A DNA stretch of 64,000 nt from Nitrospirota bacterium (GCA_043816165.1 JBDRIE010000033.1:7064-71063); one strand, 5' to 3'. Shown: positions 1-64,000, numbered from the stretch's first letter. The notes: a model not told the origin generated them from the letters alone. Numbers and translations are program-made.

Positions 1-1245
1 ATTTCCATAATCAACAACCCTCATCACGACATCACAAGTCTCCTTAATATCAAACTTCTCAATCGCAGCGTCATATTTATCAAAATATTCCTTCATATCA
101 TCATGAACATCACTCCCGGCTTTCTTTGGCACAGAGCTTTCCGCATATTTCTCAGTCATCATCACAACCCGATTAACCAAATTTCCCAAACCATTAGCAA
201 GCTCACTATTATAAACATCTACAAAACGTCCATGACTAAAATCTCCATCATCAGCAGTCGGAATTTCACGCATCAAGAAATATCGCAAAGCATCAGCCCC
301 ATATTTCTCAACATACTCCAAAGGATCAACCACATTTCCCAAACTCTTACTCATCTTCTTCCCTTCACTTGTCACAAATCCATGGACATAAACCGCTCGA
401 GGAATTTCAACACCTGCAGACATCAACATTCCAATCCAAACACCGGCATGAAATCGTAAAATATCTTTCCCAATCAAATGCACATCAGCCGGCCAATACT
501 TTTTGTAAATCTCACTATCCTCACCATATCCAAGAGCAGTAATATAATTGCTAAGTGCATCTCCCCACACATACATCACCTGATTTTCATCGCCCGGAAC
601 TTCAATTCCCCAAGGCAAAATCTCTTTCGGACGAGAAAAACTAACATCATGCAGACCTTCCCCTATCAAATTCAACATCTCGTTTTTACGACTCTCAGGC
701 ACAATTTTCAATCGATCACTCTCAATAGCTTCACGAATCTTGTCAGAATATTTCGATAATTTGAAAAAGTAATTTTCCTCCTCCAAAACCTCAGGCTTTT
801 TCATATGATTTGGACACATTCCGTTCTCATCCAAATCCTTCTCGCCCACATAAGCCTCACACCCAACACAATAAAGTCCGCTATATGTATCTTTGTAAAT
901 GTCCCCTGCCTCAGCCATTTTTTCCCATAATTTCTTCGCTCCCGCCTTGTGTCTCTCCTGAGTAGTACGAATAAAATCATCATTCGACAAACCAAGAGTT
1001 TCCTTCAGCGACACAAAAATCTCAGCATTCTCATCAACCACAACCTGAGTCTCTACCCCTCTTTCTTTCGCCACTTCATAAATTTTCACGCCATGCTCAT
1101 CAGTTCCCGTCAAAAAATAAGTATCCCGTCCTTTCAAACGATGATACCTCGCCAAAACATCCGCCTGTATAAACTCAAGAGCATGCCCAATATGCGGCGG
1201 CGCATTCACATAAGCAATTGCAGTTGTTATATAAAATTTATTCAT
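1..1245 (-). CDS. metG: Methionyl-tRNA synthetase (3' end runs off the window; absent from the ORF track)
   Basis: Minus-strand translation from ATG at 1245 gives MNKFYITTAIAYVNAPPHIGHALEF (HIGH motif) and HGFVTSEGKKMSKSLGNVVDP (KMSKS motif). Confidence 0.96.
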   Translation of the reverse strand, partial: MNKFYITTAIAYVNAPPHIGHALEFIQADVLARYHRLKGRDTYFLTGTDEHGVKIYEVAKERGVETQVVVDENAEIFVSLKETLGLSNDDFIRTTQERHKAGAKKLWEKMAEAGDIYKDTYSGLYCVGCEAYVGEKDLDENGMCPNHMKKPEVLEEENYFFKLSKYSDKIREAIESDRLKIVPESRKNEMLNLIGEGLHDVSFSRPKEILPWGIEVPGDENQVMYVWGDALSNYITALGYGEDSEIYKKYWPADVHLIGKDILRFHAGVWIGMLMSAGVEIPRAVYVHGFVTSEGKKMSKSLGNVVDPLEYVEKYGADALRYFLMREIPTADDGDFSHGRFVDVYNSELANGLGNLVNRVVMMTEKYAESSVPKKAGSDVHDDMKEYFDKYDAAIEKFDIKETCDVVMRVVDYGN

Positions 1246-1251
1246 GCTGAA

Positions 1252-1280
1252 AACCTACCAACAAGCAATATTAGAGTCAA
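1252..1280 (-). promoter_or_regulatory. Sigma70-type promoter for metG, leaderless geometry
   Basis: TTGACT-N17-TAGGTT-N6-ATG on the minus strand. Confidence 0.55.
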
Positions 1281-1286
1281 GAATAA

Positions 1287-2504
1287 CTATAAAGCCAATC
1301 CATCCAAGGCCTTCGGATCACTCTCCACATAATACTCATTCTCGCTTCCATAAGTACTATAAACCGAGAAGTTAAACACCGGCATATACGAATCTCGCTT
1401 TATATCCACGCTCAAACTTTGCTTCGTATCTCCACTAAATCCATCTGATGTAATGCTCGCAGACTCACGAGTGGTATCTTTATCAAATGTTTCCACTCTG
1501 AAATAAATCCGTGAAGCCGCCAACCTCTCCTCATTATTGAACATCTCAGGATCCAACATCGCCGGATTCATAAGATTTGTTAGAGACAGATAATTCAGCC
1601 CTGTCGCCTCTCCCGGGAAATTGTCCGGATTATTTCTCTGCAAAAATTCCCAAATCGAAAAGCATGGCAACTTTGCTTGGAACCTTTCCCCCTGACTATC
1701 ATATAAATAGAAATCACGGGCTTCTGTATTGATACAATATTGCCCTTCAAAACTCTCCCCGGGATTTTGGTAAACATGGCAAATAATATCAGAATTAATT
1801 CTATCTCCACCCGCACCACACTCAATAGTCCCAAACCATGAAGGCTCTGTAGCATTTGTCACAAACTGTTCACCACTATTTACATTTTGAGCAGACGAAA
1901 CCGCAGTAAAATCATGAAGAGACTCTGTAATAAAGCTTCCATCACTAGTTTCTCTTAAGGCAAATATTTTCCACCTTAGCACATCCCATCCGGATATCTG
2001 ACCGGTATCAAAAATCAAGTCTGTAGCCGGATTAAACGACACAAAAAATTCCACCGTAAAGTCCTCCACAACCTGTATTTCCCCCATTTCATCAACAGTA
2101 AAAAGTGGAATCGTCAAAGTCTCATTCAACTCCAAAATGTCATAAAATTTGTAATCCAACATCGAAGCAACATCGTACTCCTCCGGATCAAAACACGGAT
2201 AAGAATTACATTTATTTTTCAATTCATAAGAGAAAACTGCCATCTCCCCAACCTTCCCAATATTAGCCTCTTTCCCCTCCCATCCGGGCAAATTCGTATC
2301 CAAATTATACAAAGCCTGCTCTATCCCGGACTCAGCCGCATAATACGCTCTCCCCGCATCTATCAACTGCTTTGTAGACCTGGATTCACCAATAATCAAC
2401 GAAGACAACGCCAAAGAAAGCGCAATCAAAACTCCCATTACAAGCAATGCCACCAAAAGGGCGCTTCCTCTCACTTCACGAATTGTCTTTTTCAATTTAT
2501 TCAT
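1287..2504 (-). CDS. PilX/GspK-like minor pilin with large Cys-containing C-terminal domain
   Basis: Basic leader then G|SALLVALLVMGVL with no Glu5, then AYYAAESGIE typical of PilX N-termini; last gene of the pilin cluster. ATG at 2504 preferred over TTG at 2516. Confidence 0.8.
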   Translation of the reverse strand: MNKLKKTIREVRGSALLVALLVMGVLIALSLALSSLIIGESRSTKQLIDAGRAYYAAESGIEQALYNLDTNLPGWEGKEANIGKVGEMAVFSYELKNKCNSYPCFDPEEYDVASMLDYKFYDILELNETLTIPLFTVDEMGEIQVVEDFTVEFFVSFNPATDLIFDTGQISGWDVLRWKIFALRETSDGSFITESLHDFTAVSSAQNVNSGEQFVTNATEPSWFGTIECGAGGDRINSDIICHVYQNPGESFEGQYCINTEARDFYLYDSQGERFQAKLPCFSIWEFLQRNNPDNFPGEATGLNYLSLTNLMNPAMLDPEMFNNEERLAASRIYFRVETFDKDTTRESASITSDGFSGDTKQSLSVDIKRDSYMPVFNFSVYSTYGSENEYYVESDPKALDGLAL

Positions 2505-3144
2505 TAGTAAAATCAAATGAAGTTACAATATCTATTGTCGGCAATGTTGAATAAGATCTGGACGAAATAGTAGTCTGCAAATCCACAGAATAAGGAGTTC
2601 CACTCTTTCGTCTTTCCATCTCAAAAGTAGCAAAAACAGTCACCTTTGGTTGAAATTGGAAACCGTCTTTGAAAACATTTTCCAATTTATATGGATCATC
2701 GACCGGCGACACGAAAACGTTGAACTCAGTCACAGAAATTCGATCAATCTCCGGTGAAATAAGTAAATAATCAGTCTGTTTTCGAATCTGCTCTTCCAAA
2801 ACATCCTCACCAAACCAAATATTCTCTTTATCATCGTCATATTCAAATACAACATGTCTATCACCCCCCATAGAAATCAAAACCAATCTCTCATTAACAT
2901 TCCTATAATCCACATCTATCCCATAATAAATTGCCCCATTCCTCACCTCCTCGGTAATTTTGTCAAAAACTCTCCGAGCTTCAGAATAAAGCACTCTGTA
3001 ATCATTCGCCTCCTGCTGAGATTTCACAATATCAGTATATGAACCTATCAAAACCCCAAGGAACATCACAAAAATCGCCATAGCAACCATCATTTCGATT
3101 AGAGTGAATCCCCTTTGTTTTAATATTTTTTTCATAATATTCAT
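2497..3144 (-). CDS. Type IV minor prepilin (PilW/GspJ-like)
   Basis: Class III signal KQRG|FTLIEMMVAMAIF. Confidence 0.88.
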   Translation of the reverse strand: MNIMKKILKQRGFTLIEMMVAMAIFVMFLGVLIGSYTDIVKSQQEANDYRVLYSEARRVFDKITEEVRNGAIYYGIDVDYRNVNERLVLISMGGDRHVVFEYDDDKENIWFGEDVLEEQIRKQTDYLLISPEIDRISVTEFNVFVSPVDDPYKLENVFKDGFQFQPKVTVFATFEMERRKSGTPYSVDLQTTISSRSYSTLPTIDIVTSFDFTNE

Positions 3145-3770
3145 TATAACGCTCCTCCTTTCCAGTTGCTCAAAACCGTATCCAGAGCAACTTCACGATC
3201 TCTGTTTCCATCCTTCCAGGTAACAACAGATCTAACTAACATAAAATCTTCGCATTCCTCAGGCGCCACACACGCATCCAAAATCTCAATATACCGATAA
3301 AAAACCGGATCATCAGAAGATCCCGCTTTACCAATATATCCATCTGAATTCTTCACTAAACCAAACGATTGATTATAAGGATCATAAAATCCCTCATTAA
3401 ACTCCCAAGGTTTCATAGTATCCAAAGCCCCTATGCTGGTAGCATTTTCCGCCGGACTCGAATTTCTCCAGCCACCATCATCCAAAAATACTGAATAATA
3501 ATGACCCTCCTCAAGCTCATCATAAAGCCCACTTTCCCCTCGAAAATCCAAATTGTGCAACCAATTCGTATCTCGAATATTCCTTACAGCTTCAATCCCC
3601 TCCTGAGCCAAAAAGTACGCCTGTAAACTTTGGACATTCAACTTATTCGTCTTCACCATGCTCACAAGCAAATTGGAAGCGGAAACAATAGCAACCGTCA
3701 AAATCATGATTCCTATCATCACTTCAGTAAGACTAAACCCGGATGTTGATTTAAGCTTCCTCTTCAGCAT
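3144..3770 (-). CDS. Type IV minor prepilin (PilV/GspI-like)
   Basis: G|FSLTEVMIGIMIL followed by AYFLAQEGIEAVRNIRD. Confidence 0.88.
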   Translation of the reverse strand: MLKRKLKSTSGFSLTEVMIGIMILTVAIVSASNLLVSMVKTNKLNVQSLQAYFLAQEGIEAVRNIRDTNWLHNLDFRGESGLYDELEEGHYYSVFLDDGGWRNSSPAENATSIGALDTMKPWEFNEGFYDPYNQSFGLVKNSDGYIGKAGSSDDPVFYRYIEILDACVAPEECEDFMLVRSVVTWKDGNRDREVALDTVLSNWKGGAL

Positions 3771-4515
3771 AATCAGCTCTAGTTACATTGATCTGGCCTG
3801 ATGTCAGATCAACAAAAATATTTCTCTTATATCGATCTTCCTCGCTTTCCCCATACTTCATCTCGATTCGAACCTCCAACGGCGCATTTCCACTCATTGA
3901 ATCAATATATATTTCACCGTTTGGAGGAATAAACGTAATCGCAATATTTTCATTCAAATTAATCTCATTTTCATCGTAAATTCCCAAAATATTCACCTCT
4001 TTATCCAGCCCAAGGTCGGAAAAGGCAGTAGGATCATTAGCCAGCTCCTCATATTCGCACCCTTCCCTACTCCAAGTCTCTGTCACAGAATCAAATTCAA
4101 GTTTATTACTATATGAAATTTCAAACTTCTGAATCGAATATTCACTACCATCACCACTCAAATAATATCCAAAACAATTCGCAATATTTTCCTCGGTACC
4201 AATATATTCTTCATCCGCAGCAATCGCCTCACTAATCTCCTCATAAGCCATACCCCCAAAATCTCCATGAATCGTATTGTCACGAAGTTCATAGAACTGA
4301 GCCGTAAAACTGTCTGCAGCAAAGTCCAAAAGAGCTGTTCGCCTATACTCCGTGTACCCGTTAATCGCCAAAGTTGAAAGCACCGCGATAATGAAGAGCA
4401 CGACCATCATCTCCACCAAAGTAAACCCCTTTGACGGAGCTCCCTCCGGTCGCGCTAATTGTGTTAGAGGACTCCACTCCGTTGCGTCCTGCAATTTTTT
4501 TTTTAGAATTTTCAT
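3751..4515 (-). CDS. Type IV minor prepilin (FimT/GspH-like) with extended leader
   Basis: KG|FTLVEMMVVLFIIAVL; the leader carries about 20 extra residues encoded by GC-rich hairpin DNA. Confidence 0.85.
   Translation of the reverse strand: MKILKKKLQDATEWSPLTQLARPEGAPSKGFTLVEMMVVLFIIAVLSTLAINGYTEYRRTALLDFAADSFTAQFYELRDNTIHGDFGGMAYEEISEAIAADEEYIGTEENIANCFGYYLSGDGSEYSIQKFEISYSNKLEFDSVTETWSREGCEYEELANDPTAFSDLGLDKEVNILGIYDENEINLNENIAITFIPPNGEIYIDSMSGNAPLEVRIEMKYGESEEDRYKRNIFVDLTSGQINVTRADYAEEEA
4433..4492 (-). repeat. GNA-capped hairpin modules in frame in the pilin leader
   Basis: Minus strand AGGAC-GCA-AC-GGA-GT-GGA-GTCCT and GC-GA-CC-GGA-GG-GA-GC. Confidence 0.7.
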
Positions 4516-4517
4516 AA

Positions 4518-5786
4518 TTATACTCCGATAGCTCCACTCAAATTAAAGATTGGAGCCATTATTGCTAATGCTAATAGAGCCACGAAAAGCCCCACAAACA
4601 AGATCATAAATGGTTCAAATACAGATGATAACTTCCTTATTGAATTATCAATCTCCCTTTGATATTGATCTGAAATTTTTTGTGAAATTTTACCGAGCGT
4701 AGCGGATTTTTCACCTACACGAAGCATTTGTGTAACTTCCGGTGGGAACAAAAATTCGCTATTCTCTAATGTTTCCGAAATCTTTCCTCCAACTCGTACA
4801 TTATCGATAATTTCCTGAGCCTGAGCTTTATACACTCTGTTCGAAAGTGAACTTCCTGCAATTTTCAAACTCTTAATCACCGGCAAACCTGAATCAATCA
4901 AAAGTCCAAGCAAACTAATAAACCTTAATACATATACTTTTCGAGACAATGTTCCAATTATATAGATTCTCAGTTTCCAATAATCCCACGACAACGCACC
5001 ATAATCACTTTTTACAAAAACATTAAACACTCCATATCCAGCAAAACCCACAATCAAAATCACCCACCAATAATTCACCAAACCACTTTGAATCGTGATA
5101 AGCATTCTAGTCGGCAAAGGCAATGCGTCATCAGCAATTCCACCTTCTTTAAGCAAATTCAGAAGAGTCGGGAACACCCACACGAGCATACCAATACTCA
5201 CCAAAACCAAAACGGCAAGAACAGCAATTGGATAAACCGCCGCTCCCCACAATTTCATCTGAAGATCATGTTTCTTATCTAATTGTTCGGAAAGCTTGAA
5301 AAGCATGATATCAAGACGCCCTGTAGCTTCTCCCGATCGCACAATTCCCACTTCCGCCTCATCAAAAACATCCTCAAAACGACTCATCGCCTCACTCAAA
5401 TTCGATCCACTCTCACAAGTGTATCCAATCGTGTTCAGAACACGTTGAAACCTTCGATTCGGAGATCTCCCCGCCAAGGCTTTCACCGCTTGCACAACAG
5501 GAATTCCCCCATCCACCATTACAGCAAGCATATGAAAGAAATACGACTTATCTCTCAGGCTAATCTTTGTCCTATCAATCAAGAAATCATTAATCCTGGT
5601 AAAAATCCCCTGACTCGAACTATCATAAACACCATAAATCACTTTGTCTGACTCTTTTTTACCAAAACTCTTCACACTTTTCAGCACGTCAGCTCCTCCC
5701 ACAACACCCTCAACCATATAATCGGTTGCGTCCACATCAGCGGGCTGAGCAGCTTTTTCTTCGGGTTTTTGAATATCAGATTCCAT
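4518..5786 (-). CDS. pilC: Type IV pilus platform protein PilC (T2SS F family)
   Basis: Two GspF repeats (MVDGGIPVVQAV..GEATGRLD; LIDSGLPVIKSL..GEKSATL..EP) and three TM helices. Confidence 0.93.
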   Translation of the reverse strand: MESDIQKPEEKAAQPADVDATDYMVEGVVGGADVLKSVKSFGKKESDKVIYGVYDSSSQGIFTRINDFLIDRTKISLRDKSYFFHMLAVMVDGGIPVVQAVKALAGRSPNRRFQRVLNTIGYTCESGSNLSEAMSRFEDVFDEAEVGIVRSGEATGRLDIMLFKLSEQLDKKHDLQMKLWGAAVYPIAVLAVLVLVSIGMLVWVFPTLLNLLKEGGIADDALPLPTRMLITIQSGLVNYWWVILIVGFAGYGVFNVFVKSDYGALSWDYWKLRIYIIGTLSRKVYVLRFISLLGLLIDSGLPVIKSLKIAGSSLSNRVYKAQAQEIIDNVRVGGKISETLENSEFLFPPEVTQMLRVGEKSATLGKISQKISDQYQREIDNSIRKLSSVFEPFMILFVGLFVALLALAIMAPIFNLSGAIGV

Positions 5787-5795
5787 ATTTATTTA

Positions 5796-6380
5796 TTATT
5801 GTACTTCAGAAAAATAAGCTTCCATCGCGAGCGAAAAAGTTGCTCTCTTGATATTAAGAACATCGAGCTCATTTAACTGAACATTGATAGATTCAACTTT
5901 GAAAATTCTTGGATTTTGCTCAACACCTTCCAAGAAAGTCACCAAATCTGTGTAATTTCCTTCAAAACTGGCATTAATTCTAAGCGCATCTACTCCATCA
6001 TAAGCCGAGTTCCCTTCTCCAAAACTCAAAGATTTAAGCTCAATATCGTATGTGTCGGTAATTTGGATAATATCTTTAATCACCTCGTCTTGCTTCATTG
6101 TCGAAGGAATAGCTCGCAAACTTTCAATCTTTTGCACTTCTGTAGCAATACCCAACTCCTCCTCCGCAGTTTCAAATTCAGAAATCTTACTCTTGATCGA
6201 TTCAATCTCTACTTCCTTAGAAGTAATATCTGTTTCCATTGCAGAAACATCTGCTGCTAAAGATTTTGTGTAGAAAAAATAACCAACAACTGCTACCAAA
6301 ACCAATAGAACACCTATAAAAGTTCCTGCTTTAGATGGAGCCCTGAACTCAATATCATTTTTTTGAACTTTATCAGCCAT
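5796..6380 (-). CDS. pilO: PilO-like pilus alignment protein
   Basis: N-terminal TM, coiled coil, and GNYTDLVTFLEGVEQNPRIFKVESI motif. Confidence 0.85.
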   Translation of the reverse strand: MADKVQKNDIEFRAPSKAGTFIGVLLVLVAVVGYFFYTKSLAADVSAMETDITSKEVEIESIKSKISEFETAEEELGIATEVQKIESLRAIPSTMKQDEVIKDIIQITDTYDIELKSLSFGEGNSAYDGVDALRINASFEGNYTDLVTFLEGVEQNPRIFKVESINVQLNELDVLNIKRATFSLAMEAYFSEVQ

Positions 6381-6405
6381 ATTAAATCTATTTAAATATT
6401 AATAA

Positions 6406-6996
6406 TTAACGTAAAACCGCCTCGCTTTCCTCTACTTCAACCACATCTTCTTCATCACTTTCCAGCAAAGCTAAAGGATCCGCCTCCACATATGTTGCTC
6501 CAAATAGGAAAGTAAGAATTTCCTTACCATCCTCATCCGTTCCTCCAGAAATAGATGGAACAAAACTTCCTACAAATGAATAACTATTTTCAAAAGCTTT
6601 AATCAAATCAGCAACATCAAAATATGGATCTTTCCTATCGGGATAAGTCTTAACGTTCATATTAATATCATTCGAAGATGAACCTGAATATGAAAGAATC
6701 TCCACAATTGAAAGTCCATTATCAGTAGGAACTGTCTTTCTAATAGTCTTTATAACTTTCGACCACTGAATCATATCGCCCTCCAAATCATCCAGTGTCC
6801 TCTTCGCATTTATGGCTTCCAAAAGCTCTTTACTCTCAAACTGAAGCAACTTGTTTTTATACTCAGTCAAATTAGCCTCAACTCGTTTCAGATCCTCTTC
6901 ATTGGAAGCTTTATTCCAAAAAGTATATCCGGTATATGCACCCATTCCCAGAACAATAATAATCCCAAGAATAAGTAATGTAGAAGTTCTTTTCAT
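6406..6996 (-). CDS. PilN-like pilus alignment protein
   Basis: TM plus coiled coil plus WSKVIKTIRKTVP; directly upstream of pilO. Confidence 0.7.
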   Translation of the reverse strand: MKRTSTLLILGIIIVLGMGAYTGYTFWNKASNEEDLKRVEANLTEYKNKLLQFESKELLEAINAKRTLDDLEGDMIQWSKVIKTIRKTVPTDNGLSIVEILSYSGSSSNDINMNVKTYPDRKDPYFDVADLIKAFENSYSFVGSFVPSISGGTDEDGKEILTFLFGATYVEADPLALLESDEEDVVEVEESEAVLR

Positions 6997-7092
6997 AATA
7001 TTTGTTTTTATTTTTTATTCCCTATATTTTACCAGATTTTGCACTAATCGTAAAGGGTTGTAATATGAGGTTAAACCCCGTATACAAAAACT

Positions 7093-7404
7093 ATGAGAAA
7101 AATCAACGAATCATTCACCTGCAAAAATTGTGGTGAAAAGAACCCCAAACTCGAAAAATCATGCAGAAACCACTGCAGAAAATGCCTTTATTCCCTTCAC
7201 GTAGACAAAAACACGCCCGGAGACAGAGAATCATCCTGCAAAGCACTCATGGAACCTATAAAAGCTGAACAAACTGGCAAAAAAGGCTGGATGATCTATC
7301 ATAAATGCACAAAATGTAGCAAAATAATCCCAAACACAGTCGCAGACGACGATAACTTCGAAAAAGTAATAGAGCAGTCGCAACAGCGACTATTGCCAAA
7401 CTAG
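7093..7404 (+). CDS. RNHCP-domain Zn-binding protein
   Basis: FTCKNCG...RNHCRKCLYSLHVD..PGDR...C...HKCTKC. Confidence 0.9.
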   Translation: MRKINESFTCKNCGEKNPKLEKSCRNHCRKCLYSLHVDKNTPGDRESSCKALMEPIKAEQTGKKGWMIYHKCTKCSKIIPNTVADDDNFEKVIEQSQQRLLPN

Positions 7405-7414
7405 TCCCAACAAA

Positions 7415-8404
7415 ATGAATCCACAAGAAGCTAAAAAACTAGAGAAGAAAATCCACAAAATTTTCGCCAAATATCTATCAAAAAATAACACCGTAATTGC
7501 CGGGATTTCAGGTGGTCCGGATTCCATCTTTTTACTGAAATTTTTGGCCGAATTTCCCATAAAAATCCATGTCGCCCATCTAAATCATCTACTCCGAAAA
7601 GAAAGCGGAAACGATGAAAAATTAGTCAAAGATTTCACTGAAAAACTAAACGAAAAACTGGACAACAACGCCATTTCCTTCCATTCAAAAAGCGTAGATA
7701 TCAAAAAAATCAGCAAAAAATCCAAAAAAGGAATCGAAGAAACAGGTCGAGCAGAAAGATACAAATTTTTCAACCAACTCGCAAAAAAACACAAAGCCAC
7801 GTTCATCATCACAGCTCACCACGCAGACGACAATTTGGAAACAATTCTTCTAAACCTAACGAGAGGAGCGACTCTCCAAGGTTTGACAGGAATGAAGACC
7901 TTAGACACAAACTTGCTCCGTCCCCTTTTACCTATTACAAAAGCGCAAATCCAGGATTATCTCAAATTCAAACGCATCCCATTCATCATTGAAAAATCCA
8001 ACCTCACCGACGAATACAACAGAAACCTCATTCGAAACAAAGCAATCCCCCACCTCAAAAAAATCAACCCAAATATCGCACTCACAACCACAAAAAATAC
8101 CGAAAATCTCAGAGAAATCCAAGACTATCTCGCAATTCAAGCTCAAAACTGGCTCAAACACCACTCCACAAAATCCTCTACAAAACTACCAGCCAAATCC
8201 CTAACAAAACTCCATCCGGCCCTCCAAAAAACCATACTCAGAGAACTCTATAAATCCCTCACCGGTGACACAAAAAACCTCGAGAATACCCACATCAACG
8301 AAATCCTCCACCTAATCTCACAAAACATCGGCAACAAACAAAAAAAATTCGGAAAACTCCTACTCACACTCAAAAACAACAGTATCACAATCAAAAAACT
8401 CTAA
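7415..8404 (+). CDS. tilS: tRNA(Ile)-lysidine synthetase
   Basis: SGGPDS PP-loop, TAHHADDNLET, RPLL and RNLIR motifs; upstream of ftsH. Confidence 0.95.
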   Translation: MNPQEAKKLEKKIHKIFAKYLSKNNTVIAGISGGPDSIFLLKFLAEFPIKIHVAHLNHLLRKESGNDEKLVKDFTEKLNEKLDNNAISFHSKSVDIKKISKKSKKGIEETGRAERYKFFNQLAKKHKATFIITAHHADDNLETILLNLTRGATLQGLTGMKTLDTNLLRPLLPITKAQIQDYLKFKRIPFIIEKSNLTDEYNRNLIRNKAIPHLKKINPNIALTTTKNTENLREIQDYLAIQAQNWLKHHSTKSSTKLPAKSLTKLHPALQKTILRELYKSLTGDTKNLENTHINEILHLISQNIGNKQKKFGKLLLTLKNNSITIKKL

Positions 8405-8476
8405 ATTCTCATTGCAAAAATCACCAATTTCGTACACTATAAAGGCACTTAAAATCTTAAATGCCCAAATTTTATT

Positions 8477-10327
8477 ATGCCTGCATTACAAAAACCTCCA
8501 CAAAGAAGAAACACCTTCATTTACCTTGTTATCATCGCATTAATCGTTGCTGCACTCGCAATGATGTTTAATTCAGGTCAGCAAGCAACAACCGAAATTT
8601 CTCTAAATACATTCGTAGAAAAAGCTCAATCCGGAGAAATTCACAAAGTAGAAGTCTCTGACAACCGCATCGACATCGAACTTGTAGACGGTAGCAAACT
8701 TTACACATTCAAAGAAATGGGATCCAGCATCTATGAAATCCTAGAAAAATCCGGAGCGGACGAAGACGTGATCTCGGCGCTCCCTATTACTATAGTGGAC
8801 ACCGAATCAGGGAAATTCTGGACAGACCTATTAATAGGGGTCGTTCCATTCTTGTTAATAATCGCGTTTTTCGTCTTTATGATGCGATCGGCTCAATCCA
8901 GCAACAATCAAGCAATGTCTTTCGGAAAAAGCCGAGCAAAAGTTTATGATAAAGGTAAACAAAAAACCACATTCGATGACGTCGCGGGCTGTGAAGAAGC
9001 AAAAGATGAACTGGAAGAAGTAGTAGATTTTCTGAAAAAACCACAAAAATACACAAAAATTGGTGCAAAAATTCCAAAAGGAGTTATGTTAGTTGGAGCA
9101 CCGGGAACCGGTAAAACCTTATTAGCAAGAGCCGTCGCCGGAGAAGCAGATGTTCCATTCTTCTCAATTTCAGGATCAGAATTCGTAGAAATGTTCGTAG
9201 GTGTAGGTGCTTCCAGAGTTCGAGACTTATTTACCAGAGCAAAACGAAACGCCCCTTGTATTATTTTCGTCGACGAAATTGATGCGGTAGGGCGACACAG
9301 AGGCGCAGGAATGGGAGGAGGACACGACGAAAGAGAACAAACATTAAACCAAATACTTACAGAAATGGACGGATTTGAAACCGGCACAAACGTAATAGTA
9401 ATCGCGGCAACAAACAGACCGGACATCCTCGATCCTGCATTACTAAGACCCGGAAGATTCGACCGAAGAGTCGTTGTGGACATGCCGGATGCAAAAGCCA
9501 GAGAAGGAATTCTAAAAGTTCACACAAGAAAAAAACCGTTAGCAAAAACCGTTGATTTAAACAAAATAGCACGCTCAACACCGGGATTTACCGGCGCAGA
9601 TTTGGAAAACCTGGCGAACGAAGCCGCAATCCTTACGGCAAAACTCGACAAAAAGACTATTGGAATGAGAGAACTTGAGCAATCTATCGAAAAAGTTGTC
9701 ATGGGACCGGAAAGAAAATCCAGAGTTCTTAGCAAAAAAGAAAAGAAAATCACCGCCTACCACGAAGTCGGACACGCAGTTGTAGGACATATGCTCCCGG
9801 GATGCGACCCTGTCCACAAAATCTCTGTAATCTCCCGTGGAATGGCACTCGGAGTCACTTGGTTCATGCCGGAAGAAGACAAACATTTAACGTCTAGAAG
9901 CAAATTCGAAGACGAAATATGTTCACTTCTAGGTGGTTACACATCAGAACAAGTATTCTTTGGAGAAATGACCACAGGAGCTTCGAATGACCTTCAGAGA
10001 GCCACAAAATTGGCTCGAAACATGGTTACGAAATTTGGAATGAGCGACCTCGGACCGGTCATCTTCGGCGACAGCAATGACGAAATATTCCTCGGAAAAG
10101 ATTTTGGACATATGAAAAATTACTCAGAAGAATCAGCGGCAAAAATCGACCTGTTAGTTAAAAGAATTCTAGATAAATCACACAAAAAAACCGAAGATAT
10201 AATCAGAAAAAACAAAAAACTGATAGACACAATCGCAACCGACCTGATCAAAAAAGAAACATTGTCATCTGAAGAATTCAAAAAGTACTTTAAAGATACA
10301 AAAGTCCCTAAAAAGACAACAACATGA
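8477..10327 (+). CDS. ftsH: ATP-dependent zinc metalloprotease FtsH
   Basis: Two TMs, [36 protein letters not shown]. Confidence 0.98.
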
Positions 10328-10716
10328 AAAACTCAAGTATAAAAATTCATCCACTTCCACAAGGGGACAAGAAACCTCTAAAACGTGAAGTTGGTCAGCT
10401 TTCTCTCGACATCTATCACACAAACAAAGAGATTGTGATTCTCGCTCCAATAGCAGGGGTCGAAAAAAAAGACATCAAAATTTCGGTCACAGACGACGTC
10501 TTGGTTATTAGAGGGGAAAGAGAGCCAATCGAAGAAGTAGAAGAGGATGCATACTATACTCGTGAATGTTTCTGGGGAAATTTTGCCAGATCAATAGTCC
10601 TCCCATTAGAAGCAAACACAAAAAATATCACAGCTACATTCGACGAAAATGTCCTGGAAATTCGCATTCCCAAAGAAAAACTCGAACACACCAAGATTAT
10701 CAAAATTAAAGCATGA
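10324..10716 (+). CDS. Small heat-shock protein (Hsp20)
   Basis: Alpha-crystallin motifs ECFWGNFARSIVLP and ATFDENVLEIRIPK. Confidence 0.92.
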   Translation: MKNSSIKIHPLPQGDKKPLKREVGQLSLDIYHTNKEIVILAPIAGVEKKDIKISVTDDVLVIRGEREPIEEVEEDAYYTRECFWGNFARSIVLPLEANTKNITATFDENVLEIRIPKEKLEHTKIIKIKA

Positions 10717-11522
10717 GCTATATTCAACTCGCAGTAATACCGGCAGCCGGGCTCGGAACAAGGTTTTTCCCTATAACAAAATCCATCGAAAAAGAGATGC
10801 TACCTATAGTAGACAAACCTTGCATCCAATATTTAGTCGAAGAAGCGGTAAAAAGTGGAATTAAAGAAATAATAATAATCACCGGAAAAGGAAAGCATTC
10901 CATCAAAGATTATTTCACCCCAAACAAAACTCTCATAAAAGAACTTAAAGAAAAAGGAAAAACTTCCCTAATCAAAGACCTCGAAAAGATAGAAAAAATG
11001 GCCAAGATCACTTTCGTAAACCAAGACAAACCGCTCGGGGACGGTCACGCACTCCTCTGCGCCAAAAAAGAAATTGGCTCTCGTCCATTCGCCGTCCTCT
11101 TCGGTGACGACATCTACGACAGTCATCCCCCTGCCCTTAAACAACTCATCAGCCAATACGAAAAACTGAACACTCCTATAATAGGACTCGTGAAGATAAA
11201 CAAAAAAGACAGCAAAAAATACGGAATGATTGTCCCGGAATCCAGCAAAGGCCAACTCCACAAAATAAAATCACTCGTAGAAAAACCTGCAATAGCTCCA
11301 TCAAACCTCGCAATAATAGGGAAATACATCGTCACAAAAGAACTCTTCGACGATCTTAAATCTGCAAATGCAAAACAAAAAGGAGAACTCCGCCTCATCG
11401 ACGGAATGATCCGACATCTCAAACACTCCCCCATCCACGGCTACGAAATCTCCGGCAAAAGATTCGACACAGGCGACAAAAAAGGTTACATAGAAGCGGT
11501 CGCACACTTTGCGAATAAATAA
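10713..11522 (+). CDS. galU: UTP--glucose-1-phosphate uridylyltransferase
   Basis: PAAGLGTRFFPITK..KEMLPIVDKP, VEKP, RFDTGDK. Confidence 0.93.
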   Translation: MSYIQLAVIPAAGLGTRFFPITKSIEKEMLPIVDKPCIQYLVEEAVKSGIKEIIIITGKGKHSIKDYFTPNKTLIKELKEKGKTSLIKDLEKIEKMAKITFVNQDKPLGDGHALLCAKKEIGSRPFAVLFGDDIYDSHPPALKQLISQYEKLNTPIIGLVKINKKDSKKYGMIVPESSKGQLHKIKSLVEKPAIAPSNLAIIGKYIVTKELFDDLKSANAKQKGELRLIDGMIRHLKHSPIHGYEISGKRFDTGDKKGYIEAVAHFANK

Positions 11523-11588
11523 TGCTTGAAAATTTTTTCGATTTGGGATACAATACCTAGATCAAAAAAAACAAAAACAAAAATAAAA

Positions 11589-12191
11589 ATGCAAGAAGGA
11601 ACAAAAACCAATCCTCTAATAGAGGAAGCCGACAAAAAGAAAAGCGAAGGCAAACATATGGAAGCTATCAGACTCTGTGAAAGGATTTTGACAAACGACC
11701 TTGCATGCACCGAAGCTTATGAAGAAATCGGTGATAACTATTTAAGTCTAAGAAAGTATGAAAGAGCTGAAAAGGCTCTAAAGCAGGCTTTGAAAATGGA
11801 CAAGAATAGCGCTAATGCAAATTATCTATTAGGTTTTGTACATTCTTGCACAGGTAAATGGGATCAATCGGTCGAACTATTAGAAACGGCGGATTCTGTT
11901 TATCCAAATCATCCGGAAATTCTAAGATGCCTTGGATGGAGCATGTATCATCATGGTCAAAGAAAAAGAGGTGTTATCATTTTAGAAAGATCTCTATTCC
12001 TAGCTCCAAACGATCCATTGATTCTAAATGATCTTGGAGTTTGTTATCTAAATGAAAAAGATTTCGATCGCTCTGCTCAACTTTTCAAAAAAACTCTACA
12101 AGTTGAACCTGACAATCAAAAAGCGAAAGAATGTCTTAACGCTGTTAAATTCTTCCAAAGAGAATTCGACAAACTTAAAAAGAAAAAGTAG
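11589..12191 (+). CDS. TPR-repeat protein
   Basis: About five TPR-like repeats. ATG 11589 preferred because TTGAAA-N17-TACAAT lies at 11526-11554. Confidence 0.85.
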   Translation: MQEGTKTNPLIEEADKKKSEGKHMEAIRLCERILTNDLACTEAYEEIGDNYLSLRKYERAEKALKQALKMDKNSANANYLLGFVHSCTGKWDQSVELLETADSVYPNHPEILRCLGWSMYHHGQRKRGVIILERSLFLAPNDPLILNDLGVCYLNEKDFDRSAQLFKKTLQVEPDNQKAKECLNAVKFFQREFDKLKKKK

Positions 12192-12200
12192 AATGAGGCC

Positions 12201-12578
12201 ATGAAAAAGTACCTCGTCATAATAGTCCTGATTATTTTAATAATTGCGGCTTTTTTGTTTTTCCGTAATTGCGAATCACAAAAAAAACCTCTCGAAGGAG
12301 AAGAAGAATCGGGAACAACCGAAGAAACTGCTGACCTCACTCTTTATCGAGACCCATTTGTTTACGCAAACACAGATTTCACCTGCCAAGTTGTAAAAAA
12401 TTCTGAACTTGCTAAGGATCAAGAACTTATGAAAACAACTTTGGACGAAGCTTACAAAAAATACGGATTCCCGGTTGAAGATAATGGAACAATGCTGGAA
12501 ATCTTGAGCCTTTTTGAAAACGACGAAGAAGTAATAAATGAAATCAAGGCAAACGTTAATGAATGTAAAACAACATGA
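12201..12578 (+). CDS. Hypothetical membrane-anchored protein
   Basis: N-terminal hydrophobic helix, acidic body, operonic spacing. Confidence 0.7.
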   Translation: MKKYLVIIVLIILIIAAFLFFRNCESQKKPLEGEEESGTTEETADLTLYRDPFVYANTDFTCQVVKNSELAKDQELMKTTLDEAYKKYGFPVEDNGTMLEILSLFENDEEVINEIKANVNECKTT

Positions 12579-13447
12579 GAAAGTTAATAGAATGCATCCC
12601 AAATTTTAGCGAAGGCACAAAGCCCGAAGTTATTTACCAAATCGTAAAATCGATCGCTCAATTTTCCAATGTACATATTTTAGATATTAATCGAGACGCA
12701 GACCACAACAGATCCGTCATAACCTTCGTCGGCGAACCAAATAGTGTAATAGAGGCGGCATTCCAAGCAACAAAAACTGCTGCAAAATTGATAAATCTCA
12801 AAAATCACAAAGGAGTTCATCCACGTATCGGAGCTACAGATGTAATCCCTTTAGTCCCAATCAAAAATATTACATCCAAAGAATGCGTTGCATTAGCGAA
12901 AAAACTTGGCAAAAGAATTGGCGAAGAATTAAAAATTCCAATCTATTTATATGAAAAAGCTGCAAAAACCAACGAAAGAAAAAATTTAGCAAACATAAGA
13001 TCGGGAAAAATCTCCGGCAAACCGGACTTCGGCCCGGAAAAACTCGGAAAAGCCGGTGCAACAGTTGTAGGAGTACGAAATTTTCTCATAGCATTCAATA
13101 TAAACCTAAAATCTAATGATCTAGGCTCCGCCAAACAAATAGCTGCGAAAATAAGAAAATTTCCCTCTGTAAAAGCGCTCGGCCTTGAACTAAAATCCAA
13201 AAAAGCAGTACAAGTCTCAATGAATCTAACAAACTATAAAAAAACAACTCCCCTCCAGGCGTTCAAAGCAGTAAAGAAAGAAGCCCACGCCCTTGGAATA
13301 GAAATTTCTGAAAGCGAACTGATCGGAATCGCTCCAAAAGATTCCATGCCACGCGACCCGGAAAAAACGCTCCTCCTAAACACCTTCCACCGCAATCAAA
13401 TCGTTGACTTTTCCCGCTTATTAATCAATAATACTCCTCGCTCTTAA
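12575..13447 (+). CDS. ftcD: Glutamate formiminotransferase (FT domain only)
   Basis: IECIPNFSEG, DADHNRSVIT, HKGVHPRIGATDVIP, PDFGP, QVSMNL. Confidence 0.93.
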   Translation: MRKLIECIPNFSEGTKPEVIYQIVKSIAQFSNVHILDINRDADHNRSVITFVGEPNSVIEAAFQATKTAAKLINLKNHKGVHPRIGATDVIPLVPIKNITSKECVALAKKLGKRIGEELKIPIYLYEKAAKTNERKNLANIRSGKISGKPDFGPEKLGKAGATVVGVRNFLIAFNINLKSNDLGSAKQIAAKIRKFPSVKALGLELKSKKAVQVSMNLTNYKKTTPLQAFKAVKKEAHALGIEISESELIGIAPKDSMPRDPEKTLLLNTFHRNQIVDFSRLLINNTPRS

Positions 13448-13878
13448 ACAAGTTTGAGTGATCGCCCCGCCAACGGCGGGGAGGAAAGTCCGAGCACCAC
13501 GGGAAATCGTAGCCGGTAACACCGCGTCGCCCCGCCACGGCGGGGTAGGGAAAGTGCCACAGAGACAATACTATCCGTCTTCCAGTTGCGTAGCGCAGCG
13601 GAGCAACTCTACTTAAAGCTCAACCGAGCCGAAGGCGAGTCATTATCCCTGTTGCGAAGCAACAAACTAGGATGGAGAAAGGTGAAAAGCCCCGCTTAGC
13701 GGGGACAAGCCCCTCGGGGCAAGTTGGTAAACCCTACGAGGTCGCAAGGTGAGATGGAAGAGTTTGTTTGCCCCCAAATGCACTCATACTCTCTCGCCGC
13801 TCGATCCCGCCAACGGCGGGACTAGATAGATGATCACAGCCCTTCGGGGTACAAAACTCGGCTTATGACAACTGGTTT
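13446..13878 (+). ncRNA. rnpB: RNase P RNA
   Basis: Conserved GAGGAAAGTCCG, GAAAGTGCCACAGA, GGTGAAA, GGTAAACCC, TAGATAGATGATC and ACAAAACTCGGCTTA; P1 formed by AAACAAGTT/AACTGGTTT. Confidence 0.96.
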
Positions 13879-13903
13879 AGGAGCGAACTTTTTATACCCC
13901 ATC

Positions 13904-15343
13904 ATGAAACGTAGCGAAATTGCATTCGGCATCGTCAAAATCCCAGTCGACTTCATCATGACGTTCGCTGCCTTTATCGCTGCGTACGAACTCAGATTGA
14001 TCACAGAGTCATATGGATGGATTGCAAAACCAATCGACTACAGCGTTCTTCCAACACAGATTGAGTACATATACTTCAGCCTTACAGTAGCCACAACCCT
14101 TGTTGCAGTATTCGCACTCGGAAAAATGTACAACCTCAAAACCACACACAAATTCTCAAAAGAATCCAAACGTGTAGCAACACTTTGTGGAATCTGGATA
14201 ATGCTGATTATTACATACTTCTTTTTCACACGTACATTCCCATTCTCCCGACTCGCCATCATCTATTCATGGACATTAACATTCATATTGGTAATTGCTG
14301 GAAGAGCATTTATCAAATTAATTCAAAACGGACTGTTAAAAGCTGGAATCGGAAAACGAAGGCTTTTATTCATCGGAAATAACAGTATTACAAACGAACT
14401 CGCAAAATTATTGAAACAAGATTTAAGTTACAAAATAGTAGGACTAATTGGGGAACACACCCCAAAAACCGACATCAAGAATCTGGGAATAATAAGCCAA
14501 CTCGAATACATTCTAAAAAAACAGAAAATCGATGAAGTTATCCAGACAAAATCCGACACCTCGGAAACACAATCCGAAGACATCCTCGAATTATGCGATC
14601 TATATCACATAAACTACAGATTTACACCTGATCTCGTCGAAGTGAGACGAACAAACATCGAAATCGAAACCCTTGGTTCAATCCCGGTAATCAATCTGAA
14701 ACCAACACCACTCGACGGCTGGGGAAAAGTATTAAAAAGAATAATGGATATCATCGGGGCAGCCCTCGGATTAATCATCCTCTCCCCTATTTTCCTAATC
14801 ACAGCTATTACGATAAAAATAGACTCCAAAGGACCGGTATTCTTTGCACGACTCGATGATGGGTCACCGGTAAAACGCGTAGGCCAATACGGAAAACTCT
14901 TCAAATTCTACAAATTCCGATCAATGCGTCCAAAAACCGACAAACTTAGATACACAAAACTTTCAGAAAAAAACACACGCACGGATGGCCCCCTAGTAAA
15001 AATCAAACACGACCCTCGAGTCACAAAAACCGGCCACTTCATCAGAAAATACTCCATCGACGAGTTACCACAACTCTACAACGTATTCACAGGAAACATG
15101 AGCTTAGTTGGACCACGCCCCCACCTACCCGAAGAAGTCGCCAAATACGCCCGTCACCACAGATTCGTCCTAACCATAAAACCGGGACTAACCGGCCTCC
15201 CGCAAACCTCCGGCCGCTCAGACATAAGCTTTGAAGAAGAAGTAAAGCTGGACCGATACTACATCGAAAACTGGTCACTATGGCGCGATATAAAACTCAT
15301 ATTCAAAACAATTGGAGTTATTTTGAAAGGACATGAAGAGTAA
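13904..15343 (+). CDS. Polyprenyl-phosphate sugar phosphotransferase (WcaJ/WbaP family)
   Basis: Five TMs, KFRSM, DPRVT, DELPQ, SLVGPRP, KPGLTG, YIENWS. Start moved to 13904 because 13865 lies inside rnpB. Confidence 0.93.
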   Translation: MKRSEIAFGIVKIPVDFIMTFAAFIAAYELRLITESYGWIAKPIDYSVLPTQIEYIYFSLTVATTLVAVFALGKMYNLKTTHKFSKESKRVATLCGIWIMLIITYFFFTRTFPFSRLAIIYSWTLTFILVIAGRAFIKLIQNGLLKAGIGKRRLLFIGNNSITNELAKLLKQDLSYKIVGLIGEHTPKTDIKNLGIISQLEYILKKQKIDEVIQTKSDTSETQSEDILELCDLYHINYRFTPDLVEVRRTNIEIETLGSIPVINLKPTPLDGWGKVLKRIMDIIGAALGLIILSPIFLITAITIKIDSKGPVFFARLDDGSPVKRVGQYGKLFKFYKFRSMRPKTDKLRYTKLSEKNTRTDGPLVKIKHDPRVTKTGHFIRKYSIDELPQLYNVFTGNMSLVGPRPHLPEEVAKYARHHRFVLTIKPGLTGLPQTSGRSDISFEEEVKLDRYYIENWSLWRDIKLIFKTIGVILKGHEE

Positions 15344-15378
15344 TTAGTGCTAAAATCCTTTCGTGTAATTAAACAAAC

Positions 15379-18066
15379 ATGCTCAGAAAATTTATAAACA
15401 AGCTCCTCGGCGACCAAAATGAGAAAGCTCTCAAAAAGGTCAATCCTATAGTCGACGAAATCAAAAAAGTCGAAGAAGGGTACAAAGACACGATAAAAAC
15501 GCACGAACAAGTTCTCGCAAAAACCGAGGAATTCAAAAAACGACTAAAAGACGGCGAGACTACAACCGATCTGCTCCCGGAAGCTTTTGCATTAGTCAAA
15601 ACCGCTTGCCGACATCTCATGGGCAAAAGCTGGGAGGTCCGCGAAAAAGAAGTGGAATGGAACATGATCCCATATGATGTCCAATTGGTAGGGGGAATCG
15701 TTTTGCACCAGGGAAACATTGCTGAAATGAGAACGGGTGAAGGAAAAACACTTGTTTGTACAATGCCGGTATATTTGAATGCCTTGACCGAAAAAGGTGT
15801 GTTTGTCGTAACTGTAAATGATTACCTCGCCCATCGTGATGCCGAATGGATGGGAGGACTATATAAGTATCTGGGTTTAAGCGTTGGCGTAAGCATTCAC
15901 GGAATGAATCATGACGAAAAAAAAGCGGCTTATGCCAAAGACATCACATACGGAACAAATAACGAATTTGGTTTCGATTATTTGAGAGACAATATGACCA
16001 CAGATCCGAATAATATTGTTCAACGAAACCTTCATTACGCAATTGTAGACGAAGTGGACTCGATTTTGATTGATGAAGCGAGAACTCCCCTCATTATTTC
16101 AGCTCCGGCAGAAGAATCAACCGCAAAATATCAGCAATATTCCAGACTAATAGAACAACTTCAAGAAAACACACACTTCGACGTAGATGAAAAAACAAAA
16201 TCAGTAACTTTGAACGAAACAGGAGTTGCAAAAATGGAACAACTACTAGGTGTCGAGAATATTTACACTGAAGCGGGCTTTTCCGAAGTGCATCATCTGG
16301 AACAAGCTTTGCGGGCAAAAAATTGTTACAAAGCAGATGTGGATTACATGATAAAAGACGATCAGATAATCATTATCGACGAATTCACAGGACGCATGAT
16401 GCCGGGACGAAGATACTCTCAAGGCCTTCACCAAGCGATCGAGGCAAAAGAGAATGTAGAGGTAAAAAGAGAGTCAAAAACTTTGGCAACGGTCACATTC
16501 CAAAACTATTTCAGAATGTTCGACAAATTGGGAGGAATGACTGGTACAGCCGCGACCGAAGCGGAAGAATTTTATCAAATCTATGGACTCGAAACATTAA
16601 TAATCCCAACGAACAAGCCGATAATAAGAGATGACAAACAAGACTCAATCTACAAAACTCAACAAGGAAAATACAAAGCAATCGCAAAAAAGATCAAGGA
16701 ACTCCACGAAAAAGGACAACCTGTCTTGGTCGGTACAATTTCAGTAGAAAAATCTGAATTAATAGCCAAACTACTCAAAATCGAAGGCATTCCACACAAA
16801 GTTCTAAATGCAAAACACCACGAGCAAGAAGCGGAAATTGTCGCGCAAGCGGGACAAAAAGGCGCCGTGACTATAGCGACAAATATGGCGGGCCGTGGAA
16901 CAGACATCAAGCTGGGGGAAGAAGTAAAAACCATAGGTGGACTCTTCGTTCTGGGAACTGAACGACACGAGGCCCGCCGCATCGACAACCAACTTCGTGG
17001 TCGTTCAGGTCGTCAGGGAGACGCAGGAGCAAGCCAATTCTTCGTTTCAATGGAAGACGAAATCATGCGCTTGTTTGGAGGAGACAAAATCAAAAACATG
17101 ATGAACTTCCTCAAATTCCCTGAAGATATGCCAATCGAAAACGGCATAATCTCCAAATCTATCGAAGGAGCCCAAAAGAAAGTGGAAGGTCGAAACTTTG
17201 ACATAAGAAAACACTTAGTGGAATACGACGACATCATGAACGTGCACAGAGAACTCGTCTACAAACAACGACAAAAATTTCTCAAAAAAGAAGATGTTAG
17301 TGAAGATATAGAAAATCTAATTACAGAAACAGGAGAAATCATCGTCAGAAACCACACAGAAGCACGCCCACAAAAACAATGGAATTACAAAGAGATTTAC
17401 GAAGCCCTAACTGCTATCCACAAAGACGAATCATCACCTCTCAAACAAAACGACCTCGAACAAATCAAAGACCAAAACGAATTCATCGAAAAAGCCAAAA
17501 CCTACCTCCTCACATCATACAAAGAACGAGAAAAATCCCTCCCGGACCCAAAAATCATGAGAAACATCGAAAAAGCAATTTACTTAAGATCCACAGACGT
17601 ACTTTGGAAAGACCACATCGACGCAATGACACGACTACGAGAAAACGTAGCATTCTCAGGCTACGCCCAAAAAGATCCGCTAACAGAGTACAAATCACAA
17701 GCCTTCGAAATGTTCGAAGAACTCCTCGCAATGATGAGGTCCAACACAATAAACACCTTATTCAAAATCGACCTCGCCAAAGTTGTACCAATGGAAATGC
17801 TCCGAAGAGCCGAATCAACAAATCTGAGAACAAACGAAGATCAAGTCTCCGCCCCACTCTCAGGAACCAGAAAATCAGCTGTCGCAAGCCCACAATCAGT
17901 CACCAGAAGCACATTCGACACACAATCAGACAACCCGGTAATAATAAAAACCAGCGCAGGAACATCCACACAAGAGACCTCAATTCCAAAAGTCGGCCGA
18001 AACGACCCGTGCCCTTGCGGAAGCGGCAAAAAGTACAAAAAATGTCATGGCAGCCCCGCAGCATAG
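15379..18066 (+). CDS. secA: Preprotein translocase SecA
   Basis: [38 protein letters not shown]-terminal SEC-C motif [13 protein letters not shown]. Confidence 0.99.
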
Positions 18067-18120
18067 CGAAGAGACAATTTTCATCTTCCAAAAAAACTTC
18101 TACAATGATAAATTTCAAAC

Positions 18121-21084
18121 ATGGCACACAGAATCGAAATTTACACTTCAAAAAGTGACACCAGATCGGAAGTGATGAAGCAAAAATTGGTATCATTGGG
18201 CTTTTCCATAGAAAAAACCACTGTTGTTGACGTTTACACCATCAACAAAAACTTCGACACAGAAACTCTCGAAAACATCGCCCAAATTCTTTCAAATCCA
18301 ATAACCCAAACATTTCTAATAGACGAACCAAACAAAGAAATCGACTTCGACTTTGCCTTAGAAATAGGATTTCTCCCGGGAGTAACTGACAACGAAGGTC
18401 ACACAGCCAAAGAAACCATCGAAGACCTCCTGAAAACCAAATTAACAGACGAAGAAAGTATCCACACAACCAGACTAATCTTCATAAAAGGAAATGTAAC
18501 CGAAGATACTGTCCAAAAAGCCAGCGAAGCATTAGCAAACAAACTCATTCAACGAATTCACATAAAATCCCACGAGCAATTTTCCAATGACAACGGAATG
18601 GACATAATAGTCCCAACAGTTCATCTCAAACCCCACCCAAAAGCGGATAAAGTCAGCCTCGACATTCCGGAAGAAGAACTCCTAAAACTAGGAAAAGAAG
18701 GAATTCTAAACGAAGACGGAACAAGACGTGGCCCACTCGCACTCGACAAAGAATATCTCGACACAATCAAAGCATATTTCGCCCGTGAAGGACGACAACC
18801 AACTGACATTGAGCTCGAATCCCTCGCCCAAACCTGGTCCGAACACTGCAAACACACAATCTTCGCGGCAAAAATCGATGACAACGAAGAAGGCCTCTAC
18901 AAAGGCTTTATCAAAAGAGCCACAAAAGAGATCAGAAACAAAAAAGGAGACAAAGACTTCTGTGTTTCAGTATTCAAAGACAACTCGGGAGGAATAATTT
19001 TCGACGAAAACTGGGTCATCACAGATAAAGCCGAAACACACAACTCCCCTTCCGCCCTCGACCCATTCGGTGGAGCAATCACAGGAATCGTGGGAGTAAA
19101 TAGAGACACAATCGGCTTTGGACTAGGCGCAAAACCGGTAATAAACAAATACGGATTCTGTGTTGGATATCCGGACGACGATGAACCGCTATATAGAGAC
19201 AAAAACCGCACCGAAAAAGCTTTATCCCCAAAAAGAATATTCGAAGGAGTAGTGGCCGGAGTAAACAGCGGAGGAAACCAATCGGGAATCCCAACACCAC
19301 AAGGATTTGTATATTTCGACGACGGATACAAAGGAAAACCACTCATTTTCGTTGGAACAGTCGGATTAATTCCACGTGAAGTAAACGGTCGCCCAAGTTG
19401 GGAAAAACAAGCTCGTCCGGGAGACAAAATAGTAATAATCGGAGGAAAAGTAGGACAAGACGGAATCCACGGAGCAACATTTTCATCAGAAGCACTCTCG
19501 GCCGGCTCACCGGCAACCGCAGTACAGATTGGAGACCCAATTACTCAGAAAAAAGCATCAGACGCTATAGTAAAAGAAGCCCGAGACTTAGGCTTATACA
19601 ATTCAATCACAGATTGCGGAGCAGGAGGCATCTCATGTTCAGTTGCAGAAATGGCAAAGGAATGCGGAGGATGCACAGTCGAACTCGAAAAAGTTCCATT
19701 AAAATATCCAAACCTTGAACCATGGAAAATCTGGATCAGCGAATCCCAGGAAAGAATGACATTCTCAATTCCACCTGAAAAACTAGACAAATTTATGGAG
19801 CTAATGGATTCGCGCGGAGTCGAAGCAAAAGTAATTGGAGAATTCAACGACTCAGACAGATGTGTCGTAAATTTCAACGGAGAAAATATTATGGATCTCG
19901 AAATGCACTTCTTACATGACGGACTTCCACGAAAAGAAATCACAACCTCTTACACAAAGCAAAAATTCTCGGAACCATCCGCAGAAAAACCTGAAAACCT
20001 CACACAAACACTCCTCGAAATGATGGCTCTCCCAAACATGTGTAGCTACGAATTCATTTCATACCAATATGACCACATCGTTCAAGCCGGAGCAGTCATC
20101 GGACCATTACAAGGCAAAGGAAAAGTAAACGGACCATCATCAGTAACAAAACCGTTCCCGGAAACAGAAAAAGCAATCGTTTGTTCACAAGGGATCACTG
20201 CAAAATACTCAATTTTGGACACATATCACATGGCCGCTTGCGCAATTGACACAGCAATCAGAAACGTAATCGCAACAGGCGGAGATCTGCAGCACACAGC
20301 CCTAATGGACAACTTCTGCTGGTGCAGTTCTGACGAACCGGAACGTCTTGGACAGCTAAAAGCAGCAGCACAGGCATGTTATGACTACGCAACAAAATAC
20401 GAAACCCCATACATCTCCGGAAAAGACTCGATGTTCAATGATTTCAAAGGGTTCGATGCACAAGGAAATCCAACCAAAATTTCCGTACCTCCTACCCTAC
20501 TCATTTCATCAACATCAGTAATAAAAGATGCAACAAAATCAATTTCCATAGATCCAAAATTTGCCGGCGATCTCATATACATTATCGGTGAAACGAAAAA
20601 TGAACTCGGAGCCAGCGAATACTTCGAATATTTAGAAAAAGGCAAATATGGGAACACAGTTCCTCAAGTAAACGCAGAAAAAGCCATGGAAATGTATAAA
20701 AAATTCCAAGAAGCAGCAGATCGCAGACTCATCGCTTCAGCCCTCTCTCCTTCAGCAGGAGGAATCGGTGCAACCCTGACCAGAAAGGCAATAGCAGGAC
20801 AACTCGGAATGGAAATCGACCTCGCATTAGTACCAAAATCCGAAGATATCGACCGCGAAGACTACTTACTCTTCTCAGAATCACAAACAAGATTCATTGT
20901 CACAATAAATCCGGACCGAAAAGAAGAATTCGAAGCACTTTTTGCTCAAATCCCACACGCACAAATCGGAAAAATCACTGAAAACAACAAATTCACACTC
21001 AAAGGATTCGACGGATCAAACATTATTGACACTGACATCGAAACCTTAACCAAAAATTACAAGAAAACTTTTAAAAATTACTAA
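18121..21084 (+). CDS. purL: FGAM synthase PurL with N-terminal PurS-like extension
   Basis: WSEHCKH, ETHNSPS, DCGAGG, SESQERM, SGKDS; extra N-terminal region containing LPGVTDNEG. Confidence 0.95.
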   Translation: MAHRIEIYTSKSDTRSEVMKQKLVSLGFSIEKTTVVDVYTINKNFDTETLENIAQILSNPITQTFLIDEPNKEIDFDFALEIGFLPGVTDNEGHTAKETIEDLLKTKLTDEESIHTTRLIFIKGNVTEDTVQKASEALANKLIQRIHIKSHEQFSNDNGMDIIVPTVHLKPHPKADKVSLDIPEEELLKLGKEGILNEDGTRRGPLALDKEYLDTIKAYFAREGRQPTDIELESLAQTWSEHCKHTIFAAKIDDNEEGLYKGFIKRATKEIRNKKGDKDFCVSVFKDNSGGIIFDENWVITDKAETHNSPSALDPFGGAITGIVGVNRDTIGFGLGAKPVINKYGFCVGYPDDDEPLYRDKNRTEKALSPKRIFEGVVAGVNSGGNQSGIPTPQGFVYFDDGYKGKPLIFVGTVGLIPREVNGRPSWEKQARPGDKIVIIGGKVGQDGIHGATFSSEALSAGSPATAVQIGDPITQKKASDAIVKEARDLGLYNSITDCGAGGISCSVAEMAKECGGCTVELEKVPLKYPNLEPWKIWISESQERMTFSIPPEKLDKFMELMDSRGVEAKVIGEFNDSDRCVVNFNGENIMDLEMHFLHDGLPRKEITTSYTKQKFSEPSAEKPENLTQTLLEMMALPNMCSYEFISYQYDHIVQAGAVIGPLQGKGKVNGPSSVTKPFPETEKAIVCSQGITAKYSILDTYHMAACAIDTAIRNVIATGGDLQHTALMDNFCWCSSDEPERLGQLKAAAQACYDYATKYETPYISGKDSMFNDFKGFDAQGNPTKISVPPTLLISSTSVIKDATKSISIDPKFAGDLIYIIGETKNELGASEYFEYLEKGKYGNTVPQVNAEKAMEMYKKFQEAADRRLIASALSPSAGGIGATLTRKAIAGQLGMEIDLALVPKSEDIDREDYLLFSESQTRFIVTINPDRKEEFEALFAQIPHAQIGKITENNKFTLKGFDGSNIIDTDIETLTKNYKKTFKNY

Positions 21085-21887
21085 TGAAACCAAAAGCCCT
21101 AGTACTAACAGGATACGGAATAAACAGCGAAGAAGAAACCGCACTATGTTTCGACCAAACCGGCGGAGAAGCTGAAATAATTCACATAAACGACCTCATC
21201 GAAAATCCAAACAAGCTCAAAGACTACCAAATTCTCGCAGTACCGGGCGGATTCTCATACGGCGACGAAACCGGATCCGGAAACGCTTACGCAAACAAAA
21301 TAAAAAACAACCTCACGGAACAGATCATAAATTTTGCAAAACAAGACAAACTTATAATCGGGATATGCAATGGATTTCAAATAATAGTAAACACAGGCCT
21401 TGTCCCGGCAGTTGATGAAAAATATGGAGAAAGACAGGCAGCGCTTATGCACAACAAAACCGCAAGGTACGAATGCCGCTGGATCTGGCTCAAAAACACA
21501 TCCGAAAAATGCGTATGGACACGCGGAATCGATCTCCTCCACGTTCCGGTCGCACACGGAGAAGGAAATTTCTACGCAGAACCGGAAATCATAGAAAAAA
21601 TGGAAGCAAACGACCAAATCGCATTCAAATACGTAAACGAAGACGGCTCACCGGCAAACCAGCAATTCCCAATAAATCCAAACGGATCACTACAAGACAT
21701 CGCAGGAATCACAGACCCCTCAGGTCGCATCTTCGGAATGATGCCACACCCGGAAAGATTCCTCGCCTTCACCAACGAAGAAGGATGGCAGCTCAAAAAA
21801 GAGCAACTCATCCGTGAAGGGTCGCCGCTCCCAACTCAGGGAGAAGGTTTAAAAATCTTCAAAAACGCTGTAGAATACTTTAAGTAA
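21084..21887 (+). CDS. purQ: FGAM synthase glutaminase subunit
   Basis: PGGFSYGD, GICNGFQ, AHGEG, MMPHPER. Confidence 0.96.
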   Translation: MKPKALVLTGYGINSEEETALCFDQTGGEAEIIHINDLIENPNKLKDYQILAVPGGFSYGDETGSGNAYANKIKNNLTEQIINFAKQDKLIIGICNGFQIIVNTGLVPAVDEKYGERQAALMHNKTARYECRWIWLKNTSEKCVWTRGIDLLHVPVAHGEGNFYAEPEIIEKMEANDQIAFKYVNEDGSPANQQFPINPNGSLQDIAGITDPSGRIFGMMPHPERFLAFTNEEGWQLKKEQLIREGSPLPTQGEGLKIFKNAVEYFK

Positions 21888-21897
21888 ATCGCACAAA

Positions 21898-22200
21898 ATG
21901 GAAGTTCGCATCGTAAAACAAGACGGCGGAGCAGGATTCCTCTCAAAAGTAACAGGAATACTATTCGGAATATTCCTCACAAGTATAATCTTCGCATTCT
22001 CAATCCGAATCCTCGAAGAAACCGGAATCTATATAGGCTTGGCGTTCACAATCCTAATTGTCATCCTAGGCTTCCTCAAAACCAAACCAAAATCCACCCT
22101 CCGAATGATCACCTGGGGAATAGCAACAACAGTCGTAGTAGGAGTAATCCTCTATGTAGTCGGAATAGCAATTATTTCAGAAATGTTGAAAGACTTCTAA
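21898..22200 (+). CDS. Small three-TM membrane protein
   Basis: Three hydrophobic segments; codon usage like neighbouring genes. Confidence 0.7.
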   Translation: MEVRIVKQDGGAGFLSKVTGILFGIFLTSIIFAFSIRILEETGIYIGLAFTILIVILGFLKTKPKSTLRMITWGIATTVVVGVILYVVGIAIISEMLKDF

Positions 22201-22212
22201 CACACGAATCCC

Positions 22213-24408
22213 TCAATCCACCAAAATCTTCCTCGGCTTTGCTCCATCAGACGGCCCGACTATTCCATTGTCTTCCAACAAATCAACCAACCGTGCCGCT
22301 CTCGCATACCCCACCTTCAACCTACGCTGAAACAACGAAGCTGAAGCTTTCCTGGTCTCCTGGACCAACTGAAACGCCGCCTCATACAAACTATCATCAT
22401 CCACACCCGCCTTCGAATCCGGAATACCATTAAGTTTCTGCCTAGCAGTATCGGAAGAAGTAATATTCTCATTATAATCAGGCTCGATAGTAAGTTTAAT
22501 CCTATTAGTTATGCGCTCAATCTCCTCGGTTGAAACAAAAATTCCCTGAACACGAAGCGGCTTGTTCTGACCGGTAGGCAAATAAAGCATATCTCCCCTA
22601 CCAACCAAATCCTCAGCCCCACCTCCATCCAAAATAGTACGAGAATCGATTGAACTACTAACCGCAAACGCGATCCTACACGGAATATTCGCTTTAATCA
22701 GCCCCGTGATCACATCCACAGAAGGTCTTTGTGTCGCAATTATCAAATGAATTCCAACCGCACGCGCCATCTGCGCAATTCTACAAATCGCCGCCTCAAC
22801 CTCCTTACCCGCAGCCATCATCAAATCCGCCAACTCATCTACAACCACAATTATCCTCGCCATCCTCGTAATTTTATCCAAATCGTTATATTCCTGAACA
22901 TTTCTAACCCTCTTATCCTGCAATTCCCCATACCTTCGTGTCATTTCCGCAACCACCCATCGCAAAGATACAGCCGCTTTCTCCGGATCTGTAATCACAG
23001 GCGTAAGCAGATGAGGAATATTGTTATAAGAACTAAGCTCGACTCTTTTCGGATCAATCATAATTAATCGAAGATCCTGAGGTGAATTTTGATATAGCAA
23101 AGAACAAAGAAACGTATTCATGGCAACAGATTTACCACTTCCCGTAGCACCTGCAATCAACATATGAGGCATATTTTCCAAATTCGCAATTACCGGTCGC
23201 CCGGAAACATCACGCCCAAGCGGCAAAGTAAGTTTTGACTTTGAACTCGTAAACTCACTACTCTCCAAAATTTCCCGAAGATAAACAGTAGCACGATATG
23301 TATTTGGCACCTCAATTCCAACCAAAGATTTTCCAGGAATCGGAGCCTCAATACGAATCCTTTCCGCAGCCAAAGCCAACGCCAGGTCATTCTTCAACGT
23401 CGTAATTTTCGACAACTTCACCCCCTCGTGAGGCTTCAGCGTATATTGAACCACAGTCGGTCCAACATTCACCTCCTTCATAGTCACATCGATTCCAAAC
23501 TGCATCAGTTTCGCCTTTATCTTGTCCGCACACTCCCTCAAAATATCTTCATCTATCTCAACATGACTATCTCCATCTTTCAATAAATCCAACGAAGGAA
23601 ATTCCCACTCGAAATCATCATCAATTGTTGTTTGTTCCGCCGCCTGAGCCAAAGATTTTTCAACATCAGACTCATCATTCTTCTCTGCGCCTCCTGGAAC
23701 TACTTCCACCGGTGCGTGCTCCCTTATCTTATTTTTATGAATTAAAATCTCCGGAACCCCGTCATCCTCCTCATTATCCATAATTCCTCTCGCTGTTCTA
23801 CCTCTTGAAGCCTTTTCCTTAGCCATCTCAATCTTAATTTCCGGAATAATGTATCGAACAATTTCTCCCAATGAAAGTTCGAATAATAGTAATAATGATA
23901 TCAAAAATATCGCTGTGAAAATAATCGTAGCCGCAATTTGTCCAACTCCGGCAACCTCAAGCAACAAAAAGTTCGTCACAAACCCAACATATCCACCATA
24001 TTCACCCAAAGCGGCATACTTTAGAATACTCTCTACCGGTACAGACAAATGAAACACACTCAAAATCGAAACTATAAATAAAGTCAGTCCCAATATCTTC
24101 GTCGCACCAAAATGAACCTTCCTTGAAATAAACAACATCGCCGAAATCAAAATAAAAACTCCGGGAATTACATAAATTCCCCACCCAAAGATCGGCTTAA
24201 GCAAGCTCACAAACCCATCCCCTATAATTCCAAACGCCCCCTGAAGACTTAAAATAGTCAAAATCCCGGCAGCCAAATAAATAACTGCCCAAATCTCTCT
24301 AGCAATAGTAGGTTTCACTTTCAAACTAACTTTGTTCCTTCGAACCGCTCTTCGCGAAGTTCGTCTTGTGGTAGTTCTTCGTCTTGCTGTTCGCCTTCGT
24401 GGAGCCAT
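22213..24408 (-). CDS. ftsK: DNA translocase FtsK/SpoIIIE
   Basis: N-terminal TMs, GATGSGKS, VVVDELADLM, ATQRPSVDVITG, gamma domain QRRLKVGYARAAR. Confidence 0.97.
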   Translation of the reverse strand: MAPRRRTARRRTTTRRTSRRAVRRNKVSLKVKPTIAREIWAVIYLAAGILTILSLQGAFGIIGDGFVSLLKPIFGWGIYVIPGVFILISAMLFISRKVHFGATKILGLTLFIVSILSVFHLSVPVESILKYAALGEYGGYVGFVTNFLLLEVAGVGQIAATIIFTAIFLISLLLLFELSLGEIVRYIIPEIKIEMAKEKASRGRTARGIMDNEEDDGVPEILIHKNKIREHAPVEVVPGGAEKNDESDVEKSLAQAAEQTTIDDDFEWEFPSLDLLKDGDSHVEIDEDILRECADKIKAKLMQFGIDVTMKEVNVGPTVVQYTLKPHEGVKLSKITTLKNDLALALAAERIRIEAPIPGKSLVGIEVPNTYRATVYLREILESSEFTSSKSKLTLPLGRDVSGRPVIANLENMPHMLIAGATGSGKSVAMNTFLCSLLYQNSPQDLRLIMIDPKRVELSSYNNIPHLLTPVITDPEKAAVSLRWVVAEMTRRYGELQDKRVRNVQEYNDLDKITRMARIIVVVDELADLMMAAGKEVEAAICRIAQMARAVGIHLIIATQRPSVDVITGLIKANIPCRIAFAVSSSIDSRTILDGGGAEDLVGRGDMLYLPTGQNKPLRVQGIFVSTEEIERITNRIKLTIEPDYNENITSSDTARQKLNGIPDSKAGVDDDSLYEAAFQLVQETRKASASLFQRRLKVGYARAARLVDLLEDNGIVGPSDGAKPRKILVD

Positions 24409-24496
24409 AATATAAGAATTTACATGTGAAATGATTATACAAAAATACTCTTTTTTTAGCTAGGGATAATGTATAGAATAGAATAAAATACTCACC

Positions 24497-25954
24497 ATGA
24501 TCAAAACACGTTTTGCACCATCACCAACAGGATATTTGCACGTAGGAGGACTGCGAACTGCGCTCTACTGCTATCTTTTTGCACGAAAAAATAAAGGAAA
24601 ATACCTATTAAGAATAGAAGACACCGACCAAGAACGTTATGTGGAAGATGCGGAAGAAAGCCTAATCAAAACCCTGGAATGGGTTGGGCTTCATCACGAT
24701 GAAGGCCCTTTCAGACAATCGGAAAGAACCGAAATTTACAAAGAACATGCACAAAAACTAATCGATTCCGGGCACGCTTACAGATGTTTTTGCTCAAAAG
24801 AACGACTCGACGAGATGAGAGAAAAGCAAATGCAACGCAAACAAGCAACAATGTACGACAGAAAATGCGCTGACCTACCGGAATCTGAAGTAAAAGCCAA
24901 AATGGAAGCGGGTGAATCTTTCGTAATTCGCCAAAAAATGCCATACACCACTATAAAATTCAAAGATTTAGTACGAGGAAACGTTCAATTCGACGGAAAA
25001 ACCGTAGACGATAGCGTTTTGATGAAATCCGATGGATTTCCAACATATCACCTGGCAAATGTTGTCGACGACCACTTAATGGAAATCACACATGTAATAA
25101 GAGGCGAAGAATGGCTTCCCTCCACACCAAAACACATCGCACTCTACAACGCATTTGGTTGGGAAATCCCGGAATTTGCCCACCTCCCCTTACTCCTAAA
25201 CCAGGACAAAACGAAATTATCAAAACGACAAGGAGATGTTGCGGTCGAAGACTATATAAAAAAAGGCTACAGCAAAGAAGCCATCACCAACTTCGTAGCA
25301 TTTCTCGGTTGGAACCCGGGAGGTGGTGAAGAAAAAGAAATTTATACGTTAAAAGAGCTCGAAGAAGTATTTTCACTAGAAAAAGTCCACAAAGCAGGTG
25401 CAGTTTTCAATATTGAAAAACTGGATTGGTTCAATTGGAGATGGGAAAAAGAAAATTTTGCAAAAGAAACTGCAAATATGACCCCGGAACAGAAAGCGGA
25501 AAAATTACTGAAAAAATGTGAACAATATTTATCTCCAGATCAGAAAAAAGATAAAGAAAAATTACTAAAAGCGGTCCTCATAGTCGAAGAAAAAATTCTA
25601 AAAGACCCGAAAGAGACTGCCACCAACATCGATTTCTATTTCAATCTACCGGAATATAACAAAGAATTATTGACTCATGAAAAAATGATGGTAGACTTTA
25701 ATCAGGCACTTTTAGCTCTTGAAAAAGCACAAGAAGACTTACAAAAACTCGACAATTGGACGAAAGAGTCATTGAAACAAACATTACTCGAAACCGTTCA
25801 AGCACTCGGGGCAAAGAACGGACAAGTTTTCTGGCCACTACGATCGGCACTCACAGGAGTTCAATTCTCACCAGGAGTGTTCGAATCCGCCTGGATACTG
25901 GGAAAAGAAGAAACGCTCAATCGAATCGAAACCGCAATTAACAAACTAAAATGA
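24497..25954 (+). CDS. gltX: Glutamate--tRNA ligase
   Basis: RFAPSPTGYLHVGG, KLSKR. Confidence 0.97.
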   Translation: MIKTRFAPSPTGYLHVGGLRTALYCYLFARKNKGKYLLRIEDTDQERYVEDAEESLIKTLEWVGLHHDEGPFRQSERTEIYKEHAQKLIDSGHAYRCFCSKERLDEMREKQMQRKQATMYDRKCADLPESEVKAKMEAGESFVIRQKMPYTTIKFKDLVRGNVQFDGKTVDDSVLMKSDGFPTYHLANVVDDHLMEITHVIRGEEWLPSTPKHIALYNAFGWEIPEFAHLPLLLNQDKTKLSKRQGDVAVEDYIKKGYSKEAITNFVAFLGWNPGGGEEKEIYTLKELEEVFSLEKVHKAGAVFNIEKLDWFNWRWEKENFAKETANMTPEQKAEKLLKKCEQYLSPDQKKDKEKLLKAVLIVEEKILKDPKETATNIDFYFNLPEYNKELLTHEKMMVDFNQALLALEKAQEDLQKLDNWTKESLKQTLLETVQALGAKNGQVFWPLRSALTGVQFSPGVFESAWILGKEETLNRIETAINKLK

Positions 25955-26283
25955 ATTATCCGGAAATCAAAAATGTGATAAGACACCTCAAACGTACATG
26001 CAAATGCCTTAACTGCGAAGGTAAATTCAATTACGATGATATAAACGTTATCGCTACCACAAACATTGAGGGCCTTTTTGAAACAAGATGTAAAAATTGC
26101 GAAAGCTCAACAATAGTAACAGTGATGCTGGAGCCAAACGTCGAAATTAAAAAAGAGAAACTTAGAGAAACCACCCCATATAGAATTCATGGAAAAATTT
26201 CTGAGAACGAAGTCCTGGATATGAAAAACTTCCTAAACAAATTTGACGGGGATTTTAAAAAAATCTTTACCAAATCAAAATGA
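25951..26283 (+). CDS. Hypothetical Zn-ribbon protein
   Basis: CLNC...CKNC pairs; start overlaps the gltX stop. Confidence 0.7.
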   Translation: MNYPEIKNVIRHLKRTCKCLNCEGKFNYDDINVIATTNIEGLFETRCKNCESSTIVTVMLEPNVEIKKEKLRETTPYRIHGKISENEVLDMKNFLNKFDGDFKKIFTKSK

Positions 26284-26534
26284 AAAAACTAATCACATTC
26301 CTACTCTTTGGAGCTTTCATCCTAAGCTCTTCCGCTTGCGCGCTTACAGACAAAACACAAGAACTGGGAGAAAACATCGTAGATTCGTATGAAAATGTTG
26401 CAGAAGAAGTTGGAGAAGTTTACGAAGACCTTAAGGATAAAAAAGAAAGCGCAGAAGAAACTGTCGACGACCTTAAAAACGCCACGGAAAAATTAGGAGA
26501 AGCGGCTGATGCAATCAAAGAGATAACAGATTAA
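26280..26534 (+). CDS. Small acidic helical lipoprotein-like protein
   Basis: Signal peptide ending SSAC, then an amphipathic acidic helix. Confidence 0.7.
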   Translation: MKKLITFLLFGAFILSSSACALTDKTQELGENIVDSYENVAEEVGEVYEDLKDKKESAEETVDDLKNATEKLGEAADAIKEITD

Positions 26535-26541
26535 TTTCCCG

Positions 26542-27210
26542 ATGCTAAAGTGCCAACTTCACACCCACTCCGGAGAAGACCCAAAAGACAAGATCTCTTA
26601 TTCAGAAAGAGATTTGATTTTTCAGGCGGCCAAATTAAACTACGACGTTTTGGCAATCACTTGCCACGACAAAGTTGTTTTTAACAAAAACCTCAGAAAA
26701 TTTGCTGAAAAAAAAGGGATTTTATTAATACCGGGAATAGAGTTATCCATCAAAAAAACTCACAACCTAATTCTAAACCCAACAAGCGAAATTCTCGAAG
26801 TTGAAACCTTCAAGGACCTTCGCAATTACAAAAAGCGTCATCCGGAATGCCTCATCATCGCACCACACCCATTCTTCCCCACAAGTAAATCTCTGAAAAA
26901 AAATCTAATCGACAATATAGATCTCTACGACGCAATCGAATATTCATTCTGCTACACAAAAACAAAAAACTACAACACACCGGCAGTCGCACTCGCAAAA
27001 AGATGGAAAAAACCAATCATCGCTACCTCCGACTGCCACATCCTCAAATACTTAGACTCCGGATATACTGAGCTTGAAGCCGAAAAATCCATCCCATCAA
27101 TCTTCAAAGCAATCAAACAAAACCTAATCAAAAATCACACTCAACCAATCTCCTACTTCACTATCTTTAAGATCCTCGCTAAACTCTGCTGGGGCAAATT
27201 TTCTAAATAA
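26542..27210 (+). CDS. PHP-family metallophosphoesterase
   Basis: LHTHS, AITCH, PGIE, APHPF, SDCH. Confidence 0.9.
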   Translation: MLKCQLHTHSGEDPKDKISYSERDLIFQAAKLNYDVLAITCHDKVVFNKNLRKFAEKKGILLIPGIELSIKKTHNLILNPTSEILEVETFKDLRNYKKRHPECLIIAPHPFFPTSKSLKKNLIDNIDLYDAIEYSFCYTKTKNYNTPAVALAKRWKKPIIATSDCHILKYLDSGYTELEAEKSIPSIFKAIKQNLIKNHTQPISYFTIFKILAKLCWGKFSK

Positions 27211-27300
27211 TCCAAAACCTAAACGTAGACAAAATTTGATTTTTCCGTTATAATATACAAATGGAACTATGCGAAAAATGATCAAAAAACCAAAACAAAA

Positions 27301-29007
27301 ATGAAAAACTTACAAATATCTCTTTTCAATTCGATTACAAAAATCTCAAAAGAATCCAGGTTAGTGCCTGTACTTGGAGAAGCTCTCAGTGCAGGAATAA
27401 AAAAAATAGCGACAGATGAAACAATCCACAAACAAGCCAAATCTGAAAAACTCAAAAAAGCAACAAAACAAAAATTAAGTAGCGATAGAAAAAAACTGAT
27501 GGAAGACCCCGCCGCCACACTAACAATACCAAAAACTCCGCAAAAGAAAACACCAAGTCCTTCTAAAGATTTTTTTAAATCTTTACGAAAAGCTATCCCA
27601 TTAAGTTATAATTCCTTCAGCCATTTTGATGGCGAAAAAGGATTAAAAAAACTTATTGACCTTAGACCCAAAGGTTTTTTCTTAAATACGGACAAATTAA
27701 AAAAAGAAGCCCCAAATTTATTTGAAAAACTTTTCAATTATGCCCTGGAAAAATTAAAAGCAAGAGACCTTTTTAACGCATCGTTTTTCCGCAAATTGGA
27801 AAAAGTTTTAATACAAACAGGTAAAGCAAAAAAACTGGAAAAATTAAGAAAAAAAAGAAAACTCACACAAAAAGTCCTGAAACATGTATCAGAAAATTTT
27901 TTAAAGAGATCCAAGAAACTCTTTACAAAAATAACTAAAGAACTGGTTACCAAAACCGAAATGACCCCAACAAAAAGAAGATACATATTAAAAACTTTCG
28001 ATAAAGAAATGCCCCTTCTAGTAAAAAGAAACCTTTTAAAGGATATTTCCATCCAAAATTTTTACAAAATATCCCATAAATGGTTGAATAAATTTATACC
28101 CTCAGACAAAAATTCGGATCGCAAAAAATCAGAATTTATCATCAGAATCGCAAGAAATCTTTACTTGGAAAAAAAATCAATAAATAAACAAAATGTTCAA
28201 AATGAATATTTGGATATAATAGCCTCCCAAAAACAAAATGAAAAAACAACAATTTACCAAAAAAGGAATATAATATTCCTCGCAAATAACGAAAAATCTA
28301 AAAACGGACAATCAAGATTTAGAAATCCAGCAATAATATCATCAATAAGAACACAGGGAGGTATTTTACCGGAAAACAAAATATTAATGGGAGAAAACAA
28401 TAAGCAAGATCTATTAAAGAAAAAAAACAACTTTTTGACCTTTCTAAGTAACACAAAAGGACCATTAACAGCACATATTAACGCCCACGGAGGACCTAAT
28501 GCAATATACTTATCAGGAGGACAATTAGTAAACGGAAAAATTGGAGAATCCAAATATGATGTAAAAATAACCTATAAAGAAATTGCGAACGCTTTGATAC
28601 AAAGAAACAAAAATTTTCCTCAGGAAAAACCCCCAATATTAATTTTCGACACCTGCTATAATCATACGATTATGAGAAAAATTTATGCGGAAATAAAAGG
28701 AAAAACGCATCCTCCTATAACAATAGGAGCTTCTGAATATAACCAATTTTCTATCATCGACTCAACAAATAAATACGGATCCACATTCAATCAATACGCA
28801 CTAAAAATGCAAACAGCCACAAAAGACAATCCGTTAAGAATTAAAGATATAATTAAAAATCAATATTTAAGTGATACAAATGTCACTATTTACGTACCAA
28901 CCTTCCAAGGAAAAATCAAACAAATAGTAGAAAAAAGAAGAATACGAAGAAAAAAACAATTAAGACTACCCGGAAGACCACCAATCGACGAAACGGCAAA
29001 TGTTTAA
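27301..29007 (+). CDS. Lys-rich protein with probable C-terminal caspase-like (clan CD) peptidase domain
   Basis: AHINAHGG (H396) and ILIFDTC (C452), then ITIGAS..QFS..GSTF; very AT-rich. The ORF is secure, the function is inferred. Confidence 0.6.
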   Translation: MKNLQISLFNSITKISKESRLVPVLGEALSAGIKKIATDETIHKQAKSEKLKKATKQKLSSDRKKLMEDPAATLTIPKTPQKKTPSPSKDFFKSLRKAIPLSYNSFSHFDGEKGLKKLIDLRPKGFFLNTDKLKKEAPNLFEKLFNYALEKLKARDLFNASFFRKLEKVLIQTGKAKKLEKLRKKRKLTQKVLKHVSENFLKRSKKLFTKITKELVTKTEMTPTKRRYILKTFDKEMPLLVKRNLLKDISIQNFYKISHKWLNKFIPSDKNSDRKKSEFIIRIARNLYLEKKSINKQNVQNEYLDIIASQKQNEKTTIYQKRNIIFLANNEKSKNGQSRFRNPAIISSIRTQGGILPENKILMGENNKQDLLKKKNNFLTFLSNTKGPLTAHINAHGGPNAIYLSGGQLVNGKIGESKYDVKITYKEIANALIQRNKNFPQEKPPILIFDTCYNHTIMRKIYAEIKGKTHPPITIGASEYNQFSIIDSTNKYGSTFNQYALKMQTATKDNPLRIKDIIKNQYLSDTNVTIYVPTFQGKIKQIVEKRRIRRKKQLRLPGRPPIDETANV

Positions 29008-29047
29008 TCATCTTGCTCCGCCCCCTCTTTCATATTATGATTCAAGC

Positions 29048-29998
29048 ATGCACTCCTTCATTCGCAAAATTCGAAATCAAGCTAAAAAAAATCCTAAGCA
29101 CATTGTCTTTCCCGAAGGTGAAGATGAGAGAGTTCAGAAAGCGACAAAAATAATAATCAAAGAAGGTATTGCAAAAATAACACTCCTGGGAAACCCCAAG
29201 AAAATTAAGCCAATAAAAAATGTTGAGATAATTGACCCAAAAACTTCAGAACTCAAAGACTCTTTTGCAAAAGAATTAGTAAAATTACGAAAATCAAAAG
29301 GCCTCACTCCCCCACAAGCTCGTGAACTGCTAAAAGACATGAATTATTTTGGAACAATGATGGTTCATATGGACTTAGCCGATGGAATGGTAACCGGAAC
29401 TACAAATTCAACAGCTGATTCTATAAGACCGGCACTCCAGATCATCAAAACTGAAGAAAAATTTCACAAAGTTTCCGGAGTTTTCTTCATGGTTTTAGAA
29501 AAAAGACTGCTTCTATTTGCAGATGCAGCAATCACAGTCGAGCCAGACGCCCACGCACTTGTGGACATAGCAATCGACACAGCTGAAACCGCCAAAAAGT
29601 TTGGCATTAAGCCAAAAGTAGCCCTCCTCTCCTTCTCCACAAAAGGCTCAGCCGCGCACCCAAAACTCGACAAAATACGAGAAGCTCTAAATATGATAAA
29701 ATACAAACGACCAAAACTAATAGTAGACGGAGAACTGCAAGTCGACGCGGCACTAGTCCCGGAAGTAGCAAAGAAAAAATGTCCAAAATCCCCAATAAAA
29801 GGTGATGCAAACGTACTCATTTTCCCGGATTTGGAATCATCAAACATCGCATACAAACTGGTAGAACGACTCGCAAAAGCTCGTGCAATCGGACCACTAC
29901 TCCAAGGACTAAAAAAACCGGTGAACGACCTATCTCGAGGATGTAATTACAATGATATAGTAAACGTAACCGCTTTCACCAGTTGTGAATGTAAATAA
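29048..29998 (+). CDS. pta: Phosphate acetyltransferase
   Basis: IVFPEGEDER, LSFSTKGS, DGELQVDAA, PVNDLSRGC. Start at ATG 29048, after TTGCTC-N17-TATGAT. Confidence 0.95.
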   Translation: MHSFIRKIRNQAKKNPKHIVFPEGEDERVQKATKIIIKEGIAKITLLGNPKKIKPIKNVEIIDPKTSELKDSFAKELVKLRKSKGLTPPQARELLKDMNYFGTMMVHMDLADGMVTGTTNSTADSIRPALQIIKTEEKFHKVSGVFFMVLEKRLLLFADAAITVEPDAHALVDIAIDTAETAKKFGIKPKVALLSFSTKGSAAHPKLDKIREALNMIKYKRPKLIVDGELQVDAALVPEVAKKKCPKSPIKGDANVLIFPDLESSNIAYKLVERLAKARAIGPLLQGLKKPVNDLSRGCNYNDIVNVTAFTSCECK

Positions 29999-30008
29999 TT
30001 CCCCTCCT

Positions 30009-30500
30009 ATGACAGAAATTGACTCACCAAACATTCCGGCATACCAAAGAAAAAGATCTCTAGCTGCAAAAGCTAGAAAATCGACTACGCGAACTCGAAA
30101 AAAAACTCCTGCTAAGCCAAAAAAAGTTACACGGAGAAGACCTGTAGAAGTTGAAGAAATGACAATTGCTGACGCAATTCAAGAGAGTAAATTCGAAAAT
30201 CCTACTGATATTTTCAAGCCAAAAAGAACAACCACACCCGGAGTCCGTGAAATGAAAATTTGCGGACACTGCGATGGTTTTTTCGACAAAATTAATGTCG
30301 GAGTTATTAAACTCACAAGCTCTCTGCGAGTCGGAGACATCATAATTTTCGAAAAAGATGAGGGTCTCTTTGAACAAGAGATCACTTCAATGCAAATAAA
30401 CAGACAAGACGTGACAATTGCACACGCAGGTGACGATATTGGGCTTAAAATAGCTATGAAACCAAAGGTGGGAACGCCTGTTTATAAAGTGTTAACATGA
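30009..30500 (+). CDS. Basic N-tail plus EF-Tu domain-2-like beta-barrel protein
   Basis: FFDKINVGVIKL..LRVGD..QEITSMQIN..AHAGDDIGLK. Confidence 0.7.
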   Translation: MTEIDSPNIPAYQRKRSLAAKARKSTTRTRKKTPAKPKKVTRRRPVEVEEMTIADAIQESKFENPTDIFKPKRTTTPGVREMKICGHCDGFFDKINVGVIKLTSSLRVGDIIIFEKDEGLFEQEITSMQINRQDVTIAHAGDDIGLKIAMKPKVGTPVYKVLT

Positions 30501-31669
30501 AAATCCTCGTAATAAATGCCGGCTCTTCTTCAATAAAATCCAAACTTTTTGAAAAAAAGAAGGATCTTGAACCCATTGCAAAATTTCACATCGACGGAAT
30601 TGGATTAAAACAATGCAAATTGATTTTTAAATCTGAAAATAAAAATATTGGACTCAAACAAAAAGTAAAAAATCACGAAGAAGGAATAAAATTATTATTA
30701 AAAACTTTGAAAGACACGGGAACAATAGAAAATTTGAAAGAAATAGAAGTAGTTGGACACAGAGTTGTCCATGGCGGAGAAAAGTACAGCGAACCAGTAA
30801 AAATCGATGCACGAGTAATCAAAACTATCGACGAACTTTCATCGCTTGCTCCCCTACACAACCCCGCAAACCTTCAAGCAATAAAAGCATGCAAAAAACT
30901 AATCAAACATGCTCCTCAAATTGCAATTTTTGACACGGCATTCCACCAAACAATGCCGGAAAAAGCATATCTTTATGGACTTCCGTACGAATATTACAAA
31001 AAACACAACATCAGAAGGTATGGATTCCACGGAACCAGCCACAAATATGTAACCGAAACAGCAATCAAAATCTTAAAGAAAAAAAATCTAAAAATAATCT
31101 CCTGCCACATAGGCAACGGATCCTCAATAACCGCATCAATAAACGGAAAATCCGTAGACACAAGTATGGGCTTCACACCACTTGAAGGCGTCATGATGGG
31201 CACAAGATCCGGTTCAATCGACCCGGCAATCATCCTTCACCTCCAAAAAGAACTCAAAATGAAACCCGACGCAATAGACAACCTACTAAATCACGAATCC
31301 GGACTCAAAGGGTTTTCAGAAATCAGCTCGGACATGCGAAATATCTACGCAAAATATAAAGAAAAAGATCCACGCGCCATCCTAACCATCGAAACTCTCT
31401 CTTATCAAATCGCAAAATACCTCGGTGCATACACAGCCGCAATGGATGGACTGGACGCAATCATCTTCACAGGTGGTCTCGGGGAAAAAGCGTTTTACGT
31501 AAGGGAAAAAGCATGCTCCTACCTAAACCACTCAGGACTAAAACTCAACTCAAAAAAGAACGAAAACTGCGAACAATTAATCTCCGACAGCAAAAGCAAA
31601 ATAAAAGTCTTCGTAATTCCAACCAATGAGGAAAAAGAGATCGCTTCACAAGCCCTAAGAGCCGCTTAA
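30497..31669 (+). CDS. ackA: Acetate kinase
   Basis: INAGSSSIK, GHRVVHGG, APLHN, YGFHGTSH, TNEE. Confidence 0.97.
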   Translation: MKILVINAGSSSIKSKLFEKKKDLEPIAKFHIDGIGLKQCKLIFKSENKNIGLKQKVKNHEEGIKLLLKTLKDTGTIENLKEIEVVGHRVVHGGEKYSEPVKIDARVIKTIDELSSLAPLHNPANLQAIKACKKLIKHAPQIAIFDTAFHQTMPEKAYLYGLPYEYYKKHNIRRYGFHGTSHKYVTETAIKILKKKNLKIISCHIGNGSSITASINGKSVDTSMGFTPLEGVMMGTRSGSIDPAIILHLQKELKMKPDAIDNLLNHESGLKGFSEISSDMRNIYAKYKEKDPRAILTIETLSYQIAKYLGAYTAAMDGLDAIIFTGGLGEKAFYVREKACSYLNHSGLKLNSKKNENCEQLISDSKSKIKVFVIPTNEEKEIASQALRAA

Positions 31670-33669
31670 AGGTCTACCTCAAGAACTGATGTCGGCGTCA
31701 AAACATAAAGCTTTTTTGAGTCCGCATCAACATATATGTCTCGAAGTTCACCAACACTATCAAGCAAGTACTGAGATGTATAATTCAAATTTCCGGTTTG
31801 CGCATCCTTCTCAAACACAAGCACTCTGCCATCTTGAGAGTCTAAAATATAAACATCATCAAGCTTCTCATTTGTATAAATCACAGAAGGATTTTTGAAC
31901 GCATTATAAGGAGCATTATTTATATAAAATTCTGCTTTCGCTCCTGCATAGAACTTATAAACATCACCATTATTGTTTAAAACATATACACTTCCATCTA
32001 TCGTAAGATCCTGAGCCCCTGAAACATCTACATCATCATCCACAAAATATTCCTCAGCCGAACCAAATTTATCTCGAGTACCTTTATAAGTATATTTCCA
32101 AATTTCACTATCCGTTGAATCCAGTAAATAAATTTTATTGCTCCAATCCTGAATAGCTACCGCCTTGTGGAATGCACCGTCATCAGTATCCATAAATGAC
32201 ATTGTTCCATCCTTGTATTCAATCAAATTTCCGGATTTTGTTAAGAAAACCACAGAGCCTCTATCATCAAACCCTGTCGCATCAATTACAACTTCCTCAT
32301 CATCAATAGTCAAAGGATCCTGGATTTGATCAAGAACTACTTCATAAAGCGCATTATATTCAAAAACAAACACTCTATCCCCCACTTCCGCAAATCCTAG
32401 AGCGTTTACATCAGATCTTTTCGTAGTCAAATCCGCCAAAACTTTTGGTGTCTCCAATCTAATCACATTATCAAGTCCGTCTCGGAGCTCATCAATCTGA
32501 TTTAATTTCAAAATCGCTTTATCTCTATAATATCCGGAATTCAAAACAGAAATAGCATCATCATAAGCCGCATCCAAAAGCTCTTTTGCTTTTTCTTTAT
32601 CGTATTCTCCCTTAGTTTCAGCTTCAACCAACTTATCTTGAACACTATTCAACACTCCATCCAATTGCTTGATTTCTTCTCTGGCCGCTAGATTACTCTT
32701 CGCAACCCAAATTCCAATAGTCAAAACCCCAATTACAACTATAAGAAGAACAAAAATCTTATTTTTTCCAAATCCTCCCGAGAATAAACTTCCAAAGAAA
32801 TTTGAAACTCCACCCTTTATCCCGGACCAAACTCTATTCTCTCTCGGATAAACTTCCGCTCTCTTACCTCTTCTATTTTTCAATGCAGTTAAAAATTTTC
32901 CGGTTAAACTCTCTTTTTCTGCTGAAATTCCACCATCAGTCGACTTCAAGACCCCTTGTGTCTCAGTTTCAGGACTTTTTTCTGCAATACCTGCAACTTC
33001 TTCAGCATCAGTCGCCTCATCAAACATTATTCCAATAAGACCAATTCGCCCCAACATTTCAGTAGAAATAACATCCTTAATATCGTTCAAAGTTTCCTCA
33101 ACACTTGTACGCACAATACTCTTAGCTAAATCCGTTTTACTTATATATCGAAGCAGTCTAATTGAAGAGAAAAGAACAAAATCCCCTCCTTCCACTTCAC
33201 CGGTAGCAATATTTGTAAATAAATCACCATCAACATTTTCTTCACTCAATCCCTCGCTCACGATACTTACATACCTTTTTCGTACCAAATATGCCTCAGC
33301 ATCACCACTCTGAGACAATAAAAGCGTCCCATCAACAACCGCCGCAATCACAACATTCAAATTTCCAATATATCCTGAAGTTTTTTGAGCCCTAAATTCA
33401 CCAAGGACCCCGTTCACAGCCTTTAAAGCAACCTCAAAACGCTCATAAGGATCCGCCGCAACGTCCTCATAAAACACTTTCTGCATCGTTTCAAAAATCG
33501 CTGCACCAATCTCCTCCGCATCAACAGGATTGTTTTGAATCTCTAAATTAACGAAAATTTGCCCACTCTTGTCACCATACTCCTGGAAAAGATCATAATA
33601 ATAGTTCTCTAGAAAGCTATTATCGTCACTCCCCGCGAACAAAAATTCATAACTTGCCTTCAACGCCAT
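31666..33669 (-). CDS. Membrane protein with PP2C-like N-domain, TM, coiled coil and beta-propeller
   Basis: QSGDAEAYLVR and GDFVLFSS resemble PP2C strands; one TM; NHL-like blades (DGSVYVL, VYILDSQDGRVLVF). Confidence 0.6.
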   Translation of the reverse strand: MALKASYEFLFAGSDDNSFLENYYYDLFQEYGDKSGQIFVNLEIQNNPVDAEEIGAAIFETMQKVFYEDVAADPYERFEVALKAVNGVLGEFRAQKTSGYIGNLNVVIAAVVDGTLLLSQSGDAEAYLVRKRYVSIVSEGLSEENVDGDLFTNIATGEVEGGDFVLFSSIRLLRYISKTDLAKSIVRTSVEETLNDIKDVISTEMLGRIGLIGIMFDEATDAEEVAGIAEKSPETETQGVLKSTDGGISAEKESLTGKFLTALKNRRGKRAEVYPRENRVWSGIKGGVSNFFGSLFSGGFGKNKIFVLLIVVIGVLTIGIWVAKSNLAAREEIKQLDGVLNSVQDKLVEAETKGEYDKEKAKELLDAAYDDAISVLNSGYYRDKAILKLNQIDELRDGLDNVIRLETPKVLADLTTKRSDVNALGFAEVGDRVFVFEYNALYEVVLDQIQDPLTIDDEEVVIDATGFDDRGSVVFLTKSGNLIEYKDGTMSFMDTDDGAFHKAVAIQDWSNKIYLLDSTDSEIWKYTYKGTRDKFGSAEEYFVDDDVDVSGAQDLTIDGSVYVLNNNGDVYKFYAGAKAEFYINNAPYNAFKNPSVIYTNEKLDDVYILDSQDGRVLVFEKDAQTGNLNYTSQYLLDSVGELRDIYVDADSKKLYVLTPTSVLEVDL

Positions 33670-33686
33670 ATATTTTTTGATTTAAC

Positions 33687-33850
33687 TGAGGTTCCTGCAA
33701 AAGTCAGTAGCGTTACGAAATATGAAAAACTTGTGCGAAAATTGTAAAAAGCGAAAAAGGCGTATCAGCATAGATACGTTGATGAGCTTTAAACAATTTG
33801 CAGCCAAGTTTTTCATATTGCAGTAGTTAGTGACTTTTGCAGGAACCTCA
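33687..33850. mobile_element. 164-bp MITE/RPE-like palindromic element
   Basis: Perfect 20-bp terminal inverted repeats TGAGGTTCCTGCAAAAGTCA (33687-33706 and 33831-33850), imperfect internal arms and a central CGTATC...GATACG hairpin. Confidence 0.8.
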
Positions 33851-33935
33851 TTTAGTGAAAATAATACTAAAGTAAGCATTGACTTGCAAGCGAACTTACC
33901 TATAGAATCCCCCTGCAAAAAATAATTGAAGAAAA

Positions 33936-34067
33936 ATGCTAGGGAAACTCAAAAAACGGAAAAGGCTAAAAAAACATGGTTTTCGAAAAACCAGCGATTC
34001 CGTGCTAAAAAGCAGAAGAGCAAAAGGAAGAAAGAGCTTAGCTCCTACAGTACATTCAAAATCTTAA
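33936..34067 (+). CDS. rpmH: 50S ribosomal protein L34 (absent from the ORF track)
   Basis: MLGKLKKRKRLKKHGFRKTSDSVLKSRRAKGRKSLAPTVHSKS carries HGFR and RRxKGR and lies directly before rnpA. Confidence 0.9.
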   Translation: MLGKLKKRKRLKKHGFRKTSDSVLKSRRAKGRKSLAPTVHSKS

Positions 34068-34406
34068 ATGTTAGAGAAAAAATATAGAATAGAACGTAAT
34101 CAGACTCAGTACATCCTTAAAAAAGGAGAAGATAGCATTTCAAAACTCTTTATAATTAGATATATTAAGAATAATAAAGGATTTAATAGATATTGCAGCG
34201 TAGTAAGCAAAAAAATATTTACAAAAGCAGTTGACAGAAATAAATTAAGAAGACAAATCTACCACGCGATCCAACTGACATCAAAAGAAATCTCGTCACC
34301 AAAAGAATCACTCGACATAGTACTCATTCCCAAAAAAAGAATAACAACGGCCAAATTCGAAGAAATAGAGCAAGATATCAGAGAACTCATCACTAAACAT
34401 GGATAA
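34068..34406 (+). CDS. rnpA: RNase P protein
   Basis: VVSKKIFTKAVDRNKLRR (RNR motif); synteny with rpmH and yidC. Confidence 0.93.
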   Translation: MLEKKYRIERNQTQYILKKGEDSISKLFIIRYIKNNKGFNRYCSVVSKKIFTKAVDRNKLRRQIYHAIQLTSKEISSPKESLDIVLIPKKRITTAKFEEIEQDIRELITKHG

Positions 34407-35634
34407 GAATAAAATTCTAAAAAACGTTGTAATCTTCCTGGTTGTCTTTCTCGCAATCAACTATTTACTTAATAGTTGCCAAAATAAAGAGGAAGAATTA
34501 CTTCTAAACAGTGGGAACATCATATTTACCACTACAGACACAGAATATTCACGAACTCAAAAAGTCACAGTAAAAATAAGTAACGACACCGATCAGGAAA
34601 TAGTAATCCCAAACGAATGTCCTAATGAACCTTTTAATGTATACAAAAAAGAAAACAATGAATGGACTCAAAAAACCTCAGAACCGGAACTAAACTGTGA
34701 AAACGCTGCAGATATTATTGTAAAGCCTTCAGAAGAAGTAAAAATAGTTTATGAAAACTGGAATCACTCATTATTCTCAGAAATGGGTCTTTTCCAAATA
34801 GAATTTGAGACAGAAATTAAAGGAGAATTGCAAACTCTCACTACAAATGAATTCCTAGTAGTAAAAGAAGGAATAATCAAACAAATCTGGTATGGGATTT
34901 TCTATAGACCTATATATAACGCACTGATTTTCCTTACATCAGTAATGCCACAACACGACCTCGGACTGGCAATTATCCTGCTTACATTAATAATCAGAAC
35001 AATCCTTCTTGTTCCATCTCAAAGAGCAATGAAATCTCAGAAGAAAATGCAAGAAATTCAGCCACGACTCGAAGAAATTAAGAAAAAATATAAAGGGGAC
35101 CAACAAAAAATCGCCACGGAAACAATGGCAATCTGGAAAGACGCAAAAGTTAATCCAATGGGATCTTGTCTACCTATTCTCTTACAATTCCCATTCCTAA
35201 TCGCACTATTCTACGTAGTAAAAGGAGGTCTAAACCCGGACAACGCATACCTCCTCTATTCAGAATATTCATCATTCACACTACACGATATAAGCGTAAA
35301 CTTCTTTGGAATTCTGGACCTGACAAAAGCCAATATCTACGTACTTCCAGTAATAGTGGGAGGACTCCAATTTACACAAATGAAACTGACAATGGCAAAG
35401 AAGAAAAAGAAAAAAGATGGAGAGAAAAAATCAGAAATGGCTATGGCAACAGGCACAATGACATATATAATGCCAATAATGATCGCGGTTTTCACAGCAT
35501 CATTACCTGCCGGTGTGGGTATATACTGGGGAACATCAACCGCATACGGAATTGCGCAACAATTAGTTGTAAATAAGAGTAAATCAACAACAACAGAAAC
35601 AAAGGTAAGAGTTATCAAACCAAAAAACGACTAA
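34399..35634 (+). CDS. yidC: Membrane insertase YidC
   Basis: GLAIILLTLIIR, NPMGSCLPILLQFP, PAGVGIYW. Confidence 0.95.
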   Translation: MDKNKILKNVVIFLVVFLAINYLLNSCQNKEEELLLNSGNIIFTTTDTEYSRTQKVTVKISNDTDQEIVIPNECPNEPFNVYKKENNEWTQKTSEPELNCENAADIIVKPSEEVKIVYENWNHSLFSEMGLFQIEFETEIKGELQTLTTNEFLVVKEGIIKQIWYGIFYRPIYNALIFLTSVMPQHDLGLAIILLTLIIRTILLVPSQRAMKSQKKMQEIQPRLEEIKKKYKGDQQKIATETMAIWKDAKVNPMGSCLPILLQFPFLIALFYVVKGGLNPDNAYLLYSEYSSFTLHDISVNFFGILDLTKANIYVLPVIVGGLQFTQMKLTMAKKKKKKDGEKKSEMAMATGTMTYIMPIMIAVFTASLPAGVGIYWGTSTAYGIAQQLVVNKSKSTTTETKVRVIKPKND

Positions 35635-35653
35635 TTTCTTTAATCATATAAAA

Positions 35654-36118
35654 ATGGACATTGAAGACATTTTAAAAGAAACTCTCGAAGAATTATTGAA
35701 CAAACTGGAAGTAGAGTATTCAAAAATAGACATAACTGAGGAAGACAAAGGATCTTTCGAAATCAATATTCACAGCGAAAATCCAAGTCTACTCATTGGG
35801 CATCATGGCGACAACATCCAAGCATTACAACATATTTTGAAAACTTTGATTTGGAGAAAAGCTCAAAACGAACAGTTCAATATCATGGTAGATGTGGATG
35901 ATTACAGAAAACGACAAGAAGAAAATGTGCTAAATCTAGCAGAAAGAAAAATTGAATACGTAAGAAAAACCGGAAGATCACAAACACTACCACCTATGTC
36001 TCCTTACTTACGAAGAAAAATACACATGCTCTGTATGAGCCCCGGATACGACGATGTCGAAACGATAAGTGAAGGCGAAGCAGATCAAAGATACATTATT
36101 ATCAAATTAAAATCCTAA
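35654..36118 (+). CDS. jag: Jag/EloR RNA-binding protein (KH plus R3H)
   Basis: LLIGHHGDNIQALQ and PMSPYLRRKIH. Confidence 0.9.
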   Translation: MDIEDILKETLEELLNKLEVEYSKIDITEEDKGSFEINIHSENPSLLIGHHGDNIQALQHILKTLIWRKAQNEQFNIMVDVDDYRKRQEENVLNLAERKIEYVRKTGRSQTLPPMSPYLRRKIHMLCMSPGYDDVETISEGEADQRYIIIKLKS

Positions 36119-36119
36119 C

Positions 36120-37052
36120 ATGAGTAACATGACAACACTAACTCGTTTGTTACTCGTTCCTACTCTCATAATGTCTTTCGCACTATCAATACCTTCCGCC
36201 AATGCTTTTTCCGATGTCGAAGAAGGAAGCCCATACTTCGTTTCAATTTCATATTTGGAAAAATTTGGAATTGTAGATGGTTACAGTGATGGAACATTCA
36301 AACCATACGATGATGTCAATAGAGCAGAAGCATTGAAAATGCTCACAATTGCCAGCGGCCTCTTCAAAGGAAGTGAAATAGACGCATTAGAATCAGATGA
36401 AGCAAGACCTTTCACAGATACACCTTTATCAGCATGGTACACAAACTACATTTCAGCGGCAAAAGATGAAGGAATAATAAACGGATACCCTGATGGCAGT
36501 TTCAAACCGGAACAAGCAGTAACTCTCGCAGAATCATTAAAGATACTTTTCGAATCTTTAGGAGATATAGAGTACCCAAATGTCGCGGATTATCTATACA
36601 ACGATACTACAGAAAACGATTGGTTCATCTCCTACACCGCCTACGCCGCCTCAAAAGGAATAGTCAACGTTTACTCCACGGATACAATCAGTCCAAACCA
36701 AGACATGAGCCGTGGATACCTCGCAGAAGTCATTTACAGAACTCTCACTTCAGACCAATACAGCTTTGGTAAAGCGACATACTATGGATCTGCAGTCCAA
36801 GGAAACTTTACCGCCTCCGGAGAAATTTTCGACATGTATGAAATGACCGCCGCCCACAAAACTCTTCCATTTGGTACAATGGTAAAAGTTACAAACCTGG
36901 CAAATGCAAAATCCATAGAAGTAAAAATCAACGATAGAGGCCCCTATGGTCCGGGAAGAGTCATAGACTTATCAGAAATGGCATTTGCTGAAATTGCGTC
37001 ACATAGCACCGGAGTAATAAACGCTCAACTTGAAATAATTTCAAGCCCATGA
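36120..37052 (+). CDS. SLH-domain protein with C-terminal RlpA-like (DPBB) lytic transglycosylase
   Basis: SLH repeats (GYSDGTFKP..VNRAE); ATYYG..TASGE..AAHKTLPFGT..INDRGP..IDLS. Confidence 0.9.
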   Translation: MSNMTTLTRLLLVPTLIMSFALSIPSANAFSDVEEGSPYFVSISYLEKFGIVDGYSDGTFKPYDDVNRAEALKMLTIASGLFKGSEIDALESDEARPFTDTPLSAWYTNYISAAKDEGIINGYPDGSFKPEQAVTLAESLKILFESLGDIEYPNVADYLYNDTTENDWFISYTAYAASKGIVNVYSTDTISPNQDMSRGYLAEVIYRTLTSDQYSFGKATYYGSAVQGNFTASGEIFDMYEMTAAHKTLPFGTMVKVTNLANAKSIEVKINDRGPYGPGRVIDLSEMAFAEIASHSTGVINAQLEIISSP

Positions 37053-37062
37053 ATTAAACCCC

Positions 37063-37413
37063 ATGAACCCTCCCTCATTAAAAAATCACCGAAGAACACC
37101 AAAACTTCCAAAAGGAGCTCTTCACGCAGAAGCAAAAAAAACAGTAAAAGCGCTCATAGTAACGCTTAGCTTGATGATTGTTGCTCTAAGTATAGGGTTC
37201 TTCATCACAACAAATGACAGCACACAAAAGGGATACACACTACAACAACAAAAACTCAAAAACGAGCATCTAAAAAGCGAAAACACGTCATTAATTACCA
37301 AAATCACACAAGCAACCGCATTCTCGAAAATAGAGTCCAGTGACAAAGTCGACGAGATGGAAGAAGAAACTGAAAAAAATTACGTGACAAGCGAAGATAA
37401 TTCAGTATACTAG
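37063..37413 (+). CDS. FtsL-like TM/coiled-coil protein
   Basis: Basic N-terminus, TM, KGY followed by coiled coil; same layout as 60130-60483. Confidence 0.55.
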   Translation: MNPPSLKNHRRTPKLPKGALHAEAKKTVKALIVTLSLMIVALSIGFFITTNDSTQKGYTLQQQKLKNEHLKSENTSLITKITQATAFSKIESSDKVDEMEEETEKNYVTSEDNSVY

Positions 37414-37424
37414 GCGCAAGCGAA

Positions 37425-37468
37425 TCCCGCCCTACGGCGGGACCAGCGCAGTCTCGCCAAGGCGGGAC
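37425..37468. repeat. Two CCCGCC-N-GGCGGG-type palindromes upstream of the tRNA
   Basis: TCCCGCC-CTAC-GGCGGGA and GTCTCGCC-AA-GGCGGGAC. Confidence 0.8.
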
Positions 37469-37481
37469 ATTTTGACATCCA

Positions 37482-37556
37482 GGGGCCATCGTCTAGTGGT
37501 TAGGACACTAGGTTTTCATCCTAGCAACAGGGGTTCGATTCCCCTTGGCCCTACCA
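37482..37556 (+). tRNA. tRNA-Glu(TTC)
   Basis: Cloverleaf with GGGGCCA/TGGCCCT acceptor stem, CTAGG-TTTTCAT-CCTAG anticodon arm, GGTTCGATTCC and encoded CCA. Confidence 0.97.
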
Positions 37557-37560
37557 TTGA

Positions 37561-37594
37561 AAAAACAACTCTGCCGAAGGTAGAGGTGGTTTTT
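37561..37594. terminator. Probable bidirectional intrinsic terminator
   Basis: AAAAACAACTCTGCC-GAA-GGTAGAGGTGGTTTTT between the convergent tRNA and ORF. Confidence 0.7.
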
Positions 37595-37605
37595 CACCCA
37601 CATTC

Positions 37606-37854
37606 TTAAATTAATATGTCACTATCAATCAATAATTGTCGTAGCCGCTCTCTGACTTCTTTTATTCCCACTTCCATTTGGTCATAAGATATAACTCCTT
37701 CACGATGGAATTTTCTTAATCCTTCAATCTTTTCTTGTGCTTTTAATCTCTCATGCTCCAAAGCGTCTTCAGTTGACTGAGTTATTACACCTGTTTCAGC
37801 TTCTTGTAACATTACAGGAACTGCCTTAGTTTTCCATTCCGGTTCTTTGCCCAT
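37606..37854 (-). CDS. Hypothetical protein (SHOCT-like C-terminus)
   Basis: 82-aa ORF with LRKFHREGVISYDQME; own TTGACA-N16-TACTAT upstream. Confidence 0.6.
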   Translation of the reverse strand: MGKEPEWKTKAVPVMLQEAETGVITQSTEDALEHERLKAQEKIEGLRKFHREGVISYDQMEVGIKEVRERLRQLLIDSDILI

Positions 37855-37945
37855 ATTTTTAAGTTATTAAATTATTTTTCCTTTAATAAAGGTAATAATA
37901 GTACATGTTCTACCATTGTTGTCAACTCACACAGAATATGCCCCC

Positions 37946-38860
37946 CTACCCCCTCAACTCCCTCCTATTGAAATACTGCACCTCATTGTTCGCGCCAAAC
38001 AACATATCCTTGTCAATTTCCCCAACACTCAAACAATACCTGAAAGCATCAAATGATTCAGCCAACTCCTCACGAGAAGCCTCCCTTTTATCAATCAAAT
38101 TCAAATATTCCTCCGGCAATCTCCTGTCCATTATTCTACTTTCAAAAATTATCTTCTCCGCCTCAGCCCCTCCGGAAAGAACATTCATCGCGACAAGAGA
38201 CCTGCTTAAAGAATCAAAATAAAGAGTTCCATTTGCTCTGATCCAAAGAAACGGATAAAGAGGCGCCAAATCCGGGAAATAAACATTCGGATAAGCTTTC
38301 ACAACCCAATATGGCTCAACAACATCAAGATATTGCTCATAGCTCTCTATATCTTCAAATCCAAAATCATCCAACATCCCGTGGGTCACCTTCTTCTCAC
38401 CAAAACTCGCCGTATCACTCGCGGGATCAAATATATATCCACCGGTCTGAATAACATTCTGAAAAACTCTTCGACCCCTGCTTTGCTTTATTCCCCAAAC
38501 CGGTTTCAAAACCCCACCCTCCTTCTCAAATTCATTAAGAATAGTCATACAAGGCGCCTCCGATTGCCCGATAGCGCTCCCTAGAACTTTAAGAACCTGA
38601 TCCCTGATCAAATGACAACAACCGACGGGATATCGTCTCAAATCAAAAACGCCGGGGATAGATTCACCTTCCCCGCCAAATTCAGCGTCGTTCCTTAACT
38701 TCGCCTCAACCCTCTTATCAACAAGGTCCCTTATCTCAACCAACTGTTTCTCTATCACATCGATATTCGGAACAATCAGCTCAGAGGTTAATCGCTCCTG
38801 CTTTTCATCAACTTCAGCCGTATGTCTTTCATCAACCCAATTCTGCAGTCCGGCTAACAT
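37946..38860 (-). CDS. Hypothetical protein
   Basis: Long ORF with strand-typical codon usage; ATG 38860 follows a consensus promoter. Confidence 0.75.
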   Translation of the reverse strand: MLAGLQNWVDERHTAEVDEKQERLTSELIVPNIDVIEKQLVEIRDLVDKRVEAKLRNDAEFGGEGESIPGVFDLRRYPVGCCHLIRDQVLKVLGSAIGQSEAPCMTILNEFEKEGGVLKPVWGIKQSRGRRVFQNVIQTGGYIFDPASDTASFGEKKVTHGMLDDFGFEDIESYEQYLDVVEPYWVVKAYPNVYFPDLAPLYPFLWIRANGTLYFDSLSRSLVAMNVLSGGAEAEKIIFESRIMDRRLPEEYLNLIDKREASREELAESFDAFRYCLSVGEIDKDMLFGANNEVQYFNRRELRG

Positions 38861-38884
38861 AATTATTTTGTTAATTAGTGCTCG

Positions 38885-38963
38885 ATTATACAAGAAAGGC
38901 TCGCAATGTCAAGCATTCCACGCCTTTTCCTCAATTGACTCGCCCAAAATTCCCGCCTATCAT
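38885..38963. promoter_or_regulatory. Divergent sigma70 promoters
   Basis: Minus strand TTGACA-N16-TATAAT (38912-38885); plus strand TTGACT-N17-TATCAT (38935-38963). Confidence 0.75.
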
Positions 38964-38972
38964 ACGCACGCA

Positions 38973-40106
38973 ATGAAAACACACCAAATATACCTCGACA
39001 ACGCGGCCGCCACCCCTATGGACCCAAAAGTACTGGAAGCCATGCTCCCATATTTCACAGAAAAATACGGAAATCCGGAAGCATTACACACAAAAGGTAA
39101 AGAATCATTAATTGCGATCGACAATGCACGCGAAACCGTGTCCAAAATTCTCAACTGCCGAGCAAGAGAAATAATTTTTTGTGGAACAGCCACGGAAGCA
39201 AACAACCTCGCAATTTTTGGCACAGCAAGAGCAAACAAAGAAAAAGGCAATCATCTAATTACAACAAAAATCGAACACTCTTCCGTCCGAAGACCATTTG
39301 AACAACTCGAAAAAGAAGGATTCGATGTCACATACTTGGACGTAGACAAAGAAGGATTCGTAAATCCCGACGACATCAAAAAAGCATTAACCCCAAAAAC
39401 AACTTTAGTTTCGGTAATGTATGCAAACAACGAAATAGGAACAATTGAACCAATAAAAGAAATCGGAGAAATCCTCTGTGACCACAAAGCCTACTTCCAC
39501 ACCGACGCCTGCCAAATCCCCGGAGCCGAGACGCTGGACACTTCCATCCTAAAAGTCGACATGATGACCTTAAACGGCTCAAAAATTTACGGACCAAAAG
39601 GAATCGGCGTCCTCTACGTGAACAAAGAAACCAAAATTGAACCAATAATCTTCGGTAGCACTCACGAATATTCACTCAGAGCCGGCACCCACAACACTCC
39701 CCTCATCGTCGGTTTCGCTTGTGCCCTCGAATTAACAACAAACACCACCAACAAAAAAATAACAAAACTCCGCGACAAATTAATCTCATCACTTCTCGAA
39801 AAAATCCCACAATCACATCTCAACGGACCAACCGATCGCAGACTCCCAAACAACATAAATATCACCATTCCGGGCATACACGCCCAAGAAATATTACTTC
39901 ACTTGGACGAAGCGGGCATTTACGTCAGCACAGGTGCCGCATGCAACATGGGAAACGAAAAACCGTCCAAAACACTCGAAGCAATCGGCCTCCCCAAAAA
40001 AGAAATTCTCAGTTCCCTCCGCATCACATTAGGCAAAAACACAACTGAAGGAGACATCAATTACGTTATCAAAACACTTCCGGAAATATATTTTAGGACT
40101 ATTTAG
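38973..40106 (+). CDS. iscS: Cysteine desulfurase (IscS/NifS)
   Basis: YLDNAAATP, HTDACQ, SKIYGPKG, STGAAC. Start at ATG 38973. Confidence 0.93.
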   Translation: MKTHQIYLDNAAATPMDPKVLEAMLPYFTEKYGNPEALHTKGKESLIAIDNARETVSKILNCRAREIIFCGTATEANNLAIFGTARANKEKGNHLITTKIEHSSVRRPFEQLEKEGFDVTYLDVDKEGFVNPDDIKKALTPKTTLVSVMYANNEIGTIEPIKEIGEILCDHKAYFHTDACQIPGAETLDTSILKVDMMTLNGSKIYGPKGIGVLYVNKETKIEPIIFGSTHEYSLRAGTHNTPLIVGFACALELTTNTTNKKITKLRDKLISSLLEKIPQSHLNGPTDRRLPNNINITIPGIHAQEILLHLDEAGIYVSTGAACNMGNEKPSKTLEAIGLPKKEILSSLRITLGKNTTEGDINYVIKTLPEIYFRTI

Positions 40107-40195
40107 TGACGACGAACTAAAACCTCAGACACCGTCAACTGGTTTTCAAACTTTCCTCTTTTCAACCAAAATACTCTCTGATAATATCTTAAGCC

Positions 40196-40244
40196 CCACT
40201 AGATATTGGGGGTTACAAAGAAAAGCACCTACTAGATATAGAGC
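40196..40244 (+). promoter_or_regulatory. Tandem NrdR boxes
   Basis: CCACTAGATATTGGGG (40196) and CTACTAGATATAGAGC (40229) fit acaCwAtATaTwGtgt, 33 bp apart, upstream of the RNR gene. Confidence 0.8.
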
Positions 40245-40322
40245 AGACCCCTCATTCCTGCGAAAAATGTCATCTAAGTAGATTTTTTCCTCTCTTTCTA
40301 TTTCCCTAACTGAATTTCAATT

Positions 40323-42668
40323 ATGTCTCCAATCAAAAAAATAAAAAAAAGAAACGGTAAAGTCGCCGATTTTGACCAAGTTAAAATTACACAAGCAATA
40401 TGGAACGCTGCACGATCTGTTGGAGGAACCGACAAAGACCTTTCTAAACAAATCTCAAATCAAGTTGCGGCGGTATTGGAAGTATTTTTCAAAGATGAAT
40501 CAAATATTCCCAATGTAGAACAAATCCAAGACCTCGTTGAAAAAATCTTAATCGAAGGAGGACACGCAAAAACCGCTAAAGCATACATTCTTTATCGTGT
40601 AGAACACAAAAACCAAAGAAAAACTCAGGAAGACATATTAGGAGGAAAAACTACAAAATTACCATTCTCAACAAACGCATTAAAAGTATTGGCAGGAAGA
40701 TATCTGCAAAGAAATGAACAAGGAGAGGTATGTGAAAGCCCGGAAGACATGTTCAACAGAGTAGCTACAGCACTCGCAAAAGTAGAAGAAAATTACGGAG
40801 CGGGACCGGAACAATTAAGAGACTATAAAGATAAATTCAAAAGAGTTTTAGATAATTTTGAGTTCATCCCGGCAGGAAGAACTCTCGCAAACGCCGGAGG
40901 AAAGACGCGACTCGTTGCAAATTGTATCGTTTTACACTTTGACGACAGCATGGAAGGTATTTTCGAAACACTCAAAAATGCCGCCCTACTTCAACAAGCA
41001 GGTTCAGGACTCGGATTCCCGTGGCATCTTCTTCGCCCGGCGGGATACAGAACAAACAAAACCCAAGGAATGGCTTCAGGGCCGGTTTCTTTCATGAAAG
41101 CATATAACGAATCTTTCGGAGTCATCAAACAACAAGGTCGTCACGGAGCAAATATGGGAGTAATGAGAATCGATCATCCGGATATTTTGGAATTCATCGA
41201 AGCAAAATGGGAAGAAGGTGCACTGGTAAACTTCAACATCTCAGTTGGACTAACAGATGAGTTCATGCAAGCAGTAAAAACAAAGTCTGAAGCTCCATGG
41301 ATGTGTGTATGGAATAATAAAAAGATGAAACCGCGAAGAGTCATCAGAAATTCTCGGGGCGCTTTTGTAGAAGCTAGAGAAGAATCCATCACTGCTTCTG
41401 AATTAATGGACAAAATCATCAATGCAGCTTGGAGAAACGGAGAACCCGGCGTTCTTTTCCCGGATACAGCAAACAAATTCAATCCAATTCCTAAATTAGG
41501 TCGTCTGGAAGCCACTAATCCATGCGGAGAACAATGGCTTCACGATGGAGATGTTTGTAATTTGGGATCAATCAACCTCTCAAAATTAGTCCAAAATGGA
41601 CAAATTAATGAAAGAAGACTCCGAGAAGTAACAAAAATAGCGGTCAGAATGCTCGACAACGTAATAGATCTCACCGACTTCCCGGTAGACAAAGTAAATG
41701 CAACTTTCAGAAACAATAGAAGAGTGGGACTTGGAATAATGGGCTTCGCAGATATGCTTTACCAAATGAAAATCCCTTATGATTCAGAAGAAGGGTATGC
41801 AACAGCTGAAAAAGTAATGAGCATAGTAAACAACACAGCTCACGAAGCTTCAGAAGAACTTGCAGCAGAAAAATCATGCTTCCCAAATTGGGACATTTCA
41901 ATCTTCGCCCCAAAAGAAAAAAATATAAAAATGAGAAATTCCGCCCTAACAACAATCGCACCAACAGGATCTATCTCTATGTTGCTCGATTGTAGCTCGG
42001 GAGTAGAACCATTCTTCGCTCTCGCTTACACCAAAGAAGTAATGAGCGGTCAAAACCTCACATATATGAATCCATACCTCGAGCGTGAACTCAAACAACA
42101 CGACCTTTACACCGAAGATATTATCAAAGAAATAGAAAAAACCGGATCAATCCAACATATTGAACAAGTACCACAACACGTCAAACGTGTTTTCGTATCA
42201 GCAATGGACATCAACGCAGACGCACACATCAAAATGCAATCTGCATTCCAAAAACACGTCGACAATTCAATAAGCAAAACAGTCAACTTCCCATACAGCG
42301 CAACTAGAGAAGACGTAAGAAAAGGTTACATCGCCGCTTGGGAAATGGGACTAAAAGGATGCACAGTATATAGAGACGGAAGTCGTGAAGAACAAGTATT
42401 AAATATCAGCAAAGACGTAAAGGAAAAGAAAAAAGAAGAAGTAACAATCACTTCTCAAACAGAAAAATCAACTTTCGAAGAAGTCATCCCACCTCCGGTC
42501 ACAGAAGAAAGTTCAGCAAGTGGACTCACACAAGAAAGAGAACACATGTCATTAAACAAAAAAGAGATCATAGCCAGCAAAAAATGCCCTGAATGCTCAT
42601 CCCCTATCCAAATAGCTGAGGGCTGCATGTTATGTCTCGCCTGCGGATTCTCGGCATGCTCAGTTTAA
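40323..42668 (+). CDS. nrdJ: Class II (B12-dependent) ribonucleotide reductase with ATP cone
   Basis: ATP cone IKKRNGKVADFD, TNPCGEQ, CNLGSINL, TIAPTGSIS, C-terminal CPEC..CLAC; no adjacent beta subunit. Confidence 0.92.
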   Translation: MSPIKKIKKRNGKVADFDQVKITQAIWNAARSVGGTDKDLSKQISNQVAAVLEVFFKDESNIPNVEQIQDLVEKILIEGGHAKTAKAYILYRVEHKNQRKTQEDILGGKTTKLPFSTNALKVLAGRYLQRNEQGEVCESPEDMFNRVATALAKVEENYGAGPEQLRDYKDKFKRVLDNFEFIPAGRTLANAGGKTRLVANCIVLHFDDSMEGIFETLKNAALLQQAGSGLGFPWHLLRPAGYRTNKTQGMASGPVSFMKAYNESFGVIKQQGRHGANMGVMRIDHPDILEFIEAKWEEGALVNFNISVGLTDEFMQAVKTKSEAPWMCVWNNKKMKPRRVIRNSRGAFVEAREESITASELMDKIINAAWRNGEPGVLFPDTANKFNPIPKLGRLEATNPCGEQWLHDGDVCNLGSINLSKLVQNGQINERRLREVTKIAVRMLDNVIDLTDFPVDKVNATFRNNRRVGLGIMGFADMLYQMKIPYDSEEGYATAEKVMSIVNNTAHEASEELAAEKSCFPNWDISIFAPKEKNIKMRNSALTTIAPTGSISMLLDCSSGVEPFFALAYTKEVMSGQNLTYMNPYLERELKQHDLYTEDIIKEIEKTGSIQHIEQVPQHVKRVFVSAMDINADAHIKMQSAFQKHVDNSISKTVNFPYSATREDVRKGYIAAWEMGLKGCTVYRDGSREEQVLNISKDVKEKKKEEVTITSQTEKSTFEEVIPPPVTEESSASGLTQEREHMSLNKKEIIASKKCPECSSPIQIAEGCMLCLACGFSACSV

Positions 42669-42743
42669 TTGACTTATAAGAACAAATATCGTAAAATCAA
42701 AGCCCTCTAAATAATAATGGGAGCTTTTATTTAAGCCAAACAA

Positions 42744-45299
42744 ATGCAAAATCTTGCTGAACAGATAGACCAAATCGAAGACGTCGACAAAAACGAGGAG
42801 CCCCAACCCATGCGGACAACTCTCGACAAAAACAAACTTACTCCAAAAGAAGTAAAAGATTTACAAGACGAAAAAACTACAATGCCAAAGCTTGTTCGCC
42901 AAAGAAACCAACTCGAACAATCTGCAAAAGCTGAAATACAAGGACTACTTAACACAAACAATAGTAAAGATGTCATTGACCTTGGCGATTACAAAGACCT
43001 CAAACAAGAGCTCTCGGACCTAGAAAGGGAAATAACTGCAACAGATAGTCCGGAAAAAATGAAAGAACTCCTCGACAGAATCCGAGACATACCACGCAGA
43101 CAACAACAAAAAAAAGCCAATCAACAAAAACAAGAAGCCTCAGAAAAAGAAGAACTAGATGAAAACGATCCTCGCCTAAAAGAATTAAAAGATAAGTTCA
43201 CAAAAATTTGTAGAGACAACGAGCACCTCATCGGAGGTGGAGATGTAAATGGATACATAAAATGGTTCGAAAACGAACTAAGAAAAAAACCAACAATCGC
43301 CCACGGAAAAGAAGTAATCGACCAGCTTGAAGGAAAAAGAGTCTACGACAATGAAGGACTCGCACCCCGAAGAAAAATCTACAACGAACTCGAACAAGCA
43401 TTCAAAAAATACGGAATCGGCTCCCCTCTCAAGTCTCCCTTCATCAAACAAGAAGGATTACAGGAAAGAAAAGACTTCCTCCAAGGAATCAAACAAGCAG
43501 AAACAGAAGTAAAAAGAGTAAACGATTCGTTCTGGTCACCAAAAGCAAAAAAGTCATCAATGCAAGAAGTATTAATGGCAAAAAACCCTGGCGAGCAACA
43601 AGACATCACCAAAAAAATCAAAAAAATCAACACCATCGAATCAGAAGGTTTCATCTACATGAGAAACACAATGAATGTAGGAGGGACAACAGTACGAAAA
43701 ATGAGTGACGCGTCAATTGGCGCATTCCTCCTAGGTCTAAAAGGTGAAGGAAGTATAAAAAAACGACTCGAATATGTAACCGGTAATGGAAAATATTCAA
43801 ACGGAATTAAAGAAGCCGTAGAAAATGAAGCCTCGCTTTATGGAAAAGAATTGAAACCAGAAGTAGCAAAACTTTTTGGAATCACAAACGGACTAGAAGG
43901 AATCTACAAAGACAACCCTGAAGGATTCAAACTTGCGGTAAAAAGTTTTGAAAAACTGGATTTCATGAAAAAAATTCAAGCCCTAAAAGAACACAAAAAA
44001 ATAGTAGAGAAATCCGAAAACAAAGAAGAACTCGAGAAAAAATTAAAAGTAATGCAAGCCCACACAGAAATAGATGAATCAGCAAGAAAAAAAGACATCG
44101 CCGCCTGCACTCAAAAAACATATAAAGATTGGTTCTCTGACAAAGACAATTACAAGAATCCGAAAAACAACAAACCCGGAGATCTGAAAACGTTAAAAAA
44201 ATTCGTAGACATCCTGACAAGCGACACGATTAATAAAAAGTCTCACAACCTCGCATATTACGCAGCAGGCAGAAAAGGATTCAAATATTTACTCAAAGAA
44301 ACTGAAAAAAATGATCCGAAATTTGATAAAGCGACACAGAAAAAATGGCAAAGCGATTACGACAGCAAAGGATGGACAGACAAAACCAAAGTGTACGACA
44401 AATTAAAAATCATTCACAAAAAATCGGAAAATGAAAAAACAAAAGCTAAATTCCTGGAAGCGGCAAACGACAACAACGACACCAAAGAAACCAAAGAAAA
44501 ATTAACACTCGAACAAACCATTGCCTCTGCGCTACAACTCCTTGCCGACGATCAACCGGAAGAAGCAAAAAAGAAATTAAACTCATATGTAGAGAACCTT
44601 CCTGATGGCGACCCGGTCCCAAGAGAAATTTGGAATTTGATGAAACTCGCAAACAAAGAATCTAAGGAAAAAGGAGAAGGGGAGAAACTTGCAGACACAG
44701 AAGAAAAACGAATTGAAGAAGATGTAAAAACAATTGCAAGATCAGATGGAAAAATAAAAGACAGAATCGAGGAACAAAATCTAACAACTCTCAATCTCGA
44801 AGGAACGAAACAAAGTGAGAACAGACACGAAAAAACAGTTTCAGGGCAAGACAGAGCCAAAAAAGAATCAATGTCTCGCGCACAAGGAGACAAACTCGAA
44901 AAAGATCTGACAGAAGATTTCTACAAACAAACCGATGACAAACACACCCTAAACAAAGAAGGAACAGGTGAAAAAATGTCAGAGATTAAATTTGATGGAG
45001 TCGATATGACAGATGAAAAACGACAAAAATTAAAAGACGACACTCGAAAACATGAAACACAAATCTTCGACAAAACCGGATTCACTCACATCGACATGAA
45101 AGACAAAACCGGCAAAAAAATCTCAGCTGAACAAGCTGGAAAAAAACAAGAAGTTCAACTGGAACAACTCGAAGACGACCTTGCGAACGAAGCCCTCAAA
45201 AAAGAAGAGAAACGATCCGGGAAAAATGACAAATCAGCATTCAACCTAAACGCCCGTATGGCCGCAAACAGAAAAGCAAAAGATCTCCTGAACAAATAA
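42744..45299 (+). CDS. Large charged helical hypothetical protein
   Basis: 851-aa K/E-rich ORF with no TM; TTGACT-N17-TAAAAT at 42669-42697. Confidence 0.8.
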   Translation: MQNLAEQIDQIEDVDKNEEPQPMRTTLDKNKLTPKEVKDLQDEKTTMPKLVRQRNQLEQSAKAEIQGLLNTNNSKDVIDLGDYKDLKQELSDLEREITATDSPEKMKELLDRIRDIPRRQQQKKANQQKQEASEKEELDENDPRLKELKDKFTKICRDNEHLIGGGDVNGYIKWFENELRKKPTIAHGKEVIDQLEGKRVYDNEGLAPRRKIYNELEQAFKKYGIGSPLKSPFIKQEGLQERKDFLQGIKQAETEVKRVNDSFWSPKAKKSSMQEVLMAKNPGEQQDITKKIKKINTIESEGFIYMRNTMNVGGTTVRKMSDASIGAFLLGLKGEGSIKKRLEYVTGNGKYSNGIKEAVENEASLYGKELKPEVAKLFGITNGLEGIYKDNPEGFKLAVKSFEKLDFMKKIQALKEHKKIVEKSENKEELEKKLKVMQAHTEIDESARKKDIAACTQKTYKDWFSDKDNYKNPKNNKPGDLKTLKKFVDILTSDTINKKSHNLAYYAAGRKGFKYLLKETEKNDPKFDKATQKKWQSDYDSKGWTDKTKVYDKLKIIHKKSENEKTKAKFLEAANDNNDTKETKEKLTLEQTIASALQLLADDQPEEAKKKLNSYVENLPDGDPVPREIWNLMKLANKESKEKGEGEKLADTEEKRIEEDVKTIARSDGKIKDRIEEQNLTTLNLEGTKQSENRHEKTVSGQDRAKKESMSRAQGDKLEKDLTEDFYKQTDDKHTLNKEGTGEKMSEIKFDGVDMTDEKRQKLKDDTRKHETQIFDKTGFTHIDMKDKTGKKISAEQAGKKQEVQLEQLEDDLANEALKKEEKRSGKNDKSAFNLNARMAANRKAKDLLNK

Positions 45300-45352
45300 A
45301 CACATTCACATGAAAGATTGAGGAGATAAAGCGAACGTGTTAACCTTCGACC

Positions 45353-45880
45353 ATGATCCTAGGTATTATTACAATTATTGTTGTTATCCTTGTAATCATT
45401 TTCCTATTCACTGGTTTTTACATAATGATTTTTGGAGGAGGACCATTCATCCCCACCCCAATGCCTTCCGTCCACGAAGTCCTCAAACATGCAAAAATAA
45501 AAAAAGGAGACAAAGTTTATGACATCGGAGCCGGCGACGGAAGATTTGTCCATTTCGCTGCAAAAGATTACAAAGCCAACGCTGTCGGATTCGAATTAGA
45601 CCCATTCGTTTTCTTTTTAGCGAAACTCAGACAGTGGATCTGGGGATGGAAAGGAAAAATAATAAGAGGAAATTTCCTAAAACAAAACATCTCTGATGCA
45701 GATGTTGTTATCTGCTTCATGATGCCAAAATCTCTAAAGATATATCAGAAGAAATTCAAGAAAGAATTAAAAAAAGGAGCCAAAATTATTTCATACACTT
45801 TCAAAGTAGGAACTTTAAAACCGGCGAAAGTCATTCCGAAGAGGGGGAAGATAAACAAAATTTTGATATACAAAATTTAG
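45353..45880 (+). CDS. Membrane-anchored class I SAM methyltransferase
   Basis: TM, PFIPTP, VYDIGAGDGR, GFELDP. Confidence 0.88.
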   Translation: MILGIITIIVVILVIIFLFTGFYIMIFGGGPFIPTPMPSVHEVLKHAKIKKGDKVYDIGAGDGRFVHFAAKDYKANAVGFELDPFVFFLAKLRQWIWGWKGKIIRGNFLKQNISDADVVICFMMPKSLKIYQKKFKKELKKGAKIISYTFKVGTLKPAKVIPKRGKINKILIYKI

Positions 45881-47288
45881 CTAACAAAAAATAATAAACA
45901 GCTCCTATCCCCCACGTCCATTTCATTTCCAAAGAAGCAAATTCAAGCGAAGCAAATATTTCAACAAAGAATATTATTATTTCCAAAATTAAATATCCAA
46001 AAAATCCAAATATTTTTCCAAAAAACACAGCAACAAATCCAAACATCATCGCAAAAGGTATCAAAGGCAAAACAAACAAGTTCGCAATCGGTGAAATAAT
46101 AGAAAACCTCTCAAAATTCAAAATAATTATAGGAACAACTGTAATCTGAGCAGATAAAGTTAATTGCAAAGCTTCACGAATCCCTAAAATCTTTGGAACT
46201 CTTTTCAAATACCGACCTAAACTCTCAGAAAAAAGCACAATCCCAAAAGTCGCCAAAAAAGAGAGCTGGAAACCAACATCATAAACAAGAATTTTTGGAT
46301 TCCACATATTCATAAAAAAAGCAGAAGCGAACAAGCTCAAAAATACAAAATATTGCCTTCCAAAATACAAAGCAATAAGCGAAATTCCACCCATAATCCC
46401 CGCCCGAACCACACTCGCACTAGCCCCCACCAAAATCACAAACAAAAAAATGAAAAATATCGACAACACCACCCTAACCTTCCTCGTAAAAAAACTAAAT
46501 ATTCCACTAATGACCACAACAACCAGAGCAACATTGTATCCGCTCACAGCAATAATATGAGTAAGGCCAGTCATATTAAAACTATTCATCAAATCCTCAC
46601 TAATACCCTTGCGGCTACCCAAAATAAGTCCAGCCATAAAACCTCCATACGGCTCCGTAAAAATTTTGTTCAATTTTCCCTCAAAAATTCGCTTCAAATT
46701 GAAAATAGAGCCATAAAGCATACCCCCACTCCCATCAGAAATTTTCTCAATATTTGCCCTATAAACCACACTATAAATGGAATACCTACTCAAATATTTG
46801 TCATATGCAAAATCCTCAATAGCCTCCGGCTCCTCTATTGTCCCCGAAACCCTCAAACAATCGCCATAACTGTAAATTGGATATTTACTCCCATTTACAA
46901 GCACTCTCCCACCCACCTTCACCCATTTTTCGTCTAAGTTAAGCCGCTCGACCTCTACTACATATTTCGCCTTATCCACCCTAATATCAGCTTCCTCAAC
47001 CACGCACCCCTCAAATTCATACCATCCTTCAAAATTCCGCACATGCCCTTCCCCACCTTCAAATGAATAGGCAAATCGCCAAAAACCCAATAACACAAAC
47101 AAAATTCCAAAGACTATCAATTTCACAAATCTCACCTTAAAAATAAGAACAAACGTCCTAACGGCAAAAACCCACATCACAAAAACAATAAACCCCTTCT
47201 TAACCTCCTCCTCCAAGTAATACTCCCCAAAAACAATCCCAAACATAAAACAAACCACCAAAAATAAGAACCAATCGCTTTTATTCAT
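45831..47288 (-). CDS. comEC: Competence channel ComEC
   Basis: GLTHIIAVSGYN, SVVRAGIM, GFQLSFLAT; N-terminal OB-like region. Confidence 0.93.
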   Translation of the reverse strand: MNKSDWFLFLVVCFMFGIVFGEYYLEEEVKKGFIVFVMWVFAVRTFVLIFKVRFVKLIVFGILFVLLGFWRFAYSFEGGEGHVRNFEGWYEFEGCVVEEADIRVDKAKYVVEVERLNLDEKWVKVGGRVLVNGSKYPIYSYGDCLRVSGTIEEPEAIEDFAYDKYLSRYSIYSVVYRANIEKISDGSGGMLYGSIFNLKRIFEGKLNKIFTEPYGGFMAGLILGSRKGISEDLMNSFNMTGLTHIIAVSGYNVALVVVVISGIFSFFTRKVRVVLSIFFIFLFVILVGASASVVRAGIMGGISLIALYFGRQYFVFLSLFASAFFMNMWNPKILVYDVGFQLSFLATFGIVLFSESLGRYLKRVPKILGIREALQLTLSAQITVVPIIILNFERFSIISPIANLFVLPLIPFAMMFGFVAVFFGKIFGFFGYLILEIIIFFVEIFASLEFASLEMKWTWGIGAVYYFLLAKFCISKFCLSSPSSE

Positions 47289-47413
47289 ACAAAAACCCTA
47301 CCCCATAAACTTAAAAAAAACTTAAAAAAATTCTAAAATCTCTAACTTAAAGTTAAATTGAAAAAACCATCAAAAACCAGTAACATTAGCAAGTCTCATA
47401 AAACCTATGAAAA

Positions 47414-49849
47414 ATGAGGAGATTCCTGACAATAATAACAATATCGGCACTTTTCCTGCCATTAACCATACAAACCGCTTCAGCGCAATTCTCCGACCTA
47501 TTTAAAAACAACAAAAACTACGAAGCAATTATATTTTTGGAGGGAAGCAACATTCTAGTCGGATACTCAGACGGAACCTTTCGCCCAAACAACGAGGTAA
47601 ATCGAGCGGAATTCCTAAAAATCACACTCGAAGGATCAAAAATCCCATTGGACAAAAACGACATCTCTCTGCCATTCCCGGACACACAAAACGACGAATG
47701 GTACCGCCCGTACATTCAAAAAGCTTACGACTCAGGATGGATCGTCGGATTCAACGATGGAACCTTCAAACCCGACCAAACAATCACAAAAGCTGAAGCA
47801 TTAAAAATACTAGGAGAAGTCCAACAATGGCAATTAAACGAAAATCCACAAAGTTCGCCATTTCAGGACATTGATCTAAACGAGTGGTATGCGGCCTACG
47901 TAGTTTACGCAAATGATCACGACTATTTGGAAGAAAATGGAGAATTATTCGAACCGCAAAACCTAATGACCCGCGCAAACATAAGTGAAGTCCTCTATAG
48001 GACAATAACTGTCGAAAATGAAGAAGCAGAAGTCGACATAGAAGAAGAAGTTGAAATAGAAGAAAAGCCGGCAGCAACACCAGTCACATTCGAAAAAACA
48101 CCAGTCGCATTCAAAGAAATCCCAATCGATTTCTTCGACAATATAACTCTTAGCACACCACTCCCAAACACATTCTACAAAAATGAAACATATGTAATCG
48201 AAGGTCAAATAAATTCAGATAACTACGATACTATCTCCATATTTCTCGATAATGATATGTACACAGATTTGGATTATCTACTATTCACAGGAGAAGTGAC
48301 AAATGGACAATTCGAAATTCCGGTTCATTTCAGAGAAACTGAAAATTACACCATCGGAATTATCCCGGGAACAAATGGAAACACAAAAATTGAAGAAATT
48401 TCAGTACTCACATCGCTCCCCTCACCATCCGATACAGATTCTCCAACCGGATCAATAGAAAACCTAAGTATCAGCTACGAAAATAAGACCACTTCTTTAA
48501 AATTCAATGCTCCTTCAGATTCATTAAAAATATTTACATTCAAACAAGAAAACGATTCAGTGGAATTCATTTCACGACAAAATAGAGACAATCTCCCCCT
48601 CTATTATCCGGCTTTTGAAGACTTTTCCGAAGGAAATGTGACCTATCTTGGACAACTAAACAACACAAGTTCAGCTTCCACTCCAGAAAAATCTTTTGAG
48701 GCGGTAGAACATACATACGATCAAATTGACGAAGATAAAATATCCGCAACCATTCCTGACACACTCCCAAAATTTCAAGATATCTCAATAAACGGAACAA
48801 CAAAAACAGACACCCTTCTGGAAGGATTTGTAATAAAACCCGACGGCCTTGTAGAATCTGTAATGCTCGAAACCAGCAGCGAAACATCAAATTATTTTGG
48901 ATCTGAAATCATTGTAAGTGGAAATAATTTCGAATTTGATTATGTTGAAACAACAAAAGGACGTTACATCATAGAAATCATTGATAATTATGGAGTCCCA
49001 ATAGTTAACCATCCTGTTTACATTGGAAGCATTATTCCGCTAATTCCTGATTACTTCGACCTAAACGAAAGGGCTTTCTTCTCAGGAATTCTCGACCTCG
49101 ACGCTCTCAGAAAAGATCTCCTCAACGAAATCAACGACAACCGATCAGTTTACGGTTACTCGGAAATCAAATTAAATTCAGAGCTAAACACGTTGGCTCA
49201 AAACCACTCGGAAGATATGGCAGAAAATGATTTCTTTGGTCACATAAATTTAGAAAACCAAACACCTGACGACAGAAGATTAGAAGATGGCATTAATATG
49301 CCCGTATCGGAAAATATAGCCAAAGACGTTTCAGTAATATTCGCGCATCTTGGATTAATGAGAAGCGGAAGCCACAGAGAAAACATTCTAAATCCTGATT
49401 GGCATTTAGTGGGATTGGGAATCGCACAATCCAATGGATACATTTATGTCACAGAAGAGTTTTCCGCAGGAGAAATCACAGCAAGCGATCTAACCAAATA
49501 TAAAAACTCTTTGATTGACGAAGTAAACGACCAAAGAGAATCAAATGGTCTCTCCGCACTCACTTACCAAAACAGTATCGAATCGGTTTGCACAGATCTA
49601 AACAATAAAACTATTTCAGAAAACATCATCCTAACAACAGAAGATCTTTCGACCGCTCTAGAACTGCACGATATTGCAGGAACATCGCAATATACGAGTA
49701 GAACATATAATATTTGGTCTGTAATCCTTTCTTCAATCCTAAAAGATGAAGAAAGTTCGATTCTTGATGAAAGTTGGGTTAATATTGGTGTCGATATCCA
49801 ACTCGACGAGACAGGTATGATTCATGTGTCGTTCATCTTGAACAAATAA
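47414..49849 (+). CDS. Secreted SLH plus CAP(SCP)-domain surface protein
   Basis: Signal peptide, three SLH repeats, CAP motifs AQNHSEDMAENDFFGH, ENIA, SGSHRENIL. Confidence 0.88.
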   Translation: MRRFLTIITISALFLPLTIQTASAQFSDLFKNNKNYEAIIFLEGSNILVGYSDGTFRPNNEVNRAEFLKITLEGSKIPLDKNDISLPFPDTQNDEWYRPYIQKAYDSGWIVGFNDGTFKPDQTITKAEALKILGEVQQWQLNENPQSSPFQDIDLNEWYAAYVVYANDHDYLEENGELFEPQNLMTRANISEVLYRTITVENEEAEVDIEEEVEIEEKPAATPVTFEKTPVAFKEIPIDFFDNITLSTPLPNTFYKNETYVIEGQINSDNYDTISIFLDNDMYTDLDYLLFTGEVTNGQFEIPVHFRETENYTIGIIPGTNGNTKIEEISVLTSLPSPSDTDSPTGSIENLSISYENKTTSLKFNAPSDSLKIFTFKQENDSVEFISRQNRDNLPLYYPAFEDFSEGNVTYLGQLNNTSSASTPEKSFEAVEHTYDQIDEDKISATIPDTLPKFQDISINGTTKTDTLLEGFVIKPDGLVESVMLETSSETSNYFGSEIIVSGNNFEFDYVETTKGRYIIEIIDNYGVPIVNHPVYIGSIIPLIPDYFDLNERAFFSGILDLDALRKDLLNEINDNRSVYGYSEIKLNSELNTLAQNHSEDMAENDFFGHINLENQTPDDRRLEDGINMPVSENIAKDVSVIFAHLGLMRSGSHRENILNPDWHLVGLGIAQSNGYIYVTEEFSAGEITASDLTKYKNSLIDEVNDQRESNGLSALTYQNSIESVCTDLNNKTISENIILTTEDLSTALELHDIAGTSQYTSRTYNIWSVILSSILKDEESSILDESWVNIGVDIQLDETGMIHVSFILNK

Positions 49850-49855
49850 AAAATT

Positions 49856-51367
49856 ATGAATTTTAAAGTAAAGAAAATCAGAAAAACGGTTCCGCAAAAA
49901 AAGAAAACCGAAGAGCTGGAACCAAAGTTTACAAAAAAAACTTTAAGCATAAAAATTCCTATACTTATTTCATTGGTAATAGTGATTCTATTGGTAGTTG
50001 GAATCGCAAAAGCCATAAGCCATATAAACTTCAATGTTTTCCTTAAAATTGCGGGAGACGAGCTTTTAACAGATGAAGAGGGACACACAAATTTCCTTAT
50101 TTTAGGGACAGGAGATAAAAATCATGAAGGAGCAGATCTCACAGATACAATAATGGTTGTCAGTCTCGATGACGAAAACAAACTGGTAAACATGCTCTCG
50201 ATCCCCCGTGATCTTTATGTGGAAGACGACGTTGTCGGAAGCTCAAAAATAAATGAAGCATTTCATTATGGGAGAGTTTATTACGATAATGAACAAAAAG
50301 GTCTCGAATACTTAACAGAAAAAGTAGAAGATATTACGAATATTGACATTCAATATAGGGTCAAAATAAATTTTCAAGGATTTAAAGATCTCGTCGATGC
50401 ACTTGGAGGCATAGATCTCTATATAGAAGAAGCAATTTATGATCCATATTACCCAAAAGATGGAACAGTATTATTCGAAACCTTCAGCATTTCTGAAGGA
50501 CAGCATCATCTAGACGGAGAAACGGCTCTAAAATATGTCCGAAGTCGAAAAACCACCTCAGACTTTGATAGAGCGGCAAGGCAACAACAAGTAATATATG
50601 CAATTAAAGAAAAAGCACTGCAAACAGAAACAATTCTAAACCAAGAAAAAATTAAAAAACTACTAAACGCACTAAAATCGAATATCGACACAAACATCAA
50701 GGTCAAAGAAATCCTCACGATGGGTGCAATGGCATCAGATTATTCATCCGAGTCAATCACACAAAGATTAATTCACGACAATCCAATCGACTGTGGAGGA
50801 TTCCTATATCCGGAACTCTACAACGAACAATATGTATTAATCCCTGCCGGTGGCTATGAAATCCTAGAACAATACTCTGATTTAATTTTCAATCATCCAT
50901 TAGTTTCACAAGAAAACAGCATCATCTACATCTTAAATGGAACATCAGAATACGGGGTTGCCGGTGAAACAAAACAAGTACTCCAAAGATTCTGCTTCGA
51001 TATCCAAGGATTTGGGAATGCATCATCAAAAGACATAACAAAAACAACATACTACTACATCCAGATGTATGACGGAGACGGAGAACCGGTAGATTCAAGA
51101 CCGGCATCATTAGACTTCCTCCAAAAACTCATTCCCGGAGAAGAAAGCACTAATATAAAAGAAGAATACAAAGAACACTTTGGGCCTGCAGACATCGTAA
51201 TCGAACTGGGAAGTGATTACGTTGGTACTGACAAATACATGCTCGACCATTTTTATTACCTCTCTTCCCCTTCTCACTCAACAAATCCAAGTACAAATTT
51301 AAATGGCACAACCCAAGACCCAGATCTTGAAACCCCTGAGAATGAGACTGAAAATACGACTGAATAA
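49856..51367 (+). CDS. LCP-family glycopolymer transferase with LytR_C domain
   Basis: TDTIMV, SIPRDL, ALKYVRSR, SDFDRAARQQ, ILNGT..GVA. Confidence 0.92.
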   Translation: MNFKVKKIRKTVPQKKKTEELEPKFTKKTLSIKIPILISLVIVILLVVGIAKAISHINFNVFLKIAGDELLTDEEGHTNFLILGTGDKNHEGADLTDTIMVVSLDDENKLVNMLSIPRDLYVEDDVVGSSKINEAFHYGRVYYDNEQKGLEYLTEKVEDITNIDIQYRVKINFQGFKDLVDALGGIDLYIEEAIYDPYYPKDGTVLFETFSISEGQHHLDGETALKYVRSRKTTSDFDRAARQQQVIYAIKEKALQTETILNQEKIKKLLNALKSNIDTNIKVKEILTMGAMASDYSSESITQRLIHDNPIDCGGFLYPELYNEQYVLIPAGGYEILEQYSDLIFNHPLVSQENSIIYILNGTSEYGVAGETKQVLQRFCFDIQGFGNASSKDITKTTYYYIQMYDGDGEPVDSRPASLDFLQKLIPGEESTNIKEEYKEHFGPADIVIELGSDYVGTDKYMLDHFYYLSSPSHSTNPSTNLNGTTQDPDLETPENETENTTE

Positions 51368-52049
51368 ATTTATATCTTCGAATTCTGAATTTTCGAGAAG
51401 AAAAGCCGACGAACTCATCCAAAACGGCAAGGTTTTCATTAACAATAAAAAAGTTCAAACACTTGGAACCCAAATTGATCCGGACAAAGACAAAATAGAA
51501 ATAAACGGAAAAATAATTAATCATAAATCCGAAAAAATCTACCTCGCACTAAACAAACCAGCCGACCACATAACGACAAGAAGCGACGATTTCAACAGAA
51601 AAACCGTAATGGACTTAGTTCCAAAAATCCCCAATCTAAAACCGGTAGGACGGCTCGACAAAGACACCGAAGGCCTCCTCCTCTTTTCAAACGACGGCGA
51701 ATTCATAAACAAATACACTCATCCAAAATATGAATGTGAAAAAGAGTATTTTGGTAAAATTTCAGGACTCATTTCCGATGAAAAAATATCAAAACTCGAA
51801 AACGGAATAATAATAGACAACAAAAAAACCTCAAAAGCAAAAATAAAAATAATAAAACGTTCAAAAATTCAAACAACCCTTACAATAACAATTCATGAGG
51901 GACGCAACAGACAAATCAGAAAAATGTTTGCCTCGCTAGGCAACGATGTGAAATACTTACAGAGAATGCGCATTGGAAAAATATCACTCGGCCCTCTAAA
52001 AAAAGGACAATACAGAAAATTAACCACCCAAGAAATAAATGCTAACTAG
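51342..52049 (+). CDS. rRNA pseudouridine synthase (RsuA/RluB family)
   Basis: S4 domain RLNKFIS..SRRKADELI, GRLDKDTEGLLL, EGRNRQIRKM. Confidence 0.93.
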   Translation: MRLKIRLNKFISSNSEFSRRKADELIQNGKVFINNKKVQTLGTQIDPDKDKIEINGKIINHKSEKIYLALNKPADHITTRSDDFNRKTVMDLVPKIPNLKPVGRLDKDTEGLLLFSNDGEFINKYTHPKYECEKEYFGKISGLISDEKISKLENGIIIDNKKTSKAKIKIIKRSKIQTTLTITIHEGRNRQIRKMFASLGNDVKYLQRMRIGKISLGPLKKGQYRKLTTQEINAN

Positions 52050-52926
52050 TTTTATAAGTCTATACATAGCCGCAACAATGCCACCTGACATCATACCGCA
52101 GGAGGAGCTTACTCCATCAACATTTGATATATCAGAACTCCTATCAACCAAAACTCTTGAACCGGTAAAAGATCCGCTTTTCATTTCTCCAATCATAGAA
52201 GCAAAATCCAGCATCTCCATAGACATGGCATCTGACAAAATTTTATTCGAAAAAAACGCTCACGAAAGACTACCTATAGCTTCAATTACAAAACTAATGA
52301 CACTAACGATTGTAACTGAAGAAAACGACCCAACAGAAGTTGTCACAATTAGCAATTACGCGGCAAACATCGAAGGTTCTCAAATGTACCTCAGAGCCGG
52401 TGAACAAATTTCTTTAGAAAACCTACTCTACGGCGCAATTATCCACTCCGCAAATGACGCGGCAGTAGCTCTCGCAGAGCACAATGCAGGATCAGTCGAC
52501 GCCTTTGTCGAAAAAATGAATAAAAAAGCTCAAGAATTCGGACTTGAAAATACAAATTATTCAAACCCAATAGGCCTCGACGATTACAACAACTATTCTT
52601 CCTCATATGACATAGCAATACTCTCAAAACACATTTACCAAAACCAATTTGTAAGACATGCCGCCAAACTAAAAGAATTAGAAGTAAAATCAGTAGACGG
52701 AACATATTCCCACTTACTTCAATCCACAAACGCTCTGCTAGGCAACGAATATCTCAATATAAAAGGATTAAAAACCGGAAAAACAGATGGAGCAGGACTA
52801 TGTCTAGTCGCAGTAGCAGAAACAGACACAGGTAACGAAATAATCACAGTAGTACTCAACAGTCCGGACAGATTCTACGAAACAAAAATCCTCGTAGACT
52901 GGATTTTCAGAGCGTATACCTGGTAA
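52039..52926 (+). CDS. D-Ala-D-Ala carboxypeptidase (peptidase S11)
   Basis: SxxK (ASITK), SxN (SAND), KTG. Confidence 0.93.
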   Translation: MLTSFISLYIAATMPPDIIPQEELTPSTFDISELLSTKTLEPVKDPLFISPIIEAKSSISIDMASDKILFEKNAHERLPIASITKLMTLTIVTEENDPTEVVTISNYAANIEGSQMYLRAGEQISLENLLYGAIIHSANDAAVALAEHNAGSVDAFVEKMNKKAQEFGLENTNYSNPIGLDDYNNYSSSYDIAILSKHIYQNQFVRHAAKLKELEVKSVDGTYSHLLQSTNALLGNEYLNIKGLKTGKTDGAGLCLVAVAETDTGNEIITVVLNSPDRFYETKILVDWIFRAYTW

Positions 52927-52938
52927 AATCCCCCCAAC

Positions 52939-54009
52939 ATGGAATTCACAAACTATTCAGAAACAATAGAGAATTTAGTAATATTAGCCGGTTCAGGAAC
53001 CTTGGCCTTTTTGATATCCCTTGCCCTAACTCCATGGTTCACAAAACAATTAATCAAATTTCGCATAGGCAAACAGATAAGAGACAAAGCACTATCCGGA
53101 GAAGACTCCAGCCTCTTTAGTGCGCTCCACGCCAAAAAAAGCGGCACCCCAACAATGGGAGGACTACTCATCTGGGGGACAATTCTACTCACAGTAGCAA
53201 TCTCAATGATTCTCCAAAAAGCAGAAATAACAAAATACTCACTATTCAACAGAAACGAAACCTGGATTCCCCTCTTCACACTGGCAACCTGCGGAATTTT
53301 GGGAGCAGTTGACGACATTTTGAACGTGAAAGGCATTGGAAAAACCAAAGGACTAAGCGCAAAACTAAAACTCACATGGCTCACAATATTTTCGGCCGTT
53401 GGAGGATGGTGGTTTTTCAGTAAATTGGGATTTGACTCTATAAACATTCCAATTGTAGGTGTAGGACCAATCGAAGTTGGATGGTGGTACATTCCCATTT
53501 TCATCCTTGTAATAATTGCCACTGCAAATTCAGTAAATTTCACGGATGGACTGGATGGACTCGCAAGCGGCTTACTTATTATGGCATTTGGAGCATTTGG
53601 AATAATCGCATACGCAGAGGGTCTCCTAATCCTTGCAACACTCTGTATGGTTATTGTAGGAGCCCTTCTGGCCTTCCTTTGGTTCAATATTCCCCCCGCA
53701 AAATTCTATATGGGTGACACAGGATCTCTTGCCTTGGGAGCCACGCTGGGGGTCATAGCAATGCTCACGGGTCAAACTCTCGTTTTGCCAATAATTGGAT
53801 TCATATTCGTCATCGAAACAATTTCTGTAATAATCCAACTTGTCTCAAAGAAACTTTTCAAAAGAAAAGTATTCAAAATTGCACCTATCCATCACCACTT
53901 TGAACAATCCGGATGGACAGAATCCACAGTAGTAATGAGATTCTGGATTGCAGGTGGAATAATGACTGTATTTGGAACAATCCTCGGTCTAATAAATGTT
54001 TTCTTTTAA
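52939..54009 (+). CDS. mraY: Phospho-MurNAc-pentapeptide transferase
   Basis: KSGTPTMGG, NFTDGLDGL, MGDTGS, APIHHHFE. Confidence 0.97.
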   Translation: MEFTNYSETIENLVILAGSGTLAFLISLALTPWFTKQLIKFRIGKQIRDKALSGEDSSLFSALHAKKSGTPTMGGLLIWGTILLTVAISMILQKAEITKYSLFNRNETWIPLFTLATCGILGAVDDILNVKGIGKTKGLSAKLKLTWLTIFSAVGGWWFFSKLGFDSINIPIVGVGPIEVGWWYIPIFILVIIATANSVNFTDGLDGLASGLLIMAFGAFGIIAYAEGLLILATLCMVIVGALLAFLWFNIPPAKFYMGDTGSLALGATLGVIAMLTGQTLVLPIIGFIFVIETISVIIQLVSKKLFKRKVFKIAPIHHHFEQSGWTESTVVMRFWIAGGIMTVFGTILGLINVFF

Positions 54010-54010
54010 A

Positions 54011-55765
54011 TTATGGGGCCAACAAAGGAGAAAGAGGTTTATCCCCTTCAATTATTACTCCATAATCAGCTTCAATAACCGGCTCTGACACATCAGTTGT
54101 ATCACCAATTCCTACCACGATATCTTCAATTTCACTGTCGGTAACAATTTTCACATCCGTATTCATTTCATCCAATAACTTCATTCCACTTTTTACATCA
54201 TCAAGTAGTTCGTTTTTCAAATCCCCCTCCTTCTCATCATCGATCGAATCGATAACTTTAATCATATTATCAACATCTTTCTTATATCCATCCAGGATTT
54301 GCTTGGCCAGATCAGAATCTCCTTTTTCAAGAGCATCTTCAACTTCTGACAATTTTGAAAGCCCCTGCTTACTCTTCACAATCATTTCCTCATTCAAATT
54401 ATTCGCTACCAAAACCTCCAAATCTTCAACAGCTGCCTTAATCCCATATGAAGGTGAATCCGGCAAAACAAGACTTAAATTCTTCTTCTGTAAGAGTAAT
54501 TTATCCACGACATACTGTTCCAATTCTTCAGCATATTCATAATCTGTAATTCTAACATTCTCAACAAAATTCACATATTCAACAACAATATTGGAATAAG
54601 TGGAAATCGCCTGCTCAACAGCAACCTTATCTTCAATAGTAATATTTGCATCATTCAACTTAACTTCAGCAGCAATAAGCTTCTTTTCAGCCAAATCAAG
54701 TTGCATTTTAATTGCCTTTACATCATCAAATGTTAAAAAAAGCAAAGCACTTTCAGTCAAAGAATTTTCTCCATCAAATCCATCCTCAACATTAACGCCT
54801 GAAGATTCAACTTTAGCAGCTAACAATGTCTCACCGACTTCCGCTATATAAACTCTATCAGTATCAAGATTTTCTTTCACCCAATCTGACTCTTTTACTT
54901 CTTTTGCAATCTTCGTGACTTCAACATTGTTTTCTTGGTTAAGCACTGCTTTCTGACCACTCACAACAGTCTCTACTTCATGAGCTGTAACCACATCCAC
55001 AACGTTCTTGTAAACATCAACCTCAACTTCCATATTATCGACACTCACATTAAATGCCGCTTTCTTAGTAGCAGTAAAAATATCTGAAGATTGAACTACA
55101 AAAGATGATTTTTTTTCAACAAGATTCAAAACCTTCGACCACATATTTCCATTAATCAAATCAATTTCAACATAACTTATAACAGTACTTCCCACCGGTC
55201 GATGAAGTACGTCTATCAAAATCTCCGTATCGCCAGACAATCGACTAACGCTATCGTCAAAAAATTTTACAGTAGCCTTTCCATCAGCTCCCGTAATAAT
55301 CCTATCCTTTTCATAAAGCCTCATATCCTCTTCCAACTCTATCATTTCCCCGTCCCTCTCAATATGAACTTCACCTTCAAATGAATCCAAAGTTGTAAAT
55401 TCACTGGCATAAACAACATTATTACTTACCCCCATGAACATAAACATCGTAAATGTCATAAAGAAAAGCATTGCCGCCGCTATAAATTTCTTTTGGAAAA
55501 GGAAAAAATTGGTGATTATAAATCTCTTTTGTTGTGTTTTTTCTATTAATACAAAAACATTCTCTTTAATTCGAGCCCGTAAAACAGCTCCCAAACTAAA
55601 TCTAGCACCATGATGCTGGATAGCTTTTACGAGCGGAACCTCCAACTGAGACTGAATTCTACTTTTAAGAGCAAGCTTCCTTGCCTCATCAAGTTTAGGT
55701 TTTTGAACCCCTTTTAAAGTTTCACCTAAAGCTTTCAGTACTAGTTGTTCTTGATTGTCCTCCAT
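54011..55765 (-). CDS. Putative anti-sigma factor (TM, FecR-like domain, helical region)
   Basis: GEVHIERDG..D.IITG.DGKA...FFDDSVSRLSGDT; directly downstream of the ECF sigma gene. Confidence 0.75.
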   Translation of the reverse strand: MEDNQEQLVLKALGETLKGVQKPKLDEARKLALKSRIQSQLEVPLVKAIQHHGARFSLGAVLRARIKENVFVLIEKTQQKRFIITNFFLFQKKFIAAAMLFFMTFTMFMFMGVSNNVVYASEFTTLDSFEGEVHIERDGEMIELEEDMRLYEKDRIITGADGKATVKFFDDSVSRLSGDTEILIDVLHRPVGSTVISYVEIDLINGNMWSKVLNLVEKKSSFVVQSSDIFTATKKAAFNVSVDNMEVEVDVYKNVVDVVTAHEVETVVSGQKAVLNQENNVEVTKIAKEVKESDWVKENLDTDRVYIAEVGETLLAAKVESSGVNVEDGFDGENSLTESALLFLTFDDVKAIKMQLDLAEKKLIAAEVKLNDANITIEDKVAVEQAISTYSNIVVEYVNFVENVRITDYEYAEELEQYVVDKLLLQKKNLSLVLPDSPSYGIKAAVEDLEVLVANNLNEEMIVKSKQGLSKLSEVEDALEKGDSDLAKQILDGYKKDVDNMIKVIDSIDDEKEGDLKNELLDDVKSGMKLLDEMNTDVKIVTDSEIEDIVVGIGDTTDVSEPVIEADYGVIIEGDKPLSPLLAP

Positions 55766-55815
55766 ATTATTGTTTAATACAGCTTTGCAAACGCTAATTT
55801 ATGCTTACTGTTACA

Positions 55816-56400
55816 CTAGAATTCGTACTTGATCCCCATGTCCAGCATTTCCTTTTTTAGTGCTTTCAACGCTCTATGCTGAAGTATCCTCAAACTACCT
55901 TCACTTTTACCCAAAATATCCGCTATTTCAGTATTAGTAAGCTCATTAATAAATTTATACAAAATTATATCTTGATAACTTTGTTTCAAGTTTTTCATAG
56001 CACCCTTCAAATTCTCCTTGTCTAATGTCCGCTCAGCCATACGAATAGCATTGTGTTCCCTATCATGAGTAGGAACATCTATACCTAATTCACTAAATTC
56101 ACGATCTTTTCTTGATCTGTAATAATCAACCACAAGATTATGCGCAATTCTGTACAGCCACGCTGAAAACGAGTTCTTTTTTTTCACTTTGTATTTATCA
56201 ATATTCTCCCAAACTTTCAAAAACACAATCTCTACCAAATCCTCCGCATCCGTTGATTTAACACGATAAAACACATATCGATATATCTGATCGATAAAAA
56301 GATCATAAAGTTGCGAAAACGCGTCATGGTCACCTTCCTTCACCAGAAGAACCAAGGCTTCTACTTTAGCTTTCTTGTTTTTCTTCTCATCATTTGACAT
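55816..56400 (-). CDS. ECF sigma factor
   Basis: GDHDAFSQLY, DAEDLVEIVFLKVW, FSAWLYRIAHN, EIADILGKSEGS..HRA. Confidence 0.93.
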   Translation of the reverse strand: MSNDEKKNKKAKVEALVLLVKEGDHDAFSQLYDLFIDQIYRYVFYRVKSTDAEDLVEIVFLKVWENIDKYKVKKKNSFSAWLYRIAHNLVVDYYRSRKDREFSELGIDVPTHDREHNAIRMAERTLDKENLKGAMKNLKQSYQDIILYKFINELTNTEIADILGKSEGSLRILQHRALKALKKEMLDMGIKYEF

Positions 56401-56531
56401 TACAAAAAGTTAACCGAGCATGAGTACTAAACATCAAAACTATGAAAAAGTCAACACACGAACAAGCGTGTTGAAAAAATCGAAAAAAACCATTACATTT
56501 CTTTCGACCAATATTTTTTAACTCATTTATC

Positions 56532-56954
56532 ATGGCGATCACAAAGGAAGAATTTATTAAGGAACTAAACAAAGACCTCGAATACGAATACGCTGCCGCT
56601 ATACAATACGTACAACACTCTTCAGTTATTACGGGACCGGAGTATGATGCTATTGCCAAAGAGCTGATAGTTCACTCTAATGAAGAAATGGCTCATGCTA
56701 TTTCTATTGCAACAGCCATCTCAGATTTGGGAGGAACTCCAACTATAGATGTAGACGAAAGACACGTTTCAGAAAATTCAAAAGTAATGCTGGAACAAGA
56801 CCTGGAAGGTGAAGAAACTGCAATCAGACGCTACAAAGAAAGAGTAATGCAAGCAGAAGAACTTGGTGAATACGGAATCCGACGTGTACTTGAAGACGTT
56901 CTAATGCAAGAAGAAGAACACCGAAGAGATATCCTAAGTTCTTTAGGAAGATAA
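56532..56954 (+). CDS. Bacterioferritin/ferritin-like di-iron protein
   Basis: EYAAAIQY, EEMAHA, EETAIRRY, EEEH. Confidence 0.88.
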   Translation: MAITKEEFIKELNKDLEYEYAAAIQYVQHSSVITGPEYDAIAKELIVHSNEEMAHAISIATAISDLGGTPTIDVDERHVSENSKVMLEQDLEGEETAIRRYKERVMQAEELGEYGIRRVLEDVLMQEEEHRRDILSSLGR

Positions 56955-57869
56955 ATACTCTTCGCATCTCTTCACCTCATCCTTACTCCCTATAAAAATT
57001 GGAGTTCTTTGATCTAACTTTTCTACCACCTTTTCCAAAATCCGCATTTTCCCATCAGTTGAAGCCCCACCAGCATGTTCCATTAACAAACTCATCGGTG
57101 CGCACTCAAACAAAAGCCTCAATTTTCCATCGGGAGCATCTTTGTATCCAGGATAAGAGAAAATCCCATTACCTTTCAGAAGAATTTGATTAATATCAGG
57201 AACCATTCCTCCGCTATATCGCAACGTATATTGCTCTTTCATCCAATAATTCACGAGCTTCAAATAATCCTCACGCACAGCACTCGCTCTCAAATTCCCG
57301 GGAGCAAACATTTTCCCTTCGCCGACATGAATATCACGATTATTCATCACAAATTCACCTTTATCGTCCATCTGAAACTTCACAACTCCTTTTTTCACGG
57401 TCAAAATAATAGTTGTGCTCGGCCCATAAACAGCAATCATCGACGCCAGCTGATCATCACCCTTCACTCCAATAAAAGTATCGGTCTTGTAAATTCCAAC
57501 AATCGTTCCAACAGCCAAATTCACATCAACCAACGACGAACCATCCAAAGGATCATAACAAGCACCATATTCCCCTTTCGAAGACCCCGCCGTGGCGGCG
57601 GCTCCAACGTCCATTTCATCAGGCAACTCCTCAGACGCAACCACACCCACATATTCATTTTTCTTGAACAATTCCTCCAAAATTTTGTCGCTCAAAACAT
57701 CCAAAGCCAGCTGTTCCTCCCCATAAATATTCTCAGTCCCGGCTTTTCCCTTATCAGAAATCTTTATCGCCTCGGCAATACTTGCTACCGCCTCCTTCAA
57801 AGTCATAAAAATCGAATGAAGTTCGTCAGAAACTCCAACTTCCTTCAAATATTCGCTTAAAGTCTGCAT
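56943..57869 (-). CDS. fbp: Fructose-1,6-bisphosphatase class I
   Basis: ASEE, DPLDGSS, RYSGGMVPD, KLRLLFEC. Confidence 0.95.
   Translation of the reverse strand: MQTLSEYLKEVGVSDELHSIFMTLKEAVASIAEAIKISDKGKAGTENIYGEEQLALDVLSDKILEELFKKNEYVGVVASEELPDEMDVGAAATAGSSKGEYGACYDPLDGSSLVDVNLAVGTIVGIYKTDTFIGVKGDDQLASMIAVYGPSTTIILTVKKGVVKFQMDDKGEFVMNNRDIHVGEGKMFAPGNLRASAVREDYLKLVNYWMKEQYTLRYSGGMVPDINQILLKGNGIFSYPGYKDAPDGKLRLLFECAPMSLLMEHAGGASTDGKMRILEKVVEKLDQRTPIFIGSKDEVKRCEEYLSS
57578..57603 (-). repeat. CCGCC-AC-GGCGG palindrome in frame within fbp
   Basis: Minus-strand CCGCCACGGCGGGGT is identical to rnpB 13532-13546; encodes part of AAATAGSS. Confidence 0.75.
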
Positions 57870-57873
57870 AATA

Positions 57874-58878
57874 TTAATGGTTAAACCACCTTAATAAATC
57901 TTGAATTCTACTCACATATCCCCATTCATTATCATACCAAGCAATCACTTTCACAAAACCATCAGACATCACTTTTGTGCACAATGTATCAATAATCGAT
58001 GAACGGCTATCTTTCCTAAAATCCACTGAAACCAAAGGTTCATCCTCAGTTCCCAAAATCCCTTTCATATCACCTTTTTCATATTTCTTGAAAGCTCCAT
58101 TCACATCCTCCACACTCACGCTTTCCTTAAGCTTCGCCACCACATCCAAACAAGAAACAGTAGGAATTGGTACACGGAATGCCATCCCATCAACTTTTCC
58201 TTCAAGAGCGGGGATCACACGACCGAGAGACTTCATAGCCCCTGTAGTTGTAGGAATTATTGACTCCGTAGTCGCACGAGCACGCCGAAAATCTTTCGGA
58301 TTCGAATTATCAAGTAAGTTTTGGGTAAATGTAAACGCATGAATTGTAGTCACAAATGAAGTCTCAACCCCAAAAGTTTCATGCAATACTTTCATTACCG
58401 GAGCCAGACAATTGGTAGTACAGGAAGCATTTGAAATCACTTTAAAATCTTTTGGATCAAACTCTTTTTCGTTCACTCCCATCACAATATTTGGAACATC
58501 AAGATCCTTGCTGGGAGCGGTAATCAAAACTTTTTTCGCCCCGGCTTGCAAGTGCTTTTCCACATCTGCACGAGCCGTAAATTTTCCCGTAGATTCAATC
58601 ACCACATCAATATCATGCTTTGCCCAATCGAGATCCGCCGGATCCTTTATCTGATAAACATGTACCAATTTCCCATTCACCTTCAAATTATCCCCATCCA
58701 CCTGAATATCAGCATCGCATTTCCCATAAAGAGAATCGTGCTTCAATAAATGCGCATGAGAATCCGCCTCAGCTCGACTATTAATAGCTACAACTTCAAT
58801 ATCATCAGTTTCCAAAGCTTGTCTGTGAAAATCACGACCAATTCGACCATATCCATTAATTGCAATTTTTATCGGCAT
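57874..58878 (-). CDS. gap: Glyceraldehyde-3-phosphate dehydrogenase, probably NADP-preferring (GapB-like)
   Basis: [23 protein letters not shown]; AINSR instead of AINDL and LDNS in the S-loop. Start at ATG 58878. Confidence 0.93.
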   Translation of the reverse strand: MPIKIAINGYGRIGRDFHRQALETDDIEVVAINSRAEADSHAHLLKHDSLYGKCDADIQVDGDNLKVNGKLVHVYQIKDPADLDWAKHDIDVVIESTGKFTARADVEKHLQAGAKKVLITAPSKDLDVPNIVMGVNEKEFDPKDFKVISNASCTTNCLAPVMKVLHETFGVETSFVTTIHAFTFTQNLLDNSNPKDFRRARATTESIIPTTTGAMKSLGRVIPALEGKVDGMAFRVPIPTVSCLDVVAKLKESVSVEDVNGAFKKYEKGDMKGILGTEDEPLVSVDFRKDSRSSIIDTLCTKVMSDGFVKVIAWYDNEWGYVSRIQDLLRWFNH

Positions 58879-58921
58879 TTCCGTTAGTTGGTTATTTGAT
58901 AAGCTCACTTCGGCTCCATAA

Positions 58922-59017
58922 CCCCGCCAGGGCGGGGATTCTTCGCCTTATTCGCGGGTCGCTCCCCTTCGGGGGCCAGCGACATGACCCTTCGGGCCTT
59001 CGCGCCATGCGCTCGCA
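58922..59017 (-). repeat. GC-rich hairpin cluster spanning the aldolase C-terminus and intergenic region
   Basis: CCCCGCC-AG-GGCGGGG (58922-58937); minus strand GCCC-GAA-GGGT and GTCGCT..CCCC-GAA-GGGG-AGCGAC. Confidence 0.75.
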
Positions 59018-60042
59018 TATAATTCCGATTTTCCGCTACCCAAAAATGCATCCCGCATCATCATAGCAACGTGCTGCGTCATTGCCTTTTCGGCTTCGGT
59101 GAAATCGAGTTTATCCCATTCTTCTTCAAACTGATCTAATACTTTTCGACGTGGACGACCCAACTCTTCACCTCTCTTATCCATTCTATCAAGCAATTCT
59201 TGTGGAAAATGTTTAAACCAAATGTCAGAAATACTTGTAGCATAGTTAAACTTACGTGCCCCGTTCTCAACACACTTATTGAAAACTTCAGGAGTCAACC
59301 CGCTACCTCCATGCATTACACCATAAGCGCTCAAAGGTCGAACCATTAAGCATATTTCCTTTATTCGATCAAAACCAATAATAGGCTGCTTCAAATAGTT
59401 TCCATGCCCATTCCCAACAAAGAATGCAATCGCATCCGCCTCGGTTTCCTCAATAAGCCTCTTACAATCTTCCGCTTTTGAATAATACTGAGTAATGGTC
59501 TCTTCCACATTCGGATCCGCAAGTGCCGCAGCATTTCCGATTTCCCCATCCTCAACTTCCAGAGAAATCCCCAGAGGATGAATACGAGCCGCAACTTCCT
59601 TACATTTAGCTATATTTTCGTCTAATGGATACTTGGACAAATCAACCTCAGCTGAAGAAAACCCAGCTTCGATTGTTCTTTGGATACATCCATCAACATC
59701 TTTTTGAATATGATCATGATGAAGACAAACCGGAACGCTATATCCATACTTTTCAATCATTTTTTCGATTGCAGGATAAGCAAAGCCGGCCAATCTCTCC
59801 GGTGACATATTACAATAAACCGCCTCACTCTCAGCAATTTCCAGAATCACAGGAGACTTCTCCTGCCAAGCCGCCTCAAGAACAGCATTTAATATAAATC
59901 GACTCCTCGCATTACACGCAGGAATTCCAAATCCGTGCTCATCCGCAACAGATAGAAGAGTTTGCAAATTAGACAAAGTGTATCCCCCAGTCATTTCTCG
60001 CACATGAGGATTATTTGCCTTAGAAAATTCAGCAACCACCAT
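58948..60042 (-). CDS. fba: Class II fructose-bisphosphate aldolase
   Basis: CLHHDH, GNGHG, MHGGSG, KFNYAT; in an operon with gap and fbp. Confidence 0.9.
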   Translation of the reverse strand: MVVAEFSKANNPHVREMTGGYTLSNLQTLLSVADEHGFGIPACNARSRFILNAVLEAAWQEKSPVILEIAESEAVYCNMSPERLAGFAYPAIEKMIEKYGYSVPVCLHHDHIQKDVDGCIQRTIEAGFSSAEVDLSKYPLDENIAKCKEVAARIHPLGISLEVEDGEIGNAAALADPNVEETITQYYSKAEDCKRLIEETEADAIAFFVGNGHGNYLKQPIIGFDRIKEICLMVRPLSAYGVMHGGSGLTPEVFNKCVENGARKFNYATSISDIWFKHFPQELLDRMDKRGEELGRPRRKVLDQFEEEWDKLDFTEAEKAMTQHVAMMMRDAFLGSGKSELYASAWREGPKGHVAGPRRGATRE

Positions 60043-60129
60043 AGTCTATAGGTTTATGAAATAAATGCCCTTTAAAAGCCGATTCGAGAATAATAGAATC
60101 CCTTAATAAACTCAACTTAAAATTATCAT

Positions 60130-60483
60130 CTATTTACTGGCAATCGCCGTATCGCTGTTCATATAAACGATTTGATTTGGTTTTTTCATTGACTGAACCT
60201 TCGAAGATTGCTGAATGTAATTTAGAGAACGAACTTGGGAGATTTGCATGTCCATCCTTTCGCTCTCCTTAACAATTTCCTGATGGGCAGACTCAAGAGA
60301 ATTAAGAACATAACCTTTTGTTACTTGTCGTGCTGAAAACATTAATGCTATCACCGTAATAAGCGCAACAAACACAACAAGAGAAGTAATCAGAAATGCA
60401 GGACCAAGCTCAAGTTTAGGAAATAACCGGCGAATTAAGCTTCGTCTGTATTCTGTACCTCGATTAAGAATGAGTTGTGACAT
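60130..60483 (-). CDS. FtsL-like cell division protein
   Basis: TM plus coiled coil directly downstream of rsmH. Confidence 0.7.
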   Translation of the reverse strand: MSQLILNRGTEYRRSLIRRLFPKLELGPAFLITSLVVFVALITVIALMFSARQVTKGYVLNSLESAHQEIVKESERMDMQISQVRSLNYIQQSSKVQSMKKPNQIVYMNSDTAIASK

Positions 60484-60524
60484 TTATTTTTAAGTGATAA
60501 GAATGAGTGAGTTTAGGGAGGAAC

Positions 60525-61496
60525 CTATGGGTTCCTGAGTTTTTCATATGCTCTTAGCTTCGCGCTTCTGCTCCGTGGATTCTCTGTAATCTCTTGATCT
60601 GTAGGTATTACCGGTTTTTTTGTAAGTTTTTTCACTATTGGATCGCCGAATGTTTGGTATATAGACTGTTCTTCTGTAGCAGGTGGTTTCTCCAACTCTT
60701 TAAAGAACTTCTTTACGATGCGATCTTCTAGTGAATGATAGGAAATTATGACAACCCTTCCACCTATCTTCAGGACCTCCATTGATTGTTCGAGCGTTTC
60801 TTTTAGAACGTTGAGCTCGTCGTTTACTTCGATTCGAAGGGCTTGAAATATTTTGGTGGCCGGGTGTGTTTTTGATGCTTTCTTTGATCTCTTTCTTGGG
60901 AGAATCGCCTCTAGAAACTCACCAAATTCAGTTGTTGTACTAAATTTTTTATCGTTTCTTCTAGAACATATCTCCCTGGCAGCCTTTCTAGACATTTTTT
61001 CCTCTCCATATTCGAAGAAAATTTTAGTCAATTCTTCCTCAGAGTAAGTATTTATAACTATCTCTGCAGTCAGCTCTCCTTGCGGATCAAATCTCATATC
61101 CAGAGGACCTTCTTTTGAAAAAGAGAATCCCCTACTCGCATCATCTACATGAGGAGAAGAAAGACCAAGATCAAACAAAATTGCATCAATCTGCATTTCC
61201 TGGTTGGTAGAGACACTGCGCTTCGCTGCGTGTCTGCCGGTAATCCTACTTTTCAAGTGTCGAAAATTATCGTGAATGAAATCAATTTGTTTTTCATAGT
61301 TCTTCAATCTCTTTTTTGCCTCTTCCAGGTTCCTTTCATCCTGCTCAAAAGCAATCAATCTTCCCTTTTCTCCAATGCTTCTGAGAATCTCTGCAGCATG
61401 TCCACCTAAACCTAATGTTGCGTCTACCACTACTTCTCCACCTTTCAAATTTAGATATTTTTGAACATCATTTTTTAAAACTGACACGTGTTCCAT
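60525..61496 (-). CDS. rsmH: 16S rRNA m4C1402 methyltransferase
   Basis: HVSVL, DATLGLGGH, DLGLSS, PLDMR, FQALRIEVN, SYHSLEDR, NPRSRSAKLR. Confidence 0.98.
   Translation of the reverse strand: MEHVSVLKNDVQKYLNLKGGEVVVDATLGLGGHAAEILRSIGEKGRLIAFEQDERNLEEAKKRLKNYEKQIDFIHDNFRHLKSRITGRHAAKRSVSTNQEMQIDAILFDLGLSSPHVDDASRGFSFSKEGPLDMRFDPQGELTAEIVINTYSEEELTKIFFEYGEEKMSRKAAREICSRRNDKKFSTTTEFGEFLEAILPRKRSKKASKTHPATKIFQALRIEVNDELNVLKETLEQSMEVLKIGGRVVIISYHSLEDRIVKKFFKELEKPPATEEQSIYQTFGDPIVKKLTKKPVIPTDQEITENPRSRSAKLRAYEKLRNP
61206..61238 (-). repeat. GNA-zipper hairpin in frame within rsmH
   Basis: Minus strand AGACAC-GCA-GC-GAA-GC-GCA-GTGTCT; on the plus strand the stem is preceded by GTAG. Confidence 0.75.
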
Positions 61497-61852
61497 TTCG
61501 GCTTCAAATAAAGGATTCTACCACTTTTATCTCTCTCGATGTTCAAAACTTGTGCGCAAACTGTGTATAATTTTTTTACACCACACTTATGTCTAAAACT
61601 AAGCCAAAATCCACTTTTCGTCAACATTATAAACAATGAGAAGTGCAAAAAAACTAGTCAACCCAGAGCAAAAACAAGCAACCATCAGCTAACAACGAAC
61701 AATTACCTCTTTTTGAAAATCAAATTGGCATATACCATCATTGTAGTATAACTTTTTTGAACGGGCTTATATTTAAATTCCAACATCACAATAACAAACA
61801 AATCTCTAATATTCCCTTTACCTTCCAAAAAATTAAGAGTTAAATTAAACTC

Positions 61853-62320
61853 ATGGTTCCAGAACTAATAGTCTTCTTTACAGCTATGGCTCCCTTTCTT
61901 GAGCTCAAGCTCGCAATTCCAGTAGGGATGAGCTTTGGACTTTCCACAACAACAATTTTTCTATTTGCTGTTCCGGGAGCAATCCTGCCGGGAGCCATAA
62001 TGCTAGCCTTAATCGGACCAATTTCAAGATTTTTACGAAAAAGATCTCAGTACATGGATAGATTCTTTGAAAAACTATTCAACAAAACAAGAAAAGAACA
62101 CACAAAAAGATTCAATAGATACGAAGCAATCCTTATTATAATATTAATAGCAATTCCTCTCCCCGGAAGTGGAACAAGCGTAGCCGCATTAATTGCATTC
62201 GTGTTTGGCGTCGACTACTGGAAAAGCATAACTTTAATGCTAATAGGAACAATTATCGGAGCAATACTGGTAACTGCAGGTTTCGGCTCAATTTTCAAAA
62301 TCCTGGACCTCTTCACATAA
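61853..62320 (+). CDS. COG2426 small multidrug-export-family membrane protein
   Basis: MAPFLELKLAIPVG and AIPLPGSG motifs; four TMs. Confidence 0.8.
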   Translation: MVPELIVFFTAMAPFLELKLAIPVGMSFGLSTTTIFLFAVPGAILPGAIMLALIGPISRFLRKRSQYMDRFFEKLFNKTRKEHTKRFNRYEAILIIILIAIPLPGSGTSVAALIAFVFGVDYWKSITLMLIGTIIGAILVTAGFGSIFKILDLFT

Positions 62321-62903
62321 AGAGATCTCTTGGGTCAATATCCCCCTGTCGAAGAACCTGAACATTATCCCCCACCACCTTCACAACGGTAGAAGGCTTA
62401 TTTTTCAAAATCTCACCTCCATCAACAATCAAATCAACTCCTTCCAGATCATCGGCATTATATAGAGGCTCGCCTCCCGACTTATTCGCGCTGGTAGTAG
62501 TAATGGGACTACCAAATTCACTTACCATTTTTGCACTAAAATCATCTGATGAATATCTGATAGAAACACCCTCATGCCCCTTATTCAAAAACTCTGGCAA
62601 AGACTTTTTCCTCGGAACAACTATAGACAAAGCTCCAGGCCAATATTTCTGCGCCAATTCATTAGCTTTTTCCGAAAAAACCCCATACTCCTGCGCCATA
62701 TCAAACCCATCAACCAAAATACTCAGAGGCTTATCAGCATCGCGACCTTTCAGCCTGTACAACTTCTCCAGAGCCGCTTCATTAAAAACATCCACCGCCA
62801 ACCCATAGCAAGTTTCAGTCGGATGCATCACAACTCCCCCGCTTCTCAATACATCGACTGCACGAGAAATCGCTTTCTTATCTGTTATTTTTATCTTTTC
62901 CAT
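62313..62903 (-). CDS. tsaC: Threonylcarbamoyl-AMP synthase (YrdC/Sua5)
   Basis: PTETCYGL, KGRDADKPL, WPGALS, TSANKSG, PSTVV. Confidence 0.94.
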   Translation of the reverse strand: MEKIKITDKKAISRAVDVLRSGGVVMHPTETCYGLAVDVFNEAALEKLYRLKGRDADKPLSILVDGFDMAQEYGVFSEKANELAQKYWPGALSIVVPRKKSLPEFLNKGHEGVSIRYSSDDFSAKMVSEFGSPITTTSANKSGGEPLYNADDLEGVDLIVDGGEILKNKPSTVVKVVGDNVQVLRQGDIDPRDLFM

Positions 62904-62952
62904 AAATCTTATATACATTATACTTCACCCACAAACAATAACCTTTTAAAAA

Positions 62953-63963
62953 ATGAAACCAAAAGTTGCACTAAACGGCTTCGGAAGAATAGGTCGTCAA
63001 ATTTTCCGAATAAACCTGGAAAAAGACTACTTTGACATAGTAGCAATCAACGATCTTTCAGATTCAAAAACAATGGCACATTTACTAAAATACGATTCGA
63101 ATTATGGAACTCTGAAAAATGAAGTAACCCACGAAGACAAAGACATAGTGGTTGATGGGAAAAAATACGATGTATTCACAGAAAGAGATCCTGAACAACT
63201 TCCTTGGGCTGATCTGGGAGTAGATGTAGTAATTGAAGCAACAGGAGTATTCCGAACACGCGAAGGAGCACAAAAACACATCAACGCAGGAGCAAAAAAA
63301 GTGATTCTGACCGCTCCGGGAAAAGACGAAATCGATTTCACAACAGTTTTGGGAGTCAACGATGACAAATACGATCCGGCAACCCACAACATCATCTCAA
63401 ACGCATCTTGTACAACAAACTGCCTTGCACCAATCGCAAAAGTCCTAAACGATACATTCGGAATCGAAAAAGGCCTAATGACAACAATCCACTCCTATAC
63501 AACATCACAAAAGATACTCGACATGTCAGACAAAGACCTAAGAAGAGCACGTGCCGCAGGAGAATCAATGATCCCAACAACCACAGGAGCCGCAAAAGCG
63601 GTAGCAATGGTACTCCCGGAACTCAAGGGCAAACTAAACGGAATGGCAATCAGAATCCCAACTCCAACAGTTTCTCTCGTAGATCTAACCTTTGTATCCG
63701 GAAAATCAACTACAGTAGAAGAGGTTAACGCGGCATTGAAATCCGCAGCAGACGGTCCAATGAAAGGATATCTCGGCTACAGCACAGAACCGTTAGTCTC
63801 AATTGACTACAAAGGAAACCAAAACTCATCAACAGTCGACGCCCTCTCCACAGAAGTAATCGGCGATAACCTCGTCAAAGTCCTCTCCTGGTACGACAAC
63901 GAATGGGGCTACAGCTCAAGAGTTGTGGATTTGGTGAAAATGATTGGAGACCGCGCAGCATAG
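62953..63963 (+). CDS. gap: Glyceraldehyde-3-phosphate dehydrogenase (type I)
   Basis: [35 protein letters not shown]. Confidence 0.97.
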
Positions 63964-63997
63964 GCTCGCAGAGTCAGTTCCCCCCGCCAAGGCGGGG
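63964..63997. repeat. GNA mini-hairpin plus CCCCGCC-AA-GGCGGGG palindrome after gap
   Basis: GCTC-GCA-GAGT (63964-63974) and a palindrome at 63982-63997. Confidence 0.75.
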
Positions 63998-64000
63998 CAG

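Follow-up and report, generated by a model that had tools for sequence, protein, structure and literature searches.

The GNA-triloop hairpins in the 64,000-nt stretch of DNA analysed here (the window) are probably modules from a family of mobile, non-autonomous repeats whose structure is maintained in Peregrinibacteria-like CPR bacteria. The host is a Peregrinibacteria-like groundwater CPR bacterium, and the genome holding the window (G000; 1.07 Mb, 96% complete) was compared with its congeners G001, G002 and G003, all being MAGs. A sequence-only reading of the window had proposed a structure-encoded, strand-specific micro-element propagated genome-wide, and this was borne out: the architecture is kept, the stems are compensatory and the counts lie far above background. 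The three stem-GNA-2bp-GNA-2bp-GNA-stem hairpins that it described in a prepilin-type gene, rnpB and rsmH were located exactly as written, and both tandem-GA hairpins were found (Table 1).

Table 1. Element copies, modules and host genes in the window
Feature	Position	Strand	Basis or remark
Prepilin-type gene ORF, host of element copy	3751-4515	-	Pfam N_methyl motif at residues 28-50
Element copy in prepilin-type gene leader	4428-4494	-	R1, E 2.2e-5, model positions 1-75
Tandem-GA (CGAG-block-like) hairpin of the pilin copy	4439-4453	-	
H1 of the pilin copy	4468-4490	-	
rnpB, RNase P RNA, bacterial class A	13445-13883	+	Rfam RF00010, 143 bits, full length
H1 of the rnpB insert	13584-13608	+	
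80-nt insert at P12 tip of rnpB	13585-13664	+	cmscan alignment: P12 terminal loop
Tandem-GA (CGAG-block) hairpin of the rnpB insert	13625-13639	+	CTAC-type spacer between it and H1
Tail of the rnpB insert	13640-13649	+	
Last hairpin of the rnpB insert	13650-13664	+	Stem repeats the H1 stem
tRNA-Glu	37482-37556	+	Upstream of the lone C(GAA)G hairpin
Lone C(GAA)G hairpin	37569-37585	+	13 nt 3' of tRNA-Glu; no R1 match
Module Y as 3' tail of class II fructose-bisphosphate aldolase ORF	58962-59010	-	nhmmer family of 5
rsmH ORF	60525-61496	-	Pfam MraW
In-frame extra segment of rsmH	61192-61235	-	H1 + CTACC-type spacer
H1 of the rsmH segment	61211-61235	-	
Module X, solo, directly after GAPDH stop codon	63965-64000, runs past window end	+	Repeat family of 11

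Using a descriptor composed of a Watson-Crick stem of at least 4 bp, GNA, 2 bp, GNA, the complementary 2 bp, GNA and the complementary stem, 16 matches were found in the genome, 3 of them within the window. The expected count was 0.17 (maximum 2) in 40 first-order Markov simulations, 0.15 (maximum 1) in 40 third-order simulations and 0.13 (maximum 2) in 100 shuffles inside 30-nt blocks, so the motif count does not equal that of a shuffled background. Every other XNY triplet placed in the descriptor gave 0-2 matches at stems of at least 4 bp, TNC being a mere mirror of GNA. Genome-wide, 15 hairpins carried three GNA units, 4 carried two and none carried four to six.

Chance, composition or slippage would make these hairpins a G/A-rich pentanucleotide microsatellite, (GCGAA)n, mistaken by eye for structure. 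The core of the hairpin does read as one GNA plus two GCGNA units, and GCGAR pentamers turn up repeatedly along the element. However, the enrichment is limited to the three-unit form, and the preference for this form together with the absence of longer ones indicates that the hairpins are not pentanucleotide slippage noise. Moreover, the stems on either side of the core are always complementary and covary, and the copies are scattered across 20+ contigs. Such an origin is refuted by the enrichment, the unit-number preference and the stem covariation, and has virtually no chance of being correct.

The simple C-GNA-G hairpins that had been grouped with the family fared less uniformly. The one closing the rnpB insert is present, but the class as such shows no clear enrichment, 681 GNA triloops on 4-bp stems being a mid-rank value among 16 triloop classes (span 302-934). 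The supposed simple hairpin at 63964-63974 instead opens a nested module of 51 nt, X, and that at about 58960-59000 is another module, Y. The lone hairpin behind tRNA-Glu exists, but it has no match to the covariance model of the element (R1), and its family membership is doubtful.

The (GNA)3 hairpin is module H1 of an element of ~75 nt with three hairpins. The canonical unit opens with (T)AACA, followed by H1, whose variable Watson-Crick stem of 4-6 bp surrounds the core GNA-GC-GNA-GC-GNA. This core is invariant in form: two G-C pairs separate a 3x3 G·A/N·N/A·G internal loop from a GNA triloop. H2 and H3 are CGAG blocks with tandem G·A pairs, arranged around UAAG or a longer loop in H2 and around GAA in H3, with an RTAGCA linker between them, and the unit closes with a TACWTTATCCC-like tail. 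An RTAG(C/T)A linker stands directly 5' of H3 in most copies; H1 and H2 have no such motif. The two ends of the element, (T)AACA... and ...TTATCCC, do not form an inverted repeat. Shorter subtypes consist of H1 alone, or of H1, a CTAC spacer and a single CGAG hairpin. Additionally, modules X (11 copies in the genome) and Y (about 50 nt, 5 copies) nest within the hairpin loops: nested X is always inserted just 3' of (G/T)AAG of the H1, H2 or H3 loops, and Y nests inside H3 elsewhere.

The stems change by Watson-Crick compensation, and the G·A positions stay fixed, being retained in 29-37 of about 36-40 informative rows. Across 612 pair cells, 96.2% were paired, 12 of the 16 pairs varied on both sides and 138 cells were compensated; these counts lean towards the model because the alignments were fitted to it, and the cells are not independent events because the copies are related. 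Slid-alignment controls reached at most 47% paired, and replication on 23 copies from two other genera gave 92.1%, with 11 of the 16 pairs varying on both sides. Only 3 G·T pairs occurred in the 612 cells, so that the compensation is almost purely Watson-Crick. Nearest-neighbour folding gave unremarkable z-scores: -0.5 to -2.2 for hairpins folded singly, and -0.2 (RNA) or +0.7 (DNA) for the complete unit.

The family comprised 21 copies in the genome by nhmmer and 28 by R1 at E<0.01, and the element load is about 30-45 copies. Among the three window loci, R1 recognised the pilin copy only; those in rnpB and rsmH belong to a subtype that is divergent or partial. The covariance model found 16-27 copies in each congener, and the element occurred in 35 of 101 genomes of the order, 13 of them with at least four copies, a patchy distribution. 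None of 147 sampled genomes outside the order matched at 1e-4. No Rfam family matched the elements at E<=1 across 20 copy loci, the window at Rfam gathering score held rnpB and tRNA alone, and the literature searched contained no description of such an element. As far as checked, the family is thus undescribed, as the first reading had suspected. Rfam matches beside the copy loci were to tRNA, the 3' part of a group I intron (weak) and Cyano-2 (a chance match).

The copies lie after stop codons, after tRNA CCA ends, in P12 of rnpB and in frame in rsmH and the prepilin leader, and their neighbours are core genes (S6/ssb, S15/pnp, EF-G/EF-Tu, FtsA/FtsZ, L27, ATP synthase beta and glmS). Units sit solely at tolerated positions, namely behind stop codons or CCA ends, at rnpB hairpin tips and in variable protein segments. 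The claim that all hairpins lie on the sense strand held genome-wide on the basis of crude ORF calls: among credible copies inside ORFs 7 of 7 were sense, 10 of 10 between co-directional features were co-oriented, and 0 of 29 G000 loci had both neighbours opposite. One G000 locus was overlapped by an 82-aa opposite-strand ORF, probably spurious, and in another genome, G098, both called neighbours were opposite at 1 of 8 loci.

Mobility was indicated by filled and empty sites. The spacers downstream of trmD and between fusA and tuf, rpsO and pnp, and ftsA and ftsZ (4 of 4 tested) all varied in occupancy among the congeners: filled versions hold 69-80 nt where empty ones have 1-5 nt. Neither target duplication at the four filled/empty junction sets nor terminal inverted repeats in the units were seen. 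At the trmD site, the G002 copy includes X and Y, which the G000 copy lacks. The rsmH and pilin loci also differ between congeners by in-frame presence or absence. These comparisons show units that appear to have been cleanly gained or lost, insertion and precise deletion fitting alike (four genomes, no outgroup polarity).

Placed by the Pfam N_methyl motif, the pilin element spans leader residues about 8-29, and the G002 pilin has an orthologous H1 with compensated stem changes, minus the following 36 nt. The G000 rsmH is 13 codons longer than that of G002, which has no extra segment, and in G003 the same stem, with one compensated pair, encloses a loop of 4 nt where G000 has the 13-nt core. 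In the aldolase ORF, the Pfam profile stops at residue 331 of 364. The P12 insert is absent from rnpB of all three congeners, and the rnpB inserts of G000 and G001 sit at different helices. In a DNA contig of run X2, 13584 is followed by 19 other letters, which form a short hairpin, and then by 13665; joints seen in rnpB contigs carry such other letters and stem from relatives. An RNA-library contig covers 13548-13704 with 0 differences, leaving the insert unchanged (one metatranscriptome, in which DNA carry-over is possible), which is consistent with co-transcription and retention. A self-splicing or excised intervening sequence was rejected, since this contig keeps the insert (one run, contigs only) and the CDS copies are in frame.

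These observations also bear on whether the hairpins are a host-selected functional RNA motif, serving as an intercistronic or 3'-end stabiliser, a processing site or the site of a lineage-specific RNA-binding protein, and spread by usefulness rather than mobility. The strict sense orientation, the position right after stop codons and tRNA ends, the retention in RNase P RNA and the location between genes of unequal expected dosage (fusA-tuf, rpsO-pnp and ftsA-ftsZ) all agree with such a role. Moreover, H2 and H3 keep their sequence between families of the order, a conservation that host-function constraint could explain just as well, and 3'UTR regulation by REP elements in E. coli is reported in bioRxiv 10.64898/2026.03.23.713779. 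However, all four intergenic sites are empty in at least one congener, copies occur where a regulator makes little sense (rnpB P12, in-frame rsmH and the pilin leader), and the distribution within the order is patchy. Furthermore, the units have no U-tract and are thus not classical terminators. We consider this explanation unlikely as a substitute for a mobile repeat family, although the sense orientation and the RNA-library contig favour constraint at the RNA level.

Under another explanation, the hairpins would be ssDNA substrates of an HUH/Y1 enzyme (REP-RAYT or IS200/IS605-derived PATE), folding on one DNA strand at the replication fork and being cut and pasted 3' of a short target. The sequence-only reading had offered an HUH-nuclease substrate as one possible mechanism, and hairpin-built units without TIR or TSD, the (G/T)AAG rule of module X, the RTAG motif directly 5' of H3 and the scarcity of G·T pairs would all suit it. 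The elements also prefer the strand that is locally C-rich (20 vs 4 in G000, 7 vs 1 in G098); the corresponding counts for genes are 346 vs 446. In addition, CGAG blocks (C:G, sheared G:A, A:G, G:C) and C-G-closed GNA loops are NMR-solved stable DNA folds according to passages of PMC10085684. By sequence, H2 and H3 are literally CGAG blocks and the element loops are C-G-closed GNA, as in d(GCGAAGC)-type mini-hairpins; those folds are known from oligonucleotides or a human promoter, whereas here they form a dispersed bacterial repeat family. Near-pure Watson-Crick compensation, the DNA stability described in those passages and the C-rich-strand bias may point to a role at the DNA level.

However, the skew relation is reversed in G053 (1 vs 4), and in the 4 G000 cases with gene strand and skew in conflict, element orientation follows transcription. 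The Y1/RAYT transposase (PF01797) was not found in G000 or in G001-G003, MAGs that may miss IS copies, and does not co-occur with the element, being present in 2 of 13 genomes with at least four copies vs 24 of 88 others (101 MAGs of the order). No TnpB-type domain was found either. An HUH/Y1 substrate is therefore highly unlikely, and a DNA-uptake mark, also suggested in the first reading, is unlikely at about 30-40 copies per Mb. The search for other mobilisers found no reverse transcriptase (RVT_1), no split element copies flanking an ORF and no integron integrase (best TIGR02249 score 109.7 bits vs a cut-off of 265), generic tyrosine recombinases alone being present.

Several known systems resemble the element in part. 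PATE and attC substrates are recognised as folded single strands, have no TIRs or TSDs and are expected to show replication-strand bias. IS200/IS605 PATEs, with subterminal hairpins, are mobilised by TnpA (Y1), often with TnpB, and inserted 3' of a fixed tetra- or pentanucleotide; the element shares the hairpins and, for module X, the insertion rule, but TnpA and TnpB were not found. Integron attC sites lie directly after cassette stop codons, and the element also follows stop codons, but without an integrase above cut-off or cassette arrays, its copies being dispersed among core genes. In REP/RAYT systems, the imperfect palindrome has a conserved GT[AG]G tetranucleotide at its 5' foot. Like REP/BIME, the element is a mosaic of short, imperfect palindromes that are strand-asymmetric and fall into several hairpin types, and it lies downstream of genes as probably co-transcribed 3'UTR hairpins; the RTAG tetranucleotide adjoining one of its hairpins may be a counterpart of the REP motif. 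Unlike REP, it is strictly sense, has conserved sheared-type G·A pairs in its stems, lacks a RAYT/Y1 gene or its co-occurrence and also lies inside genes and rnpB. Classical MITEs (Correia, ERIC, BOX and RUP) are likewise multi-copy, non-autonomous, often co-transcribed and, in BOX, modular, but they are defined by TIRs and target-site duplications, neither of which was seen at the four filled/empty comparisons. Rickettsia palindromic elements (RPEs) are also known to insert into stable-RNA genes. According to excerpts of PMC10969869, RPEs are small, non-autonomous palindromic repeats, inserted in frame and translated in unrelated protein genes, with a patchy lineage distribution and without a transposase of their own, and in these behaviours they resemble the element. 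They differ in being about 100-150 bp, from another phylum and defined by sequence families, whereas the present element is modular, built on CGAG blocks and (GNA)3 loops with nested sub-modules, and mostly intergenic, right behind stop codons and tRNAs.

For the mobile repeat family favoured here, we infer that a putative trans-acting enzyme would recognise the unit in its folded single-stranded form and copy it, and that the 3' side of (G/U)AAG loops would be the entry point of new modules. Copies that survive would be at most neutral-to-mild stable hairpins in transcripts rather than essential signals, possibly giving REP-like 3'-end or intercistronic protection. More tentatively, and with a modest chance of being right, the units may represent a new hairpin-templated mobile module system, in which CGAG-block/GNA-loop units are copied as folded single strands and integrated by an enzyme unlike known transposases. 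Integration would then occur without TIR or TSD 3' of (G/U)AAG loops, at rnpB helix tips and at stop-codon and CCA ends, into the sense strand of transcribed genes, with an RNA-mediated route as a possible alternative. The C-rich-strand bias would stem either from integration specific to one replication strand or from deletions that hairpins cause on the lagging-strand template. A candidate mobiliser is a multi-copy family of ~300-aa proteins with an HNH-like C-terminus and no Pfam match; if the mobiliser is new, it would bring a new integration chemistry, single-strand or structure-specific.

Although the genomes of CPR bacteria are tiny and streamlined, about 30-45 nested, structure-conserved repeat copies lie in the most conserved operons, the RNase P RNA and the proteins of this one. 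In these MAGs, ORF ends (the pilin leader and the tail of the aldolase) as well as differences in rnpB length are repeat-derived and call for caution in annotation, and the element breaks assemblies, contigs of G001 ending within it. The family gives rise to in-frame insertions in the proteins, and to insertions in the RNAs, of unculturable organisms, and its copies amount to a replicated experiment by nature that tests which non-canonical folds (CGAG blocks and GNA/GNA 3x3 loops) selection keeps in vivo.

The main hairpins described in the sequence-only reading were found in the window: three of the stem-GNA-2bp-GNA-2bp-GNA-stem form, hereafter (GNA)3, with the letters as claimed, two tandem-GA hairpins and one small hairpin. 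Their hosts were likewise those it had guessed, namely the RNase P RNA (RF00010), a prepilin-type protein and RsmH/MraW. In the prepilin-type protein, the N_methyl motif occupies residues 28-50, so the hairpins fall within the leader peptide. This leader has 30 residues, compared with 18 in the congener G002, because of 36 extra nt. The last ~33 residues of a class II aldolase, lying past the Pfam profile, are encoded by module Y, one of two extra units (X and Y) that nest in hairpin loops; the ORF ends at both the aldolase and the prepilin are shaped by repeats.

Coordinates of the hairpins, their hosts and other features (window positions unless a genome and contig are named; G000 is the genome of the window)
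Feature	Sequence	Position	Strand	Remark
(GNA)3 hairpin H1	window	13584-13608	+	in rnpB
(GNA)3 hairpin H1	window	4468-4490	-	in prepilin-type gene
(GNA)3 hairpin H1	window	61211-61235	-	in rsmH
Tandem-GA hairpin	window	4439-4453	-	
Tandem-GA hairpin	window	13625-13639	+	
Small hairpin	window	13650-13664		in rnpB
rnpB (RNase P RNA)	window	13445-13883		RF00010 match
CCCCGCC-N3-4-GGCGGGG hairpin	window	13466-13482		
CCCCGCC-N3-4-GGCGGGG hairpin	window	13530-13546		
CCCCGCC-N3-4-GGCGGGG hairpin	window	63980-63995		
CCCCGCC-N3-4-GGCGGGG hairpin	window	58921-58936	-	
Prepilin ORF	window	3751-4515	-	
Class II aldolase ORF	window	58948-60042	-	
P0003 copy (with others)	G000:C48	6835-7803	-	
P0003 copy	G000:C8	26519-27397		
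P0003 copy	G000:C7	1143-1970		
P0003 copy	G000:C26	28199-28912		
Group I intron 3' part, weak match	G000:C34	~28990-29120		RF00028, 21.5 bits, E 0.039
Tandem array, three element copies	G098:C17	39708-40053		another family of the order
Tandem array, three element copies	G098:C42	49569-49777		another family of the order

The descriptor that the reading had proposed to search against a randomised background returned 16 hairpins in the genome (1.07 Mb, 49 contigs, 96% complete), far over the 0.13-0.17 expected under three kinds of randomisation (maximum 2 in any). The remaining XNY triplet classes gave 0-2 matches at stems of at least 4. Of the hairpins counted, 15 had three GNA units, 4 had two and none had four to six, indicating that the enrichment concerned a symmetric fold, as opposed to pentanucleotide slippage. 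Simple GNA triloops with 4-bp stems numbered 681, which placed them, on a crude count, mid-field among 16 classes. Enrichment was seen for the (GNA)3 form and, by this count, not for the simple C-GNA-G triloops that had been grouped with it.

The flanks of the 16 matches showed that most were H1, the first hairpin of a longer repeat of ~75 nt (the element), for which iterated nhmmer identified 21 copies in the genome. The canonical unit starts with (T)AACA, followed by H1, a variable stem round GNA-GC-GNA-GC-GNA. H2 reads Y-GC-GA-GC-UAAG-GC-GA-GC-R or has a lengthened loop whose extension covaries; after an RTAGCA linker come H3 (Y-GA-GC-GAA-GC-GA-R) and a tail resembling TACWTTATCCC. Both H2 and H3 are 'CGAG blocks' as defined in PMC10085684, which describes, by NMR, thermally stable DNA hairpins formed from C:G / sheared G:A / A:G / G:C blocks and GNA-like loops. 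A covariance model, R1, was built from six copies with the structure supplied by hand, because RNAalifold on a MAFFT alignment, in which the H1 stems were mis-registered, missed the local hairpins. At E<0.01, R1 matched 28 copies in the genome, rising to 32 with the threshold at E<1; some of these reach 119-159 nt because they contain nested inserts. Among the three window loci, only the pilin copy was recognised (E 2.2e-5). The rnpB and rsmH copies represent a shorter subtype, in which H1 is followed by a CTAC-type spacer and in some cases by a single CGAG hairpin and the tail. This subtype was also found in rnpB of G001 and at the ftsA-ftsZ site of G002. Rfam returned no family for the element, either in the scan of the window or for the copies searched, and thermodynamic folding z-scores were not informative on it. 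The H2-H3 motif had 3 matches in metagenome contigs and 0 in viral contigs.

Base pairing was then counted in 42 copies, taken from the genome of the window and those of nine relatives. Standard pairs made up 96.2% of 612 cells, whereas at most 47% of cells paired when the 3' partners were slid by 1-3 columns. Both-sided changes occurred in 12 of 16 pairs, giving 138 compensated cells. The alignments were fitted to R1, and, the copies being kin, the cells are not independent events. The six G·A positions held G and A in 29-37 of ~36-40 informative rows. A second set of 23 copies from two other genera (G098 and G053) was 92.1% paired, with 11 of 16 pairs compensated; a measure of further pair types in this set did not exceed shuffles (192/500). 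At rsmH, G000 and G003 share a common stem in which one pair is changed on both sides, and the 13-nt core corresponds to a 4-nt loop in G003. The pilin H1 of G002 also differs by one compensated pair. Judged from these alignments, the structure of the element is under constraint, and the rsmH comparison provides an independent, clean case.

The constrained form could be RNA or DNA, and we do not rank these two readings. RNA is favoured by the strictly sense orientation of the element. In a position survey of the genome (crude ORF caller; 1008 ORFs, 34 tRNAs and 29 element loci), all 7 copies inside credible ORFs were sense, all 10 between co-directional features were co-oriented, and none of the 29 loci had both neighbours opposite. 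Five copies lay between divergent genes, with a same-strand gene downstream in four. The same rule applied to 12/12 loci in G053 and 7/8 in G098. In several copies the start lies 0-8 nt past a stop codon, and three begin 5-7 nt past the 3' end of a tRNA or of a tRNA 3' half. Neighbouring core genes include trmD, rpsF-ssb, rpsO-pnp, fusA-tuf, ftsA-ftsZ, rpmA, ATP synthase beta and glmS; in the window, module Y makes up the aldolase tail and module X lies at the GAPDH stop codon. On contig C34, the weak group I intron match is followed by an apparent tRNA 3' half ending in CCA and then an element copy, and this region may be an intron-containing tRNA gene. Moreover, in the 4 cases in this genome where gene strand and skew disagreed, the element followed the gene strand. 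Among the contigs of one RNA run, from the same study as a DNA sample, one (157 nt, depth 23) spans the entire rnpB insert and matches it at every position, which fits an insert that is transcribed and kept.

DNA is favoured by the almost purely Watson-Crick compensation (G·T pairs in 3/612 cells of the first set and 6/340 of the second) and by motifs that are classic stable DNA folds. Additionally, elements of this genome lay on the locally C-rich strand in 20 cases versus 4 (5 weak), compared with 346 versus 446 for genes and 14 versus 17 for tRNAs. The bias recurred in G098 (7 versus 1) and at single loci of other genomes (6 versus 1), but G053 disagreed (1 versus 4, 7 weak). Both groups of facts would fit a two-filter model, in which a replication-strand-specific step, either integration or a deletion driven by hairpins on the lagging-strand template, would act alongside selection against antisense copies in transcripts. 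GC skew itself was very strong in the window (-0.05 to -0.39), contig means ranged from +-0.13 to 0.21 (C24-C43), and positive AT skew accompanied it. Gene strand showed no bias relative to skew, with ~50% of coding on the C-rich strand. Strong skew without gene-strand bias is unusual for bacteria.

The four congeners differed cleanly in site occupancy, and empty forms had 1-5 nt in place of the 69-80 nt in G000; at the trmD site, this is the distance from stop to start codon. Neither target duplications nor terminal inverted repeats were seen at the filled and empty sites compared.

Occupancy of four intergenic sites in the genome of the window (G000) and its three congeners
Site	G000	G001	G002	G003
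trmD-downstream spacer	filled	empty	filled, X + Y nested	empty
fusA-tuf	filled	no match	filled	empty
rpsO-pnp	filled	67 nt of unrelated spacer	empty	empty
ftsA-ftsZ	filled	filled, with contig breaks inside	filled by another subtype, with a second copy upstream	empty

Among these four genomes, the 80-nt P12 insert of rnpB occurs in G000 only. In G001, an H1 unit stands in place of another hairpin close to the 3' end of rnpB, and in G002 a full unit lies at this place, but the 3' end of that rnpB looks irregular, possibly through an assembly effect. The polymorphism recurs in contigs of other samples: one from the DNA run X2 joins 13584 to 13665 via a 19-letter short hairpin. A second recurring hairpin, CCCCGCC-N3-4-GGCGGGG, stands in rnpB of G000 for the native P3 and next-helix hairpins of G001 and G003. 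The tip of module X consists of this hairpin as well, which is probably the family A of the sequence-only reading. Module X (11 copies) was always found solo after a stop codon or directly past the (G/T)AAG in a loop of H1, H2 or H3, and module Y (5 copies) within H3 or at an ORF end. The nesting and loop-specific entry of these modules point to a putative structure- or site-specific integration. Contigs C17 and C61 of G001 and C19 of G002 showed ends or odd joints at element copies, at the ftsA-ftsZ site (G001) and the rnpB 3' end (G002). Since the repeat breaks short-read assemblies, copy numbers from MAGs are lower bounds.

R1 matched 35 of the 101 genomes searched in the order. At least four copies were present in 13 of them: every genome of the genus, 4 of the 6 searched in a second genus, G008, G076, G081, G088, and G098 from another family. 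Outside the order, 147 genomes of the phylum were sampled and none matched at 1e-4, which doubles as a specificity control. Two of the closest genomes (RsmH identity 86% and 76%) are labelled Nitrospirae/Nitrospirota and are probably mislabelled bins of this Peregrinibacteria-like genus.

With its enrichment far over chance, sense orientation and covarying stems, the structure-encoded, strand-specific micro-element postulated in the sequence-only reading was borne out. The HUH/RAYT mechanism it had offered as an example found no support: a RAYT/IS200 (Y1) mobiliser was not found and did not co-occur with the element. TnpB-type and RVT_1 domains were also not found, nor was an integron integrase over its cut-off. 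No autonomous version with element halves round an ORF was seen, all 5'/3' half pairs being at most 54 nt apart. All-vs-all blastp of the 1008 crude ORFs, run for candidate transposases, yielded 19 pairs, and the annotated multi-copy proteins were surface proteins (DUF11, SLH, FG-GAP). The only unexplained multi-copy family was P0003 (~300 aa, without a Pfam hit), with a His/Asn-rich C-terminal motif that looks HNH-like by eye. It has 4-14 copies, with 14 matches in this genome and up to ~30 per genome, and occurs in 77/101 genomes of the order. Its presence in 12/13 element-rich genomes but also in 65/88 others gave no useful co-occurrence with the element. One P0003 copy in G001 begins 14 nt downstream of an element. 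A DNA-uptake signal of the known kind is unlikely, the element copy number being far too low.

By chemistry, the closest systems are the single-strand substrates of IS200/IS605 type and attC type. By behaviour, the closest are REP/BIME mosaics, whose hairpins likewise follow genes and are co-transcribed with them, and, on this ground alone, Rickettsia palindromic elements, for which PMC10969869 describes in-frame insertion into unrelated genes. However, the RAYT or TnpA of REP/RAYT and IS200/IS605 was not found, the TIR or TSD that define other small repeats were not seen, and the element differs from attC in that no integron integrase exceeded the cut-off. We therefore file it as a new small non-autonomous structured dispersed repeat. 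No description of such an element in Peregrinibacteria/CPR was found in Rfam or in the literature searched, which lay outside subscription journals and supplements. Its insertion in rnpB and in proteins, its nested loop-specific modules and the failure to find a known mobiliser are noteworthy. The element thus represents a clean, testable and previously unrecorded repeat family of CPR genomes with an unusual non-canonical architecture.
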